This document shows positions 1 to 64,000 of a DNA stretch of 64,000 nucleotides, piece by piece. The notes below the pieces were generated by a model. The model searched no databases and was not told where the DNA came from. It worked only from the letters and a program-made list of their open reading frames with translations. Numbering within the stretch: position 1 is the stretch's first letter; every line of letters begins with the position of its first letter. The stretch covers positions 4,211 through 68,210 of IMG/VR virus record IMGVR_UViG_3300025009_001990, one strand, 5' to 3'. The DNA comes from a virus. A program made the position numbers and the translations under genes.

Positions 1-1194
1 AGCTTTTTTGATTTGTAGGTATTTTCCATATGCCTCACTTTTTGGTTGTGTTAATCCTAATCCTTTACACCACCAATCATTTCGTAAAAGAACTTTACAA
101 AGTCTTCTCCATGACGGAGCCCAATATTTTTCTTCTAAAACTCCAGGGGCTTCATCTGGAATATCATCAATGTATCCACGTCCCTTCCAACCTTTTATAA
201 AACATTTGAACCTATAAATGTAATGTTCTCTTGTTATTTTTGGCATTGTAGACAAAAGAAGATTACAAAAACTTTTCCAGGTATGTCCATCTGGTTTTGA
301 TATTTTATTATATCCAGTGATATTTCCTGTATTGTTGATATATAAAGCCCCACTATTTACTCCGTTTACTCTATTTACAACCTTATACCACGTTTCTGGC
401 TCAAGAATATGATAAAGCCATAACCCTCTTCTTTGATCGTCTCCGTATGGTTGACAAAGTCTTTGTTGGCTTAAATTTACTCCTGCTTGATGCATAAGAT
501 CATATATTTTATTGTGTTCTTTATCGGGGAATTTAGCATGATATGTCCAAATATCGCTAGTTTTCCAGTCATAAATTGGGTAAATATTATAACAACGATC
601 TATAATTTTTGTCGTCCATCTTTTATCCTTAAATGTTTCTTTATCATGAATTGCTATTGTCCGAAAACGGTTTAATGATTCATCGGCCCTAATCCCAATA
701 AAAGCCGCGACATCTTTTCCTTTACTATACCATTCTGCAAATAGAACAATAAATTCCTCGAATTCCATCCTGGGAATAAAAAATGGAAAATAATTAATAT
801 CAGAAATAACTCCAGGATGATTGGGTAAAGGTCTAACCCAATCATCTTTTTTTAATGGGTCCCAAGTTGTCCAGGACGGTTCAAAATTACTAACGGCATT
901 TCGTAATTTTATAGGCAAACAAATCCAATATGTTTTTATATTTTTCTTATATTTGTTGAACATCTGCATAGCATGATCTGAAGTATTTTTGTACTGAGCT
1001 TCAAAATCAATCAACATTACCCCAACAATTCTGTTTCTTTTGATTGCTTCTTCCATAACTAAATGGAAGAGAACAGAACTATCTTTTCCCCCGGAAAAAC
1101 TTATAAATATTTTTTCAAAATTATCAAAAATAAAAGAAATGCGCCTTTTTGCTGCAACAAATACATTTATCCCAATATAATTTTTTGTTTTCAT
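1..1194 (-). CDS. IbrA/YbdN-like PAPS-reductase-family (DUF3440) protein, 3' end runs off the window
   Basis: Not in the ORF track; translated by hand from ATG 1194: MKTKNYIGINVF..ISFSGGKDS (PP-loop)..IGIRADESLNR..YPIYDW..QRLCQPYGDDQRRGL..PSWRRLCKVLLRNDWWCKGL. Lies downstream of an IbrB-like gene. Confidence 0.85.
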   Translation of the reverse strand, partial: MKTKNYIGINVFVAAKRRISFIFDNFEKIFISFSGGKDSSVLFHLVMEEAIKRNRIVGVMLIDFEAQYKNTSDHAMQMFNKYKKNIKTYWICLPIKLRNAVSNFEPSWTTWDPLKKDDWVRPLPNHPGVISDINYFPFFIPRMEFEEFIVLFAEWYSKGKDVAAFIGIRADESLNRFRTIAIHDKETFKDKRWTTKIIDRCYNIYPIYDWKTSDIWTYHAKFPDKEHNKIYDLMHQAGVNLSQQRLCQPYGDDQRRGLWLYHILEPETWYKVVNRVNGVNSGALYINNTGNITGYNKISKPDGHTWKSFCNLLLSTMPKITREHYIYRFKCFIKGWKGRGYIDDIPDEAPGVLEEKYWAPSWRRLCKVLLRNDWWCKGLGLTQPKSEAYGKYLQIKKA

Positions 1195-1195
1195 A

Positions 1196-1618
1196 TCAAT
1201 AAAGATTTGCTTCTGTTTTTGATTTTACAGAATCTTCAGTTACTTCAGGAAAATTATTTGCCTTAAGCCATTTATTTATATATTTTAACGCTATTTTATC
1301 AGCATTTATTTGTTGTTCCTCTGTTAATAGGTTATAACCACCACGAAATTTTGACGGAATTTTTTTATAAATACAAATCGCTGCTTGCCCCATCCAGGCG
1401 ATTCGATTCATCTTTTCGTTCGTTAAATAATGTTCGCAAGAATTTTTCCATTCAGTTATTACTCTTTTTAAATATTTTTCAAATAATGAAATATCAGATA
1501 AAAAATCACGATATTCAATTTCTGCTTCTTCATTTGTCATATTTTTTGGTGGATGGTTTTCATAAAAACCAGCTGGGTAACATTCCCATTTATCCCAAGT
1601 GTGATATATCCGGTCCAT
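1196..1618 (-). CDS. Hypothetical protein between the IbrB-like and IbrA-like genes
   Basis: 140-aa ORF tightly packed against both neighbours; RIYHTWDKWEC and NRIAWMGQAA segments. Confidence 0.75.
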   Translation of the reverse strand: MDRIYHTWDKWECYPAGFYENHPPKNMTNEEAEIEYRDFLSDISLFEKYLKRVITEWKNSCEHYLTNEKMNRIAWMGQAAICIYKKIPSKFRGGYNLLTEEQQINADKIALKYINKWLKANNFPEVTEDSVKSKTEANLY

Positions 1619-2319
1619 TAAATAATATCCTCTTCGTCCAATAAGTTTAAATTATCATCATCAAATATTGCGGCATCCCAAGCCTCAGTAAAATCGGAAT
1701 CAGCAAAAACTTCAGTTAATCCAGAAATTTGACAAAGACGTAAAACCTCATCGGGATCCATTCCGAGTTCCTTACCTATTCTTGTATCGCTCCAATTTCG
1801 TTTTTTTAATTCGATAACAATATCTGACATTGCATTTATTTGATGTTTACCCCTCGCTCTATTATGCCTGATTGTTGAAGCGATACGGTCATTTCGTCCT
1901 TCTTTATCTTTTTTTATTTTAACTATTGGGAGATAGCCATGGACTCGTTTTTTAACTGCAATACTTTCTTTTCCTATTCTGTTCCGATGAAAACCGTCAA
2001 TAACCTCAATGTCATTTTTATTATTCCAGGTAACAATAGGTTGTGTATAACCATCTGATAAAATTGAATGTTCAAGTAATTCCATCTCTGGAGGAGCTAC
2101 CGTATTTGGATTATAATCATTTGCGGCAACATTTTCATTTTTAACCCAAATTACACAATCAACCGGCTCATTTCGAAACGGACTATAATGAGATAATGCT
2201 ATTTTAATTTTATTAATGGCATCAATTTTTTCATTGATTGATAATGATTGTAATTCAGAAAGCTTGTTTCTGATCTCTCTGACCAATTTTATTTTTTTAT
2301 TAAAGATAGTTCGTTTCAT
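1618..2319 (-). CDS. IbrB/YbdM-like ParB/Srx-domain protein
   Basis: ANDYNPN, DGYTQPIV, VIDGFHR and STIRHNRARGKH motifs, followed by a C-terminal HTH (IGKELGMDPDEVLRL). Confidence 0.88.
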   Translation of the reverse strand: MKRTIFNKKIKLVREIRNKLSELQSLSINEKIDAINKIKIALSHYSPFRNEPVDCVIWVKNENVAANDYNPNTVAPPEMELLEHSILSDGYTQPIVTWNNKNDIEVIDGFHRNRIGKESIAVKKRVHGYLPIVKIKKDKEGRNDRIASTIRHNRARGKHQINAMSDIVIELKKRNWSDTRIGKELGMDPDEVLRLCQISGLTEVFADSDFTEAWDAAIFDDDNLNLLDEEDII

Positions 2320-2320
2320 T

Positions 2321-3235
2321 TTAATAAATTTTTGATTTTTCCCGAATATCTCTCGGGTCCATTAAAAGACCTCTGTGGTTGCCTTTTCGTAATATTTTAG
2401 GCAATTCAAATTCAGAATATGGAACTTTATCCATTATTCCATTTTTTGCTTTCATCCAATAATTTTTAAATCGCCTTAATTCGTATTCTGTCCAGCCATT
2501 CGCAGCATTAACAAAACCACCTTTGCTTTCAGAAAGCAAAGGTTGATACCTCATCGGGTATATTTCATTAACTTTTATTTCCCTGAGGTATTCAGCGCGA
2601 TAAAGAGCATCTGCTGGGGTATCGGTAAATCCATATAACATTAATACCGATATTTTTTTAATTCCATTATGGTGCGCTATTGTAACTGCTTTTTTAATAT
2701 ATTCTTCTTTATCGGTTGAATCAAACGCAAACCGAATATCTGTCAATTTTAATTCAGCAATTCTTGATGCTTTTTCTGATGTAAATAATTTTGCTTCTAA
2801 TCCTTGGTTAAATTCAATATATGGGAGTTTTTTTAATTTATCAATTACGTTGTTGAAATGGTTTTTCGAAGACGCAAGAAAGTTATTATCACAAACGATT
2901 GGTCTAGGAACGAAATTTTTAATTTCCCTAAAAACACCTTCTATCTTTGGGACAGCGCAAAAGCTACAATTATTGATACACCCTCTAGTTGTGAATGTTG
3001 CAAGAGGGTTATGGAATGTGATAGGCTCACACCAATCAATAGTTTCCTGGAGAGTAGCTATTCCATCAAATTTATTCCTTAAAAGAATAGCTCCAGGACC
3101 ACCAACAACAACCTGTTTCTTTTGTTGTTTAATAAATCGCAATACCTCAGGAACAAGCCAAGTGAACGGGATTGAAATATAAATTATCCCGTTCACTTGC
3201 CAAGTGGCAAAGGTTTTTCGCCACTGATTGATCAT
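2321..3235 (-). CDS. Radical SAM protein (paralog 1)
   Basis: TTRGCINNCSFC (CxxxCxxC), DNNFLA and FNQGL motifs. Probable start at MINQW (3235), just after the upstream stop. Confidence 0.8.
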   Translation of the reverse strand: MINQWRKTFATWQVNGIIYISIPFTWLVPEVLRFIKQQKKQVVVGGPGAILLRNKFDGIATLQETIDWCEPITFHNPLATFTTRGCINNCSFCAVPKIEGVFREIKNFVPRPIVCDNNFLASSKNHFNNVIDKLKKLPYIEFNQGLEAKLFTSEKASRIAELKLTDIRFAFDSTDKEEYIKKAVTIAHHNGIKKISVLMLYGFTDTPADALYRAEYLREIKVNEIYPMRYQPLLSESKGGFVNAANGWTEYELRRFKNYWMKAKNGIMDKVPYSEFELPKILRKGNHRGLLMDPRDIREKSKIY

Positions 3236-3236
3236 T

Positions 3237-4055
3237 TTATTTCTTCCACGAAAAAGTATTACCGGTTTTGACAACAAGACCAAGGATGAGGAGAGACGGA
3301 ACAACGTATCCAAACATATAATTAGATACGTTTTCGTTTGTTTTTCCGCCATTTTCTACAAATAAAACATCGGCCAGTTTTACCATCTCTTCACGTGTAG
3401 CGGCCCCTTTTTGCAGTGAATCAATAAGAGCATGGCTACGAGTATATGCCAGTTTTATTTTTTTGGAACTTTCTTTTTTCTCGCCAGCTTTCTTCTTTGC
3501 AGGAGCAGTACCATCAGCAATTGCGGTCAGTTTGGTAGTTACGTATTCCCGCAGTTTTTTGATATCCTTCAGGAAAGGGGGTGGGCAGACAATTCCGTTG
3601 TTTTTGGCGACTGCTTTCAGATCATCAAGAGTCTTTGCTTTTTTGAGGCCAAGCAGACACTTGTGAGCGTTGTCTCTTGCCTCGGTGTTGTCTTCTTCCG
3701 GCTCGGGATCAGCTTTCACCGATTTTTTACCGGATTTCTTTTTCTCAGAAACGGGAGGTGCTTCCTCCTCTGCTTCCTCCTCTGCTTCCTCCTCTGCTTC
3801 CTCAGCAGCTACCTGAGCGACGTTTTTCAATCCCATCAGTTTGAGGGTAGCAGCGGTTTCAGCAGAAATCGTATCGTCTGCCGTAAGATCCTCAGCTGCT
3901 TCCGTGATTTCGTCCGTCAATTCCTCAGCAGTAAGTTCAACATCGATTCCTTGACCTTCATCAAACATGAACGAATTGAAATCCTCTGCTACCGCAACGA
4001 GTGCTTCGATAGTCGGTTTTACTGCTTTTTTTGTTGCTGCCGGTTTCTTTGCCAT
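3237..4055 (-). CDS. Hypothetical protein, acidic and Lys/Ala-rich
   Basis: 272-aa ORF with an AAGGAG RBS, an upstream promoter and an internal EEEA repeat. Confidence 0.75.
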   Translation of the reverse strand: MAKKPAATKKAVKPTIEALVAVAEDFNSFMFDEGQGIDVELTAEELTDEITEAAEDLTADDTISAETAATLKLMGLKNVAQVAAEEAEEEAEEEAEEEAPPVSEKKKSGKKSVKADPEPEEDNTEARDNAHKCLLGLKKAKTLDDLKAVAKNNGIVCPPPFLKDIKKLREYVTTKLTAIADGTAPAKKKAGEKKESSKKIKLAYTRSHALIDSLQKGAATREEMVKLADVLFVENGGKTNENVSNYMFGYVVPSLLILGLVVKTGNTFSWKK

Positions 4056-4122
4056 GGTTTTCTCCTTGAAGAAATTAAGGTTGTATGTGAGAAGGATTTT
4101 GATTTCTTCTCTGTATACGACT

Positions 4123-4151
4123 ATTATAAGTACTCTCCATCAAATCGTAAA
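4123..4151 (-). promoter_or_regulatory. Sigma70-like promoter TTTACG-N17-TATAAT
   Basis: Perfect -10 box and 17-nt spacer, intergenic upstream of 4055; same style as the promoter at 13779-13807. Confidence 0.65.
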
Positions 4152-4179
4152 GAAATTTCTTTGGTAATGCAAAAAAAAA

Positions 4180-5724
4180 TTAGTAAGAATATGTTAATGG
4201 TCTTCCCTGGGCCAGACTTTGAAGTATGGTAACATATTGATTTTCGTTACATTCGTCTTCACGAACCGCTAATTTTCCCAACCTCATCACCCCTCGTTTT
4301 TTTTCTTCCGGGAGCTGATTCATGGTAATCATCCCTGTTACATGACTAAATTTTCGCTTGTCTTCACTGAAGTTTTTCATCGTGATCCACTTAGAATAGT
4401 AGCTCGCTGCATCGGACTGAGATGCAGAAATTACTAAACAGTGTCGCTGTTGACTCAATCCTCGTATCCCTGCCCAAATGCTGTTTTGCTGATGTCGGAA
4501 TTGTTCTCCTTTTTCCGGGACAAGTAAATCCATGTAGTCAATAATTAGCACGTCAGGAACAAATCCTATTTCTAATTCCCAAATGCCGAGTTTCTTTTTA
4601 ATTTCTGAAATTGTTAATGATTCATTCGGATATGCTTCAATTAGTAATTTTGCTTTCTTTCCCCATCTTCTTTGATAAATTTCTCCTTGTTTTGTTGCTT
4701 CTGACCATTCTAAAACTTTTACAGGATCTCTAATTTTAAACCATGCTGCTGGTTGATATCTTTCAAATCTCTTTTCGTCTCGAAAACACTCAATACAAGT
4801 GGAGTAATCATTGTCTTCATCCCAAGAAATATATTCCTTTGTTTCTGAATTTCTAATTACCCGCTCTTTTCCTCCCGATGGGCTTTCCTCACAACTTCCT
4901 GTTTGATTTTGATAGCAGTCCAAGCACGGAACTTTTATTTCTTTACAAAACTTTTGTCTGTTTGATCTTCCGGTAAATCTTATTCCATATCGAACAAGCA
5001 TTTGTGCTCTGGTCATATCCCCAGCGGCAAAGAAAGCAACATTTCGTCCCGCTCTTCTTGCCGCTATTGACATCTCAATGAGCATCCATGTTTTCCCTCT
5101 TTTTTCCGGACCAAGAAGAGTAACGAACGAATCAGGGATAAACAAATCGTCAAGAAATTTACCAGCAGCACCAGGAAGGCGAAAGAGCGGAGTCGATGAA
5201 GTTTCAAACGCTTTCGCCATTTCTTCTGAATTGCTTAGCGGATCGACGATTTTTTCAGAACGTATAGAAAGACTCTTATAATTTAAAATCGTTCGCTGTG
5301 CGTCAACCAGAGCGTTTTTTGAAAGAGAATTAGAAACGCTCTTAGCTACAAATTCAAGATTTTTCGTTTCAAGATACTTTTCAGTCTGATCCAGAAGGTA
5401 TTCAACGTTAAATTGTTCGGCTCTTTCATAATCTTCCGAAAGCGAACTGAGTAAATCTTCAATGAGCGAAAGTTCGTCTTCTTCGATATTTCCCTCTTTT
5501 TCTTCTTTTTTGAAAATGTCCTCAATATGAATTCCAGGGGCTTTTTTAAATTGCTGATAATATCTGGAAACCCATTTAGCTACTGTGCAAATATACGGGG
5601 TAGTAATTAAATCGATTCTGAAAATATGCTGTACGGCTTTGAAATATTCATCGCTTACAATCAATCCTTGGATTATTTGACGTTCAGGATTCTCTTTTAC
5701 TTTTCTTCTTCGATATCCAGCCAT
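4180..5724 (-). CDS. DnaB-like replicative helicase
   Basis: Walker A GPEKRGKT, Walker B IIDYMD, ISASQS and SEDKRK motifs. Confidence 0.8.
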   Translation of the reverse strand: MAGYRRRKVKENPERQIIQGLIVSDEYFKAVQHIFRIDLITTPYICTVAKWVSRYYQQFKKAPGIHIEDIFKKEEKEGNIEEDELSLIEDLLSSLSEDYERAEQFNVEYLLDQTEKYLETKNLEFVAKSVSNSLSKNALVDAQRTILNYKSLSIRSEKIVDPLSNSEEMAKAFETSSTPLFRLPGAAGKFLDDLFIPDSFVTLLGPEKRGKTWMLIEMSIAARRAGRNVAFFAAGDMTRAQMLVRYGIRFTGRSNRQKFCKEIKVPCLDCYQNQTGSCEESPSGGKERVIRNSETKEYISWDEDNDYSTCIECFRDEKRFERYQPAAWFKIRDPVKVLEWSEATKQGEIYQRRWGKKAKLLIEAYPNESLTISEIKKKLGIWELEIGFVPDVLIIDYMDLLVPEKGEQFRHQQNSIWAGIRGLSQQRHCLVISASQSDAASYYSKWITMKNFSEDKRKFSHVTGMITMNQLPEEKKRGVMRLGKLAVREDECNENQYVTILQSLAQGRPLTYSY

Positions 5725-5736
5725 ATCATTCCTTTA

Positions 5737-5970
5737 TCAAAAATCAATAAACGGCAAATCTTGCATTAGTATTCTAGCCTGATTAAAATGGCCTTCGAGT
5801 TTTTGAACATTATCCGGGAATTTTAATCTTAAAATAATACGTCTTCCTGTACTAATACTCATTCTTTCGGCTTGTTGTATATTTTCCCATGCTCGAACCG
5901 GGGCAATTATCATTCCTGTTTTTTTATATTTTAATAATTTTTTAAAACTACAAACATGATAAACAATCAT
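5737..5970 (-). CDS. Hypothetical protein
   Basis: 77-aa ORF in a tightly packed operon. Confidence 0.6.
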   Translation of the reverse strand: MIVYHVCSFKKLLKYKKTGMIIAPVRAWENIQQAERMSISTGRRIILRLKFPDNVQKLEGHFNQARILMQDLPFIDF

Positions 5971-5971
5971 A

Positions 5972-6178
5972 TTATTCCTTTATCAATTCTCCGTCAGATT
6001 CGATAATGTCTTTTGGAAAAACAGCAATTTCACCTGTTAGGAACTGAATTTCACCTGTTAGGAACTGAATTTCAAAACATATAAATTGAAGAAAGTAAGT
6101 TTCTTTCAAAACTCGAAACGGAATACAAATATCTGTTTTGTGCCTGTAAAACTGACCCGGCTTTATTTGTTGTTCCAT
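5972..6178 (-). CDS. Hypothetical protein with a 21-bp tandem duplication
   Basis: EIQFLTG is repeated; ORF fits the operon packing. Confidence 0.55.
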   Translation of the reverse strand: MEQQIKPGQFYRHKTDICIPFRVLKETYFLQFICFEIQFLTGEIQFLTGEIAVFPKDIIESDGELIKE

Positions 6179-6870
6179 TTGGTCCTGACTCTCTTTCGTT
6201 TGTCATTTCCTTTTATTTCAATTTCCCTACACATCCCGGCTATTCTGCTTGTTAACCTATCGTCATCCATTTTTTTACTTAGTTCTTGAATGGACAAATT
6301 GGAAGTAATAAAAGTTGGTTTACTGTTTTCATATCGATGGTTGATAATTAGATAAATAACCTGTAAAGAAAAGTCAGAAGTTTTTTCAATCCCCAAATCG
6401 TCCAAGCATAACCATTTTGATTTGGTGCATTCGTTAAATATTTCTTGTTCTCTATTTGATCTCGACTGATAAGATTGCCGAATTTCAAAAAGCATTTGTG
6501 GAACATTAAACCAAGCCCCATCATATTTAAGTTCATATCGGAGATTCAAATACAACCAAATAGCTGCTTGTTGACTTTTCCCTACCCCGGTTTTACCAAA
6601 AAGATAAAATCCCTGATTCTGTTCCCCGTTTTTAACTATCTTACTTTCGATAAATGAACAGGTTGATAATGGAGTTATATTTTTAACAAGATTTATTGGA
6701 ACAGAATCAGGGAGACATTTTTCAGGACTTTTTGTCAAAACATGTTTTTCAATTACGCAAGATGGACAATCTTTTCTTTTAGCTGCTGTCGCAACATCGT
6801 CTGAATCTTCCTCATCATAAAATTTCATTTCAAATTCTTTTTTGCAGGTTTCACAGATATTTTTTATCAT
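6163..6870 (-). CDS. DnaC/IstB-like AAA+ helicase loader
   Basis: N-terminal CxxC..CxxC; GKTGVGKS, LCLDDLG, ITSN and RLTSRI motifs. Confidence 0.88.
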   Translation of the reverse strand: MIKNICETCKKEFEMKFYDEEDSDDVATAAKRKDCPSCVIEKHVLTKSPEKCLPDSVPINLVKNITPLSTCSFIESKIVKNGEQNQGFYLFGKTGVGKSQQAAIWLYLNLRYELKYDGAWFNVPQMLFEIRQSYQSRSNREQEIFNECTKSKWLCLDDLGIEKTSDFSLQVIYLIINHRYENSKPTFITSNLSIQELSKKMDDDRLTSRIAGMCREIEIKGNDKRKRVRTKWNNK

Positions 6871-6876
6871 TTTTGT

Positions 6877-7749
6877 TTAATCCTTCATAATGACTGTTTC
6901 GTAATTGTCATCATATTTTCCTTCTTGATAAGCAGCTCCACCTTTTATACTTTTTGGTTTTTTCTTGTTTGAATATTTTCCTTCAAGAATTTTCAGATAG
7001 TTTTGGTCATTAGCAACTATGAAATCAAAATTGATTTTCCAGCCACGATCATTATCTCCGAGCAGAAATTCGGAATCAGCAATTTTATCAAATATCTTTT
7101 TCCAACCTGATAACTTAGAAAGTTCGGGAGATTCTTCAATTCTTATTTTTATTTTATTTGTTCGGGATGGTGTTAATTTAATGACAGAAGGTAAATCTAA
7201 TTTATCGGCTGTATCATTCCAAAGATCAATAATTTTTTTCGAAAAGGTACTAAAATCTTTTTTATTCTCCTTAGATTTATTCTCCTTAGATTTATTCTCC
7301 TTAGATTTATTCTCCTTATTATTCGTACTGTTTTCGATAGGTCTATTCGTACTGTTTTCGATATCTCTAGGGGTTCGATTTTCGATACCCCTAGTCGTAA
7401 CGTATTTTTCTATTAGATTTTCTATATTTAGATAATAAAATTCTTTAGCTGGGATGCCCTTCATATGGGTTTTTAAGATTCCAATTTCTATTAATTTCCT
7501 TTTATTATTCCTTAACTGTAAACGAGACATTCCGATTTGTTCTGTTTGATCTTCGAAAGTAAGAAAAAATGAACCATCTTTTTCCAACATATTCCTGTTT
7601 AGAAAGTATTTATATTTATCAATAAGGTTACATAAAAAAACAGTTAAATCTAATCCGAATATTTTGATGAGAGATTTATTTAAAATAATAAACCCATCTG
7701 AACTAAATGCTTCCAGTGCTAATAGTTGGGAATTTCGATCTATATTCAT
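6877..7749 (-). CDS. Phage replication initiator (replisome organiser)
   Basis: N-terminal wHTH-like region, central repeats, C-terminal FLLGDNDRGWKINFDF..KILEGKY; immediately upstream of the DnaC-like gene. Confidence 0.8.
   Translation of the reverse strand: MNIDRNSQLLALEAFSSDGFIILNKSLIKIFGLDLTVFLCNLIDKYKYFLNRNMLEKDGSFFLTFEDQTEQIGMSRLQLRNNKRKLIEIGILKTHMKGIPAKEFYYLNIENLIEKYVTTRGIENRTPRDIENSTNRPIENSTNNKENKSKENKSKENKSKENKKDFSTFSKKIIDLWNDTADKLDLPSVIKLTPSRTNKIKIRIEESPELSKLSGWKKIFDKIADSEFLLGDNDRGWKINFDFIVANDQNYLKILEGKYSNKKKPKSIKGGAAYQEGKYDDNYETVIMKD
7261..7396. repeat. Iteron-like repeats inside the initiator gene (probable replication origin)
   Basis: About 4 copies of 15-bp TTTATTCTCCTTAGA plus 3 TTTTCGATA-cored units at 24-bp spacing, as in the lambda O-gene origin layout. 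Confidence 0.7.
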
Positions 7750-7945
7750 TTCTGATCTCCTTTTGCGTGAAAGAAGCTATGAAAAAGGAAGAAGAGGAAG
7801 GTACGGCAAACGTCAATTTCTGTCAGGACCATTCAGAATGTTGACTACCTTCCCCCGGCAGAAGCCAAACAGGGGATCAGTCTGTTTTCTTTGAAGGAGG
7901 GGAAAAAGTCCAGTAATCTTACTATAAGCTATTTTCTAATTTCGA

Positions 7946-8863
7946 TTAAAAAATATTTTTTAAAAGTTCTCTCATTAAATTATCAGCATCATTCTGATTC
8001 ATTTCCCCTGGATCTTCATCTTTCAAATCAATGATTATCACTTCTCTATTCCCATTAGAGAGACAATTTGCTAATTTCTCAGCTTGTTCTACTGCTGTAG
8101 GTTCAGGATCAAATAAAATAAATATCTGCTTGAAAGGTAATAACAATTTGACTTGAGACAATGTAAACTTAATTCCGAATGTAGCAACTGATCCTGGCCC
8201 CAATCTCCAAACGTCAGTTACTCCTTCACAAACAACAACAGAATCACTTTTAACAAGGCCTAATCCATAGAGACATGCTTTATGATCTCTTGATTCAAAA
8301 TCAGCAGGACAGGCCTTATATTTCATTTTGCTCTTGTCTGTTATATCCCTTCCTTGATAACTAACGAGTTTGTTCTGATAATAAATCGGTATTATAATTC
8401 TGTGGTTAAAATTCCCGATTGGCCCTGTTCCTTTTATTTTCCAAATTTCTTTTAACTTCTCATGATCAAAATTTCTATTTTCTAAATATCGAATATGTTG
8501 CTTCTTCAGTTCGGTTGTTCCTGACGGCAATTTACATTCTTTTCTTGATTTCCTTTCTTTTTTTTGATAAGGAATATATGAGCCGTCAACTTGATATTTT
8601 TTTAATATCGGATAGATACTATCTTCATCAAGTTTTAAAACGATAGATAGAACATGAACAACGTTTTTCCCTCCTCCGCATCTCCAGCAGGAATATCTGC
8701 CAGCAAATTTAGAGGAGTCGTCAATGCAATATCCGAGATGAAATCCGGAATGTCCCGAACAGAAAGGGCATGGAATTCCTATCCAACCGAGAGAAACGTG
8801 TTTGTGTCCTCCGATTTGGTAGGAAATTCCAAAATCCTCATAGAGCTTGATTATGTTGATCAT
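7946..8863 (-). CDS. DNA primase (Zn finger plus TOPRIM)
   Basis: CPFC..CWRC zinc finger; RIIIPI, YQGR, VCEGVTD, FDPE and DPG motifs. Confidence 0.85.
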   Translation of the reverse strand: MINIIKLYEDFGISYQIGGHKHVSLGWIGIPCPFCSGHSGFHLGYCIDDSSKFAGRYSCWRCGGGKNVVHVLSIVLKLDEDSIYPILKKYQVDGSYIPYQKKERKSRKECKLPSGTTELKKQHIRYLENRNFDHEKLKEIWKIKGTGPIGNFNHRIIIPIYYQNKLVSYQGRDITDKSKMKYKACPADFESRDHKACLYGLGLVKSDSVVVCEGVTDVWRLGPGSVATFGIKFTLSQVKLLLPFKQIFILFDPEPTAVEQAEKLANCLSNGNREVIIIDLKDEDPGEMNQNDADNLMRELLKNIF

Positions 8864-9126
8864 GTCTTTTCAACAACACATTTGCAGTTCTTGAAATTCA
8901 TTAACGAGCAGAAGTCAACAGTACAGGCCTTTTCATCATAGCGGTGAATTGTTCTATGAGGGCAACTTCCCCCGTACCAACACGTTTTGGCCATAGAGCA
9001 GATGTGTTGTTTTCGAATCCTATCTTTCGAAATTGCTCTAGGCTGATCGGTTTTAGTTATGTTAGTAGGTAGAGATGGGTATACGGTTCTTTTACGTTTT
9101 TTTAAAGGAGGTTTTGTCCTTTTCAT
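8860..9126 (-). CDS. Hypothetical Cys-rich protein
   Basis: 88 aa, ATGA-coupled to primase, starts MKRTKPPLK. Confidence 0.6.
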   Translation of the reverse strand: MKRTKPPLKKRKRTVYPSLPTNITKTDQPRAISKDRIRKQHICSMAKTCWYGGSCPHRTIHRYDEKACTVDFCSLMNFKNCKCVVEKT

Positions 9127-9127
9127 T

Positions 9128-10852
9128 TTAGTTTTCCTTTGTTATTTTTTGAAGCAGTGCTGAAAGAAGATTTATATCATCGACTTTCTTTCCATCAAGA
9201 ATAGCGGCAAGTATTTTTCTTTTATTGTCGAGCAATTCCGCTATATCTTCCTCTATTGTTCCGGCGGCAAGCAAATAATATGCTGTTACTGAATCGGCTT
9301 CTTGTCCAATCCTATGTGGCCTTGCTTCGGCCTGGTCGTGTTCACCTGGCGTCCACCACAATTCAAGAAAGCATGTTGCATGAGCTGCTGTTAACGTAAT
9401 CCCCTCTTTTGCTGATCTTGAACCGATGAATACTTTACACTCAGGATCATTTTGAAACCGATCCACAGCGGCTTGTCTATCTTTCAAACTCGTATTCCCA
9501 TAAACAAGTACAGCAGCTTTCTGAAAGTGTTCAAATACTTTTTCGAGAATAGTATGATGCTCTCCAAACACAATGAGTTTTTCCCCGCTTTCAATATAGT
9601 TTTCAATCCATTCAAGTGCTAAATCCATTTTGAGTTCAGCGGTTAACTGTTTTGCTTTTTCGATAACAGCAAGATGTTCAGCCTCATTTTCTTTTAATTC
9701 TTCTCTGATTCTCGAAAGGATTTTCTCATATTTATTCAAATCAATTTCAAGAGGGACAACAGTTCTGATTAATGGGGGAAGGTCTTTTAAAACATCTTTT
9801 TTTAATCTTCTAATCATTATTGATTGAGTAAGAAGTTTGTGAAATTCCTTTTTATTTGATGCTCCAGTTACGTTCCAACCGTATCCATCCCATTTTCTGT
9901 CGCAATATCGTTTCGTGAACTGCCACCAATCAGGAATAATATGTTTGTTAACCATTCGAATAACCCCGTAATATTCGATAGGCCGATTTACAATAGGAGT
10001 TCCCGACATGGGAATTACATGGCTTGCTGATTTCGTTAATTCCTCTGCTGCAATAGTTCGCCCTGCTGATGGATTCTTCAAATAGTGTGATTCGTCAAAT
10101 ACGATTGTTTTTATATTCAGATCTTTTATTTGTGAATTTAATTGATAAAGTTTTCCTTTACCTTTACAGTTATTGCATTTTATTCCATGTTGTTTTTTCG
10201 TTCCGTTGCATATCGGACAGGTAATGGATTCATGAATTATATCATAGTTTACAATATAGATATCCTGTCTGTTTCCTCCTGGGAAAGTTGTGAATTTCTT
10301 TTTATTTTTCCCTTCAATTATTACTGGTTCAAGATCGGTAAATTTTAATGCTTCTCTGGCCCAATTCAATTTTAGGCTTGAAGGGCAAATGATAAGAGCC
10401 GGGAGAACAGTTTTTTTATTTAGATGAATCCAACCGAGAGCTTGAATTGTTTTTCCAAGTCCCATTTCATCCCCTATAATTGCTCTCCCTTTTTTTTGTT
10501 CGAGAAATTGAATTCCCTCTTTTTGAAAAGGGTAGAGGTCAATTCGAAGGCCAGGAACAGAAAAATTAGTTGAAAGAGATGGAACTTTTTCTTTCTGAAT
10601 AGATATCCACTTGTTCAATTTTCTTCCGAAAACAAAGCCAAGTTTTTGTAAATTGCTACAAACGAAAGTATCAACGGGGATTCTCCAACTTTTGTTTTCT
10701 TTATTCCATTTTCTTCCCGGAAACGTTTTAATTTCCTCAATCAGATTAGGATTGTACGGAAATTTGACTTCAATCATCCCTTCTCTTCTGATCAATTCGG
10801 CAGAAAGAATATTTTGAAGGTTTTTCCGATTCAGCGGCAGGTTTGTTTTCAT
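9128..10852 (-). CDS. SNF2-family helicase (start may be ATG 10777)
   Basis: DEMGLGKT, FDESH, SGTP, MIRRLK and QAEARPHRIGQ motifs. Confidence 0.92.
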   Translation of the reverse strand: MKTNLPLNRKNLQNILSAELIRREGMIEVKFPYNPNLIEEIKTFPGRKWNKENKSWRIPVDTFVCSNLQKLGFVFGRKLNKWISIQKEKVPSLSTNFSVPGLRIDLYPFQKEGIQFLEQKKGRAIIGDEMGLGKTIQALGWIHLNKKTVLPALIICPSSLKLNWAREALKFTDLEPVIIEGKNKKKFTTFPGGNRQDIYIVNYDIIHESITCPICNGTKKQHGIKCNNCKGKGKLYQLNSQIKDLNIKTIVFDESHYLKNPSAGRTIAAEELTKSASHVIPMSGTPIVNRPIEYYGVIRMVNKHIIPDWWQFTKRYCDRKWDGYGWNVTGASNKKEFHKLLTQSIMIRRLKKDVLKDLPPLIRTVVPLEIDLNKYEKILSRIREELKENEAEHLAVIEKAKQLTAELKMDLALEWIENYIESGEKLIVFGEHHTILEKVFEHFQKAAVLVYGNTSLKDRQAAVDRFQNDPECKVFIGSRSAKEGITLTAAHATCFLELWWTPGEHDQAEARPHRIGQEADSVTAYYLLAAGTIEEDIAELLDNKRKILAAILDGKKVDDINLLSALLQKITKEN

Positions 10853-11137
10853 ACGGGGAAATAGAAAGAATTTGACCGTGATATTTTGGAAGGAGCTTTT
10901 TCAAAGAAAGTATTTGTTTTTCTGTCAACCTTCCTCTTTTTCGATATTGATCAACGAGAGATGAACAAAAACAGAATCGGTTGAATTAAAACCCATCCCG
11001 TTTTGATATTTAGTAGAAAATTCTTGTTGTTCATCTGGTGTTTGAAAAGAATGAAGGATCAGCATTGCTCCAATAGCATATTCGTCTTTTTGAATAGCTG
11101 ATTTGAAGGTGTCTGATGTGGGAGTTTGAATGTTCAT
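10770..11137 (-). pseudogene. Small phage gene apparently interrupted by a 1-nt frameshift
   Basis: The 70-aa ORF reads ..GFNSTDSVF; shifting -1 at the T5 run (10967-10971) continues CSSLVDQYRKRGRLTEKQI..PKYHGQ to TGA at 10770, which overlaps the SNF2 ATG at 10777. Confidence 0.5.
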
Positions 11138-11210
11138 TTGAATTTCCTTTTGTCTGTATATAAACAGGTCAGGAGGTATTTATTTATTATAGTCTGTTTG
11201 ATAATAAAAG

Positions 11211-11744
11211 TTAAGAATTTTTTAACATCTCCTCTATTTCATGAACTGCCTTCCAATATCGCGGCCATTTCCACAATAATGTTTCTCGGCAGTGTTCTTT
11301 TAAATCTCTTCTAATATCTCTTTTGTTGCAAGTTGTCGGAATCGGCCATTTTGTTCTTTTTGATTCTATTCCAACATTTTGAAAAATACATCTGATTATC
11401 GTCTTAGCATCTTTAGAGAGATGTTGAATATTGTCTTTGAATTCAACAAGTTTACAAGGATCTTCTACCCCATCAATTCCAAGTGCTTCTTCTATTTCGA
11501 TAAAACAATTTGGATGCGGGTGAATTTTATGATTATTTCTGTTCATCTTTTGTAAAAGTAAATTGTGGTATAGCCAGGTGCAAAACTTTCCCTTTTTTGG
11601 ATCATGAGTTTTGCAGGCTTTTACAAAAGGTTCATGTCCATCACCATTCAAAAAAGCCTGTCTTCCAAGGATTTTACATATTAATCCCTGGAAGTTTTCG
11701 TATTTAGGCGGTTCACATTTTAAGGGAAATTTTGTTCTTTTCAT
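11211..11744 (-). CDS. Hypothetical protein, possibly a degenerate sigma-70-like regulator
   Basis: FVKACKTHDPKKGKFCTWLY resembles sigma region 2.3-2.4; LSKDAKTII resembles the start of region 4. Confidence 0.45.
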   Translation of the reverse strand: MKRTKFPLKCEPPKYENFQGLICKILGRQAFLNGDGHEPFVKACKTHDPKKGKFCTWLYHNLLLQKMNRNNHKIHPHPNCFIEIEEALGIDGVEDPCKLVEFKDNIQHLSKDAKTIIRCIFQNVGIESKRTKWPIPTTCNKRDIRRDLKEHCRETLLWKWPRYWKAVHEIEEMLKNS

Positions 11745-11923
11745 CTTTTTACTCGTTCGAAAAGCCTTTTTAGGGACAGGCGGGTGGAATCGGTTTTAGA
11801 ATCATAGGAAATATTATCGATAGACCAACTAGCGTGTTTAGATAAATAGAAATCTCCGATTGAAAAAAACCAAACAAAATCTCCTTCAATTATGAAAATC
11901 TGTTTGTATTGTGTTCTTTTCAT
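11741..11923 (-). CDS. Hypothetical protein
   Basis: Strong AAGGAGG RBS; ATGA overlap with the next gene. Confidence 0.6.
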   Translation of the reverse strand: MKRTQYKQIFIIEGDFVWFFSIGDFYLSKHASWSIDNISYDSKTDSTRLSLKRLFERVKR

Positions 11924-11944
11924 AATATTCCTCCTTATATTTGT

Positions 11945-12001
11945 TTAACCACTCAACTTCCGGCTGGGATATTTCTACCCCAGCCTTGGTTCAGGGGTTA
12001 A
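11945..12001 (-). ncRNA. Structured intergenic RNA motif, copy 1
   Basis: UUAACC-CCUGAACCAA-GGCUGGG/CCCAGCC-GGAAGUUGAGU-GGUUAA; a second copy at about 13040-13093 shows covariation. Confidence 0.55.
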
Positions 12002-12795
12002 GAAATCATTTGGATAACAAGGTTAATGATTTTTACACATTTTTCGTAATCTTTACAGAGGTTTTTATATACTTTTGATTCAAGAATTTCAGGCCACTCT
12101 TGAATTGTATGTAATTTGCAACCTACTTGGATATAATTACAATATGCTGTTATATTCCATTCGCAGGCGTTTATCATACATATTGGTGAAATTTTTATTT
12201 CAGCATCTCCGGACACCTGAGCATTTCCGTGCACCTGAGCATCTCCGTACACCCAAGCATCTCCGGACACCTGAGCATTTCCGGACACCCGAGCATTTCC
12301 GTACACCCAAGCATCTCCGTACACCTGAGCATTTCCGTACACCTGAGCATCTCCGTACACCTGAGCATCTCCGGACACCCAAGCATTTCCGGACACCTGA
12401 GTATTTCCGTGCACCCAAGCATCTCCGTACACCTGAGCATCTCCGTACACCTGAGCATTTCCGTGCACCTGAGCATTTCCGTACACCTGAGCATCTCCGT
12501 ACACCTGAGCATCTCCGTACACCTGAGCATTTCCGTGCACCTGAGCATCTCCGTACACCCAAGCATCTCCGGACACCTGAGCATTTCCGGACACCTGAGC
12601 ATTTCCGTGCACCCAAGCATCTCCGTACACCTGAGCATTTCCGTGCACCCAAGCATTTTCAATTTGAGAAAGATTTGATTCTTTTTCGATCAAACCACCA
12701 AGATCTCCAATTTTTATATCAAATTTAGAGATATTAATGAGGGATTTAATTCTAAACATTCCATTTTCTTGCGGAATCATTTCGTATTTTTTCAT
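11998..12795 (-). CDS. Hexapeptide-repeat (left-handed beta-helix-like) phage protein
   Basis: About 25 repeats of (N/D)A(Q/W)V(Y/H/S)G; N-terminal GDLGGLIEKESNL and C-terminal IQVGCKLHT. Confidence 0.85.
   Translation of the reverse strand: MKKYEMIPQENGMFRIKSLINISKFDIKIGDLGGLIEKESNLSQIENAWVHGNAQVYGDAWVHGNAQVSGNAQVSGDAWVYGDAQVHGNAQVYGDAQVYGDAQVYGNAQVHGNAQVYGDAQVYGDAWVHGNTQVSGNAWVSGDAQVYGDAQVYGNAQVYGDAWVYGNARVSGNAQVSGDAWVYGDAQVHGNAQVSGDAEIKISPICMINACEWNITAYCNYIQVGCKLHTIQEWPEILESKVYKNLCKDYEKCVKIINLVIQMIS
12202..12657. repeat. Coding 18-bp tandem repeat
   Basis: Variants of GCATCTCCGTACACCTGA in tandem, with no spacers. Confidence 0.9.
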
Positions 12796-12806
12796 GATGT
12801 TCTCCT

Positions 12807-13010
12807 TTAGTTTTGGTTGGTCAGCAATTGCCGATATGCCTCGTTTTCCGTTATGTGCTGGAAGTCAGAAAGAATCTCGACCGCTTCAGAAATCATACCT
12901 GAATTATACAATCGTTGACAGTGCTTGATGGTTCCTTTCAGTAAGTCCTGATTGAAAGCAACTCGATGTCTGTTTACCCGTGCTCTTTGTTCTGATGTGA
13001 GTTCCAACAT
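12807..13010 (-). CDS. Hypothetical early protein
   Basis: GGAGG RBS; 67 aa. Confidence 0.65.
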   Translation of the reverse strand: MLELTSEQRARVNRHRVAFNQDLLKGTIKHCQRLYNSGMISEAVEILSDFQHITENEAYRQLLTNQN

Positions 13011-13039
13011 GATTGACCTCCAATTGGTTTAGATTCTGT

Positions 13040-13093
13040 TTAACCACTTAACTACTAGCCGGAGGGAAACTTCCAGCTTTGGTTCAGGGATTA
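13040..13093 (-). ncRNA. Structured intergenic RNA motif, copy 2
   Basis: UUAAUC-CCUGAACCAA-AGCUGGA/UCCGGCU-AGUAGUUAAGU-GGUUAA. Confidence 0.55.
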
Positions 13094-13138
13094 AGCATTT
13101 TTGTTTTTAAACATTCGTTCAGTTGAAAAAAGATAGGT

Positions 13139-13354
13139 TTATTGACTCCATCCGTTTGGATTCCAGTTTTCAACCGTAACTCCATTTCTCCTAAACTGAA
13201 CAACAAGAGATGTTCCTTGCCAATAATACCCGATATATTCCGCCTTTAATTTAGTGGCGATTGCTTTTGCTTTTCGTTCAGCGGATTTGCTTATTGGTCT
13301 CATATCATCCTCCTGCCCGGATTCCGCCGGGCTAGGTTGTTTGTATTTATTCAA
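13139..13354 (-). CDS. Hypothetical early protein
   Basis: Overlaps the upstream stop; alternative start at MRPIS with a GGAGG RBS. Confidence 0.6.
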   Translation of the reverse strand: MNKYKQPSPAESGQEDDMRPISKSAERKAKAIATKLKAEYIGYYWQGTSLVVQFRRNGVTVENWNPNGWSQ

Positions 13355-13607
13355 TAATCTTGACTCTCTGAAGAGTTTTTTGAGTAGTTACTATTGCATG
13401 AATATCAATTTCTTTATTGTGCCAGTTTGAGAAACTGTATTTCCACGCGGCAGCTTCATTAAACCATTTGTAAATAACGTCATTTATTTTAAAATAGACA
13501 CAACCAGCCTCAAATGGACAATTACTAGATCTCATTTCCGAACCAGTACCGTTTATAACCGCTTTACCAGAAAATCTTATCTTTCCATCACTTAATTTAT
13601 CATTCAT
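13347..13607 (-). CDS. Hypothetical protein, first gene of the leftward operon
   Basis: AAGGGG RBS directly 3' of the hammerhead. Confidence 0.65.
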   Translation of the reverse strand: MNDKLSDGKIRFSGKAVINGTGSEMRSSNCPFEAGCVYFKINDVIYKWFNEAAAWKYSFSNWHNKEIDIHAIVTTQKTLQRVKIIE

Positions 13608-13623
13608 GGTGAATCCCCTTATT

Positions 13624-13677
13624 TAGTGTTTCGCCCTGAATGGGCTCGTCAGTTTGATTTACAAATCAAAGACACTA
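13624..13677 (-). ncRNA. Type III hammerhead ribozyme
   Basis: UAGUGUC^UUUGAUU-UGUA-AAUCAAA-CUGACGA-GCCC-AUUCA-GGGC-GAAACACUA: complete CUGANGA/GAAA core, GUC cleavage triplet, stems I-III fully paired. Confidence 0.9.
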
Positions 13678-13778
13678 TTTTCGTCATCTGGTAGAGCGCT
13701 CTGCAACTACCAGACCATCTCCACCCTTCGGGTTCTCCTTTAAGTTCCCCCTTTCCTCTCTTCTCCTCTATATACTTA

Positions 13779-13807
13779 ACTATAAGCTTTCTGTTGATGG
13801 AAGTAAA
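13779..13807 (-). promoter_or_regulatory. Sigma70-like early promoter TTTACT-N17-TATAGT
   Basis: 17-nt spacing; lies at the head of the leftward operon in the divergent intergenic region. Confidence 0.6.
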
Positions 13808-13858
13808 GAAAAATCTTAACGTTTTTAACGAATTTAATATAAATAAATTCTTTAAAGC

Positions 13859-13882
13859 AATCAACAACTTAACTGCTTGATA
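13859..13882. promoter_or_regulatory. Two inverted IHF-consensus sites
   Basis: AATCAACAACTTA (+, 13859-13871) and TATCAAGCAGTTA (-, 13870-13882) both match WATCAANNNNTTR. Confidence 0.5.
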
Positions 13883-13994
13883 TAAAAAATAATTTTCCCT
13901 ACAACTTCAATCACTTAAAAACTAGGGGCTTTTCTTTTCAGAAATTTCTCTTTATAATAAGTAGTATACATAAACCTATACCCAATAACCAACT

Positions 13995-14594
13995 ATGAAA
14001 CGGACCAAACCACCAATCAAACAACCCAAGAAAAAAGCGAAGAGGCAAAGACGTCAAAGAAACCTCTTGGGGATAGAACATAGCTACTTTGGTACAGAAC
14101 TCTGGAGAGTATGTGATTGGAATGATGCAGGAAGGCCAAAAGTGTTTAATTCCCCTAACGAGATGATGGTCGCTTGCAACAAGTACTTCCAGTGGGTCGC
14201 AGAAAACAGCTTGATGGAAGAAAAAACGGTTGGACAGTATATGGGAAAAGTACTTACCCATAAGAGTTCGAAGATGAGAGCAATGACCATACGAGGTATG
14301 TGTGTGTTTATTGGGATTACTACAATGACATGGGGAGAATACAGAAAAAAACCTGAATTTTCTTATATTGTACAAAAAGTGGAAACAATCATATACGAAC
14401 AGAAGTTCACGGGTGCTGCTGCTGGATTGTTGAGAACAGATATCATCGCAAAGGAACTGGGGTTGATAGATCGACAGGACATTACCTCTGGAGATAGACC
14501 AATTCAAGGAACATCAGTTGAAGTGACGATGAATATGAATGTGAAGGAAGCCGAAAGAGCATATAAGCAGATGTTGAAGGATGAAATAAATTGA
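13995..14594 (+). CDS. Terminase small subunit (P22 gp3-like)
   Basis: GRPKVF, RAMTIRGMC and YEQKFTGAAAGLL..IIAKELGL segments; directly upstream of TerL. Confidence 0.85.
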   Translation: MKRTKPPIKQPKKKAKRQRRQRNLLGIEHSYFGTELWRVCDWNDAGRPKVFNSPNEMMVACNKYFQWVAENSLMEEKTVGQYMGKVLTHKSSKMRAMTIRGMCVFIGITTMTWGEYRKKPEFSYIVQKVETIIYEQKFTGAAAGLLRTDIIAKELGLIDRQDITSGDRPIQGTSVEVTMNMNVKEAERAYKQMLKDEIN

Positions 14595-16252
14595 CAAGTA
14601 TTGCCCCTAATATGTGGCCACCTAATTACGTGGCTGAATTTGTTTCCCGGTACAATAGGATAAAACAAATGAGGGATAATCCTGTTTTGATTGTTGGGGC
14701 AAAAGAATATTATTCACATCCTGAGAATTGGGTCGAGTTCATTCAACATTGGATGATTACATACGATCCTCGAAACAGCAAAACAAAAGATCTCCCCTCC
14801 ACTATCCCTTTTATTTTCTTTCCAAGACAAAAACAATTTTTTAATTTTCTGCTTTCGTGTTGGCAAGATGGTGAAAATGGATTAGTTGAAAAATGTAGAG
14901 ATATGGGAGCAACTTGGGAATGTTGCTCTTTTGCTGTTTGTATGTGGCTATTCTCTGAAGGATCGTCGGCAGGATTTGGAAGCAGAAAAGAACAGCTTGT
15001 TGATAAGATTGGTGACCCCGATTCGATATTTCAAAAGATTCGAATGCTTATTGATAATATTCCAACTTTTTTTCTTCCTGAAGGGTTTAATCAAAAGATC
15101 CATTCCTCTTATATGAAGTTGATAAATCCTGAGAATGGAGCAACGATAACAGGAGAAGCAGGAGATAATATTGGAAGGGGTGGAAGAAAGTCAATTTATT
15201 TTAAGGATGAATCTGCCCATTACGAAAGGCCAGAATTGATTGAAGCCGCTCTTGGAGATAATACTGATTGTCAGATCGATATATCCTCCGTAAACGGAAC
15301 CGCTAATGTATTTGCCCGTAAAAGACAAAGCGGAGTTGTTTGGGATGGAATAAATCAAATAGAAAGGGGACAAACAAGGGTATTCATATTTGATTGGAGA
15401 GATCATCCGGCTAAAACTCAAGAATGGCATGATCGAAGAAGGGACAAAGCCGAACGGGAAGGACTCCTTCATATATTCGCTCAAGAAGTTGAGCGGGATT
15501 ATTCAGCGGCTGTAGAGGGTATTCTCATTCCCGCACAATGGGTACAGTCCGCTGTTGATCTCGACAAGCGATTTCCTAAATTTGCTGCTTTGATGAAACA
15601 TGGTCAGATATTTTCTGCTTTGGATGTCGCTGACGAAGGTGGGGATCTTAATTCACAGGCAGATAGAAAAGGGATTACATTGATTGGGCTTGATAAGTGG
15701 GCTCAGGGGGATACGGGTGAGACTGCGAATAAAGCGGTAATGAGATGCAGGATGATTCGAGCGGCAGAATTGTTTTATGATTGTATTGGGGTTGGAAGTG
15801 GAATAAAGGCTGAAACAAATAGATTGAAACGCGAAAATATATTGCCAGCCAATTTGAAAGTTATTCCATGGAATGCTGCCGATTCAGTAAATAATCCTAA
15901 TGGACATTCAATTCAAGGAGATAACGAAAGTCCGCTGAATAAAGATTTGTATAAGAATTTAAAAGCGCAAGGTTGGTGGAATTTAAGGACTCGTTTTGAA
16001 AAGACATGGAGATTTGTAACGAAAGGCACTCAATACCCTATGTCTGAATTGATAAATATACCATCAGATATAAATCATTTTAACGAATTGATATCAGAAT
16101 TAAGTCAACCGACATATTCTCATAATTCTGAAGGGAAAATAATTGTAGATAAAAAACCAGACGGAACAAGAAGTCCTAATTTGGCTGATTCTGTGAATAT
16201 GGTATATTGGCCTGTTGAATCGACAAAACAAGCAGGAGTATGGGGACGATGA
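14591..16252 (+). CDS. Terminase large subunit
   Basis: FPRQ Q-motif, KCRDMGATW, GRGGR, YFKDE (Walker B), LDVADEGGD nuclease motif and SPNLADS. Confidence 0.92.
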   Translation: MTSIAPNMWPPNYVAEFVSRYNRIKQMRDNPVLIVGAKEYYSHPENWVEFIQHWMITYDPRNSKTKDLPSTIPFIFFPRQKQFFNFLLSCWQDGENGLVEKCRDMGATWECCSFAVCMWLFSEGSSAGFGSRKEQLVDKIGDPDSIFQKIRMLIDNIPTFFLPEGFNQKIHSSYMKLINPENGATITGEAGDNIGRGGRKSIYFKDESAHYERPELIEAALGDNTDCQIDISSVNGTANVFARKRQSGVVWDGINQIERGQTRVFIFDWRDHPAKTQEWHDRRRDKAEREGLLHIFAQEVERDYSAAVEGILIPAQWVQSAVDLDKRFPKFAALMKHGQIFSALDVADEGGDLNSQADRKGITLIGLDKWAQGDTGETANKAVMRCRMIRAAELFYDCIGVGSGIKAETNRLKRENILPANLKVIPWNAADSVNNPNGHSIQGDNESPLNKDLYKNLKAQGWWNLRTRFEKTWRFVTKGTQYPMSELINIPSDINHFNELISELSQPTYSHNSEGKIIVDKKPDGTRSPNLADSVNMVYWPVESTKQAGVWGR

Positions 16253-17661
16253 AAAGAACTAAGGGGATACAACTTACTTCTGCCGAAAAAGATGAACAGT
16301 TGAGGCGGAATTTATTATACAGGGTATTGGCTACGAGTATATTGGGATCAAGGACATCATACGGCGGAACTCAAACATTTGGCGGATTGAGGGATGTTTC
16401 ATCAGCTCTCGGATATCCTCTGTTGGATGGAATTAAATATGCTGACTATTACTATCGATTCAGACGGCAGGATGTTGCGAATGTAATAATCACAAAACCT
16501 GTAGAATCGAGCTGGGAACGATTTCCAGTGCTACATGCATGGGAAGATAAGGAAGACACTTTTCGTTACGCCTGGGACGATTTCGAAAAGAAGAATCGAA
16601 TCTATTCTATTTTACAGCGTGCTGATGTAATATCCGGAATAGGGAGATACGGAGTTTTGTTGATGGGATTAAATGACGGAGCGGATTCTTTTGCTGTCCC
16701 TGTTACATCAGCATCAGAACTTTTGTATCTTCAACCTTTCTCTGAAGATAACGCAACAATAAAGAGTTTTGTAATAGATAAAAACAACCCTCGTTTTGGT
16801 CAACCTGAATTTTATTCTCTGAAATTGAACGACAATCCAGGATTGACAGGAGTTAGCACTTTTGAAATTATTGTTCATCATTCCAGAATTATTCATATAG
16901 CGGACAATCTTGTTGAGTCGAATATATACGGAATGCCAAGATTGGAAAAAGCATTTAACCGGCTTTTAAATCTTGAATTGATTGTTGGTGGTTCTGCCGA
17001 GATGTTTTGGCAAGGGGCGTTTCCCGGTTTAGCATTTCAAGCAAAAGACGGATTCACGATATCTGAAACTCAATTAACAGATTTACAGGAAGAAATAAAA
17101 AACTATGTACATCAGATGGAAAGGTACATGCGTCTTCAGGGGATGGATGTAAAGAGTCTTGCCCCTATTGTTGCTGATCCTTCCAAACATGTTGATGTAC
17201 AAATGAAGATGATCTCAATTGCAACTGGAATACCGAAGAGAATATTGGAGGGAAGTGAAAGGGGAGAATTAAGTTCTGATCAAGATTCACAGAATTGGGC
17301 AAAGAAATGTGACAACAGAAGAAAAACATACATTGAACCGTTTATCCTTCGAATGTTGATCGATAGATTGAACGAATTGGGGATATTTAAAACTCCTGAT
17401 GACGGATATACAATTGAGTGGCCTGACCTTCAAGATCCAAGCGAGAAAGACAGAGCGGAAGTCGGCAGAATAAGATCAGAGGCAATCAGCAAATACACTT
17501 CTTCCCCTGACGCGCAATTGATCATTTCTTTTGAATCGTTCCTTGAAGAGATAATGGAATTGAGTCCTGAAAAAGTCGAAAGGATTATGGAAGAGTCGAA
17601 AAACATTGTTCCCACTGAGCCTGATGGGGGAGGTGATGATGAAATTGAGACATTAAAATAA
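16249..17661 (+). CDS. Portal protein (DUF1073-like)
   Basis: Follows TerL with ATGA overlap; HHSRIIH and IATGIPKRILEGSERGELSS motifs. Confidence 0.85.
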   Translation: MKRTKGIQLTSAEKDEQLRRNLLYRVLATSILGSRTSYGGTQTFGGLRDVSSALGYPLLDGIKYADYYYRFRRQDVANVIITKPVESSWERFPVLHAWEDKEDTFRYAWDDFEKKNRIYSILQRADVISGIGRYGVLLMGLNDGADSFAVPVTSASELLYLQPFSEDNATIKSFVIDKNNPRFGQPEFYSLKLNDNPGLTGVSTFEIIVHHSRIIHIADNLVESNIYGMPRLEKAFNRLLNLELIVGGSAEMFWQGAFPGLAFQAKDGFTISETQLTDLQEEIKNYVHQMERYMRLQGMDVKSLAPIVADPSKHVDVQMKMISIATGIPKRILEGSERGELSSDQDSQNWAKKCDNRRKTYIEPFILRMLIDRLNELGIFKTPDDGYTIEWPDLQDPSEKDRAEVGRIRSEAISKYTSSPDAQLIISFESFLEEIMELSPEKVERIMEESKNIVPTEPDGGGDDEIETLK

Positions 17662-17782
17662 CCTTTAAAATTAGAAAAAAGATAGAGAGATGAGATAATC
17701 TACTCGTAAGAAAAAAGAATCGCAGGAATCGTAGATTTGAAAGAAAGAAATCGATTTTAGAACTTAGTTTAAGGAGAAGAAA

Positions 17783-18064
17783 ATGCCAGACCCTTTTAAT
17801 ACTCCAGATCAGACATTTGTTAGAGAAAACATTCCTGTTTTTGCCGTTAGAAGAATCGTAAATATAACAGCAGGAGATATATGGACCCCTGATTCTACTG
17901 ATATAGTATTTTATTCAGATACCGATACTACATATACATTAGACAGTATTCCCGATTCTGGATCGGCATACGTTGGATTATCAAAATATTTTACTATGGG
18001 AATTTTTCCAGGAAATATTTTCACTTTTTCAACAAATGTGACTTTAGCAGTAATGGAGAAGTGA
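17783..18064 (+). CDS. Hypothetical protein, possibly a small virion protein
   Basis: AAGGAG RBS; beta-rich, 93 aa. Confidence 0.65.
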   Translation: MPDPFNTPDQTFVRENIPVFAVRRIVNITAGDIWTPDSTDIVFYSDTDTTYTLDSIPDSGSAYVGLSKYFTMGIFPGNIFTFSTNVTLAVMEK

Positions 18065-18066
18065 AC

Positions 18067-18204
18067 ATGCAATTAGATTTGGGGTTATCAATGGGGTCTG
18101 TATTAAGATTGGGACCAGTTGTCGAAGTAGACGAAATTGGTTATGAAGATGAGAATGGGGCGATATATATTGATGAAAATGGAGCTACTTATGAAGAAAT
18201 TTAA
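18067..18204 (+). CDS. 45-aa acidic peptide (MQLDLGLSMG..YEDENGAIYIDENGATYEEI)
   Basis: Translated by hand; fills the gap between genes and has a GGAG RBS. Confidence 0.55.
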   Translation: MQLDLGLSMGSVLRLGPVVEVDEIGYEDENGAIYIDENGATYEEI

Positions 18205-19402
18205 TATATTTATTTTTTTAATTTTGATATTACTTCCAATATCGGCATTATCAGCAACAACGTTCAGGTTGAATACAAAAGACGCCAAAACAACTTTAGT
18301 TAATGCTGATATTTTCTTTATTGAGGATTCAGCATCAGCTTGGGCAACTAAAAAAACTTCAGGTGCAAATATCAAAACGTTCCTTAGTGGAACGTTTGCT
18401 GCTACTCTTGGGACAGATGACAACTATGTAACCGACGCTGAAAAAACTGTCATCGGAAACACTTCAGGCACGAATACCGGGGACGTTCCAGCAGTCGCCA
18501 CAGTCCGTACCACAGCGGGCGGCGGCAGCACTACGGCACCACCGACCGAGGCGGCTGTTGGTGATGGGTTGGCTGGGAAACAGGCAACTCTTGTTTCCGG
18601 AACGAATATTAAAACAATCAATTCAACCTCGCTCCTTGGTTCAGGTGATATTGTTGTCAGTGGGGCCGGAGATGTAGTCGGTCCGGCATCGGCAACCGAT
18701 ACAGCCATAGTTCTGTACGATGGAACAACCGGCAAATTGATTAAAAACTCAATATGTACCATATCGGCAACAGGTCATATCTCGTGTGCTGTTACCGATG
18801 GCAACGCCTACTCAGTCTTACCGAACAACACGAGCATTGCACCGCTCGGAGATGGCTCGGAGGAAATTTATAACGAAGGCGGGCAGATCAAAGTTGTTGA
18901 GGCAGATACCGAGTATGACTTGCTGCATTCCGGAGACATCGACGACACCCCAAGCGACGGAAACACGACTCAACCAGCGTCAAGCAATTCTGTTGCCGAT
19001 CTCAACACGGCACTACGGGCCAAATACGTCTCTGGCACCGAAGCAGATTTCTATGGGACCATCCTTGATCCGCAAGCGGTCTATGCAGTTGATGGCACCA
19101 ATCACGCTATCACGTTGATAAACAATGTTCCAGCGGCATTCACCATTACCGAGATATCAATATCCTGCGATGCCGACCCGACGACCGAATTAACTATGAC
19201 TTTTCAGCATAAGACAGCTGGCGTCGGGTACGGATCGCCGACGACAATCGAGGCGGTGGTTACAGACGGCGGGACGGTAACCTTCACAACTGGATTCGAT
19301 GATGCGACCATTCCAGCAGGGACGAAAGTATTTGCAACTTTGTCCGATCCAGACGATGCACTCAACGAATGTGCTTGGCAAATAGAGGGGGATTGGGATT
19401 GA
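18191..19402 (+). CDS. Fibre-like protein with an N-terminal signal peptide
   Basis: MKKFNIFIFLILILLPISALSA leader; phage-fibre-type segments KQATLVSGTNIKTINSTSLLGSGDI and GDVVGPASATDTAIVLYDGTTGKLIK. Confidence 0.7.
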   Translation: MKKFNIFIFLILILLPISALSATTFRLNTKDAKTTLVNADIFFIEDSASAWATKKTSGANIKTFLSGTFAATLGTDDNYVTDAEKTVIGNTSGTNTGDVPAVATVRTTAGGGSTTAPPTEAAVGDGLAGKQATLVSGTNIKTINSTSLLGSGDIVVSGAGDVVGPASATDTAIVLYDGTTGKLIKNSICTISATGHISCAVTDGNAYSVLPNNTSIAPLGDGSEEIYNEGGQIKVVEADTEYDLLHSGDIDDTPSDGNTTQPASSNSVADLNTALRAKYVSGTEADFYGTILDPQAVYAVDGTNHAITLINNVPAAFTITEISISCDADPTTELTMTFQHKTAGVGYGSPTTIEAVVTDGGTVTFTTGFDDATIPAGTKVFATLSDPDDALNECAWQIEGDWD

Positions 19403-20022
19403 TGAAAAAATTATCTCTTATATTGCTGGCCCTACTGCTTGCCGAGGGTCAGGCGCTTGCTGGCTCACATAGCGTCTCGATTGCCACGGCAATCCCTGCT
19501 GGCGGCGGTGGCGCATGCCAGGAAACCCCAGAATACTCCGTGCCATATTCGACCGCAGCACCACTAAACAGCACATCGTATTACTACGGAATGGGTTACT
19601 ACGATACTACCGCAACTCGGTCTATATGTAGGATTGATTTGTGGGTACAGTCGATAACAGGCGATCCAGGATCGTTGACATTAACTATTTACAACCTCAA
19701 TCAATCAACATATGCGATAGACGGTGCTGCGATTGCAACCTCAAATACCGTCGACCAGGGGAGCATAACGGCTGGAACATATGTCACATTTACATTCGAT
19801 CCGCCGGTTGAACTGACTCAATCTGTAGCATATGGTATCCAGCATCGATTTAGCGGCGGGCCGAGTGCCACAAATTACTATTCAGCCGGATATAAGTCAG
19901 ATTCCCCAACTGATGAGTTTGTTCCAGATGGGTGGGCGATTAAGTGGTTGACCGGCGGGGGATTATCTGGTAGTTGGGACACATCCGCCAACAAATCAGC
20001 AAGATGGTATTACTATGAATAA
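19402..20022 (+). CDS. Exported-type beta-sandwich protein
   Basis: MKKLSLILLALLLAEGQALA signal peptide; TGATG coupling to the previous gene. Confidence 0.7.
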   Translation: MKKLSLILLALLLAEGQALAGSHSVSIATAIPAGGGGACQETPEYSVPYSTAAPLNSTSYYYGMGYYDTTATRSICRIDLWVQSITGDPGSLTLTIYNLNQSTYAIDGAAIATSNTVDQGSITAGTYVTFTFDPPVELTQSVAYGIQHRFSGGPSATNYYSAGYKSDSPTDEFVPDGWAIKWLTGGGLSGSWDTSANKSARWYYYE

Positions 20023-21622
20023 ATTCGTAATAATTATAGTTTTATTTGCAACAAACGCCTTTTGCGCCAGTAATTATTATACTGGAACAGACATCATTGA
20101 TCCGTCCCCATCAGCTCTATCGGTAGGCGACACCTATACCGATACGACAACCGGGGCAACAGTTGAACGACGAACACTGAACACAACTCTGTTGCCAGAA
20201 CAGCCGAGCAGTTCAATGATCGTCTATAGCCGATTTTCAGCGCTTAATTCAAACGGCACTTATTTTGTGGTTCACGGAGTAGATTCCACGAGCGCGTGGA
20301 TTGTCAGAGAGTCTGATAATGTTGTGCTGCATAAGGTTAATCCTGGCTCGGGAGTCGGCGCTGCAAATGATGAAATCGGGGAAGCACATGAAATCAGGTG
20401 GGACAATAGCGGCAGTTATCCAAACAGAATTTATTTCGTATACGGGATGAAATTTTGGATGATGGACGTTATAGACGGAAATGATACATCAACTCTGGTG
20501 CATGACTTTTCGACTGAATATCCGGCAGGGGTAAAAATCCTCAATGATGTTGAGGGTGATAGTTCCGCCGATTCTCGTTACTGGGCCTGGCAGGTACTCG
20601 GAGAATATACCACTACAACTGTTATCCCATCGCAGCACTACAAACGCATTGCAATCATTACCTATGACAAAACGACCGACACCGTACTCGGAGATATTTT
20701 GCCTGGTGATGTTACCCCGACAGCCAATGAGGCGGGTTGGGCGGCAGAGTTGCCGATCCCAAATATGGTAGAGATTTCTCCAAACGGCGACAGGTTAATG
20801 ACCAACTATAGCCGATGCTATACCGGCTCTCCGACTCAGGATTTTTGCAGTACTGAACTGGACGGTGCGTGGGTTTGGAACCTTGATATATCCTCGCAAA
20901 TAAAGGTCGGTATAACTGAAACCCACAGTGGTTGGGGTTTCAAAAACGGTAAGCAGTTATTTGTCCACCATATGAACCGGCCACAGGGTAGCGTCGAAGA
21001 CACGCTACAGGCATGCTACACAGACGGTACGGGAGGCGCATATCCCGATAACTGCTTTAATATCATGAAATTTGCTGACCATAATTACCTTGGGCAACAC
21101 CTCACAAGGATGCCAAGCAGTAAACCTGGCTGGATTATAATGTCCACGTACATGGAGGATTATCCAGCAATCGAGCGGGATACAGCGTACAGTCTGAATG
21201 TTTTCAAATCTCTTAACGGCTACCAATACAAGGCCACAGTCGGAGGAACGACAGCATCTTCTACGCCTACTTTCCCAACTACAACCGGAGCCACCGTAGC
21301 CGATGGTACAGTAACGTGGACATGCCGAGGGAGGACATACCTTAACAACCAGGTACTCGGCATAGAGTTGAAGGATTATACAGATAATCCACGAATCTGG
21401 AGAATATCTCCCACATATAACGACTATCTTTTTACCGATGCCGATAGGTATAGGGATGAGGCCAGTGCTGCCCTGTCCTTCGATGGGGATTCTGTGTATT
21501 GGACGAGCAACTGGAATGCTCATGACGGCACTGGAGAGGTTTATAGCGTGGACCTTCCGAGTAATTGGACCGCTATTCTTGATGGAGCACAACCCCTCGG
21601 AACAGTCCTATTAGGGCAATGA
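20015..21622 (+). CDS. Exported-type beta-propeller-like protein with an inserted carbohydrate-binding-like module
   Basis: MNKFVIIIVLFATNAFCA leader; blade-like motifs (SADSRYWAW, ISPNGD, LSFDGDSVYWTSNW); insert TAYS..YQYKATVGGTT..PTFPT..TVADGTVTWTC. Confidence 0.65.
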   Translation: MNKFVIIIVLFATNAFCASNYYTGTDIIDPSPSALSVGDTYTDTTTGATVERRTLNTTLLPEQPSSSMIVYSRFSALNSNGTYFVVHGVDSTSAWIVRESDNVVLHKVNPGSGVGAANDEIGEAHEIRWDNSGSYPNRIYFVYGMKFWMMDVIDGNDTSTLVHDFSTEYPAGVKILNDVEGDSSADSRYWAWQVLGEYTTTTVIPSQHYKRIAIITYDKTTDTVLGDILPGDVTPTANEAGWAAELPIPNMVEISPNGDRLMTNYSRCYTGSPTQDFCSTELDGAWVWNLDISSQIKVGITETHSGWGFKNGKQLFVHHMNRPQGSVEDTLQACYTDGTGGAYPDNCFNIMKFADHNYLGQHLTRMPSSKPGWIIMSTYMEDYPAIERDTAYSLNVFKSLNGYQYKATVGGTTASSTPTFPTTTGATVADGTVTWTCRGRTYLNNQVLGIELKDYTDNPRIWRISPTYNDYLFTDADRYRDEASAALSFDGDSVYWTSNWNAHDGTGEVYSVDLPSNWTAILDGAQPLGTVLLGQ

Positions 21623-21623
21623 A

Positions 21624-21815
21624 ATGAAAGAACTAATCTGCTGGGCAATAATACTAATCGGAATCATCGCAAGCGTGATCGCATATCATCGGATTGATCA
21701 GCAGAGAATCAATGCTGACTGTCTGGAAACGCAGGCGCGATATACTGAGTTGGCTAAGAAATATCCCCATGAAGCAAACGCTGCACGATTAGAAACTAAT
21801 ATCATTCAAAACTAA
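21624..21815 (+). CDS. Small membrane-anchored protein
   Basis: N-terminal hydrophobic helix. Confidence 0.55.
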   Translation: MKELICWAIILIGIIASVIAYHRIDQQRINADCLETQARYTELAKKYPHEANAARLETNIIQN

Positions 21816-21846
21816 TATCAACCAAAATGATAAACAAAAAATAATA

Positions 21847-22863
21847 ATGAATCTGCAACAGCAAATAAAAACAATGGGGTTTTACATTGTCGTGAATGCC
21901 ATCGATCCTACACGGACAATAACTGTTCGCCAGCGGTTTGTTGCGTCGATGAAATCTCGTTTTGCTCAATTGATGAATGATATAAAAGAAGCTGTTGTTG
22001 ATCTTGATGTATTGGCACTTACCGATTCAAACAGGTTGATGTTTAATGCCTCTGGACTGTCAGCAAGACAATTTAATTTTCCCCGTTCAGATCAGAAAAT
22101 TGAAGCGTTTATAAAGTGGTTGCAAGGGAAAAATAAGGAATATATTCTGAGTGGTAAACAAACAGGAATTAGGATTGTAAAAGATTCCCTGTTGTCTTCC
22201 CCAACAGAAGCAAGAGACAGCTGGATGAAAACTTATATCGATTCAGCTTATCAGCAAGGAATTCGAAGGGCAAGACAAGAATTGAGGAAAAGTGGAATAA
22301 ATATTGATGATGGACAGTTAGGAGGAGAACCGATTCAAGTTGCTTTCAATTCGATGGTCCATGCGGATAGAGTCGGATTGATATATACCAGAGCATATTC
22401 GTCTCTGAAATCTATTACAACTGAAATGGAATCAGCTGTTTCTGATGTATTGGCTATGGGGATGGCTGATGGAAAACATCCTTTAGAAATAGCGAAACTG
22501 TTGGACAAAACAATAACAGGGCGGGGAGAAAGCCTTGAGATAGTGGATAGGTTAGGAAGAAAAATTGACAGCCAGAGAAGGGCAGAGATATTGGCTAGAA
22601 CAGAAACAATAAGAGCGCATCATTCAGCAAATATCGGCGAATATAAAGCTGCTGGATTGATGGGGATAAAGATTCAGGTGGAATATCTGACTGCTGGAGA
22701 TGATAGGGTGTGTTCTCGTTGTGCCCCATTAAATGGAAAGATATATTCTGTTGATGAAGCTGAAAATTTAATTCCCGTCCATCCTCAATGTCGTTGTGTT
22801 GCATTACCATATATTCCGAAAGATAGAATATTTCCAGATTTTCAAACAGGAGAACAACAATGA
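21847..22863 (+). CDS. Minor head morphogenesis protein (Mu gpF/SPP1 gp7 family)
   Basis: RAEILARTE, TAGDDRVCSRC and IPVHPQCRC motifs. Confidence 0.9.
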   Translation: MNLQQQIKTMGFYIVVNAIDPTRTITVRQRFVASMKSRFAQLMNDIKEAVVDLDVLALTDSNRLMFNASGLSARQFNFPRSDQKIEAFIKWLQGKNKEYILSGKQTGIRIVKDSLLSSPTEARDSWMKTYIDSAYQQGIRRARQELRKSGINIDDGQLGGEPIQVAFNSMVHADRVGLIYTRAYSSLKSITTEMESAVSDVLAMGMADGKHPLEIAKLLDKTITGRGESLEIVDRLGRKIDSQRRAEILARTETIRAHHSANIGEYKAAGLMGIKIQVEYLTAGDDRVCSRCAPLNGKIYSVDEAENLIPVHPQCRCVALPYIPKDRIFPDFQTGEQQ

Positions 22864-24341
22864 AAGAATTGAAGTTGATGTTGAGTAAAGGGGAGGAAAT
22901 AAATGTTGCTTTCCGGGCAAGAAAGCAGGGTGGAGTAGATTACCGGATATACCCTTGCGTACTGCTTGCAGAAGGGGTTCATCATGGTTCTGGATCTGAA
23001 CCTGTATATTACTCTTCTGCTGTAATACAGGCAAGTGTTAATGCATGGAACAATATGCCGGTAACTATTGGTCATCCAGTAAATCAGGTTGGAGAATATA
23101 TCCTTTGCAACAACGATGGAACCATTCGGGCACAGTGGGAAGTGGGGATGGTTCGAAATGCAAAATTTGAGGATAATAAACTCAAAGCCGATCTTTGGAT
23201 AAATGTTTCAAGAGCAAATTCAACAAATCCTCAACTTCTTCCTTTTCTTCAAAATGGTGGGCAATTAGATGTATCCACCGGTTTGTTGGCAATGGAAGAT
23301 GGGGTTGAAGGGACTTGGAACAACGAAACTTTTTCCGCAAGTATTACAGAAATTATTCCGGATCATCTTGCATTACTCCCAAACCAGAAAGGGGCTTGTT
23401 CATGGGACGATGGTTGTGGGGTAAGAACTAATTCCGGAAACGAACAAAAACCAATTCCTGTATATATTCAGAACGAACAGGAAATGGGAATAAAAATGGA
23501 GAAAATCCGGCAATATGTTGATGGGTTAGATGTCAGTGACAATCAACAGGAAAGGTTAACAAAGGTCAATTATCTTCGTGCTGTTTATTCTGATTATTTT
23601 ATTTACAACCAAGTTGATAGACCTTTGAATCAAACAAGTAAATCGGTATTGTTGAAACAGAGTTATAGTTTTGATACATCCGATAATATCGTTCTGAATG
23701 GTGAACCAATAGAAGTGATAGAAGAAATAACGTATCGGCAAAAAGTCGTAACAACAAACAATGAAGAGGAGAACGAAGTTATGAATTGTAATGACGCAAA
23801 AACTGCGGCGCAAAAAACGAAATGCGGAGAAATGATGACAAATGCTCTCATCGAAAATGAGAAAACAGCATTTGTGGAGGCTGATCGTGAATGGCTTCTT
23901 TCGATGAACAATCAACAACTGGAGAAATTGGTTGCTAATATGGGACCTGAAGAAAAGGAGAAAAAAGAAACGGTGAAGACAAATACCGAAATCAAAACCG
24001 AAACTATTCAAAAAACACCGGCAGAAATTCTCAATCAGTTTCTTGCTGATGCTCCTGCTCCTATCCGTTCCGTGCTCAACGCTGGAATGAGAGAATTGGA
24101 TCGAAAACGTGGTGAAATGATTGGTCAGATCAAAGCAAACGAGCGGAATAAGTTCAGCGACGATCAACTGAAAGAGATGGAACTGTCTGTACTCGAATCC
24201 ATCGTTTCTTTACTTCCTGTTTCTGCTGCAAATAATTATTCCGGGTTATCACCCGCACAGACTCAAATGTTGAATGCGGACGAAGGGGAAGAACCCTACG
24301 TGCCGGTGACTCTTTCCGAGAGTTTGGGTCAAAAGAAGTAA
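22860..24341 (+). CDS. Prohead protease/scaffold (DUF2213-like)
   Basis: PVTIGHP, VSTG and DHLALLP..GACS..DGCG motifs with a helical C-terminal scaffold. Confidence 0.8.
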   Translation: MKELKLMLSKGEEINVAFRARKQGGVDYRIYPCVLLAEGVHHGSGSEPVYYSSAVIQASVNAWNNMPVTIGHPVNQVGEYILCNNDGTIRAQWEVGMVRNAKFEDNKLKADLWINVSRANSTNPQLLPFLQNGGQLDVSTGLLAMEDGVEGTWNNETFSASITEIIPDHLALLPNQKGACSWDDGCGVRTNSGNEQKPIPVYIQNEQEMGIKMEKIRQYVDGLDVSDNQQERLTKVNYLRAVYSDYFIYNQVDRPLNQTSKSVLLKQSYSFDTSDNIVLNGEPIEVIEEITYRQKVVTTNNEEENEVMNCNDAKTAAQKTKCGEMMTNALIENEKTAFVEADREWLLSMNNQQLEKLVANMGPEEKEKKETVKTNTEIKTETIQKTPAEILNQFLADAPAPIRSVLNAGMRELDRKRGEMIGQIKANERNKFSDDQLKEMELSVLESIVSLLPVSAANNYSGLSPAQTQMLNADEGEEPYVPVTLSESLGQKK

Positions 24342-24391
24342 TTGAAGTTTGATTTGAAACAAAAACAACAAACGAAAAAGGAGAAATAAAA

Positions 24392-24877
24392 ATGGCTTCG
24401 ACTACACCGAAAACGATTGTTCTTTCTGGATTGGGAATCAGAAAAGAAGCAATTGCAAATGCAACAATTACTCCGGGTCATCTTATCGAAAAGATGAGTA
24501 CTGGAAAAGTAAGGGTTCACGCAACTGCTGCCGGAAATGCACAAAAAATGTTTGCTGTTGAGGATGACCTCCAGGGTAATACTATCAGTGATGATTATGC
24601 GGCTTCCTCAATTTGCCAATATAACGTTATGGCTCGTGGTGAGGAAGTTCTGGCAATTATCGCAGACGGTCAAACGATTGTTATTGGTGACCCTCTTGAA
24701 TCTGCTGGCGACGGAACTTTGAGAAAACATGTTCCGGATGTTGACGACAACGAATCAGCGGATTCCACTACTATTTATACTGAGTGTATTGTTGGTTGGG
24801 CGATGGAAGCGATTGATTTGAGTGATTCTTCCGGGGCTGATCCTGCGAGTTCGAGAATTGCTGTTGAAATTGCATAA
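24392..24877 (+). CDS. Head decoration/cement protein
   Basis: Between scaffold and MCP; ITPGHLI and IGDPLESAGDG motifs. Confidence 0.75.
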   Translation: MASTTPKTIVLSGLGIRKEAIANATITPGHLIEKMSTGKVRVHATAAGNAQKMFAVEDDLQGNTISDDYAASSICQYNVMARGEEVLAIIADGQTIVIGDPLESAGDGTLRKHVPDVDDNESADSTTIYTECIVGWAMEAIDLSDSSGADPASSRIAVEIA

Positions 24878-24920
24878 GTAAAACAGTTTTGAAATAACAA
24901 AAAATATTTAGGAGGAACAA

Positions 24921-25994
24921 ATGAAGAAAGGAATGGATCAAGCCACTTTGGATTTTATCCAGAATGGAGCGGCTCAAGGGCCGGTTGCTCAAAAGTTGCT
25001 TGCGAGCAAAATGAACATCAATGTGTTGAAGCCCTGGGTTGGCGTTAACGGTAAATCATACATCACCATGCATGTTAATGGAGTAGCAACAGCTATTCCG
25101 ATCATGAATGCTGCAACCCTTCGGAAGGATGAATGGGTTCAGTTGGATTCAGCAGTATTGTTTGCTGCCCAACAGCGCCTGATTGGCGTAAAAGATTTGT
25201 ATGCCAGGAATCTCGTTTTTCGTATTGGTAATGGTCTTGGAACTACTGTTCTCGAATATGAGGATCTGAATGAGTTCACCGCTGCCGAAATGACGATGGA
25301 CGCAATTACCAGAACCAAGAAAGACAGGCCGGAATTCGACCTTAAATATCTGCCCTTGCCGATTGTTCATAAGGATTTTTCTTTCAACATTCGGACTCTG
25401 ACAGCTTCAAGAAATAGCGGTTCGGCAATCGATACCACCTCCGCAGCAATGGCTTCTCGTGTTGTTTCTGAAAAGGTTGAGGACATGCTGTTCAACGGTA
25501 CTTCCAGCTATACCTATGGCGGCGGGACTATTTACGGATATATTGATCATCCGAGTAACAATGATGTCACTCTGGCTTTGGCTTGGGATAATGCAAGTAA
25601 AACCGGCGAATTGATTCTGGACGACGTTCGCGAAATGAAGCAGGCAAGTATTGATGCTATGCATTACGGTCCGTGGGTGCTTTATGTTCCGACCGCATAC
25701 GAGACTGTTCTGGATGACGATTTCAAATCAAATTCAGATAAGACAATCCGGGAACGTATTCTTGGTATTTCTGGAATCATGGAAGTGAAGGTTGCCGACA
25801 AACTCCCGGCAGATACTGTTGTACTTGTTGAGATGAATACCGAGACAGTGCGCATGGTTGAAGGGCTGGCGATGACTACGGTTGAATGGCAGGAAGGTGG
25901 CGGATTCACCACCAACTACAAAGTAATGACAATTATGGTCCCGCAGATTCGGGCTGACCAGAATGGAAATTGCGGAGTAACGGTATTGTCATAA
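24921..25994 (+). CDS. Major capsid protein (HK97 fold, encapsulin/linocin-like family)
   Basis: Position, strong RBS, LRKDEW and LPLPIVHKDF motifs. Confidence 0.85.
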   Translation: MKKGMDQATLDFIQNGAAQGPVAQKLLASKMNINVLKPWVGVNGKSYITMHVNGVATAIPIMNAATLRKDEWVQLDSAVLFAAQQRLIGVKDLYARNLVFRIGNGLGTTVLEYEDLNEFTAAEMTMDAITRTKKDRPEFDLKYLPLPIVHKDFSFNIRTLTASRNSGSAIDTTSAAMASRVVSEKVEDMLFNGTSSYTYGGGTIYGYIDHPSNNDVTLALAWDNASKTGELILDDVREMKQASIDAMHYGPWVLYVPTAYETVLDDDFKSNSDKTIRERILGISGIMEVKVADKLPADTVVLVEMNTETVRMVEGLAMTTVEWQEGGGFTTNYKVMTIMVPQIRADQNGNCGVTVLS

Positions 25995-26020
25995 GCACCT
26001 GCCTAAATCAACAATATATT

Positions 26021-26055
26021 AAAAGAATGGCAGGTGCGAGTTCTGCCATTCTTTT
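26021..26055 (+). terminator. Terminator-like hairpin after MCP, with a competing upstream pairing partner
   Basis: AAAAGAATGGCAG/CTGCCATTCTTTT 13-bp inverted repeat. Confidence 0.65.
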
Positions 26056-26077
26056 CCTAACCAAGAGGGATTTTAAA

Positions 26078-26548
26078 ATGAGTGAAATTTGCAGATTCAG
26101 AAAAAAGCTGAATTCAGGAAGGCATACTTTCTATTACAACAAAAAAAGATTTTCAGTTGTTCCTGGCCAAATAGTTGTATGTACCGATGAAGCACTTGGA
26201 AAGAATATCGGTACATACGACAGGCTTGGAATTATTTCTGAAATAAAAGAATCGGAAAAGATTGTTGGAAATAAACTCCAACTTGTTGCTCTGGATGGAG
26301 GATATTACAATGTTATCAATCCCGATAATCCCGACAAACCTTTAAACAGCAAAGCATTAAGAAAGTCGGCAGCAAATAAGCTTCTTTCTCAATTGTCTGT
26401 TTCAGAAATTGAAATAGATCCTTCTCTTGAAGATTTGAAATGGGATGATCTTCTTGAAATCGTAGGAAAGGAAGGAATACCGCTTCCAGCAACTTGTGAA
26501 ACAGCAGAAGAATTGAAAGAAGTAATCACGAAAGCAAGAAAAAAGTAA
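26078..26548 (+). CDS. Hypothetical post-capsid protein
   Basis: GAGGG RBS before ATG 26078; TAATG coupling to the next gene. Confidence 0.65.
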   Translation: MSEICRFRKKLNSGRHTFYYNKKRFSVVPGQIVVCTDEALGKNIGTYDRLGIISEIKESEKIVGNKLQLVALDGGYYNVINPDNPDKPLNSKALRKSAANKLLSQLSVSEIEIDPSLEDLKWDDLLEIVGKEGIPLPATCETAEELKEVITKARKK

Positions 26549-27210
26549 TGGATACAAGCCTGTGGGAAATACCGGAAATTTGGCCTGATTCAACCGTTTT
26601 TATTATCGGCGGTGGACCAAGTTTGAATCAAATGGATTTGACCCTGATTCATGATAAGCGGGTGATAGGGGTCAATCAGGCCTTTAAATTAGGACCGTGG
26701 GTTGATATTTGTTGGTTTGGAGATAGAACTTGGTATGATGATAAAGCCGGAAAAGAAATATATAAATATGGAGGGTTGATTGTTACTTGTTCAAATCCAG
26801 GGGCAAGAGGAAGAAGCAAACGAGTGAAATATGTTGGAAGAAGCAATCGAGGAATTGATGGGATTGAATCAAAGAGCAGGCAACATGTATGCTGGAATAG
26901 CAACTCAGGGGCGTCAGCTATTAATCTTGCTTATTGGTTAGGAGCAAAAACTGTTGTGCTGCTTGGATTTGATATGCAGATCCCAAACGACTCAAAAGAT
27001 CAAAAGGATCATTGGCACGATGACTATGAAGTAAAGATCGACAAGAGAACAGGAAAACTTTACGATCCTTATAAACGATTTATGAAATATTGGCCGAAAG
27101 TAGCAAAAGATGCAAAGAAACTTGAGTTGAGAATAATTAATGCTACTCCAGGTGGATCTTTAAATTGTTTTGAAAGAATGACGTTGGAAGAAATATGCAA
27201 AACGCTTTAA
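26548..27210 (+). CDS. Maf/DUF115/MptE-like (sialyltransferase-like fold) transferase
   Basis: IIGGGPSL, IGVN, NSGASAINLAYWLGAKTVVLLGFDM and IINAT motifs. Confidence 0.65.
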   Translation: MDTSLWEIPEIWPDSTVFIIGGGPSLNQMDLTLIHDKRVIGVNQAFKLGPWVDICWFGDRTWYDDKAGKEIYKYGGLIVTCSNPGARGRSKRVKYVGRSNRGIDGIESKSRQHVCWNSNSGASAINLAYWLGAKTVVLLGFDMQIPNDSKDQKDHWHDDYEVKIDKRTGKLYDPYKRFMKYWPKVAKDAKKLELRIINATPGGSLNCFERMTLEEICKTL

Positions 27211-27273
27211 TTGATATAGTAGTTTTCTTTATTGTTGTTGGATTGATAACCTTTTTCTTTGGGGCAATATAAT

Positions 27274-27996
27274 ATGCTATCTCTTATTTATTCATATTAT
27301 GAAAATCCTGGAATGTATCGTCGGCAAGTCGAGGAATGGAATCAATATCCTGATAAAATAAAGAAACTCATTTCGATATACATAACTGATGATTGTTCTG
27401 TTAATTTTCCGTTGAGAGATATTAAAGAAAGTCTTAAAGGAATAGAAATATATAAATTTGAAATAACAAAAAAAGCAAATTGGAATTGGTTGGCTTGTAG
27501 AAATATCGGTTCACACTATTCAGATAAAAAATGGTTACTTTTAACTGATATCGACCATTTGGTGTCCGTAGAAAATATTGAAAAGCTGATAAGGACAATT
27601 TCTAAAAATAGATTGAATGATAATTTTGTTTATTTGTTTGAACGTGTAGATGCTCCTTTTAATATTCCGTATAAACCTCATAATGATTCATTTATGATGA
27701 CAAAAAGTTTGTATTGGAAGATTGGAGGGTATGACGAAGAGCTTTCCGGTAATTACGGTACAAGCGGAAGATATCGTGCAAGAGCGTTTAGTATAGCAGA
27801 AGGAAACAAAAGATTTCAAATATCCCTTATTAGATACCCCAGGGAATTAATTGCTGATGCAAGTACTGTCGGAATGATTAGAAAAGGAAGTGGAAGAGAT
27901 CCATTAGCGTTAAAAAGAATTGAAGATAAAAAGTTGGTGGAAGGAAGAGAAAAAGAAATTAAAACTTTATCATTTCCATATCAAAGGATTTTATAA
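27274..27996 (+). CDS. Glycosyltransferase, GT-A fold (GT2/GT7-like)
   Basis: ITDDCS, ACRNIG, LTDID (DxD) and IGGYDE motifs. Confidence 0.8.
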   Translation: MLSLIYSYYENPGMYRRQVEEWNQYPDKIKKLISIYITDDCSVNFPLRDIKESLKGIEIYKFEITKKANWNWLACRNIGSHYSDKKWLLLTDIDHLVSVENIEKLIRTISKNRLNDNFVYLFERVDAPFNIPYKPHNDSFMMTKSLYWKIGGYDEELSGNYGTSGRYRARAFSIAEGNKRFQISLIRYPRELIADASTVGMIRKGSGRDPLALKRIEDKKLVEGREKEIKTLSFPYQRIL

Positions 27997-29324
27997 TGAA
28001 ACCAGTTGTTAAAATCAAATTCAGTAACGGAGCTGGGAATAATATATTCCAGTATGTTTACGCCAGAATGTTGGCAGAATCTATCGGAGGAGTATTAAGC
28101 CATCCCGCCCTACCCGTTTTAGGAATTAAAGCAAATACTGTCAAATTCAATTCTAAATATCCTGTTGTTGAAGTGAATGGAAGTTCGAAAAATCCGGTAA
28201 ATTATCATCAAATATTGAAAAATAAAAAAGTGGTGAATTATGATCTTAGAATATATCCGGAAGATTTCACATTGTATACACCGATACTGGATGAGATTCG
28301 TTCTTGGTTTCCGGCAGTTGAGAGAATTAATGTTGATGATCTTTGTTTTCATTTGCGCCTTGGGGATCGTCTTATTATGCAAAGTACTTACAAAGAGGAA
28401 AACTTTGTAAGTACTCAAGACTTCATTAAAGCAATTGATTCTTTCAATTTCAGGAAACTTCATATTGTTACCGATATGCCTGTCTGGCGTCCGATATTTG
28501 CTGGAGATGTAGACAGTTTCGTTTTTCATCGTGGAGTAAAACCAGAAAGTAGAATTGATTCACAAACAGCAGCAAGTTATTTCAATACTCTTTATGAGGG
28601 ATTAATGCAATACGATCCGATTGTTCGAGTAGGAAATTCTGTTCAATCTGATTTTGAATACATGCGAGGATTTGATAAAATACTTTTCCAGCACGGTACA
28701 TTAAGTTGGTGGGCAGCCGCTTTGAGTTATGCTTCTGAAGTCGCCCTTCTTGGTAGATGGAGGGGTTCAAAGAATATTAATCTTGGCTGGACAGATATTC
28801 TCGGTTGGAGGCAATGGGGAAGATTAACTGCTCCATCACATGAATTGAAAGATAGACATCTTGCTCAACTTGCAAAGCAGCACGGATTAAGAACCTTTGT
28901 TGAGACAGGAACAAGAGGAGGAGCAGCGCTTGAAGCTCTTTCCGGACAGTTTGACAAAATGTATTCTGTCGAGCTTATTGAATCGGCTTACAACAAGGTA
29001 AAAACAAAACTCAGGAATCATAAACACATTAAATTGTATTGCGGGGATAGTGCAAAAGTACTTCCGGAAATAATGAAGGAAATAAAAGAACCTACATTGT
29101 TTTGGCTTGATGCTCATGATGGTCGAAAGCATACTCCGATATTAGATGAATTGAAAAGTATATTACCGTCAAAGCTTCACCATGTAATTGCTATTGATGA
29201 TTTGAGATATTTTGGAACTGAGAAAGCATATCCTACTGTTGATACAATAACTGAATTGGTAAAACAATTACAGCCATCAGCTTATATCAGCTTTAAATTC
29301 GATTCAATAAGGATAATGTTATGA
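27996..29324 (+). CDS. GT11 (alpha-1,2-fucosyltransferase-like) domain fused to a SAM-methyltransferase domain
   Basis: GAGNNIFQY, HLRLGD and GTLSWWAA, then FVETGT, GDS, FWLDAH and IDDLR. Confidence 0.75.
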   Translation: MKPVVKIKFSNGAGNNIFQYVYARMLAESIGGVLSHPALPVLGIKANTVKFNSKYPVVEVNGSSKNPVNYHQILKNKKVVNYDLRIYPEDFTLYTPILDEIRSWFPAVERINVDDLCFHLRLGDRLIMQSTYKEENFVSTQDFIKAIDSFNFRKLHIVTDMPVWRPIFAGDVDSFVFHRGVKPESRIDSQTAASYFNTLYEGLMQYDPIVRVGNSVQSDFEYMRGFDKILFQHGTLSWWAAALSYASEVALLGRWRGSKNINLGWTDILGWRQWGRLTAPSHELKDRHLAQLAKQHGLRTFVETGTRGGAALEALSGQFDKMYSVELIESAYNKVKTKLRNHKHIKLYCGDSAKVLPEIMKEIKEPTLFWLDAHDGRKHTPILDELKSILPSKLHHVIAIDDLRYFGTEKAYPTVDTITELVKQLQPSAYISFKFDSIRIML

Positions 29325-29605
29325 GTAAAAACTCTCAAAAAAAATATGCTTTATTTGATCCAAAGACGGGACATGTTACCCAAATAAAAAGAAGCTATCT
29401 TGAAGAAGGTCATCAACCTACTATTTGCGGTGAACATATTGTACTGGCCAATTTAATTGTAGAATTGGTGGAAGATCCTATTGCACGTAAAAGGATTTTG
29501 GAAAAAGTAGACATTGTTTATGATATGGGAAAGAGAATGGGAGCGAAACTTGTTGAATATCATAATGCTTCAGGAAAAGGCGGTGGTTGGCGTGAAGGAT
29601 ATTGA
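29321..29605 (+). CDS. Hypothetical protein (paralog of the next gene)
   Basis: IC..IVLAN..KRMGAKLVEY segment shared with 29592-29873. Confidence 0.65.
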   Translation: MSKNSQKKYALFDPKTGHVTQIKRSYLEEGHQPTICGEHIVLANLIVELVEDPIARKRILEKVDIVYDMGKRMGAKLVEYHNASGKGGGWREGY

Positions 29606-29873
29606 TACAATACTCGATCCATATAAAGTAAGTATTTTTGATACCGACGGAAAACTCCTCCCTGTTCTCCCTAAGTTTCTTTTACCAAATATGGTAAATA
29701 AGATATGTGTTCAAAATATTATTCTCGCCAATTTCATAAATAATCATCCCGTAATGGATAGAGAAACAAAAACAATCATTTTGATGGAACTGGACAAAAT
29801 ATACAAGAGCAGCAAACGAATGCATTTGAAATTGGTTGAATACAAAAATAAGAGGAAAGAGGAATCAAAATGA
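29592..29873 (+). CDS. Hypothetical protein (paralog of the previous gene)
   Basis: Likely GTG start; IC..IILAN..KRMHLKLVEY. Confidence 0.6.
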   Translation: MKDIDTILDPYKVSIFDTDGKLLPVLPKFLLPNMVNKICVQNIILANFINNHPVMDRETKTIILMELDKIYKSSKRMHLKLVEYKNKRKEESK

Positions 29874-30475
29874 TTCAATATAAAAAATTTGCTGATTATG
29901 AAGCTTATGTAAAAAAGCAAGGGGGCAAAATCTCTTTCAGTTTAGATAAAATTAAAGAAAAGAATAGTAGTAGACAGATTAAGTTCGAATCGATTTTTAA
30001 GAAAGTAAAGAATGACTTTTTGAAGGGAAATATACTCTGTCTTGGGGCACGTACCGGGTGTGAGGTAGTAGCAGCAAGAAATTTAGGGTATAAAAAGTCA
30101 TTAGGTGTGGATCTTCATCCGGTTGGAGATTTGGTAGTAAAAGGGGATTGGCACAAATTACTTTTAGGGGTAAGCACTTTTGATAATGCTTTTTGCAATT
30201 CTCTTGACCATTGTTTTGATCTTCCGGCTTTTGTCCAGGAATTGAAAAGCGTTTTGAAACCAGGCGGAATATTTTATTTCATGGTTATGAAGAAAATGGC
30301 TCTTTCAACTGTTGAGGGAAGTATTTCTGATAGGATGGCTTCAAGGGCTTATGATTCAATGTTTTGGGATACTGAGCAGGATATAATTGATGAGTTCGTT
30401 TCTCATGGATTTGAATTACGAAAAACATGGACAGATACCAAATGGTTTCATTGCATACTCAGGAACGTCAAATGA
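29870..30475 (+). CDS. Class I SAM-dependent methyltransferase
   Basis: LCLGARTG, GVDL, GDWH, NSLDH and VLKPGG motifs. Confidence 0.85.
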   Translation: MIQYKKFADYEAYVKKQGGKISFSLDKIKEKNSSRQIKFESIFKKVKNDFLKGNILCLGARTGCEVVAARNLGYKKSLGVDLHPVGDLVVKGDWHKLLLGVSTFDNAFCNSLDHCFDLPAFVQELKSVLKPGGIFYFMVMKKMALSTVEGSISDRMASRAYDSMFWDTEQDIIDEFVSHGFELRKTWTDTKWFHCILRNVK

Positions 30476-32013
30476 TTAATATAGTTTGCTGGAAATGGAA
30501 TCCAATCGAAGGATTACCAACCACAAAAAAGAATCAGAAATATAGTTTTAAGCATGTGAATGCACTATATGAGATGCTTGTTAGGAATGTAACAATTCCG
30601 TTCAAGCTTATTTGTGTGACTGATCATTCTGAAGGAATTATTCCTGAAGTTGAAATTATTCCGTTATGGGATGAGTTCCGAGATAAAGGCGGTTGTTTTG
30701 TTCGTCTTACTTGTTTTAAAAAAGATTTCAGATTATTTGGGGAAAGATTTTGGTCAATTGACCTTGATTGTATAATTACTGGAAATATCAACCATCTTTT
30801 AACTCGTGAAGAAGATTTTTTGATTTGGGCGCCAGAAAGATCCAGAATAAGTAAACGGGTAACTCCATATTGTGGAAGTCTTTTTATGTTGAAAGCAGGA
30901 AGTCATCCAGAGGTTTATGATTATTTCCGTCCAGGTTCGTTTAGCGTAAATCGACATAATCAATATTTAGGGGGGACTGATCAAAAACAAATAGCCAGAA
31001 CAGTTCAAAATGGAAAAACAATAGGACAAACAGAAGGAATATATAATTTTATTCCAGATATTTCCATTCATGATAAAGTTCCTGAGAATGCTTGTATTAT
31101 GTTTTTTAATGGAAAGTTTCTTCCTGACAGCATTGGATTGTTGAGGGAATTTCCGTGGATTGGAGAACATTATCCAGCAGCAGGAACAGGAGTTGATAGA
31201 TATAAAAGGCACACTGAAGAAGATTTACTCAGAAGGGAAAGAGTTGCGGCAAACAGACAATTAAAGAAAGAAGGAATTAAGATACAAAAAGAATTGAAAC
31301 CAATAGATCCAAATCCATTAATTAATTTTATTATCTATTGGTGGGGAAATTGGCCTAACGGAAATTCTCAACTTGGAATTAATTATATAAACAAATTAGC
31401 AAAAGGGATCAAAAATAATATTCCAATTGATTTGAGATATAAGATAGTTTTGTTTACTGACGATGAAAATATTCAAATCGAAAATGTTGAAATAAGAAAA
31501 TTGGATGTTCCGGTTGATCTGAAGTGGAATCTCAAAAAGATGTTTATGTATTCAAAACAAGCAAATTTAGAAGGATATTCCATTTGTTTTGATTTGGATA
31601 CTATAATTACTGGAAGTTTGGAACCGTTAATAAAAGCAACAATCGAAAACAATAAAAATATTATAACATGTCAAGCAGCTTATAAACCAAAATGTATCGG
31701 CGGAAGTATTGTTGGATTTAAATCATGTGATAATCTTGAAAGGCTTTTGTGGAATCCTATTCTGAAAAACAGAGATTTAATTGAAAGAAGAACGAAAGGG
31801 TCAGAGAGATTCTATTTTCAAATGGTATTGGGGATAAGGAAAGTTTCTTTCTGGGAAAATGTCATTCCAGGAAAAGTATTATCATATAAGAGGGATTGTA
31901 AAAATGGACTTCCTGTTGATTCTGCTATTGTTCGATTTCATGGAAATCCTCGGCCGCATGAAGTACGTGATACATGGGTAAAAAGATATTGGATAGGTGA
32001 AAATGATGATTGA
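30472..32013 (+). CDS. Double-domain GT-A glycosyltransferase
   Basis: Two homologous domains, each with CVTD/LFTD, DLD(C/T)IITG and FNGK/FHGNP. Confidence 0.78.
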   Translation: MINIVCWKWNPIEGLPTTKKNQKYSFKHVNALYEMLVRNVTIPFKLICVTDHSEGIIPEVEIIPLWDEFRDKGGCFVRLTCFKKDFRLFGERFWSIDLDCIITGNINHLLTREEDFLIWAPERSRISKRVTPYCGSLFMLKAGSHPEVYDYFRPGSFSVNRHNQYLGGTDQKQIARTVQNGKTIGQTEGIYNFIPDISIHDKVPENACIMFFNGKFLPDSIGLLREFPWIGEHYPAAGTGVDRYKRHTEEDLLRRERVAANRQLKKEGIKIQKELKPIDPNPLINFIIYWWGNWPNGNSQLGINYINKLAKGIKNNIPIDLRYKIVLFTDDENIQIENVEIRKLDVPVDLKWNLKKMFMYSKQANLEGYSICFDLDTIITGSLEPLIKATIENNKNIITCQAAYKPKCIGGSIVGFKSCDNLERLLWNPILKNRDLIERRTKGSERFYFQMVLGIRKVSFWENVIPGKVLSYKRDCKNGLPVDSAIVRFHGNPRPHEVRDTWVKRYWIGENDD

Positions 32014-32677
32014 TCCGATTATTATAACAGGTGCTGCCCGCTCTGGAACATCGATGACTGCTGGAATGATTAATATTTGTGGTGCATTTGGCGGGGATAT
32101 GTTTGGGCCGAATGAGTTTAATCAGAAGGGAATGTTTGAGAATCGTGAAATAAGACAGGATATCGTAAAACCTTATTTAAAAAAGATTGGTGTCGATCCA
32201 TTAGGACAAAGGCCATTACCTAATAATAGACAAATATTCGAATTATCTCCAAGACAAATTGAAGTTTGGAAAAAGTTGATTACTGAATCGATGATAAAGC
32301 AGGGGTACAAAGATGGTCCATGGTTTTATAAAGGAGCAAAGTGCTGTTTAGTTTGGTATCTTTGGTCAATGGCTTTTCCTACTGCAAAATGGGTTATTGT
32401 TCGAAGAAACGATAGAGATATTGCAAAAAGTTGTTTGAAAACTCGATTTATGAGAGCTTATAAAGATGAACAAGGTTGGATGGATTGGGTTCAGGAACAT
32501 AAAAAGAGATTTAACGAAATGAAAATTGTTGGGTTAAACATATTCGAGTTCTGGCCATCGACAGCAATAAAAGGAGATTTTTCATCTGCAAAAGAAATGG
32601 TCGAATGGCTTGGATTGAATTGGCAGGATAAACTTTGCAGGGCTTTTGTCGATCCTAAATTATATTCGAAATTTTGA
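32003..32677 (+). CDS. PAPS-dependent sulfotransferase
   Basis: PIIITGAARSGTS (5'-PSB loop), G-x-FE and IVRR..IAKS (3'-PB-like) motifs. Confidence 0.8.
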   Translation: MMIDPIIITGAARSGTSMTAGMINICGAFGGDMFGPNEFNQKGMFENREIRQDIVKPYLKKIGVDPLGQRPLPNNRQIFELSPRQIEVWKKLITESMIKQGYKDGPWFYKGAKCCLVWYLWSMAFPTAKWVIVRRNDRDIAKSCLKTRFMRAYKDEQGWMDWVQEHKKRFNEMKIVGLNIFEFWPSTAIKGDFSSAKEMVEWLGLNWQDKLCRAFVDPKLYSKF

Positions 32678-32691
32678 TTGGAGAATAGGTT

Positions 32692-33066
32692 ATGGCAAAT
32701 AGAGTTACAGACGATGAAGTGTTTGAGATAATCGAAACATCATTGACCGATATAGATGTTTTTATTAATACTGCGAATTTAATGGTAACTGGATATCTCA
32801 CGGGAAAAGGCTTGTCTGATGCTACATTGAAAGAAATTGAAAAGTATATCTCAGCACACATTCTTTCTTTGCGTGATCCTAGGACGAAATCTGTAGGCGT
32901 GGATGTGCTATCCGAATCTTATCAAGGTCAGTGGGGATTAGGATTGAACGGAACGTCTTATGGACAGACTGCGATATTACTCGATACAAGCGGAACTTTG
33001 GGAATGTTGGCTAAAAACGGATTTGCTCAGGCATCTTCTATGAACGTGATAGGGTGGCATGAATGA
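32692..33066 (+). CDS. Head-tail adaptor
   Basis: Position; IEKYISAH and GLNGTSYGQ..LDTSG motifs. Confidence 0.75.
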   Translation: MANRVTDDEVFEIIETSLTDIDVFINTANLMVTGYLTGKGLSDATLKEIEKYISAHILSLRDPRTKSVGVDVLSESYQGQWGLGLNGTSYGQTAILLDTSGTLGMLAKNGFAQASSMNVIGWHE

Positions 33067-33422
33067 ATCTCCAAAAGTATTTGAATCAGACAGCAGTTTA
33101 TTGGGCGAATCCTGTTTCTGACGGGTTAGGTGGGTATACCTATTCTGATCCTGTCGAAGTCGATGTAAGGTGGACAGATAAGCAGGAAAAAGTATTGTCT
33201 GCCGGATTGTCTGCTGAAAATACTGTTGAAGAAATTCTTTCCAAATCCGTTATCCTAGCTGAATCGGATTTTGATACTCAAGGTCGAATGTTTTTGGGAA
33301 CTTTAATTGATTTAGAAAGCGATAATCTTCCTGGATCAGTAAATGCTTTGACAATTGTTACTGTTGATAAGATCCCGACAATTAACGCAACTCAATTTTT
33401 GAGAAAAGTGTATTTGATATGA
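33063..33422 (+). CDS. Head closure protein
   Basis: Position; QTAVYW..DGLGG. Confidence 0.65.
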   Translation: MNLQKYLNQTAVYWANPVSDGLGGYTYSDPVEVDVRWTDKQEKVLSAGLSAENTVEEILSKSVILAESDFDTQGRMFLGTLIDLESDNLPGSVNALTIVTVDKIPTINATQFLRKVYLI

Positions 33423-33934
33423 ATGAATTGATTGGATTGAATGAAGTTCTTCGTAGGTTGAACAAAACGATTGACGATATTGAACTTCACACGAAAGAAG
33501 GATTGACAGAAGCTGCATTGGTCGTAAAAGCTGATTCGGTCAGAAAAACTCCAATTGATTATGGCAATTTAAGATCAAGTGCTTTTATTATGGTTACTGA
33601 TAATCCAGCAGACAATCAAAGCCCATCATTTAAAGGACCAGAAGCAGCAAAGGCTCAAGCAGATCATTCAAGAGGACTTTCAGAAGGAAGAGGAATCGTC
33701 AATAAGGGAAAACATATTTACAATGCTATTGTCGGATATACAGCTAATTACGCTTTTTGGGTCCATGAGATGCTAATGTTACATGCCGGAGAACTTCGAC
33801 CATCAAGAAGAGGAAATAAAAAAAGAGGAGTATTTTGGCAAGGCGGCGAGAATCAATTTCTTCTTAAATCACTATTGAAAAATAAGGGAAGGATACTGCA
33901 AATACTTGTTAAGTGGGCGAGGATAAAGAGATGA
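33419..33934 (+). CDS. HK97 gp10-like neck/tail completion protein
   Basis: TPIDYGNLRSS, YAFWVHE and QFL motifs. Confidence 0.75.
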   Translation: MNELIGLNEVLRRLNKTIDDIELHTKEGLTEAALVVKADSVRKTPIDYGNLRSSAFIMVTDNPADNQSPSFKGPEAAKAQADHSRGLSEGRGIVNKGKHIYNAIVGYTANYAFWVHEMLMLHAGELRPSRRGNKKRGVFWQGGENQFLLKSLLKNKGRILQILVKWARIKR

Positions 33935-34338
33935 ATCCAGCATCAATTGATTTCAAGGACTATTTATTGACATATTCAGCATTGTCTTCTGCTGAAATTG
34001 ATTTTATATTAGGAACAAATTTGTTTGTTGGACTTCTTCCGGATTTGTCTTCAGGAATTTGCACCTGTTTATTCGAATCTGCCGGAATGACTCCTGAACC
34101 TAATGATATTCGTCAGCCTTCTATTCAAATCTTAACGAGGGGAATTCAAGGAGGATATATTCCAGCCTATTCTGAAATAGAAACAATCTGCAATATCTTT
34201 CATGAATTGACAAACGAAACAATTAACAGTACGCGATATATCCAGATTAGAAAAATAAATGATATAACACACGTAGGAAATGATGAAAAAGGTAGACCGA
34301 TATTTAGTTGTACGTTAAGCGCAATGCGCACAGAATAA
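33931..34338 (+). CDS. Tail terminator
   Basis: PSIQILTRG and GNDEKGRPIF motifs; position before the tail tube. Confidence 0.7.
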   Translation: MNPASIDFKDYLLTYSALSSAEIDFILGTNLFVGLLPDLSSGICTCLFESAGMTPEPNDIRQPSIQILTRGIQGGYIPAYSEIETICNIFHELTNETINSTRYIQIRKINDITHVGNDEKGRPIFSCTLSAMRTE

Positions 34339-34361
34339 CAATCCTGATAAGGAGAATTGAA

Positions 34362-34784
34362 ATGAGTTCAGAGGCAATCAGTGGCGTAGGAACAATTTTT
34401 AAAAGATCGGATATGGAAAGTTCTCCGACTTTTAATGCAATCGCAGAAATTAACAGTGTGCAAGGGCCGGACAAAAGCAGGGCTGTAATTGATGTTACCC
34501 ATCTTGGAAGTACAGGTGGATATCGGGAATTTATTGCCGCATTCAGGGATGGGGGTCAGGTAGTTTTGGAGATGAACTTTACGCGTGATACGTATTTGGA
34601 TATGAATGATGATTATGAGATTGATACTCGTGTTGATTATCAAATCGTTCTCCCGGATACCGGAAATACAACCCTTGAGTTTTCAGGGCTTGTTATAAAT
34701 CTTGGTCTTGGAATTCCCTTGGATAACAAAATTACAGCACCAGTAACGATTAAGATTTCAGGGCCGGTAACAATCACTTCATAA
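34362..34784 (+). CDS. Major tail tube protein
   Basis: IDVTHL, GGYREFIA..DGG and TIKISG motifs (lambda V-like). Confidence 0.85.
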   Translation: MSSEAISGVGTIFKRSDMESSPTFNAIAEINSVQGPDKSRAVIDVTHLGSTGGYREFIAAFRDGGQVVLEMNFTRDTYLDMNDDYEIDTRVDYQIVLPDTGNTTLEFSGLVINLGLGIPLDNKITAPVTIKISGPVTITS

Positions 34785-34818
34785 CAATTAACAAACCAGA
34801 AGTATATAAAACCAAGTA

Positions 34819-35238
34819 ATGGAGTTAAAAATGGAAAATCAAGAAATGAAAGTACTGACAAAAAAAGACATTCTCCGAGTTACTGAATTGAAACGGCAGA
34901 TGGTAGATGTCCCTGAATGGGGTGGTGCTGTTTGTGTTCAGGAGATGACAGGAGAAGCCAGGGCTGAATATGACAAATGGCTTGTTGAAAAAGGAAATGT
35001 GGGGGGGATGAGGATCAGGGTTTTGATTGCTACTGTAATCGATCCCGAAAATGGAAAACAATTATTCTCCGAGTTGGATATTCCGGATTTGCTTTCAAAA
35101 TCATCTTTGGCAATTGAAAGAATATCAGATGTTGGCGGTGATCTTTCCGGCTTGAGCGATAAAGCAAAAGGAGAGCAAATAAAAAACTCCGAAACAGTTC
35201 CGAACGTCGATTTGCCTTCCGACTCTGTAGAGAGTTAG
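34819..35238 (+). CDS. Tail assembly chaperone (G)
   Basis: VPEWGG motif; between tube and tape measure. Confidence 0.8.
   Translation: MELKMENQEMKVLTKKDILRVTELKRQMVDVPEWGGAVCVQEMTGEARAEYDKWLVEKGNVGGMRIRVLIATVIDPENGKQLFSELDIPDLLSKSSLAIERISDVGGDLSGLSDKAKGEQIKNSETVPNVDLPSDSVES
35181..35187 (+). other. Programmed -1 frameshift site A AAA AAC giving the GT fusion (to 35627)
   Basis: In-frame slippery heptamer; the -1 frame reads LRNSSERRFAFRLCRELG..EWMAYEMLEPFG and joins ORF 35298-35627. Confidence 0.85.
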
Positions 35239-35297
35239 GTTATGCTCATCCTGATTATTTATTCCAACATCTCACATCTAGTCAATTTTCAGAGTGG

Positions 35298-35627
35298 ATG
35301 GCTTATGAGATGTTGGAACCGTTCGGGGCTGAACACGAGAGAAATTTAGCAAATTGGCAATGTATGACAACAGCCAATTTTTCACAAATGATGGTAAAGA
35401 ATGAAAAAGGAGAAAGAAAGCTTTGGGAACCATCGGATTTTATTCCTAATCCGATTGAGGAACCGAAAAAAGTTGAGATAAAGAAAAAGCAAAGTACTGA
35501 AGAATTGAAAACGGCTTTGTTGGGACTTGCATCGAATAGTAAAAGAATCGAAGATAAGAAAGCAAAAATCGCAGCCAGAGCAGCAAAAAAAGTAATGAAT
35601 AGGAAACTACGGAGAGAAAGAAAATGA
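35298..35627 (+). CDS. Tail chaperone T portion (expressed by frameshift)
   Basis: EWMAY..EPFG motif; open frame extends back to the slippery site. Confidence 0.75.
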   Translation: MAYEMLEPFGAEHERNLANWQCMTTANFSQMMVKNEKGERKLWEPSDFIPNPIEEPKKVEIKKKQSTEELKTALLGLASNSKRIEDKKAKIAARAAKKVMNRKLRRERK

Positions 35628-38458
35628 TCGATTTAGGATCGATGTATACCAGGATTCAGGCCGATACTTCCCAACTTCATAAAGCCGAGAATGATATCAA
35701 GGCTTTTGCTGGCCGTGCTGCTGCTCTTTTTGCAACTGTTTTTTCTGTTCAACAAGCTGCAAATTTTGTGAAAACTGTTACATTCGCCACTGCTCGTTTT
35801 GATACGATGGGCGTGGTAATGAATCGTGTTGGAAATAATGCCGGTTATTCCGCAAGCCAGATGGAAAAATACGAAATGAGCTTGCGGAAAGCTGGCATTT
35901 CCATGACTGCTGCCAGAGAAACATTATCAAAAATGGCTCAGGCTCAAATTGATTTGACAAAGAGTTCTGAACTTGCTCGGATAGCACAGGATGCTGCTGT
36001 AATTGGGAATATTAATTCCTCGGAAGCCTTTGAAAAAATGATTTATGCTATTCAATCAGGACAGATTGAGATATTGAGAACGATAGGCATAAATGTCAAT
36101 TTTGAAGCATCTTATAAGAAACTTGCTGATCAATTAGGGATAACTACAAAGCAATTAACTGAACACGAAAAAATTCAGGCCAGAACAAATGTTGTATTAG
36201 CGGAAGGGCCAAAACTGTTCGGGGTATATTCTGATGCTATGGATTCCCCAATGAAAAAGTTCAATACATTAACAGGTAGATTGATTCCTGATTTTGAGGT
36301 TGCACTTGGAAGGCTTTTTCAACCTGCTTTTGGAACCGCAGTTGATGTTGCAACAGCAAAAGTAAAAGGATTTAATGAATCACTTGATGATAAGAAGTTA
36401 AAGGAATGGGGAGAAACAATAAATTCAGTCCTTAAATTTGTTGCTGAATATGGGGGTTCTCTTGTTGAGTTGACAGGATTTTTACTTGCTGCAAAGTTTG
36501 CCCAAATAGCTTTAAATGCTGCTGTAAGCGCAAACCCTTATGTCTTAGCTGCCGGGGCTTTGGTTGTTTTGAATAAGCAGCTTGAAGTATATAATATGAA
36601 TTTAGGGAGTTTACCAAAAAAATATAACGCTTTAACAGCATCATTAGGAAATATTGCTGATGTGATGAAAGGACTTCGTGATCCGAATACAGGAAGACTT
36701 TTCACGGAGGAAGAACAAGGATTAAAACGTATTGCTGAACTTCAAAAAGAATTGGGAGATGGTAAGAAGTGGTATGAAGATTTGGGAATGAAGTCGGAAA
36801 GATTCGCTGCAATAAGAAAAGAAATAGAGGGAATAAAAGAAGCACTTGAGGAAGCACCAGGAAATAAGAGATTAGAAGAAGCTTTGAAAGCCGCTGAAGA
36901 ACGGGCAAAGATTATGAAAGCTGTTCCTGAAGAAAGATCAGGAACAGATAGCAAAGGCCGTGCCGAGAACTGGAATGCCGTTCTGAATGCCCAAATCGCC
37001 TATTTGAAATCAGCAGAAGAAAGAAAAATGGCGATTATTCTTGCCTCCAACTCCCTTGAACAAGAATATAATCAGAATGCTTATGACTTAGGACTTTCCG
37101 ACTATCAAACATATTTACAAAAGAAACAAGCATTAACTGAATCGGCACTGCAAGCAAATTTAGATTCGAAGAAAAAAGAACTTTCTGATGCTGAAGAAGC
37201 TCTTGGAAAACTATCTCCATCAACAGATAAACAAGGAAATGTTCGTGCTGATAAAGATGCTCAGGCAGAATATCAAGCATTGCAGAAGATCGAAGAAGCA
37301 AAACAGGGGGTAATTGAAGCTGAGAACCAATTAACAATGGCTCGGATTCAAGGAGCAAAAGAAACTGTTGATAAAAACAGAGAAGTACAAAACAGTTACA
37401 AGCAAATTGAAATCCAATTGTTGCAGATGAGTGGCAAGCCGATCGAAGCAGCAAAACTTCAGGCACAAATGGATGAGGAATCAATTGAACGAAAACAGTT
37501 GATTGAAGCCGCTATTAATAAAATAGCGGGAGCACAAGAAGCACTTGACAATTTGAGAAAACAATCAAGTTTAGAAATACAAAATTTAGAATTAGAAGAA
37601 CTTTCTCGGAAGGAACAGGCAAAACAAGGAATAGCCGATATAAACAACGAATTTCAGAAATCCAGAGAAATTCAGATAGAGTTGTTGAATATTGAAATTG
37701 AAAGAGCAGAACTGAATGGAAATTTGAAGGAACAGATCGATTTATTGAAAGAACAGAAACAAGCATTGGAAGATTTACAAACTCCGATCGGAGCTCTTAA
37801 TAAAGGTTGGGAAGATGCTACTGCAAGATGGAAAGATCAAGCACAGGTAATGCAGGACATTGCAAGAGAAACCGCCCAGATTATGCAATCCGCATTTTCT
37901 GATTTCTTTTTTGACGTTCTTGAAGGGAAATTGAAAACTGTAGGAGATTATGCCCGTTCCTTCCTTCGTGCGATAAATCAAGAAATCGCCAACACGCTTG
38001 CCAAAACAGTTGTGTCTAACATGAGTGGAACAGGGAGTGCTATAAGTGGATTGGTAGGGATATTTGGGGGGATGTTTAGCGGAGGTGGTGGAACTTCGAC
38101 TTCCGGTGTTGCCCAAACTTGGCATTCAGGTGGTGTTGTAGGAATCGATAAAACAACGTCTAGGATTCAACCTACTGCTGCATTTTCCGGTGTGCCTAGG
38201 TATCATCAAGGGCTTGCGAATGATGAATTCAGAGCTATTTTAAAGCGTAGGGAAATGGTTCTTACAGAGGGGCAACAAGATGTTTTAGCAGGAATGATAG
38301 CTGATCGTCGTCCTGGATTAGGATTTGAAAATAAAACATCTAATTCAATAAATGTCCCAATTAATATTTCTGGGGGATCTCCAAATAAAGATTTAATCAG
38401 AGAATTACGTACCGAAGTTGAGGGTGTTGTAATTGAAGTTTTGAGGAGACACAGCTAA
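35624..38458 (+). CDS. Tape measure protein
   Basis: 944 aa, Ala/Leu-rich helical; C-terminal HSGGVVG..YHQG. Confidence 0.9.
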   Translation: MIDLGSMYTRIQADTSQLHKAENDIKAFAGRAAALFATVFSVQQAANFVKTVTFATARFDTMGVVMNRVGNNAGYSASQMEKYEMSLRKAGISMTAARETLSKMAQAQIDLTKSSELARIAQDAAVIGNINSSEAFEKMIYAIQSGQIEILRTIGINVNFEASYKKLADQLGITTKQLTEHEKIQARTNVVLAEGPKLFGVYSDAMDSPMKKFNTLTGRLIPDFEVALGRLFQPAFGTAVDVATAKVKGFNESLDDKKLKEWGETINSVLKFVAEYGGSLVELTGFLLAAKFAQIALNAAVSANPYVLAAGALVVLNKQLEVYNMNLGSLPKKYNALTASLGNIADVMKGLRDPNTGRLFTEEEQGLKRIAELQKELGDGKKWYEDLGMKSERFAAIRKEIEGIKEALEEAPGNKRLEEALKAAEERAKIMKAVPEERSGTDSKGRAENWNAVLNAQIAYLKSAEERKMAIILASNSLEQEYNQNAYDLGLSDYQTYLQKKQALTESALQANLDSKKKELSDAEEALGKLSPSTDKQGNVRADKDAQAEYQALQKIEEAKQGVIEAENQLTMARIQGAKETVDKNREVQNSYKQIEIQLLQMSGKPIEAAKLQAQMDEESIERKQLIEAAINKIAGAQEALDNLRKQSSLEIQNLELEELSRKEQAKQGIADINNEFQKSREIQIELLNIEIERAELNGNLKEQIDLLKEQKQALEDLQTPIGALNKGWEDATARWKDQAQVMQDIARETAQIMQSAFSDFFFDVLEGKLKTVGDYARSFLRAINQEIANTLAKTVVSNMSGTGSAISGLVGIFGGMFSGGGGTSTSGVAQTWHSGGVVGIDKTTSRIQPTAAFSGVPRYHQGLANDEFRAILKRREMVLTEGQQDVLAGMIADRRPGLGFENKTSNSINVPINISGGSPNKDLIRELRTEVEGVVIEVLRRHS

Positions 38459-38826
38459 TGTCAAGAATGGTGCTTGGGGGTTATACAATGCCGGACAATC
38501 CATCATCTGTTTCGGATTTGATGACTCCAAAACGGCATACAGCAGTTGTCAAAACATATTCATCAATCGCTTTCTTTTCATGGGGAGCGTCTATGTTAGG
38601 AAAGCAAATCACTTTGAGATGGTTAGGGATGACTACAGATCAATATGAATATCATCAAGCACAATTAGAAAATGACACATATATGACATTTGATCCAAAA
38701 GATGGAAGTCTCCAAACATATACGGTTGAGATGGTAGATTTACGGGGTGAAATGCATATGGAAACAGATGGCGATTATCGAGTAAATGTTGAAATGGATC
38801 TCGTATTTTTAAGTGAAGGGGCATAA
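38458..38826 (+). CDS. Distal tail-like protein
   Basis: Position after the tape measure. Confidence 0.55.
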   Translation: MSRMVLGGYTMPDNPSSVSDLMTPKRHTAVVKTYSSIAFFSWGASMLGKQITLRWLGMTTDQYEYHQAQLENDTYMTFDPKDGSLQTYTVEMVDLRGEMHMETDGDYRVNVEMDLVFLSEGA

Positions 38827-38828
38827 TT

Positions 38829-41800
38829 ATGGCTCTTACTCTTGATCCTGTATTACTTGCTGCACAAACAGTAGTCTCTAGACGGCCTATTGTGAGTTTG
38901 ACTTCAGGCCGATTGGCATTTGATTTTCCATTTGTTGGCACCCCTATTGCCAATCCAAATGATAGAATTCAATATCATTCAGTTCCATTGTTTTTGAGTG
39001 ATGGTCGTTTTGCTATTTTTTATGCTTCAGATACTGTTAATTATACAGCAAGAGAATTGCATTATATTGTATCTGATTCTGATGGTGGTCAATTTTTACC
39101 ATATGTTACTGTAGCAAATTGTGGTTCAACTTTTACATATATTGATGGAATTGTTTTAAATGATGATGATTTTGTTATTGTTGGAACATTAACAAATAAT
39201 ACAATTGTTTGTTATAAAGTTTCTTCAGCTGGAGTTAAATTAAGTGAGACGATTTTTGCATCTCTTCCTGATTTATTGGGAGTGTCAGTAACAACAACAG
39301 ATACTGGATATGTAATAATTTATATTCAGTTAATTGCCGGAGAATATGTAATTTCAAAAAGAACGTCTACAGATCTTATTACATGGTCATCAGCTACAGT
39401 AATTTATATTACTGATTTGGATATTACAACTCCGATACAACACCCAAAAGTTCGTCGTCTTGATGATGGATCATATTTATTTCTTTTTTCTTATGCTTCT
39501 TTAATTGATGATGATACAATAATATACAATATTGGTAGTTCGCTTTCTTATGATCTTTTAACTTGGCTTGCAATTGTTCCTGTAACTTCAACAACAACTG
39601 TTTCAAAAGATTTTCTATATCCTTTCTTTGATCAGAAATCAGATGAGACGATAACAGTTGTTGCACAGGAAGATAACGGATATTTGACACTTACAAAAGA
39701 TTCTCCTGGTTGGGATACTTCATTAAGTCTTACTCCTCAAAATATGTGGGTTGATGATGTAAATGGAAAATTATATGTTACTGGAATTTGGACAGGAACA
39801 GGGGCAAAAATATTTGAAGGAACTGTCAAAATAGATATTGCAACTTGGACAATAGATAAATTTTATGATACAACAACAACACCGCCTGTTCCTGATTTGT
39901 GGACAGTTGGGGCTCCTTACAATCCGGATCAAAATCCGATATCTAATGGAATTGTGACTTTTGGTGGGGGGGCGTATGTTGCCGTTTGTGTTGTAAATTA
40001 TAATACTGATACAATTACAGGATATTATTTTCGAGATTATTCGGCAACTTTTGGTGAAGAAGCAGAAGCAAATGTAAATCATTCATTGGAACATGGAGCT
40101 ATATCTTATTCAGCGGTCCATGGGGATATTCTTTGGTTGGGTTTTTACTCTGGATATTTATATGATGTTCCAAAGGTTCAGTTTGGATATATTGATATCA
40201 CCGATGTAACACCACCTTATGATTTTACTTTAGTTGGAACATCGAATGATTGGACAGTAACTTCAGCACAACAAATAAATGGTCCTAATTTTTCATTTTA
40301 TCCCGATGATGATCTTGTTTTGATTGCTTGTCAACCTTATTCTGTTAATCTTCAAGTAATTCCATTAGTTGTACAAAGTCTTGTTGATGGGTCACAGGTT
40401 AAATATTACAATATAACTGATTATATTGAATTCCCTTATAATGGAGTAACTTACGCATATTTAGTGGGAGATACTATTTACGCAATACCGAGCTATCATT
40501 ATTTGTATGCACCTGATGCTCATAAATGGGGATTACTTGAGATAGATATTAATACAGACCATATGATTTATCATTACCCTCCATGGCTTACAGGAAGGCC
40601 TGATGAAGGATATTTTCGGCAAATTGCTGTAAGTGAAGATACAGATGAATTAATAATTAGAACAGAGGGTGGAGCAGCGATATTCAATTATGTTTCGAAA
40701 ACATGGATGCAATATGAGGATGATAATATTGAAGGATATCCTTCGGAAATAACAGATCCTGATCATTGCACAATTGCTTATGATTCGACAAATGAGATCT
40801 TTTTTTATGGGGGAAGTAACGCCCTTTATTATTCTCCAAAATCTGGAGTGACCAGTCAAATCGTTTATCTTTCTGGAACAATGGGAGTTTCTGAATGGGG
40901 ATTTTCAGCAGATGATTTACTTGCAATAGGATATACAAATACAGTTCCGAGAGTTGTTGTGCCCCCAAGTATTGATATTATTTATGCAACATGGACAAAT
41001 ACTTTCGATATTGATAATATTTATTGGGATCAACAACAAGCGTATTTGGATCTCAATGAATTTCTTACCGGTGAGATTGTTTGCGATATGGCAATTGATG
41101 ATTATTTTACATTGAAATTCACCTTAACAAATGGTCATCTTTTTGATCCTCACAATAGGAATTCTATTTTGAGAACATATATTAGCAAAGGGAAATATGT
41201 ATTACTTCAATTTGGTGAAACTGTTGATGATGTTGATTATTTAGTCAATCAGGGAAAATATGTAATAAGAGGATTGAAAGTTAAATATCAAAGAGATGAA
41301 TACCCTTTAATAGAAGTTTCTTGCGAAGATGTTCGTTCTTTATGGGGAATACATCAAGTTGTATCAAATAATGTCACCCTTCAAACACCGGAAGCGTCTC
41401 TTAGGACAATAATTTTAGCAAATACAGAGATAGCTACAGAACATATAGAAATACCGAGTATGCCATTGAGCTTTGCTTTTGACGCTCAATGGGTAGAAAC
41501 ATATTTACAAGAAATAATAGATGATATATCTCATCGATTCCAACACTTCTGTTGTATGGATATGGATGGAGATATAACATTCAGGCCAATCACACTTGAT
41601 GGAACATCTGTGAATACTCATACTGTTGCTCAGATAATTGAATATTCTCCCGATGATTCATATTCTGATTTGACAAATAGATTTACAGTTACAGGAGAAT
41701 CATTAAATGACTTTCAAATCTTACTTGCAGAAGAAAGAGTCGGAAGTTTAAATGGTACTGTTGGTTGGTATGGATTTAAAAAAGATTTCAAAATTTGGTA

Positions 41801-42488
41801 TTCAGAGGATAAATCAAGAAGATGTAAATATCCGAGAATTGAAGTATTAGAAAGTGCAACTTCAATATTGTTTCGATTGGCAGGAGAAATAACTGAAAGA
41901 ATATCCGAAGTGGATGAATTTGATAAATATTGTGTGATTGAAGTCAAAGCCCCTGATTTAATTCCTGTATTACTTGCTGGAATCGCTTTATACTTAGCAG
42001 GTAATGTAATTGGGGACTTTGTTACTCCATACATGACTATTCCTTTTGGTCGGATAATTGAGGGACTTGGTTTGTATATTGTAATGATGGTTTTAGGTTC
42101 AATAGGGAATTTTCAGTACGCAATTCATGCACAACCAGTTGGATATGCAAAAAGACAATATCAAGCAACTGTAGATGACGCTGAATTACAACTTGAATTA
42201 GGACAAATTACCGAACAGAAAATTGAAGGTTTTGCTTGTTACGATACCGGAGATTGTGAAGATGTTGCTGAATTCGAATTGATGGTATCAAAAGCTCAAA
42301 GAAGTAGATTGATGGTTAAAAAGATTGCACATTTGCAGGATGAAATAGGTGACACTGTAACTGTAACTCATCCATATACGAATATAACTGATGATATTTA
42401 TATTACAAAAATAGTCCGAAGATATAAACAATCAGCAGGAAATGATGATGGTTATTTTATTGATGAAATTGAAGGATGGATTGCATGA
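38829..42488 (+). CDS. Large tail tip/hub protein
   Basis: 1219 aa, beta-rich N-terminal part, hub-like C-terminus (EIGDTVTV). Confidence 0.7.
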   Translation: MALTLDPVLLAAQTVVSRRPIVSLTSGRLAFDFPFVGTPIANPNDRIQYHSVPLFLSDGRFAIFYASDTVNYTARELHYIVSDSDGGQFLPYVTVANCGSTFTYIDGIVLNDDDFVIVGTLTNNTIVCYKVSSAGVKLSETIFASLPDLLGVSVTTTDTGYVIIYIQLIAGEYVISKRTSTDLITWSSATVIYITDLDITTPIQHPKVRRLDDGSYLFLFSYASLIDDDTIIYNIGSSLSYDLLTWLAIVPVTSTTTVSKDFLYPFFDQKSDETITVVAQEDNGYLTLTKDSPGWDTSLSLTPQNMWVDDVNGKLYVTGIWTGTGAKIFEGTVKIDIATWTIDKFYDTTTTPPVPDLWTVGAPYNPDQNPISNGIVTFGGGAYVAVCVVNYNTDTITGYYFRDYSATFGEEAEANVNHSLEHGAISYSAVHGDILWLGFYSGYLYDVPKVQFGYIDITDVTPPYDFTLVGTSNDWTVTSAQQINGPNFSFYPDDDLVLIACQPYSVNLQVIPLVVQSLVDGSQVKYYNITDYIEFPYNGVTYAYLVGDTIYAIPSYHYLYAPDAHKWGLLEIDINTDHMIYHYPPWLTGRPDEGYFRQIAVSEDTDELIIRTEGGAAIFNYVSKTWMQYEDDNIEGYPSEITDPDHCTIAYDSTNEIFFYGGSNALYYSPKSGVTSQIVYLSGTMGVSEWGFSADDLLAIGYTNTVPRVVVPPSIDIIYATWTNTFDIDNIYWDQQQAYLDLNEFLTGEIVCDMAIDDYFTLKFTLTNGHLFDPHNRNSILRTYISKGKYVLLQFGETVDDVDYLVNQGKYVIRGLKVKYQRDEYPLIEVSCEDVRSLWGIHQVVSNNVTLQTPEASLRTIILANTEIATEHIEIPSMPLSFAFDAQWVETYLQEIIDDISHRFQHFCCMDMDGDITFRPITLDGTSVNTHTVAQIIEYSPDDSYSDLTNRFTVTGESLNDFQILLAEERVGSLNGTVGWYGFKKDFKIWYSEDKSRRCKYPRIEVLESATSILFRLAGEITERISEVDEFDKYCVIEVKAPDLIPVLLAGIALYLAGNVIGDFVTPYMTIPFGRIIEGLGLYIVMMVLGSIGNFQYAIHAQPVGYAKRQYQATVDDAELQLELGQITEQKIEGFACYDTGDCEDVAEFELMVSKAQRSRLMVKKIAHLQDEIGDTVTVTHPYTNITDDIYITKIVRRYKQSAGNDDGYFIDEIEGWIA

Positions 42489-43588
42489 CAATATATTCGC
42501 TAAAAAAGAGATTCCTCCGAGATCGAATGAGGAGAGAATTACATAATAAAGTGGAAACTCGTGATGCTATTCTTTGGGATGTAATTCCGGAACAAAAGCT
42601 TTGTCGTGTCAAATTTCAAGGTTCTGATAATCTTGTTGAATGTAAATATCCAGAGAATATTGAACAGACTCCACGATGGTTGAAGCCTGGAACATCCGTA
42701 AAGGTGAATCATCGATCTGGGAACAAACATTCTTTTGAGGTAATTAGTCATGGATTGTTTGTTCCAACCCCAACAATTAATAGTGAGACAGGATTGTCTA
42801 ATCCTGCAGGACCAACAATCGCTCCTGGTGTTGATACTGTTTTAATAGGTTGTCTTGTAAAAGCATTGTCAGATGTACAAGCAATGAAAGTTTATGTGCA
42901 AACAGGAACATATCGGATAGGAGGAATATTTTATAGCTTAACTCCAATGTTAATGACAGATGATAATATAGCTGATATGTCAATGGGAGTTCCTTTTGAT
43001 ATTACTCAGGGAGTTTATGAAATAAACGCAGCACATGCTACTCTTTGGCGTATGGATAGATTAGTTACAGCCGCTGATCATGTTGTTGATGTTCTTGTTG
43101 GTGATAATGCAGTAAATGAACCAGATCCCCCTGATGTTCCTTCAAATCATGTTTCACTTGGAACAGTATTAATACCTCCAGGTTTTACGGCAATAGATGA
43201 TACATTGATAAATAGAACATATGAAGATCCAGCTGCAAGTTTAATCAATGTCTCAATTGCTGATTCTGATTTGACTTGGACAGAAGAAACAACTTCAATT
43301 ACCCTTACTTTGCTTGATCAATATGGAAATCCATTGTTAGGAACATATGTTTCTGTGCTTTGTTCAATCACAAGTGGGAGTGGCATACTTTCAACATCGA
43401 ATGTTGCAATAAGTACAACAACAGGACAAGCAACATTAACATATACAAGAGAGGATGGTTATGCTGAGTCTTCAGGGAATATCGAAAATGGACCTATTTG
43501 GTTGAATTTTGTATTATCAAATAATAGTCTTATTTCTATGATTGCAACAATTACAATTTATAATGAATTGGGAGAACCAATATTATGA
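42485..43588 (+). CDS. Tail tip/spike-like protein
   Basis: OB-like N-terminus and Ig-like C-terminus (DQYGNP). Confidence 0.6.
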   Translation: MTIYSLKKRFLRDRMRRELHNKVETRDAILWDVIPEQKLCRVKFQGSDNLVECKYPENIEQTPRWLKPGTSVKVNHRSGNKHSFEVISHGLFVPTPTINSETGLSNPAGPTIAPGVDTVLIGCLVKALSDVQAMKVYVQTGTYRIGGIFYSLTPMLMTDDNIADMSMGVPFDITQGVYEINAAHATLWRMDRLVTAADHVVDVLVGDNAVNEPDPPDVPSNHVSLGTVLIPPGFTAIDDTLINRTYEDPAASLINVSIADSDLTWTEETTSITLTLLDQYGNPLLGTYVSVLCSITSGSGILSTSNVAISTTTGQATLTYTREDGYAESSGNIENGPIWLNFVLSNNSLISMIATITIYNELGEPIL

Positions 43589-43773
43589 CAATTGAAAATG
43601 AATTAAAAATAATTGAACTACTTACGGAAATAAAAGATGAATTGAAGATTATGAATGATCGAGATAAACGTTCGTATGAATCTTCTATCAATCGAACAAA
43701 AGATGCTGATGCTTTGATGAAAAATGTTATGAATATGTTTGGCAATTTAGGGGGGGTAAAAAATGGGAAATAA
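43585..43773 (+). CDS. Hypothetical protein
   Basis: Coupled overlaps on both sides. Confidence 0.55.
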   Translation: MTIENELKIIELLTEIKDELKIMNDRDKRSYESSINRTKDADALMKNVMNMFGNLGGVKNGK

Positions 43774-44545
43774 TTTTCACACTCCATGGACAACAGCAAG
43801 TTCTTTTCGAGCAAGTGAGATGGTTTTTCCATTATCTCAACTTGATAAGATAATAACATATCTAAAACGAGCAATTGTTTCTTGTGCTGGAAATATTACT
43901 TGGTCAGGTGGAACACTTACATGGTCCGGAACAATTAGCATATATTTTATTAGGGAAGATGGACAAACAATATTAAATACTATTGCAGCAGGAAGTCAGG
44001 CTGTATCAGATGGACAATTTGTTTATGTGGCATTGAATGAAACAAATAATACCGTTTTAACAACTTCAGTCGCTTCTGCTTCAGGAGGTTCTGCTTCAAA
44101 TTTTTTGACAAATAATATTTTAGTACTTGGTTATCGAAATACAACATCTGATGCTTTTTATCCCGTTAACTTAACAGTACCTCTTACTGCGGCGAATAAT
44201 CCATTTGACATTGGTTTGTTTTATCCTGGAATACCTGATCCAAATATAACACTTTTAAATGTTTCTTTGACAAGGACTGTAACATTTCCTGCTGATTTCA
44301 GTGGTAGTTATGCTATATCTGTAACTGCTGCTTCAGCGGAGTTTATGTTTGAGATTGAGAAGAATTCTGTTCAGGTTGCAACAATTACGTTTGCCGCCGC
44401 TTCTGATGAAGGGGTATTCGATTCTTCCGGGATTCCAGTTGTTTTTATTGCTGGTGATATTTTAACAGTCGTATCTGAAACAGTTTCAGCAGCAGATGCA
44501 ACATTATCTGATGTTGGAATAACGTTAGCGGGATTGAGGAGTTAA
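43763..44545 (+). CDS. Tail fibre anchor/adaptor-like protein
   Basis: Beta-rich; C-terminal FIAGDIL..DATLSD adaptor-like domain. Confidence 0.55.
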   Translation: MGNNFHTPWTTASSFRASEMVFPLSQLDKIITYLKRAIVSCAGNITWSGGTLTWSGTISIYFIREDGQTILNTIAAGSQAVSDGQFVYVALNETNNTVLTTSVASASGGSASNFLTNNILVLGYRNTTSDAFYPVNLTVPLTAANNPFDIGLFYPGIPDPNITLLNVSLTRTVTFPADFSGSYAISVTAASAEFMFEIEKNSVQVATITFAAASDEGVFDSSGIPVVFIAGDILTVVSETVSAADATLSDVGITLAGLRS

Positions 44546-44546
44546 T

Positions 44547-45542
44547 ATGGCTGCTCATCGTTATTGGAGATTGCGGTTTTTAAATCCTGTTGGATATGCT
44601 TTGGTTTCGATAGGCGAAATTGAATTTAGAACTTCACACGGTGGTACTCAAGCAGCTACAGGTGGAACAGCTTTATCAGGAGGGAATTATTCAGGAAGTT
44701 ATCTTCCTGCTGAAGCATTTAATGGTATTTATTCATCAAGTTCTGCGGCAGATGGTTGGGTATGTCCTTCTGGTAGTTCTTCTGGTTGGGTTGGGTATGA
44801 CTGGGGGGTTGGGGTAACAGTTGATATTGTCGAATTTGCTTTGTGGCCTAGATTCGGAGTTCCTTTAGAATACCCTGAAAATATTGTATTGGATTTTTCT
44901 GATGATGGAGTTAATTGGACAACTTCATGGGGGGTTGCCCGTGCTTCTTATATTGCCACAACACTACAAGTGTATTCATCACCTGTAACAGCACACTCAA
45001 TCGGATATATTCCTTGTCGTGAAGGTTTTGAAGATGGTAATGCGGATAATTGGTATTTTACTTTATCTGCTGGTAATTGGTCTGTTGCAGCTTCTCAATC
45101 TGGTTATAATGCTGAAGGTAATTATGCTTTATGGCATGTAGCAGGAGGTTCAGAGGTAGCTATTGCTGTGGCTGATTTAACAACAAATCATATTGAATCT
45201 GTTTTAGATGCAGGAACAGAAAACCTAGATGTTTCAGTTAGCATTATTGATTATGTTAGTGATGCTGATTCTGGAAGATTTAGACTTATATTTTTTGATG
45301 AGAATGGATATGGAATATCCGCAACAGCTTTTACAGCAGGTTCGTCTATCTCTTCTTGGACAACTGTAAATATGTCGGTACCTATTCCAGTAGGGACTAG
45401 AATGGTAATGATTGAATTACGATGTGATTTGAGCACAGGATTGATATGTAATATTGGATTTGATTCTATCTCAATTGGACCAGAACCATTTCCTCCAGAA
45501 CCAGGAGTTGGAGGAAGAGTTGTTGTTTTTATTTGTACTTAA
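44547..45542 (+). CDS. Receptor-binding/lectin-like tail protein
   Basis: HRYWRL, WVGYDW and FSDDGVNW (discoidin-like) plus a second beta-sandwich. Confidence 0.65.
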   Translation: MAAHRYWRLRFLNPVGYALVSIGEIEFRTSHGGTQAATGGTALSGGNYSGSYLPAEAFNGIYSSSSAADGWVCPSGSSSGWVGYDWGVGVTVDIVEFALWPRFGVPLEYPENIVLDFSDDGVNWTTSWGVARASYIATTLQVYSSPVTAHSIGYIPCREGFEDGNADNWYFTLSAGNWSVAASQSGYNAEGNYALWHVAGGSEVAIAVADLTTNHIESVLDAGTENLDVSVSIIDYVSDADSGRFRLIFFDENGYGISATAFTAGSSISSWTTVNMSVPIPVGTRMVMIELRCDLSTGLICNIGFDSISIGPEPFPPEPGVGGRVVVFICT

Positions 45543-45586
45543 TTGAAATTAGCAAAACAAGTATAATATAGTATAAGGTAAATATT

Positions 45587-45943
45587 ATGAGAGTGTTTCG
45601 AGAAGAAATATTGATAAAATATCAACAAGAAACTAATTGTCCTTTTGTTAAAATTCGACTTCCGGATAGATCATATACTCTTCCAACGGTCATAGAAGTA
45701 CAGGATTGGATGGAAGAGTTTGCTGTTGAACCGTATAAAGAAGAAGTAAACGATTGCGACAACAGAGCATTAAGACTTCTTGCTCACTTTTCTGGAAAAG
45801 GATATGCTTTTGGTTGGGCTTCAATTGGTTATCATGACATTTGTACATTTCTTTCTGATCAAAAGCAAATTTGGTACGTAGAACCATCAAATTGTTTAAT
45901 TTATCAACCTGATGTTAATCTAACATGGATGGTGATGCCATGA
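45587..45943 (+). CDS. Small papain/transglutaminase-like protein (agglutinin-C-like)
   Basis: DCDN..H..YVEP putative Cys-His-Glu triad. Confidence 0.55.
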   Translation: MRVFREEILIKYQQETNCPFVKIRLPDRSYTLPTVIEVQDWMEEFAVEPYKEEVNDCDNRALRLLAHFSGKGYAFGWASIGYHDICTFLSDQKQIWYVEPSNCLIYQPDVNLTWMVMP

Positions 45944-46128
45944 AACAAGTCGTTATTGTGTTTTCAATTGTTTGGGGATTAATCATTGGTATAATATATA
46001 TAGGGATATATTTTAGACCTTGTTGTACAAATGAGGAAGATACTAAAAAAGTTTTAGAGTGGAAAACTCAAACAGAGCAGGAAGGCATAAAACATCCTGC
46101 TATAACCAAAATTAGATGGAGGATGTAA
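45940..46128 (+). CDS. Small membrane protein
   Basis: ATGA overlap; N-terminal transmembrane segment. Confidence 0.5.
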   Translation: MKQVVIVFSIVWGLIIGIIYIGIYFRPCCTNEEDTKKVLEWKTQTEQEGIKHPAITKIRWRM

Positions 46129-46838
46129 TGAACAATTTTGATTATGTTGGATGGAGAGCTGGACAAAAAAGAATGAATCAAGAAAAAAGAGAAGCAATGA
46201 TAGAAAAAGTTGTTGTTGTTGTTTTTCTTGTTCTGCTGGGATTGTTTGTATTGTGTTCTTCAGGTTGTGCAGTGAAATCTCCAGGAACACGTACATTCCA
46301 GTTTGGTCCAGACGGAACGACAATAACATCTGAAACCACAACAGCAGAACCGAATACACTTGCGGATATTGAGAAGGAAAAATCTGTTCAAAAGTGTTGG
46401 ACAGCTTTTGGTAAAATTAGAACAGCTATCGCAGATGCTGCAGAAAGTAATCCACTTGTTCTTGCTATGGTTCAACAATCTGACAGTATTAACAATATTG
46501 TTTCTCTCGCATTCACGAAAAAACCGTATAATCCATGCCCATCAAGTACAAATTCTTCCGATGTTGAAATTGCAGATGCTGAAATGTATAGTAATATTTA
46601 TCGGGAGGGAGCAGGCGTTTTAAAGTTTGCTCTCGGATCATGGGCAGCAACAGATATCTCGGACAATCTGTTCGGAGCACTCGGAAAAGCAGGGGCTTAT
46701 ACCTTTGCAGCATCAGGAGAAGGTTCAAGTATAAGTGTCTCAGATGCCTTCAAATCTTCTGTATTCGGTGATGGAGCTACTACAAACGATGTATTGAGTA
46801 ATCCATCGTTTGTTACCGAGATGCTGGAACAACAATAA
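46128..46838 (+). CDS. Putative lipoprotein
   Basis: Hydrophobic stretch ending in lipobox-like SSGC; GGAGG RBS. Confidence 0.6.
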   Translation: MNNFDYVGWRAGQKRMNQEKREAMIEKVVVVVFLVLLGLFVLCSSGCAVKSPGTRTFQFGPDGTTITSETTTAEPNTLADIEKEKSVQKCWTAFGKIRTAIADAAESNPLVLAMVQQSDSINNIVSLAFTKKPYNPCPSSTNSSDVEIADAEMYSNIYREGAGVLKFALGSWAATDISDNLFGALGKAGAYTFAASGEGSSISVSDAFKSSVFGDGATTNDVLSNPSFVTEMLEQQ

Positions 46839-46850
46839 AGGGAATGTGTT

Positions 46851-47219
46851 ATGAAAAAGTATATTTTTGGTTTCATATTTTTGTTGCTTGTTTTTGTTTT
46901 TACGAACTTTGCTTCAGCTTCGTTGAAAACAATTCAAGTTCATTTTAGTTATCCAACACCGGCACAAGCATTCAATTTGTATATGGATGGAAAACAAATC
47001 TGCAATACAAATACACCGGATGTAATGAATTGTACGGATGTAGAAATCCCTTATGGAGTTCACCTGTTCACAATGACGGCTGTGGTTGATAACGTCGAAA
47101 CAAATCATAGCCCGGCTTATGTATGGGTGTTTTCTCCTGAACAAGGAAAACCGCCGGTTGTTATCACATTCACTGTAACAGTTGATGGCGAGAATGTCGA
47201 ACTTGGTCCGGCGAACTGA
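46851..47219 (+). CDS. Secreted Ig/Fn3-like protein
   Basis: Signal peptide ending ASA; FNLY..FTMTAV..ET..S pattern. Confidence 0.6.
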   Translation: MKKYIFGFIFLLLVFVFTNFASASLKTIQVHFSYPTPAQAFNLYMDGKQICNTNTPDVMNCTDVEIPYGVHLFTMTAVVDNVETNHSPAYVWVFSPEQGKPPVVITFTVTVDGENVELGPAN

Positions 47220-47325
47220 AGTGAAAAGGAAAATTATCATTTCAGTTACAGTAAAACTCTCTACTCTATACAAATGGGGGAGAGTTTTACTGAAACGTTT
47301 ACGTTTAATTTGATGGAGGTTTACC

Positions 47326-47841
47326 ATGGCAAATGGATCAAGAACGAAAACGTTACGACATATTGAAACAGTTAGAAATTTTATAGGGGGGATGATTCAA
47401 GAGTTAATCACCCGTCAACAACATCATGATCAATCAAAATTAGAATCTCCTGAAGTGGACATATTTGAAAAATACACTCCGTTATTGCGAAAATGTACAT
47501 ATGGATCTGATGAGTACAAAAAACATTTATTATTAATGCAAACTGCTTTAGATCATCACTATCGAACAAATAGACATCATCCTGAATTCCATCTTTTTGG
47601 TTTAGAAAACGCTGATCCTGTTTTTGATTCACCTTTAGAACGAATGAATTTAATAGATTTAAATGAATTATGTTGTGATTGGTATGCAGCATCACTTCGT
47701 CATGACGATGGTGATTATCATAGAAGTATTGAGATAAATCAAAAAAGATTTGGTTTTACTGATGAGACAAAGCGGATACTTCTAAATACAATGGAGTTTC
47801 TGGAATCAAAAAACATATATCATAAAGCGGAGGAAAGTTAA
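47326..47841 (+). CDS. DUF5662-like HD-type protein
   Basis: HI..V, HDQSK, HHY..NRHHPE and CDW motifs. Confidence 0.75.
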   Translation: MANGSRTKTLRHIETVRNFIGGMIQELITRQQHHDQSKLESPEVDIFEKYTPLLRKCTYGSDEYKKHLLLMQTALDHHYRTNRHHPEFHLFGLENADPVFDSPLERMNLIDLNELCCDWYAASLRHDDGDYHRSIEINQKRFGFTDETKRILLNTMEFLESKNIYHKAEES

Positions 47842-48131
47842 TGATGGGAAAAATGTTAGTGTCTTTTGGGTTGAAATATCTTGCATCTAAAATGAATGGA
47901 TATAAATCCTATTCAGGAGCTACCAGTAAAATAATTGGAGGAGTTGTTTCGATTTTGACTGGTATTGTTGGTGCGATTGGATATATGTATCCAGATTTAG
48001 GATTGCCGGAGATGGAAATAGAAGCAATAATCGGTTTGTTTGGCGCTGGATGGTATGCAATCAGTTCTGGATTTGAGGGGATAGGGATTGCTCACAAACT
48101 TGTGAAAGCAGAGGAGAACAAAAAACAATGA
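47841..48131 (+). CDS. Holin-like membrane protein
   Basis: Two hydrophobic helices, NGYKSY motif, basic C-terminus. Confidence 0.5.
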   Translation: MMGKMLVSFGLKYLASKMNGYKSYSGATSKIIGGVVSILTGIVGAIGYMYPDLGLPEMEIEAIIGLFGAGWYAISSGFEGIGIAHKLVKAEENKKQ

Positions 48132-48481
48132 CTGCTAAGAAAATGGAATGTGAAGAGTGTGATGAACATAAAGTTCTAATTGAGAGGATAAAGATTTTGG
48201 AAAAGCTACCCACATTGTTTTCTTGGATGAATGTTACGAAGGGAATTAGTTTTTTGCTTGTTATTACAATTACTATTTTGTTTGGAATCGTAATGACAAC
48301 TAGATCGGAACTGTTTGAGAGAAACAAAGATCAAGAAGTAAAATTGGAAAAGCAAGTGGAGGTAATAAAAAGCACAGTGAATAAGATTGAAACAAACGTG
48401 GCTGTAATGGTACGAACTTATGAAATGAGCCAACAAACAACTCAAAAAGAACTGGAAGAGATCAGAAGAAAAATACAATGA
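48128..48481 (+). CDS. Membrane protein with coiled coil (holin/spanin-like)
   Basis: Central transmembrane segment followed by a coiled coil. Confidence 0.5.
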   Translation: MTAKKMECEECDEHKVLIERIKILEKLPTLFSWMNVTKGISFLLVITITILFGIVMTTRSELFERNKDQEVKLEKQVEVIKSTVNKIETNVAVMVRTYEMSQQTTQKELEEIRRKIQ

Positions 48482-48660
48482 AAATAATATTGCGGCAGTG
48501 CTGTGTTTGTAAACGATATGTAAATAGTGAAGGGCAGCATCAGGTATTTCTCCCGACCTGCCCTTACATCCCTATTTCACACGGATATTGTGATGAGTGT
48601 TTAAAGATTCAAATGGAGGAGATTACCAAAAACCAGAATCGTCAGAAGAATCAATTGTAG
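48478..48660 (+). CDS. Small zinc-binding protein, last plus-strand gene
   Basis: CCVC..SHGYCDEC. Confidence 0.55.
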   Translation: MKIILRQCCVCKRYVNSEGQHQVFLPTCPYIPISHGYCDECLKIQMEEITKNQNRQKNQL

Positions 48661-48814
48661 CATTAATACATTCAGGTAGTTTTCTAACACGAGATTTCAA
48701 CGGTAGTTCAAAAGCAAAGCAATAATTTCCGTCAACATAATCGTCATTTTCTTTAAATCTGCAATCTTTGCAGTATTCTCCATCAGGAATTCTCTCTACT
48801 TTAATACAAATCAC
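48623..48814 (-). CDS. Small Cys-rich hypothetical protein
   Basis: GGAGG RBS; CxxC. Confidence 0.5.
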   Translation of the reverse strand: MICIKVERIPDGEYCKDCRFKENDDYVDGNYCFAFELPLKSRVRKLPECINATIDSSDDSGFW

Positions 48815-49046
48815 TTCTTCCTCCTAATTTCGATTTTTTAAGAAGTTTAATATAGACTACATCTAATAGCCTAATCGTCTCAGGTACAGCATTTTCGATG
48901 GCTAGTTTTCGACATTTGTTGCAGAGATCCCTCCCTTTATAAATTTCGGTATAGATTGACTTTCGTTCTCCACATTCCTCGCAATAGTCAAATTCTTGTG
49001 CCATGACTTTTTCCTCAACTGAATTCACCGGACTGCATCTTGTCAT
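48801..49046 (-). CDS. Small zinc-finger-like protein (likely start MAQEF)
   Basis: CEEC..CNKC. Confidence 0.55.
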   Translation of the reverse strand: MTRCSPVNSVEEKVMAQEFDYCEECGERKSIYTEIYKGRDLCNKCRKLAIENAVPETIRLLDVVYIKLLKKSKLGGRSDLY

Positions 49047-49245
49047 CCATGTCTAATCCAGGATGAATCCGATCAACACATCGATAGCAAAGCATTGGAT
49101 GTGGAGTTCCTACTGATAATAGTGTTCCACAGTCCGGACAATGATAGTTGGTAAGTGGGTGACCCTTTAATTTCTCCGGGTGTTCTGGACATTCAGCAGG
49201 TTTTAGCATAAAAACACTATCTTTACAACGCGGGCAGGTTTCCAT
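49015..49245 (-). CDS. Small Cys-rich protein
   Basis: CPRC, HCPDCG and CYRC. Confidence 0.55.
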   Translation of the reverse strand: METCPRCKDSVFMLKPAECPEHPEKLKGHPLTNYHCPDCGTLLSVGTPHPMLCYRCVDRIHPGLDMDDKMQSGEFS

Positions 49246-49246
49246 C

Positions 49247-49657
49247 TTATTTAAACCTCATTTGTTTGTCATCACGATAGAAAGAATGATTTCCTATTTT
49301 ACACACAAATATCATTGATTTTTCCCATGAAGGAATGATAATATTTGGGTTGAAATAATGATCTGCCCCTTGAAGACAATGACCAAGAGAACGTTCTTGG
49401 ATGCAATTTGCTGCCGAGATAATACATTTCCTGAAGGATTCAGTATCGAGAATTTTTGACTGTTCAGGAAAAGAAGTACCAATTGTCCAGGAGAATTGGG
49501 AAGGGGCGAGAATGATTTCTTTTACAGTTTTGTTTCTGGTTATTACTCGATTCAGAACAACATGACAAACAGCAATTTGTCCTTCTGTCGATTCTCCTCT
49601 TGCTTCATGATAAGCGTTGAGTCATAACCAATATAAATCTTCTGCATATCTTTCCAT
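49247..49657 (-). pseudogene. SleB/Hydrolase_2 cell-wall hydrolase with an in-frame TGA at codon 12
   Basis: Translated by hand: MERYAEDLYWL*LNAYHEARGE..GQIAVCHVVLNR..QFSW..GADHYFNP..P.W..IGNHSFY; AAGGAG RBS; TGA at 49622-49624. Confidence 0.8.
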
Positions 49658-49971
49658 CAAAGTTCTCCTTTAATTAAATCAGGACATTCATAACAACGAA
49701 ATGGAAAATTTTCTTTTACAACACAATTTTCCGGTCCTTTACAAGCGTATTCTATATCGGGTTTTGTTTCAAACCAATTTGCTTTCCATCCACAATAACA
49801 ATCGAATAAACGCATTTCTTTACAGTCAGCAGCTGTTGTGATTTTCCTTCCTGTAACAGGATCAAAAACCTTTCCTTTCAACTCTTTCCAAGGAACATTA
49901 CAATTTCCCCAATCATTTCGGTTTTTGCAATCCTTACAAAATAGCGGTTTTACTATTATTAGGCACACCAT
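49657..49971 (-). CDS. Cys-rich hypothetical protein
   Basis: CKDCKN, DPVTG and CGWKANWFE segments. Confidence 0.6.
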   Translation of the reverse strand: MVCLIIVKPLFCKDCKNRNDWGNCNVPWKELKGKVFDPVTGRKITTAADCKEMRLFDCYCGWKANWFETKPDIEYACKGPENCVVKENFPFRCYECPDLIKGEL

Positions 49972-49973
49972 AA

Positions 49974-50198
49974 TTAATTACCATACCAAGTTGTACAAAT
50001 ATGGTTTCGGATTATTCCGCTTGCTAATTGTTTCTTTCTTCTTTCGCATTCCCTTCTTCCTTGATGTGGATGGGAATTACTTCTTTTGTATAATTTGCTG
50101 AAATTAAAATGTTTCTTTCTCGGTTCAAATAAATGGGAAATAAATTGAGCAAACGATTTTACTTCTTTTGAATAACTAAATTGGAAAGTTTTGTTCAT
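49974..50198 (-). CDS. Hypothetical protein
   Basis: AAGGAG RBS; PHQGRRECERR segment. Confidence 0.6.
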   Translation of the reverse strand: MNKTFQFSYSKEVKSFAQFISHLFEPRKKHFNFSKLYKRSNSHPHQGRRECERRKKQLASGIIRNHICTTWYGN

Positions 50199-50225
50199 TT
50201 TGTTCTCCTTAAAAAGTTTCAGTTG

Positions 50226-50957
50226 TTATTTTCCGTGTTGAGATAAATATCGAATCTTATCCATTGTAACCATTTTATTGATATTAATTTTATCAACATT
50301 GAGCTGATTTACAAGATCAAAATACTGTTCATAGATGTGCAAACCATCGCTGTAAGCAAAGGTTGAACCATCTTCAACGGGAAAATACCCATAAATAGAA
50401 TCAAAAACAAATTCCTTTAATAGTTGAAGCCCACCAAGATTTTCAGGAAGCCCTGCATATAAATCCCAGGATCGGAAATATAAAGTCATATTTAATTTTC
50501 CATTTACTACTTTAAAAGAAATTGAACGAAGACAAGGTGGATCAGGTAAAAAAGTTGTGTCAGAATTTCCAATACAAATGGTCGCCTGATTTGTATTTCC
50601 TCCTGGTTCAATTAACAAATCAATAATTCTATCAATTTGCTTCGTGATAAATTCTCCATAGGTATATTCCTCGTTTTCAGCCTTTTCTGATCCCATAAGT
50701 TGATTGACAAAATAGGTAGCTATCTTATCGTCATCAGTAGGAGCAGGAATGCCTGCTGGAAGGATAGGGGCAAGTGGACGAGTTTCCGGATTGGTTATTG
50801 TGATGAAAACAGAATCAAGTTGTTTTCTGATCTGTCCTTCATAACTTCCTTTTTCAACAACAAAATCATATCCGTTTTTAATACACAACCACATTGCGTC
50901 CCGCCACACTTCATTGATGTCATATCCACGAACACAATTGAATTCAAAGTTTATCAT
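50226..50957 (-). CDS. thyA: Thymidylate synthase (ThyA family, divergent)
   Basis: YTYG, PPCL, FRSWD..GLPEN and HIYE motifs. Confidence 0.8.
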   Translation of the reverse strand: MINFEFNCVRGYDINEVWRDAMWLCIKNGYDFVVEKGSYEGQIRKQLDSVFITITNPETRPLAPILPAGIPAPTDDDKIATYFVNQLMGSEKAENEEYTYGEFITKQIDRIIDLLIEPGGNTNQATICIGNSDTTFLPDPPCLRSISFKVVNGKLNMTLYFRSWDLYAGLPENLGGLQLLKEFVFDSIYGYFPVEDGSTFAYSDGLHIYEQYFDLVNQLNVDKININKMVTMDKIRYLSQHGK

Positions 50958-50958
50958 T

Positions 50959-51318
50959 TTATTCCTCTTTAAATAGATTTTCAAGAAATCGACGTAATGA
51001 ACGATTTGCAACAATTTCCCTTACTTCTTCTGAATAATTAATACCAATTTCATCATTTCCTTCAATATCTTTATGGCATTTATCTAATGCTTCTTTTATT
51101 CTTCTAATTTTATCAGCATTAGAACTTGAATTACTTATATCATTAAGATGTCTTGAAGCTATTTTTAAAGATTCTAACCTGCTTTTATTTTCAATATCTT
51201 TTATTTCTTGAGTTTTGTGAATATAATCATCACATGATTTATGACGATGAATACTGCATGCTCCTTCATATTCAACATCATGATTCCAGCATTTTTCATT
51301 ATCACAATCTGGTTTCAT
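50959..51318 (-). CDS. Hypothetical protein
   Basis: Operon packing; RBS. Confidence 0.55.
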   Translation of the reverse strand: MKPDCDNEKCWNHDVEYEGACSIHRHKSCDDYIHKTQEIKDIENKSRLESLKIASRHLNDISNSSSNADKIRRIKEALDKCHKDIEGNDEIGINYSEEVREIVANRSLRRFLENLFKEE

Positions 51319-51324
51319 ACTTCC

Positions 51325-51543
51325 TCACTTTAAATGCAAAACTGAATCAAGAACAATATATTTGGCTGCAAGTTTTGCATTACTTTTTGATTGAGCAACG
51401 ATATTATCTTTAAAATATCGTTGAAAACGAGAATCAGGGTCTTCAGGGATTTTCATTGACAATACTTTTGCTATTTGAACAATAATGGACGCCATAGTTT
51501 CAGCGTCCATTATTTCAACGAGTTGCTTTACTTGTTTTCTCAT
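51325..51543 (-). CDS. Hypothetical protein
   Basis: Operon packing. Confidence 0.55.
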   Translation of the reverse strand: MRKQVKQLVEIMDAETMASIIVQIAKVLSMKIPEDPDSRFQRYFKDNIVAQSKSNAKLAAKYIVLDSVLHLK

Positions 51544-51673
51544 AGGGCTTTCATGAGTTGGGAATTCTCAACCATTTCCTGAAATTGATTTTGAAGGTAC
51601 TTGCCTCCTGCAACAAAACAGCCAAAAGCAAGCATCATTATAACCAAAGTAATCATTATTGTTTTCATAAATG

Positions 51674-51883
51674 TTACTCCTTATAGTTTTTGAGCTTCCA
51701 TCCTTCACAAATCCCAATTACTGTATTTGGCAAGAACTTTTCAGGATAATCTCCGGCAGCAGGAACAGTTGGTTTGAGAGTTACAGACAGGTTCGATGGT
51801 TCTGAACACCGTACATAGTTGCTGTCCAAAATTAAATGATGTTTACAATATAGACATTTCCCCTCCCGTTTGAATTCTTCCAT
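51674..51883 (-). CDS. Hypothetical Cys-containing protein
   Basis: AAGGAG RBS; upstream ctTATAAT promoter-like sequence near 51940. Confidence 0.6.
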   Translation of the reverse strand: MEEFKREGKCLYCKHHLILDSNYVRCSEPSNLSVTLKPTVPAAGDYPEKFLPNTVIGICEGWKLKNYKE

Positions 51884-51960
51884 GATGTTTCTCCTTTTTG
51901 AGAATTTTGGAAGTGAATTGAAGGTTCTCTCTTTATATTATAAGCCTTTTTACTGAAAAG

Positions 51961-52380
51961 TTAAGATTTTATTTCTTGTCTAAGTTGTTTTTCATCAAGC
52001 GGGCCAATCAACCGGAGATGCCAACCGTCAACAATCCCAGATTCGTAGTCAATTGAATCTGTTATACAATCGATGGAATATAGTTTTCCATGTTGGGCTG
52101 TTTCGATGTTTTCAATAGGAAAGTCATTTCCAACTTCAAAAAAACTTTCATATTCCCAATTACATTGAGCACAGCTAGGACAAGATAATTTTTTCAATCG
52201 CTGCAATCTTGTCTTGAAGCCAAATCCTCTTTTGGTTTTGAAGTGCTGAACTTCCGCCCGGAAAATCGATCCTTGACAATTACTTATTTTAGGAGATTGA
52301 TCAAATTCAACAAGATTATCTAATAATGATTGTGTTGATGGTAATGGTTTTATTTCTATTTTATTATACGACATTGACAT
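51961..52380 (-). CDS. Hypothetical protein
   Basis: LKKLSCPSC and DYESGIVD segments; RBS. Confidence 0.6.
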   Translation of the reverse strand: MSMSYNKIEIKPLPSTQSLLDNLVEFDQSPKISNCQGSIFRAEVQHFKTKRGFGFKTRLQRLKKLSCPSCAQCNWEYESFFEVGNDFPIENIETAQHGKLYSIDCITDSIDYESGIVDGWHLRLIGPLDEKQLRQEIKS

Positions 52381-52475
52381 TTCATATTCTCCTTTTTAAT
52401 ATTGAGGCATACCAGTAAAATACCAATATGCAAACCAAGACAAAGAAGTTGTCCACAAGATTATATAAACGTACT

Positions 52476-52772
52476 TCATTGTTTTTTCAATCGATGATTT
52501 TTTGGAAGAATAGAAATAAGAAATTCAATTTCTTCTTCTACAGCATCCCAATATTTGGATGAATTATAATATTTAGAACCTACACATTTCCAAAACGGTG
52601 TCCCTTTGCATCCTTGTTTTGTTTTATCATCTATCGGACATCTTTCACAATTCTCTCCGGAATTAACGCATAGATGACAAGTTGGCAATTTAGAATAATC
52701 ACATCCAGCAGCAATCAAATTCCATCGCTTTTCAATACAATCTTCTAACGCTTTTAACATTTTAGCATTCAT
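52476..52772 (-). CDS. Cys-rich hypothetical protein
   Basis: CHLC..CERCPI..C. Confidence 0.6.
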   Translation of the reverse strand: MNAKMLKALEDCIEKRWNLIAAGCDYSKLPTCHLCVNSGENCERCPIDDKTKQGCKGTPFWKCVGSKYYNSSKYWDAVEEEIEFLISILPKNHRLKKQ

Positions 52773-53128
52773 TGTTGATTCATCTCCCGTAAAGAAATTA
52801 ATTCGTTATACCAGTTATCTAACAATTTGAATAATTCAGGATGAGTTGAAAGAATTCTTCTTCTTTTTCTCAATGTTTCCCAAAGAAGTTCTTGAACTTC
52901 TTTCCACGTTGCAGGTATTCTTTTCAAAGTTTCTGTCATTTTATTTTTCTTTTCCATTTCGGTGTATTCTTCTGCTGCTGTATTCCACCCGTCAATCCAA
53001 ATTTCTCTTTTTTTCAGATTGTTCTTTATCCAAAGAGGCATACAAGATTCAATTCTTCTTCCTGGAAAGAAGTGATAATGACCGTTGTTGAAAATTTCTT
53101 TTTGATTAGAAACTGGTGTTATTTTCAT
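52769..53128 (-). CDS. Hypothetical protein
   Basis: GAGG RBS; ATGA overlap. Confidence 0.55.
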   Translation of the reverse strand: MKITPVSNQKEIFNNGHYHFFPGRRIESCMPLWIKNNLKKREIWIDGWNTAAEEYTEMEKKNKMTETLKRIPATWKEVQELLWETLRKRRRILSTHPELFKLLDNWYNELISLREMNQQ

Positions 53129-53130
53129 CT

Positions 53131-53337
53131 TTAATCCTCTTTTAAAATAAGATTATATTTTATTGGATTTTCTTGCATTACAAAAGGTTCTGGAAATTTT
53201 GTTATAGTAATTTTGACTAATTCTCCAACTTTCATATTGATGTTAATTTCTACAATATTTTCTGGAAGATTAGGGATTATTTTTTTAATTACATTTTTAA
53301 AAAATTCATCAGATTTAATAAACTGTATATTTGTCAT
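53131..53337 (-). CDS. Hypothetical protein
   Basis: ATGA overlap; RBS. Confidence 0.55.
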   Translation of the reverse strand: MTNIQFIKSDEFFKNVIKKIIPNLPENIVEININMKVGELVKITITKFPEPFVMQENPIKYNLILKED

Positions 53338-53984
53338 TTCAATCTCCTTACTTTTGTTTTTCTTCCGATCATTGAAAACTCATAAACAGAATCACCTACT
53401 TCAAGCAATTCTTCCCTGCTTGCTCTTTCATCGGCAATCATTATGATTTGTAAACCAGGCCAATTTTGTTTTGGTTTTGGTTTACAAATTTCTGAAAGAA
53501 TAGCAAGAGCACGCCTATTTGCTTCCGCCCCTTTCAAATGTTTGAATGGTTCATCAAGCCAAATACTGGCTCTGGATTTGGGGATTTTCATCGACCAAAG
53601 AGCAGGGCGTAAAGCCATTCCGGCAATGTCTACAGGACCAAGGCCAGTACTTGCTTTTGGATCTATCCTTTCATTATCCCGGATAAACCAAAAATCTACC
53701 TCAGTTGTATTTCTTCTGATTTCAATCTGAACATCAAATTGATATGGATCGTCAAAAACAGTGGAAAGAGCGAGTTGAGGAAGTTCTGAGAGTTGATATT
53801 TCAATTCGTTTTGAGTCTGCTGAGAACAGATTTGAATTAAAGCATGGGCTTTTTCACCATCTTTGTGTTCTCCCCGCAATTTTCGAAATTCAGTCTTGGC
53901 GGAGGACAGTTGTTTTTTCAATTCGTTCTGAGCACCAACAAGGTTGTTGTATTTAGCTCGGAAGTCTTCAGTTTTCGAATTCAT
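53334..53984 (-). CDS. Rad50/SbcC-like ATPase, C-terminal half
   Basis: Coiled coil, degenerate signature STGLG, Walker B/D-loop WLDEPFKHL and GLQIIMI. Confidence 0.75.
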   Translation of the reverse strand: MNSKTEDFRAKYNNLVGAQNELKKQLSSAKTEFRKLRGEHKDGEKAHALIQICSQQTQNELKYQLSELPQLALSTVFDDPYQFDVQIEIRRNTTEVDFWFIRDNERIDPKASTGLGPVDIAGMALRPALWSMKIPKSRASIWLDEPFKHLKGAEANRRALAILSEICKPKPKQNWPGLQIIMIADERASREELLEVGDSVYEFSMIGRKTKVRRLK

Positions 53985-54216
53985 TCAGTTTGTCCTCAAT
54001 TTCTTCAAGAAGAGAATCAAGAGTTTCTTCTAATTGTTCTTTTTCTTTTCCTTTCTTCTTTAAGAAGTCTTCGATTTGATCTGAAGAGGTTATTCCGTAT
54101 GAAGAGAGTTGTTGTTCAAGTTGTCTGATTTCTCCGCTTAAGCTGGATTGTTCAAGTTGAAGTTCATCTAAGCGTTTTGTTATTTTCTGAATTTGTGGTT
54201 GATAGTTTGTTTTCAT
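53968..54216 (-). CDS. Coiled-coil protein next to the Rad50 C-half
   Basis: Heptad-rich, 82 aa. Confidence 0.65.
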   Translation of the reverse strand: MKTNYQPQIQKITKRLDELQLEQSSLSGEIRQLEQQLSSYGITSSDQIEDFLKKKGKEKEQLEETLDSLLEEIEDKLNEFEN

Positions 54217-54343
54217 ATTAATTCTTTTTTGAAATTTATCATAATTCCAAACATTGGAATCGGGAAAATATATAGTTTTTTATTTAAACTATCCCAATAA
54301 ATACCGATCCAGAAATCATACCAAGCAAATATTAGTTTTGTTT

Positions 54344-54553
54344 TCATACAAATCCTTTATCTATTGCAAGCCATTCAGGAATAATAATTCTGATTAATCC
54401 ATTTTGAAGAGTTTCGTATTCGTCTTCTAATTGAGATTTTGGAATCCATTCCTCTGTTGTTCCGTCAGAAACTTTAATTGCCCTTTCTGTTTCTGCTATT
54501 AATTCAACATCAAGTTCAACATAATTTTTGTCGGTAGATTGCAGTATTTTCAT
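54344..54553 (-). CDS. Small conserved-type phage protein
   Basis: ETERAI..WIPKSQ..IPEWLA..KG motif. Confidence 0.7.
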   Translation of the reverse strand: MKILQSTDKNYVELDVELIAETERAIKVSDGTTEEWIPKSQLEDEYETLQNGLIRIIIPEWLAIDKGFV

Positions 54554-54768
54554 TCTGGTAATCCTTTATGTTTTCTTAGTTGTTTGATGTATTCAGTTTC
54601 TTTTTCCGATACAGCTTTTCTCTGATTATCAATATCTCTTTTCAACTTTTCCTCTAAACACTTTTTGTGGATAGGATGATTTTCGAAATATGTTAATTGT
54701 TTTTGATATACTCTATCTTTACACTCCAAACAATATACATAATCCCAACCAACTTTCATTTTACTCAC
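54550..54768 (-). CDS. Hypothetical protein
   Basis: CxxC..HxxC; overlap coupling. Confidence 0.5.
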   Translation of the reverse strand: MSKMKVGWDYVYCLECKDRVYQKQLTYFENHPIHKKCLEEKLKRDIDNQRKAVSEKETEYIKQLRKHKGLPE

Positions 54769-54953
54769 CTTTCAAAGAGAATAGGTTTTCCACAAATAGG
54801 ACAGAATGAAGTCTGATAAACCTTCTTTTTCTCTAATCCCCATACGTTTCCACAACCAGTATAATAATAGTTGTAGTAAAGTCCCATTTGCCTTTTAAAT
54901 CTCCATTTGCAATATCTTTTCGGGAAGAGAAAGTCTTTTATGAATTTGAACAT
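54765..54953 (-). CDS. Small zinc-ribbon protein
   Basis: CG..FCPICGK. Confidence 0.55.
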   Translation of the reverse strand: MFKFIKDFLFPKRYCKWRFKRQMGLYYNYYYTGCGNVWGLEKKKVYQTSFCPICGKPILFER

Positions 54954-55177
54954 GTTTCCTCCTGTGGCGGTTTTGGTTTGAGGTTCAATTTAATTTCTTT
55001 TTCTACTTGTCGATAAATCTTATCCTGTTCTTTTCTTCGTTTCTTTACTGTTTCGATCTGTTTTAAAGCTGCTGGCCAATTCTTTCTACCTAAAAATTCC
55101 CTGAGAAGCTGATCGACAAATTCTAAGTTGTTTTTCTTCAAAAGGTCAACACATTTATTATTTGGCATTTGTTCCAT
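54938..55177 (-). CDS. Hypothetical protein
   Basis: GGAG RBS. Confidence 0.55.
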   Translation of the reverse strand: MEQMPNNKCVDLLKKNNLEFVDQLLREFLGRKNWPAALKQIETVKKRRKEQDKIYRQVEKEIKLNLKPKPPQEETCSNS

Positions 55178-55216
55178 CGTAGTAACTCCATACTTTCTTA
55201 ATTATTATATTATACT

Positions 55217-55762
55217 TTAAAATCTAAATTCAGGCCAAACTAATTTAATGGCTTTAACTAATTCTGATTTATAATTACAACTCCATTTTGGACATTGAAC
55301 TTCTATAGTAAAGCGAACAAGAGCAGCTTCTAATGGATCAGAATAACCTCCTAAATATATAGATTTTTTATCAATATGTATTTGAGCCGCCCAATTTTTA
55401 TTAGCCTTACTCCAACAAACTCCTGGAAAACCTGATTTATTATGTATATTTTTATTTTTATTTTGTTGATTACAAACTCTTGTAACATGACGAAGATTAT
55501 TCCAATGGTTTGAACCAGGTCTTCTATTTTTATGATCGATTTGATATTCGGGAATATATCCTTTCATATATAACCAAGCTAAACGATGAGCATAATATCT
55601 TTTATTATTTATTTGTATTGTCCTATAACCATTTTTATCAAAACCGCCAGCAATATCCCCTATTTTAATCTTGCTTTTTTGTTTATTTTTTATTTTCCAT
55701 GTAAAAAGCCCTGACTTTGGATTATAATGAAGTATTTGTTTTAATTCTGTTTGTGTTATCAT
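55217..55762 (-). CDS. HNH-AP2 homing endonuclease
   Basis: AHRLAW, IDHKN..N..NNLR and SGFPGVCW..YLG motifs. Confidence 0.9.
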   Translation of the reverse strand: MITQTELKQILHYNPKSGLFTWKIKNKQKSKIKIGDIAGGFDKNGYRTIQINNKRYYAHRLAWLYMKGYIPEYQIDHKNRRPGSNHWNNLRHVTRVCNQQNKNKNIHNKSGFPGVCWSKANKNWAAQIHIDKKSIYLGGYSDPLEAALVRFTIEVQCPKWSCNYKSELVKAIKLVWPEFRF

Positions 55763-56693
55763 AATATTCCCATACTTTATCGACAATTCTCTGGTTTACT
55801 TTATTCTTTAAGAGAAATTGTTCCAGATTCTTTTCAAAGTTGATTCCTTCTACGACTTGTTGACCCAATTTCTCTACAAATGCTGATAATCTGATTTCTT
55901 TTTCTTCTGCTTTTTCAAGATGTTCTCTGGATAAAACATTTTGTTCAATTGGAATATATTTCTTTTCTACTCGACATTCCTCTGGATACCAAAGAAAAAC
56001 ACATGGCCTATGATCTATTTGGTCAGCATCATTTCTCATCAGGCTTCCAGCATTTACCAGTATCGTATTTTTTCTTTGTCCTGTAAATGTTTGATGGTTA
56101 TCTCCTGTTACAATCAAATCAAAATTTGGGAACTTTTTCAACACTTCATTCTTCTCCCAACCTTCACAACCAGGGAAAGGAGGATTTCCGTCATATATCA
56201 TCCCGTGAAAGAGTAATACAAAATAAGTGTCTTTTTTGAACTCTTTTTCTTCTTTGAAATCCCAATCAGGCTCTTTCAATTCTTGTCCATAGGGAATACG
56301 ATGAATAATAATTCTTTTTTCATTGATTCGAAAAGTATCTTTTGTTTGGATAATTCCTGCAGCTTCTAAAACAGACATGGCTGAATTATCATAATTCTCT
56401 ATTGTCTTTCCGGGCAAATCATGATTTCCGGGAACTGTAAATATTGGGGGAAGATTTTTAATTGCCCATTGAAGCAAAAAATGGGATGGATATTGTTTGT
56501 ATCGCTTGTCAAACAAATCTCCACCATCGAATATAGGACATTGAAGACTTTCAGACAAATCTTTCAGCCATTTTATCTTTCGTTGTAATGTTTCCCAATA
56601 GTTATCAATCCTGGAAACAGGAGGATACATTCGTAATTCAATATCGGCTGTTATTATTGCACTGGGAATTGATTTGTTATTTGACCGTTTCAT
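55722..56693 (-). CDS. Mre11/SbcD-like metallophosphoesterase nuclease
   Basis: GDLFD, PGNHD, GDNH and NAGSL motifs. Confidence 0.85.
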   Translation of the reverse strand: MKRSNNKSIPSAIITADIELRMYPPVSRIDNYWETLQRKIKWLKDLSESLQCPIFDGGDLFDKRYKQYPSHFLLQWAIKNLPPIFTVPGNHDLPGKTIENYDNSAMSVLEAAGIIQTKDTFRINEKRIIIHRIPYGQELKEPDWDFKEEKEFKKDTYFVLLFHGMIYDGNPPFPGCEGWEKNEVLKKFPNFDLIVTGDNHQTFTGQRKNTILVNAGSLMRNDADQIDHRPCVFLWYPEECRVEKKYIPIEQNVLSREHLEKAEEKEIRLSAFVEKLGQQVVEGINFEKNLEQFLLKNKVNQRIVDKVWEYYDNTNRIKTNTSL

Positions 56694-57543
56694 TTGTTAT
56701 TCCTTTTGGAATATGTCCTCTTCTCATATAGTAATATCCCATTATTTCTAATCTTTGTTGTTCTGTCCAACCAAATCCTTTTTGTTCATCTGTAACGATA
56801 TTTTTTTCTAATTGAAATAAATGATGATACCACATTGGATATACTGTAATTTTATGTTTTTTGATCCATTCACATCTAATCCAACTTTCCCTTGGATTTT
56901 CATTAAATCCAATCAAACAATACGAAGAGATATTTGATTTTTTAATTCCTGCAGCAATCAAAATATTTAAAGCATCTTCCCATTTACCTTTATAATCCAT
57001 ATGGTCTAATGCAAGTCGAACAGTCGGCTTTTTAATTTCAGAAATTCTTTTTGCATGATATTCTGTCAATAATCTCGAATCAATTCCCTGATTAAAATCG
57101 GCCCATTTATGTTTTATTAATTTATCAATTACCTTATCGAAATGATTTTTACTTGTAGCCAACAAATTGTTGTCAGTTATTATTGGTAAATCAGGGTAAT
57201 CTTGTAATTCTTTAATACCTCCTGATTCAACCTTTCCTATACCTATTGCGCAAAATTTACATTTACGAACACAACCTGTTGAGGTTCTTGTTGCTAACGG
57301 TTGTATTCGTTGAAGTACCCCTATTTCTTCTTTTCCTTCTGATACTCTTGAAATTTTATCAAAATATCCAGGAATTAAATATACAGCTGGACCACCGACA
57401 ATAACTTGTTTATTTTTATTGAATAAAGTTGGGCCAGTTAAAAACTTGAATACTTCCGGCAATTCCCATGTAAATGGGATTGATATTTTAAGGATATTGT
57501 TGTCTGTCCAATGTATAAATCTTTTTGGCCAATTATATTTCAT
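56677..57543 (-). CDS. Radical SAM protein (paralog 2)
   Basis: STGCVRKCKFC, DNNLLA and DFNQG; similar along its length to 2321-3235. Confidence 0.8.
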   Translation of the reverse strand: MKYNWPKRFIHWTDNNILKISIPFTWELPEVFKFLTGPTLFNKNKQVIVGGPAVYLIPGYFDKISRVSEGKEEIGVLQRIQPLATRTSTGCVRKCKFCAIGIGKVESGGIKELQDYPDLPIITDNNLLATSKNHFDKVIDKLIKHKWADFNQGIDSRLLTEYHAKRISEIKKPTVRLALDHMDYKGKWEDALNILIAAGIKKSNISSYCLIGFNENPRESWIRCEWIKKHKITVYPMWYHHLFQLEKNIVTDEQKGFGWTEQQRLEIMGYYYMRRGHIPKGITNETVK

Positions 57544-58588
57544 CTATCTGTTTTCCACAAGTTGGGCAATTTTTTGGAATATTTAATTTCTCTGCTTCTA
57601 TCTGCTTTTTCAAATATTCTCTTTTATTTAAACATGCTTGAATTTTCCTTTTGATTTCATAAACCGCTGTATATTCAGAATCAACAGTCTGGAATAGAAT
57701 TTGCTTTTCTTTTATTCTGTCAATCAGCTTTTCGACTTTTACTAATCCCTTTCCTTTCTTGGAAAGCTCTTTCTTCCTTTCTAATTCGTTGAAAATAGTC
57801 GAGACGTTACTTATATCACGTTTTATATTATCGAACGAATTAGACGTGGTTTCGGCTTTAAGAAATCGATTTTTAATCTCAGGTAAGTTTTTATATTTTT
57901 CTATCTCTATCTTTTTTCTTTCCAACTGCTTTTGAACCTTTGTTACCCCGGAAATTACAGAATTCAAATTCTGGATCATTCTCTCTGCTTCTTCACATTG
58001 GTTCAGCAATTCATTTACCGTAGGGAGATTTACATATTTTTCTAATTTTGTTTCAAGTGATTCAATTATATTTTTCTGATTTCCTTTTTCCTGATTTAGG
58101 GATTGGACATCTCTCTTTGCAGCAGAAAGGGTATTGTCTATTGAATCAAGTCCAACTATTTTATTTAATATTCTTCCTCGTTGGCCGGAAGTATCAAACA
58201 TTAAAAAAGCCCTGTCTATTTGAGATTGGAAGTTAGTTTCTTCCATATTGAAAACAGTGGATATTTCTTCAGGAACATCTCTGCCCGCATTGAATTCTTT
58301 TTTGCTTTCTCCTTCAATCAAAACATATTTGTTTACTGATCCGCTTTTTATCCTTTGAACTTCTTCTCCTGTATCGAAAAACACTTTTACTTTTGTTTCC
58401 CCTTCCCAAAATAACGGGAGCATATCTTTTCCCAGAGGGGTATTTGTTCGTGCGAAATTGAAAGCACGAAAAGCCCCTGATTTACCCCTATCTGATTCTC
58501 CGATAAAAACCGTAAGCCCTGGAGTCGGAAAATTCAGAATAGTTCTTTTATGTGATTCGTAATTATGAATTTCGATTTTAGTTATCAT
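57533..58588 (-). CDS. Rad50/SbcC-like ATPase, N-terminal half
   Basis: NYESH, Walker A GESDRGKS, Q-loop NFQSQ, coiled coil ending in the zinc hook CPTCG. Confidence 0.85.
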   Translation of the reverse strand: MITKIEIHNYESHKRTILNFPTPGLTVFIGESDRGKSGAFRAFNFARTNTPLGKDMLPLFWEGETKVKVFFDTGEEVQRIKSGSVNKYVLIEGESKKEFNAGRDVPEEISTVFNMEETNFQSQIDRAFLMFDTSGQRGRILNKIVGLDSIDNTLSAAKRDVQSLNQEKGNQKNIIESLETKLEKYVNLPTVNELLNQCEEAERMIQNLNSVISGVTKVQKQLERKKIEIEKYKNLPEIKNRFLKAETTSNSFDNIKRDISNVSTIFNELERKKELSKKGKGLVKVEKLIDRIKEKQILFQTVDSEYTAVYEIKRKIQACLNKREYLKKQIEAEKLNIPKNCPTCGKQIDEI

Positions 58589-59118
58589 AAAATTCCACGA
58601 GCAAATAAATGATTGACTATAATTCGGACACAAGTTTCTACAGGGAAAATTCCATATGTTGGAATAACAACATCACAATCGAATGGTATTTCATATTTAG
58701 AAGAAATCCCGGTAAAGTTTTTAATTTCTCCTGTTTTTGCTTTTTTATAAAGTCCTTTTACATCTCTTTTTATACATATTTCAATCGAGCAATCACAAAA
58801 TACTTCTATGATATTATTTCTTCCAATTATTTCTTTTATCATATTTCTATCTGATTCTAGCGGAGATATAAAAGCGGATATCGAAGACATATTTGCGTCA
58901 AGAAACAATTTAACTGTTTCGGCTACTCTTCGAAGATTTTCTTTTCTTCCCTCTGAACTGAAATTCAAATCTTTACAAAGTCCTTGTCTGATAATATCTC
59001 CATCAAATATATAGGGGTTTATTCCATAATATTTTTTTAAATACTTTTGTAAAGCAATTGAAATTGTAGTTTTACCTGATCCAGAAAGTCCGGTAAGCCA
59101 AATATTAAAGTTTTTCAT
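58585..59118 (-). CDS. cysC: Adenylylsulfate (APS) kinase
   Basis: WLTGLSGSGKTT, DGDIIRQGL, ENLRR, FISP, RDVKGLYKKA..NFTGIS..YE motifs. Confidence 0.93.
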   Translation of the reverse strand: MKNFNIWLTGLSGSGKTTISIALQKYLKKYYGINPYIFDGDIIRQGLCKDLNFSSEGRKENLRRVAETVKLFLDANMSSISAFISPLESDRNMIKEIIGRNNIIEVFCDCSIEICIKRDVKGLYKKAKTGEIKNFTGISSKYEIPFDCDVVIPTYGIFPVETCVRIIVNHLFARGIL

Positions 59119-59600
59119 TTTTTTAACTTGTTTAATAAATTCCAATATCGATACATCATTTTTATTCCAATTTCTCTATGTAATTTTACATCTTGTTTCT
59201 TTTTATGTATTATATTGGCCTTTCTAACTTCATAAACAAATTTTCTTTTTCCATTATCATTATAAATATAAACCCCGCAATATTCAGGAATTAAATCAAT
59301 ATCTACAAGACCTTTGGGAATAAGAAACGAAAAATAGTTACAAATTAACAAATTACTTCCTTCTTTTAACGCTTTATGTTTATTTGTATTACCGTTCCAT
59401 CTATTTCCAATTTTTTTGTTGAAATCTGCTTTGAAGTCAGATTTTGTTAATTTTATTTCAATCTCATCAATATAACCACTTGATCTGATTGCTATTATAT
59501 CCATTTCATTATATTTTACAAAAATATTTGGGGCAATGATTTTGTATCTTTTGTAAAAAGATTGATAAAAGGCAAGCTGAATATCACATACTTTTATCAT
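59115..59600 (-). CDS. PD-(D/E)XK MmcB-like nuclease
   Basis: EMDII..EIEIKLTKSDFKAD..NYF..IPEYCG. Confidence 0.65.
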   Translation of the reverse strand: MIKVCDIQLAFYQSFYKRYKIIAPNIFVKYNEMDIIAIRSSGYIDEIEIKLTKSDFKADFNKKIGNRWNGNTNKHKALKEGSNLLICNYFSFLIPKGLVDIDLIPEYCGVYIYNDNGKRKFVYEVRKANIIHKKKQDVKLHREIGIKMMYRYWNLLNKLKK

Positions 59601-60127
59601 AATTGTCCGCGTCTTGCCCATTCAGCAATTAATATCCCGTCAGCATCAGGTTTACAAAGAACATCCGGGAATAACCTTTTTCCGATAGACAGACTTGCCT
59701 TTTTTAATTGATCAGTTCCTTTTAATCCTGACGGGAGCATTATCTTTTGCCATTCTTTACTGTCAATATATCGCCTTGGAATATCAAGTATTTCCAGAAT
59801 AATTAAGGTTGATTCTAATGCTCTTAAAGCAGACATTGAGGCTTGGAATCTTGTTGGATTGACCATTGGTCTTTCGAGAAAAACAGACAGTTGATTTTTA
59901 TTTATCATGATTTCAAAAAAACATTTCAATTCTTTGAAATCAATACGAGAAATATTACCTTTTGTTTTAGTGTAGCTTTGTTCGGAGAAAATAGGTGTTT
60001 TAATTTGTCCGAATATATGATTGCCATTTTCATATCCGCTCCAACCTATTGTTCCAGAAATTCCATTATCTATTCCGATATAGATTTTATTTGCAGTAGT
60101 AAATGCTGGAGCTTTTTGTCGTCTCAT
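59597..60127 (-). CDS. RuvC-like Holliday junction resolvase
   Basis: IGIDNG, FLE, WQK and DADGILIA motifs. Confidence 0.75.
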   Translation of the reverse strand: MRRQKAPAFTTANKIYIGIDNGISGTIGWSGYENGNHIFGQIKTPIFSEQSYTKTKGNISRIDFKELKCFFEIMINKNQLSVFLERPMVNPTRFQASMSALRALESTLIILEILDIPRRYIDSKEWQKIMLPSGLKGTDQLKKASLSIGKRLFPDVLCKPDADGILIAEWARRGQL

Positions 60128-60136
60128 TATTATTCC

Positions 60137-60439
60137 TTAAAGATAAATGACATCTATTCCAATTTTTGTATTTACCATAACTGGAGTTTCAATGTATTTG
60201 GAAAATCTCAAATAGTCAGGATAAAATACTCCAGGTTTTTCTAAATGAATAGGAAGTATCATTACCCAACCTTCGCTTGGAGGGCAATTGTTATCAAACA
60301 TAAATTTTAGAATTGGAGGTTTATTTTCTGTTAACTCTTTTATTTTTTGGAGAGTTTTAACAGAAAAATTTGGATTGATGTTTTCAGGGAGATTTGAACA
60401 AGTAGTAGATGAATTGATCATTGATATAACCTCATCCAT
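60137..60439 (-). CDS. Hypothetical protein
   Basis: Operon packing. Confidence 0.5.
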   Translation of the reverse strand: MDEVISMINSSTTCSNLPENINPNFSVKTLQKIKELTENKPPILKFMFDNNCPPSEGWVMILPIHLEKPGVFYPDYLRFSKYIETPVMVNTKIGIDVIYL

Positions 60440-60657
60440 GCTATGGCGAAATAGCCAGATTGTTTTAGAAAAGCAATTTCAGAAATATGAACATTCCCAA
60501 GTCTTAATTGTTCCTGTTGAGCATTGAAAACTTTTGAATTTGATATTGTAAATCCTCCACTTTCAAGTTTTATCAATATTGGAAATTCTTCTTTGTTATC
60601 AGGAAGACGTTTCTCAATAGGAATCCAAAGATTTTGGAAAAGTTCTTTCTTGTTCAT
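60418..60657 (-). CDS. DUF551-like protein
   Basis: WIPIEKRLP..IAWM. Confidence 0.6.
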   Translation of the reverse strand: MNKKELFQNLWIPIEKRLPDNKEEFPILIKLESGGFTISNSKVFNAQQEQLRLGNVHISEIAFLKQSGYFAIAWMRLYQ

Positions 60658-60842
60658 TAATTGTATCCGAGGAATTTGTTAATTTTACTCAACGGTACTT
60701 TCTTTCCAGATTTCATTTCAGGATCTTTGGAACGAAAGGAAAAACATTCTTTCAAGAACAATGAAGTTTCAGGATAGATTTTGCATCCTTTGTTGCCTTT
60801 ATTATTTTTGCAAATCGGACAAAGAAATCTATTTTCTTCCAT
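60657..60842 (-). CDS. Small Cys-containing protein
   Basis: CPIC; GAGG RBS. Confidence 0.5.
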   Translation of the reverse strand: MEENRFLCPICKNNKGNKGCKIYPETSLFLKECFSFRSKDPEMKSGKKVPLSKINKFLGYN

Positions 60843-60843
60843 A

Positions 60844-62001
60844 TCAGTACCTCGACTTTCTTTTTAATAAAAGAGAATCTTCAATTTGATTCCAGACTTT
60901 TTGAACAACCCTTTTCAATTTTGATTCAAGTCCTAATTCTTCGATCTTTCGAACCAGCTTGTCTTTTCCGTTTTCCCTCAAGTCGAGTTCAGGGGCTTCT
61001 ATCCAAGATCCACTTTTCCAATGCTTTTCGGTTAAAAGAAAATCTACCATAGATCCATTGTCGTCAATTCCCATGTCGTAATAAATTGGAAATTCAACAT
61101 CACGGAGTTTCCCAGTAACAGAATTTTTATCCATTCGAACAAATGAATTTACCCCAATTTTTCTTCCATCCTTTTTGATCGATCCCCTTTTTGATAAATA
61201 AGGGCGGATGTGAGAATAATAATAAGGGGATTCACCGCCTGATGTCGTAAAAGGTGATTGGCCTGGCATTGGATTCATCTTTTGCCGTAGTTGCTGGGTT
61301 AGAATAAAAATTGAATCTGTATCAGCAACAACCCCATTTATCATACGAAGGATTTGACCTAATATTTTTGCTTTCTCTGCATTGAAACTTCCGGCTATTT
61401 TATTTGCTGCTTCTGCGCTTTTTGCTGACGCAATCGCTCTTCTCATTTCCTTTTCCAATTCTTCATCGGTGGTAAAAGCATCAAGGCTGTCAGCAATATA
61501 GATAAATTTCTTCCCAGCCTTTTTCAAAATTAACATTCTATTCTTCAAATCTTGAATAGTATCTGAAATTCCCGATTCTTCCTCGTTTTCTGCTACATCC
61601 TTATATAACATTCCTGACGGAGTAATGAGTCTATCAAGGAGAGGAGGAAATAGTTTTTTTAAATTGAAGTCCATCCTTCTTTCAACGTCATCATAAATCA
61701 AATCATATTCATTTAATTCTTCATCAAGACATGCTTCCGTAAATGTTGATAATACAACAATTGTTTTTCCTGCTGCTGATTGACCTGGAAGAGTTGAAAT
61801 TTTTCTTCTTGGCCACCCCTTTTTAACATTCCCGGTCATGGCCAAATTCAACATAGTACTGCCGGTTGAAAGGAAGTTTTTGTATTCGTTTTCAGGTTCT
61901 TCTCTTCTATTCCTGATTCGTTGTTTCATCTGGTTGACTAGTGGTTGTTCCTGATTCGATTCCTGATTGTTGAATTTCGTTCGCTGTCTTCTTTCCGCCA
62001 T
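60844..62001 (-). CDS. RecA/UvsX-like recombinase
   Basis: STGS..LNLA, GQSAAGKT, DSLDA, QLRQ, TSGG and KN..P..YDMGID motifs. Confidence 0.85.
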   Translation of the reverse strand: MAERRQRTKFNNQESNQEQPLVNQMKQRIRNRREEPENEYKNFLSTGSTMLNLAMTGNVKKGWPRRKISTLPGQSAAGKTIVVLSTFTEACLDEELNEYDLIYDDVERRMDFNLKKLFPPLLDRLITPSGMLYKDVAENEEESGISDTIQDLKNRMLILKKAGKKFIYIADSLDAFTTDEELEKEMRRAIASAKSAEAANKIAGSFNAEKAKILGQILRMINGVVADTDSIFILTQQLRQKMNPMPGQSPFTTSGGESPYYYSHIRPYLSKRGSIKKDGRKIGVNSFVRMDKNSVTGKLRDVEFPIYYDMGIDDNGSMVDFLLTEKHWKSGSWIEAPELDLRENGKDKLVRKIEELGLESKLKRVVQKVWNQIEDSLLLKRKSRY

Positions 62002-62179
62002 TGAGATACCTCATAAATTGTTCAGGAAACGTATACCACTTTCCTCCATCCCCACCTAATTGAAAACCGAAATTGAAAGAACAAATCCATCTAATCAAAG
62101 TCGGTCTGCTTACTTCAATTCCGATTTTTTTCGCTTCTTCTATTGATCTTGTAAGTGTCCAATACTTTTTTGTTTTCAT
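61907..62179 (-). CDS. Small HTH DNA-binding protein
   Basis: GIEVSRPTLIRW..GGKWY. Confidence 0.5.
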   Translation of the reverse strand: MKTKKYWTLTRSIEEAKKIGIEVSRPTLIRWICSFNFGFQLGGDGGKWYTFPEQFMRYLNGGKKTANEIQQSGIESGTTTSQPDETTNQE

Positions 62180-62193
62180 ATATTTCTTTTCCA

Positions 62194-62224
62194 AAAATCC
62201 GGGGATTAAATTTCCCCGGATTTT
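62194..62224. terminator. Intrinsic terminator hairpin downstream of the SSB gene
   Basis: AAAATCCGGGGA/TCCCCGGATTTT inverted repeat with T-tracts. Confidence 0.75.
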
Positions 62225-62249
62225 ATTATTACAAAACGTTCAGGAGAAT

Positions 62250-63374
62250 TTAAAAGGGTATATCTTCTCCGGTTGTTCTCCTATTTTTTTTTGACTTCTT
62301 CGATTCTGCTTCCAGCCTGTCTTTTTCATCACGGCAATCATCCCACTTGTCGCAGGAATCACATTCATCTTCGGTATCATTGTCTTTTCCGAAGATGAAT
62401 CCTGATGGGCATTCGTTGTCGTCTTCTTTTTGCTTTCTTGTTGAAGTTTTCTTGCTGGTTGTTTTCTTTTTCTCCTCAGGTTCATCCTCAGGGTCATGGT
62501 CATGGTCATGGTCAGGTTCATCTCTTTTTGAAGATTTACGTGTTGTTGTTTTTGTGTTTCTTGATGATTTTTCTTCCTCATCTTCAGGCTCGTCTTCCAT
62601 TCCATCTTCCAGCTCGAAGAATTTCTTTTCCATTTCTTCAGGAGTCAAAATCCTCAAAGCAGCATCGAGATCGACTGCTTCTTCCAAAATGCTTGCGTCC
62701 AGATCGTCCCTTTCTTCAAAGTCAATTCGGGCAATTTCAGGAAATTTATGCCCCTGGAAAGATCCTTCAGAAAAGCGGGCTTTGATCGACAACCCGTTTT
62801 CAAAATCACCATAAAACCGATCATCGAAATCGGCAGATTGAACCCTGTCCTCATCGTCAAGCATAAACCCGAATTGATGTGGAGACATCTCAAACAATTG
62901 AATTCCTTTGTCTTCGTCATCGTGATCCAAAAGATTGAAAATTTGACGCTGCTTTGGCTTCAGGCTTTCAGCCAGTTCTTTGTCGTCACCATTTTTGATT
63001 AGCTTTTCCCGATATTCACAAATTGGACATTTTTTGTTTTCACTTTGTTCAGTCTTTTTCAGGCATACAAACCTCTTTCTATCGTCTCCAGCCCCAACAA
63101 CATGTTGCCAGTATGTGCATTCATGCCACAATTCATGAGGTGTTTGAAATGGGTGATTCTCGATTGAGACAACATAAGGGATTATTGAAAAGTGGTTTTT
63201 CCCCTTTTCTCCACGGCCCTTTTTCGGCTTGAAGAATTCAATGTCTTGAGGAAGGTTTTGAAGGGTATCAAGTCCACCACCACTTCTTTCTCTTGTTTCT
63301 GCTGCTTGCCTTGCCTTGTCCCGGATAGATTGTCGATTCTTTTTTCCTGAACGTTCTCTGTCACGTCTTGCCAT
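62250..63374 (-). CDS. Single-stranded DNA-binding protein (gp32-like)
   Basis: H..VCL..CPICE zinc site, acidic tail ending EDIPF; between UvsY-like and RecA-like genes. Confidence 0.7.
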   Translation of the reverse strand: MARRDRERSGKKNRQSIRDKARQAAETRERSGGGLDTLQNLPQDIEFFKPKKGRGEKGKNHFSIIPYVVSIENHPFQTPHELWHECTYWQHVVGAGDDRKRFVCLKKTEQSENKKCPICEYREKLIKNGDDKELAESLKPKQRQIFNLLDHDDEDKGIQLFEMSPHQFGFMLDDEDRVQSADFDDRFYGDFENGLSIKARFSEGSFQGHKFPEIARIDFEERDDLDASILEEAVDLDAALRILTPEEMEKKFFELEDGMEDEPEDEEEKSSRNTKTTTRKSSKRDEPDHDHDHDPEDEPEEKKKTTSKKTSTRKQKEDDNECPSGFIFGKDNDTEDECDSCDKWDDCRDEKDRLEAESKKSKKNRRTTGEDIPF

Positions 63375-63401
63375 TTTTGTTTCCTTTTTGGTTGATGTTT
63401 G

Positions 63402-63896
63402 TTATTTTGTTCTCTTGAGCTTTCCTGCCGCTCTGTTTCTCACTTGAGTTTCGGTTCGTTCTCGTTTGTTGTCAAGTTCCTCCCGTATATTTCTGGGTTC
63501 AGACGGTCTTGCAAAATAGTCAGCAAGACACAACTTTGTCAATTGTTCCAACATCGATTTTCGTTGATTGAAGGCAAATACAGCAGAGTTGGCAATATTC
63601 ATTTCGTATTCAGCTTCAACAAACTGTTTCTTTGCTTCAATGTGCTTTGGATGGGTTCTGTAGAAAGCTTCAACCTTTTGCGCATTAGAAAGTTCTTTCA
63701 TTCCTCCTGCGAGTTTGATAAGTTCCGATCTGATTACTTTTACATTTTCGTAGGCTATTGCATAATTTCTTTTTGCAACAGCTTCTCTCTTACTGTATTT
63801 TGAAAAGAGAGATGCTTGCCGCAAACATTCGATGTCTAGTTCATCTGGATCAATTTCAATATCTTGCAAATAGTCATCTTCGTCTTCTTCTTTCAT
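63402..63896 (-). CDS. UvsY-like recombination mediator
   Basis: Helical; IDPDELD.E..RQ..AFNQRKSML pattern; next to SSB. Confidence 0.5.
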   Translation of the reverse strand: MKEEDEDDYLQDIEIDPDELDIECLRQASLFSKYSKREAVAKRNYAIAYENVKVIRSELIKLAGGMKELSNAQKVEAFYRTHPKHIEAKKQFVEAEYEMNIANSAVFAFNQRKSMLEQLTKLCLADYFARPSEPRNIREELDNKRERTETQVRNRAAGKLKRTK

Positions 63897-63904
63897 TTAA
63901 TTCC

Positions 63905-64000
63905 TCATGGTCGAATTGATTCATAGCAAGCCATCAACAAGTCATATTCAGCATTGTCATAAAAAGGTCTGCGGAATGCGTCCATAATGACGTAGGCTTG
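63905..64000 (-). CDS. C-terminal end of a gene cut by the window edge, possibly clamp-loader (DnaX-like)
   Basis: ..QAYVIMDAFRRPFYDNAEYDLLMACYESIRP*; only 31 aa visible. Confidence 0.35.
   Translation of the reverse strand, partial: QAYVIMDAFRRPFYDNAEYDLLMACYESIRP

Follow-up and report, generated by a model that had tools for sequence, protein, structure and literature searches.

MKRT starts and their genomic context

The window analysed here, a 64,000-nucleotide stretch of the genome of an uncultivated 68-kb phage, contains about 103 genes as delineated by our own simple ORF rule, not by a trained gene finder. Six of these genes encode proteins that start with MKRT, at positions 2319, 9126, 11744 and 11923 (minus strand) and 13995 and 16249 (plus strand), exactly as listed in a preliminary description of this DNA, which also correctly placed an MKRS start at 56693 (minus strand). 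With the exception of the portal gene, each MKRT gene starts at the first ATG past the upstream stop. Comparison with Pfam and PHROG identifies the six carriers as unrelated proteins; three of them share the longer form MKRTK-x-P-[LI]-K, encoded by different codons.

Two carriers are packaging proteins. The small terminase, TerS (13995..14594, plus strand; assigned by Pfam and PHROG), has a basic N-terminal extension of 45 residues that opens with MKRTKPPIK (13995-14021), followed by the GP3_package domain at residues 46-162 (PF16677; 77.6 bits against a cut-off of 29.4), and the match to phrog_606 begins at residue 44. For residues 1-34 AF2 predicts a coil (block pLDDT 58/48/38). The large terminase, TerL (14591..16252, plus strand; phrog_2 at 7e-18), lies between TerS and the portal gene (16249..17661, plus strand; Phage_portal_3, PF06381, 109.2 bits against a cut-off of 33.8), the ATG of which overlaps the TerL stop as ATGA and opens the tail MKRTKGIQ (16249-16272). 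An alternative ATG 9 nt upstream (16240) would yield MGTMKRTKG; a relative at 92% identity has other codons at these three upstream positions (MGQ) and retains MKRTKG. Residues 1-10 of the portal are modelled by AF2 as coil without secondary structure, with pLDDT below 50 for residues 1-5, and a Foldseek search with the portal model gives 168 matches to solved portals at E up to 0.001 (best 9yin, E 5e-22), among them G20c portal chains.

The remaining four carriers are encoded on the minus strand. The IbrB/ParB-like protein (1618..2319; phrog_2159 at 1.6e-68), homologs of which in isolated phages are annotated as IbrB or ParB-like, starts with MKRTIF. A Cys-rich protein of 88 residues (8860..9126), starting with MKRTKPPLKKRKRT (9085-9126), is encoded between an SNF2 helicase and a primase and has no match in Pfam, PHROG or NCBIfam. 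A 177-residue protein (11211..11744) combines an MKRTKFPLK N-terminus (11718-11744) with an internal SKRTKWP (11343-11363). When Atlas clusters are ranked by features, the top three all score 0.95 for this protein; the first two are without a family, and in the third 56% of the members have Sigma70_r2. Structural matches also suggest sigma factors, with TM below 0.5. A sigma-70-like identity is a lead only. The fourth protein, of 60 residues (11741..11923), starts with MKRTQYKQIF and is preceded by a strong Shine-Dalgarno site.

Related forms occur at other termini, as previously described, all on the minus strand: the RecA/UvsX-like protein (60844-62001) has RQRTKF (61972..61989) as its residues 5-10, the DnaC-like loader (6163-6870) has RVRTKW (6175..6192) close to its C-terminus, and a 164-residue protein (63402-63896) has a C-terminal LKRTK (63405..63419). 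The SbcD/Mre11-like phosphoesterase (55722..56693) starts with MKRS, and a Holliday-junction-resolvase-like protein (59597..60127) with MRRQK, of the class M-[KR]-R. The family assignments of the preliminary description held for TerS, the portal and the IbrB/ParB-like, DnaC-like, RecA/UvsX-like and SbcD/Mre11-like proteins; the label 'UvsY-like' for the 164-residue protein was not confirmed because its matches are limited to PHROGs of unknown function.

Enrichment and codon usage

The MKRT starts are well above chance. Lysine at position 2 is common (23 of 103 genes start with MK under our ORF rule), and six MKRT starts in about 103 genes compare with an expectation of approximately 0.07 (0.06-0.075). 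In shuffles of positions 2-4 by column, which retain the motif's own R and T and in which the portal was entered as MGTM, at least five shared tripeptides arose once in 20,000 trials. Among the genes of unrelated phage loci only 1 of 1,741 has an MKRT start (0/601 and 1/1,140; Fisher p = 1.8e-7 for 6/103 against these loci). Away from the N-terminus KRT is not enriched: it occurs six times beyond residue 6, compared with an expectation of about 4.2 over whole proteins. Of the 14 RTK occurrences in the genome, 8 are no more than 10 residues from a terminus (p = 1e-5; 4 of 10, p = 0.01, in a post hoc count with the four MKRTK starts removed). After M-[KR]-R, the next residue is Thr in six of eight cases, and the proteins that carry the motif have the most basic N-termini in the genome. 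All six MKRT genes belong to a single 15-kb block adjoining the packaging genes, which holds 23 of the 103 genes (p = 1e-4).

The codon diversity reported earlier is borne out, with CGA/AGG/AGA/AGA/CGG/AGA for Arg and ACT/ACA/ACA/ACA/ACC/ACT for Thr in the six starts. These codons agree with genome-wide usage (AGA 45%, AGG 17%, CGA 15% and CGG 9% for Arg; ACA 45%, ACT 30% and ACC 15% for Thr), and in orthologs the motif is encoded with AGA, CGA, CGT, CGC or CGG and with ACT, ACG, ACA or ACC. Nucleotide variation within the motif is entirely synonymous, both in this genome and between orthologs. Thus, the peptide, and not a DNA repeat, is what selection acts on, as proposed.

Conservation of the motif among relatives

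The portal tail has the widest distribution. Among 150 diverse representatives of the portal family, 11 have RTK within the first 9 residues, against a mean of 1.5 when residues 2-12 are shuffled (at least 11 in 0 of 2,000 shuffles), and RTK occurs in 0.10% of interior windows. The enrichment is tied to the order R-T-K and not to other arrangements of the same residues; a net charge of at least +2 in the first 10 residues is found in 74 of the 150. Position 3 is R in 12 of the 17 portals nearest to the query (42-92% identity), residue 2 varies among lineages (K, T, V, N, I, A), and at position 4 orthologs have T, S, N, K, A or Q. On sequence comparison, the portal family has an ancestral N-terminal tail, predicted to be disordered, with the core M-x-R-T-K and in many cases a Pro after it.

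In TerS, MKRTK is retained at 52% identity (L037/L103) and MTRTK is found at 35-36% (L114). An MKRT start is missing from 32 of 33 TerS relatives, and the majority of these relatives have nothing ahead of the conserved domain. At least four lineages have the tail on both the portal and the protein in the TerS position. Across 31 de-duplicated rows both tails occur in five, one only in 1+1 and neither in 24 (p = 2e-4, a value that overstates independence because the lineages are related), and the two tails are seen together again in L201. The tail is carried by two TerS families that have no detectable homology (hhalign probabilities of 0.5% and 0.1%), and tail carriers in other phages pair with a different TerL type, Terminase_6N/6C. 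There are also mixed cases: in L103 TerS has MKRTK and the portal MRRNSP, and in L118 the portal has MNRTKP and the TerS-position protein has no tail.

For the four extra carriers, retention of the motif is limited to orthologs with 75-94% identity. In one close relative (L036) the ortholog of the 88-residue protein has MKRTILPLKKRQRT and MKRTQYKQIF of the 60-residue protein is retained. All three orthologs of the 177-residue protein have the internal KRTKWP unchanged, and in the one at 57% identity the N-terminal copy is missing. None of 45 IbrB orthologs (53-66% identity) has an MKRT start; they frequently begin with MK[NKT]x, and four have MKNT, one substitution away. A complete 65-kb relative with another replication module (G001) has no MKRT start among its 108 genes. 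The forms in the RecA-like, DnaC-like and 164-residue proteins turn into other basic sequences at 59-83% identity: L086 retains RQRTKF, where L084 and L085 have different basic sequence rich in Thr/Ser; RVRTKW is retained in the 91.5% relative L036; and LKRTK is kept in L086, with KLKRNK in L084 and RLSRRSRE in L085. The orthologs of the SbcD/Mre11-like protein begin with MKRS (L086), MKRK (L084) or MRRS (L085), and those of the resolvase-like protein with MKRQ, MKRA or MKRT. Judged by these orthologs, the TerS and portal tails are the only ones conserved beyond near-identical relatives.

This pattern bears on the original proposal of a genome-wide linear tag linking replication, recombination and packaging proteins. 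The part that stands is that the motif is located at termini, on appended segments predicted to be disordered, and that it persists in TerS and portal orthologs. A label of equal standing across the three groups of proteins is not supported, given that only these two tails outlast near-identical relatives. The annotated phage genes revealed nothing able to read such a tag, whether a hub or compartment, a protease, a protein kinase or an enzyme that modifies proteins; the kinase they include is an adenylyl-sulfate kinase, and protease-like matches are restricted to head-maturation proteins.

Comparison with known systems

Short terminal motifs that link DNA-metabolism proteins to one hub are familiar from the beta-clamp and from the acidic tip peptides of SSB. 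The beta-clamp-binding motif is a penta- or hexapeptide with Gln and hydrophobic residues. The phage encodes a beta-clamp homolog, and its DnaE ends with K-Q-Y-F-D-F (KQFFIF in L084), which looks like the cognate clamp motif; K-R-T-K, being basic and not of the Gln/hydrophobic type, was rejected as a clamp-binding motif. Ribosomal protein bL34 is a small basic protein that binds rRNA. In Bacillus pumilus it starts with MKRTFQP (PMC4196992), resembling TerS of L103 (MKRTKQP) and the portal of L127 (MKRTTQP); the likeness extends to the short arm only, as the Ribosomal_L34 model (PF00468) has no match in the phage genome and there is no homology to bL34.

Two parallels come from portals. In the phi29 connector (gp10), N-terminal residues 3-5 (R-K-R) protrude and bind pRNA, any single mutation abolishing binding, and this flexible segment, missing from crystal structures, is needed for packaging (PMC12084888). 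The portal described here likewise has a basic cluster within its first ~5 residues (K2, R3, K5), in a 10-residue coil that AF2 predicts, with low confidence, to be flexible. The systems differ in that phi29 uses pRNA, in that the core here is R-T-K and not R-K-R, and in that a shared tail on a TerS is not described for phi29. No phi29 entry is among the Foldseek matches listed for the portal. In the P23-45/G20c portal the first 25 residues are disordered outside the ring and five of the first nine are positively charged; the authors proposed capsid contacts, not DNA contacts, for this tail, and an order-specific motif or a TerS counterpart is not reported in the accessible part of that account (PMC6397560).

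The capsid-targeting sequence (CTS) of T4 is one short conserved N-terminal peptide on diverse internal proteins (PMC3012670). Here, too, one N-terminal peptide is present on six unrelated proteins of one phage. However, CTS carriers are head-internal proteins that enter the scaffolding core through this peptide, which the prohead protease then removes, whereas the conserved carriers here are TerS and the portal, and the full set includes TerS, the sigma-like protein and IbrB; to our knowledge, TerS is not a virion protein.

Possible functions of the motif

The explanation that we tentatively favour is that the motif could be a short, terminus-anchored basic arm with the core R-T-K, predicted to be disordered, that contacts nucleic acid in the manner of the phi29 connector R-K-R tail; the P23-45/G20c portal segment and the bL34 N-terminus are further precedents. 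Under this scheme, arms would project from the TerS and portal rings and touch nucleic acid wrapped around or threaded through them; in this lineage the arm is also present on four proteins of the adjoining replication/regulation module, and on the remaining carriers it would add non-specific DNA contact. We infer DNA, rather than protein, as the ligand. The carriers from recognised families all handle DNA (TerS, portal, ParB-like, SbcD-like, RecA-like, DnaC-like and resolvase-like proteins, with the sigma-70-like protein as a lead), and among the four extra carriers the ParB-like protein is a DNA binder by family, the sigma-70-like one again being a lead only. The occurrence of the tail with two TerS families and differing TerL types disfavours a reader tied to one TerL family, and DNA is common to all tail-bearing lineages whatever their TerS and TerL type. 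Against the DNA-contacting arm, the order-specific R-T-K and the preference for Thr are not predicted by plain electrostatic DNA binding, and a specific protein partner shared by TerS and the portal would explain equally well or better why their tails occur together. The capsid contacts proposed for the P23-45 portal tail also count against this reading.

The 88- and 60-residue carriers, which have no assigned function, are a further point against a DNA-contacting arm.

The main alternative, possible but rather unlikely, is that the tail docks onto a single protein site of the packaging machinery, which would be the portal ring, the capsid next to the vertex or a conserved TerL surface, with TerS copying the portal's tail to reach the same site by mimicry or hand-over and the extra carriers as clients. 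Order specificity, the fixed position with R3 in most of the closest portals, the co-occurrence of the two tails (including L201), and the clustering of the six MKRT genes next to the packaging genes are all compatible with docking; moreover, the portal family is constant while the TerS and TerL types change, and the tails on two non-homologous TerS families look like convergence on one ligand. However, the differing TerL types make a TerL-specific site unlikely, the relatedness of the lineages weakens the co-occurrence statistic, and L103 and L118 are mixed cases. We also know of no contact between TerS and the portal. In P22, TerS of the same Pfam family binds TerL through C-terminal residues 140-162, not through the N-terminus (PMC9611059).

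It is unlikely that the motif lacks a common function, with basic arms simply inherited by the portal and TerS and with the remaining four MKRT starts as lineage-specific accidents that reflect frequent Lys2, A-rich codons and a general preference of DNA-binding proteins for basic termini. The narrow retention of the four extra starts, the MK[NKT]x and MKNT starts of IbrB orthologs, the 57% sigma-like ortholog and G001, both without an MKRT start, and the variability of position 4 would all be expected of such accidents. Yet four extra MKRT starts in 101 genes against about 0.07 expected (Poisson p ~1e-6), and the longer form shared by three carriers with different codons, are hard to attribute to accident, and in close relatives K-R-T shows 0 changes in 15 against 13 in 50 for the flanks (p = 0.02, counted by hand). 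A-richness does not explain the motif because TerS uses CGG ACC and KRT is not enriched internally.

A terminus-specific processing site, either a degradation signal or a Thr/Arg modification such as phosphorylation that times or tunes the carriers, would account for the terminal anchoring, the order, the excess of Thr and the placement in segments predicted to be disordered; it is quite improbable, with no protein kinase, protease adaptor or transferase to read it found in the phage and with residue 2 so variable that the carriers would not share the same mature N-terminal residue.

An enhancer effect of AAA at codon 2 is well known, and in Cluster K mycobacteriophages start-associated sequences are repeated at many gene starts of one genome. 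A comparable signal here, with codons 2-5 as an initiation or early-elongation enhancer or a repressor operator overlapping the start codon, would fit the lack of a Shine-Dalgarno site and the C/A-rich leaders of TerS genes in all lineages and the translational coupling of four of the six MKRT genes (34 of 103 overall), but is very improbable: the Cluster K sequences are DNA/RNA upstream of start codons, whereas here the upstream 18-30 nt are dissimilar among MKRT genes, the peptide is conserved while its nucleotides vary synonymously, MKRT is absent from the classes of gene with the highest expression (major capsid, tail tube, decoration), and the peptide also occurs internally and at C-termini.

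Finally, it is conceivable, if improbable, that the RTK tail is an address label for the packaging vertex, the portal and TerS tails sharing one receptor site on the portal/capsid vertex or the motor and the label having been copied onto the sigma-like factor, IbrB and the two small proteins. If so, these extra carriers would be drawn to the packaging site and perhaps exported with the DNA to the next cell.

N-terminal MKRT motifs are enriched and selected at the peptide level

The six genes with an MKRT start, which encode an IbrB/ParB-like protein, an 88-residue protein, a 177-residue sigma-70-like protein, a 60-residue protein, the small terminase TerS and the portal, were all recovered as reported in the preliminary description, together with the MKRS start of the SbcD/Mre11-like protein and four related forms (RQRTKF at the N-terminus of the RecA-like protein, RVRTKW at the C-terminus of the DnaC-like protein, LKRTK immediately before the stop of 63402-63896, and an internal SKRTKWP). 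Six such starts among the 103 genes called by a simple ORF rule compare with 0.06-0.075 expected; in a conservative column shuffle, five shared tripeptides were obtained in 1 of 20,000 trials, and MKRT begins a single gene among 1,741 from unrelated phage loci (Fisher p = 1.8e-7). The motif codons resemble random draws from the Arg and Thr usage of the genome, in agreement with the peptide-level selection originally proposed from codon variation, and outside the N-termini KRT shows no enrichment. The MKRT observation is thus confirmed beyond chance: the feature is real, under selection at the peptide level and fixed to the N-terminus. A 15-kb block with 23 of the 103 genes contains all six (p = 1e-4).

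Several other explanations were considered and rejected. A DNA repeat or gene conversion is incompatible with the difference at nearly every synonymous site among the three MKRTK-x-P-[LI]-K copies, and an A-rich start-codon context cannot be the sole cause given the CGG ACC codons of TerS and the same lack of internal enrichment. Translational coupling is not distinctive (4 of the 6 MKRT genes vs 34 of 103 overall). With regard to a beta-clamp hub, a clamp homolog is present, but the C-terminus of the phage's DnaE-type polymerase is a canonical-looking Q-x-F-x-F peptide, which makes RTK an unlikely clamp ligand. Finally, a search for a widespread portable tag with the back-translated start MKRTKPP-[L/I/V/M/F]-K found 0 stretches in viral_contigs, a collection that excludes the record of the window itself and perhaps near copies.

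Genome context

The window (bases 4211-68210 of a complete-rated IMG/VR virus record of 68,210 bp, with 36% G+C) belongs to a tailed phage for which megablast against 50,697 phage records gave no matches; the closest portal among isolated phages is 33% identical, and a close relative of TerS is absent from 185,579 species genomes. No tRNA genes were found in the phage. Replication and recombination genes form a leftward block, which encodes the DnaE-type polymerase, the beta-clamp homolog, IbrA and IbrB, a DnaB-like helicase, a DnaC-like loader, a primase, an SNF2 helicase, a RecA/UvsX-like recombinase and SbcCD-like proteins, and the rightward packaging and structural block opens with TerS (13995), the large terminase TerL (14591) and the portal (16249).

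The polymerase (L094:174-2879(-); PHP, DNA_pol3_alpha and finger domains) and the clamp homolog (L094:2876-3910(-); PDB DnaN chains at E 6e-7, phrog_947 at 4e-26) lie left of the window, at 174-3910 of the whole record (G000); the polymerase ends in K-Q-Y-F-D-F (KQFFIF in a relative), which resembles a clamp-binding peptide. A 374-residue protein without a family match (62250-63374(-)) ends in G-E-D-I-P-F, much as bacterial SSB ends in an acidic tip; this tip is kept in the close relative L086, and the aligned frames of L084 and L085 end basic.

An unusual gene set (58585-59145(-), 2321-3352(-), 56677-57543(-), 50226-51014(-), 1-1194(-) and 1618-2319(-)) includes IbrA (PAPS-reductase/DndC-like) paired with IbrB, a genuine adenylyl-sulfate kinase (204.9 bits vs a cut-off of 163), two radical-SAM-like proteins and a divergent thymidylate-synthase-like protein. 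Together with a MazG-like pyrophosphatase gene directly left of the window, these genes suggest a pathway that modifies DNA or nucleotides and may involve sulfur. Two glycosyltransferase-like genes in the head/tail block (26548-27210(+) and 30427-32013(+); sialyltransferase-like and glycosyltransferase PHROG matches) and, in several related phages, a gene between TerL and portal that is cytidylyltransferase-like as read from its first residues are hints that the virions may be glycosylated.

Conservation of the motif differs among carriers

In near-identical relatives (L002/L101 and L036; 75-94% protein identity), K-R-T is intact in all five comparable genes, and the residues that follow are changed in 13 of 50 cases (p = 0.02, manual count). 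Beyond these relatives, the conservation of the motif in orthologs is uneven. On the one hand, TerS at 52% identity retains MKRTK, with the remainder of its 40-residue extension rewritten. On the other hand, none of the 45 IbrB orthologs starts with MKRT, and the ortholog of the sigma-like protein at 57% identity lacks the N-terminal copy, with the internal KRTKWP unchanged. The portal of the same middle-distance relative that retains the TerS motif starts with MRRNSP. The SbcD-like and resolvase-like orthologs keep M-[KR]-R with a variable position 4, and RTK at the termini of the RecA-like, DnaC-like and 63402-63896 proteins is retained only in close relatives. In G001, a complete 65-kb relative with structural genes mostly 70-94% identical (34-60% for a few, such as long tail proteins) and a different replication block and TerS family, there is no MKRT start and one M-[KR]-R start, that of the portal, among 108 genes.

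Within the sigma-like protein, the internal KRTKWP (window 11343-11363(-), inside 11211-11744) is located in the C-terminal part, which resembles region 4, and is similar to the N-terminal MKRTKFP of the same protein. All 3 orthologs, the most distant at 57% identity, have KRTKWP without change, these being the only useful loci that the search yielded.

A tail common to the portal and the TerS-position protein

Relatives of the portal (Phage_portal_3) were sought by a metagenome contig scan with the portal alignment and by HMMER against 1.84 billion cluster representatives; both show that the tail is characteristic of the portal family. At 45-58% identity to the query, portals start with MKRTKP, MNRTKP, MIRTKP, MKRTTP or MKRTTQP, and others with MRRNSP, MRRNKP or MRRTVS; two portals at 30-36% identity start with MARTKQ and MSKRTKF. 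In the cluster representatives, which come from independent gene calls, RTK occurs within the first nine residues of 11 of 150 portals (37-52% identical), compared with a mean of 1.5 when residues 2-12 are shuffled (0 of 2,000 shuffles reach 11) and 0.10% in interior portal windows. The Arg and Thr codons of the tail vary freely among portal orthologs. In alignment-built AF2 models, portal residues 1-10 are coil followed by a helix at 11-39 (mean pLDDT 79.8), and the model matches solved portals; residues 1-34 of TerS are coil, with block pLDDT values of 58, 48 and 38.

In several lineages, the protein encoded directly upstream of TerL, a position likewise assigned by rule, bears the same tail as the portal. 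Among GP3_package proteins, the tail is MKRTKPP in this phage, MKRTKYP in L101, MKRTKQP in L103 and MTRTKKP followed by RRTKRP in L114; it is MVRTKTK in L119-121 (with ATG taken as the start) and MKRTKFN in L201. No homology to GP3_package is seen in the proteins of L119 and L201 (hhalign probability 0.5% and 0.1%, respectively), which have a sequence block in common, and the tail carriers include at least two TerL types. In de-duplicated rows with both proteins readable, the tail is present on both in 5, on TerS only in 1, on the portal only in 1 and on neither in 24 (p = 2e-4). When near-identical lineages are merged by eye, the counts become roughly 4/1/1/18 (p = 0.002). Both p-values overstate independence because the lineages are related. 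L201 is an additional case with both tails, outside this tabulation. The MKRT start is missing in 32 of 33 other TerS relatives, most of which begin right at the conserved domain and a few of which have other extensions; a word-based protein search with TerS returned 11 proteins, with the extension present only in the query and one 86% relative.

The TerS genes of the window (leader 13900-13994), L101, L103, L114 and L119 lack a Shine-Dalgarno sequence and have short C/A-rich leaders. The portal region of L119/L120 occurs twice, about 66 kb apart, in one 104,851-bp metagenome contig, so that this contig probably represents a concatemer with a genome unit of that length.

Of the original proposal of a genome-wide tag for a phage hub, the selected terminal peptide stands, whereas the genome-wide role is not demonstrated: the conserved element is a tail common to portal and TerS, a variant of the known basic portal tail.

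Possible functions of the tail

The reading that we tentatively favor as most likely is an arm that contacts nucleic acid, because conservation is seen on the two proteins that form rings in the DNA-packaging machine, the additional carriers with a recognised family bind DNA (the ParB-like protein by family, the sigma-like one only as a lead), and there are precedents for basic tails. The histone H3 tail starts with A-R-T-K, and the ribosomal protein bL34 binds rRNA. The start of bL34 is MKRTFQP (PMC4196992). Precedents for a basic flexible portal N-terminus are the phi29 connector, in which R-K-R at residues 3-5 binds pRNA (PMC12084888), and the P23-45/G20c portal, with a disordered 25-residue segment on the ring exterior (PMC6397560). 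In P22-type TerS, the contact with TerL is C-terminal (PMC9611059).

Alternatively, the tail could be read by a specific protein site, for example on the portal or the vertex itself, which is close to the docking idea of the preliminary description, limited to packaging. This possibility, to which we give appreciably less weight than to the arm, is best supported by the order-specific enrichment and fixed position of the tail and by its joint presence on TerS and portal even where the TerS families are not homologous. It is rather unlikely that the four extra carriers have no common function, and a processing or modification site appears doubtful. Least probable is an RNA or translation signal.

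Implications for phage packaging

In a few model phages, portals are known to have basic tails at the N-terminus, with debate over whether these contact pRNA, the capsid or DNA. No description of a tail common to small terminase and portal is present in the titles and abstract openings found by our literature searches, which covered sources other than subscription journals. Here, a single order-specific tail is found on portal and small terminase in several lineages, even with non-homologous terminase proteins, and thus points to one common ligand for both rings of the packaging machine. How TerS hands over DNA and TerL to the portal is poorly understood, and the tail, through changes to just five residues, offers a simple experimental handle. 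A protein site as ligand would make the tail a new docking code for phage assembly; DNA as ligand would make it a compact, portable arm for DNA contact, spread by one phage onto other DNA-handling proteins.
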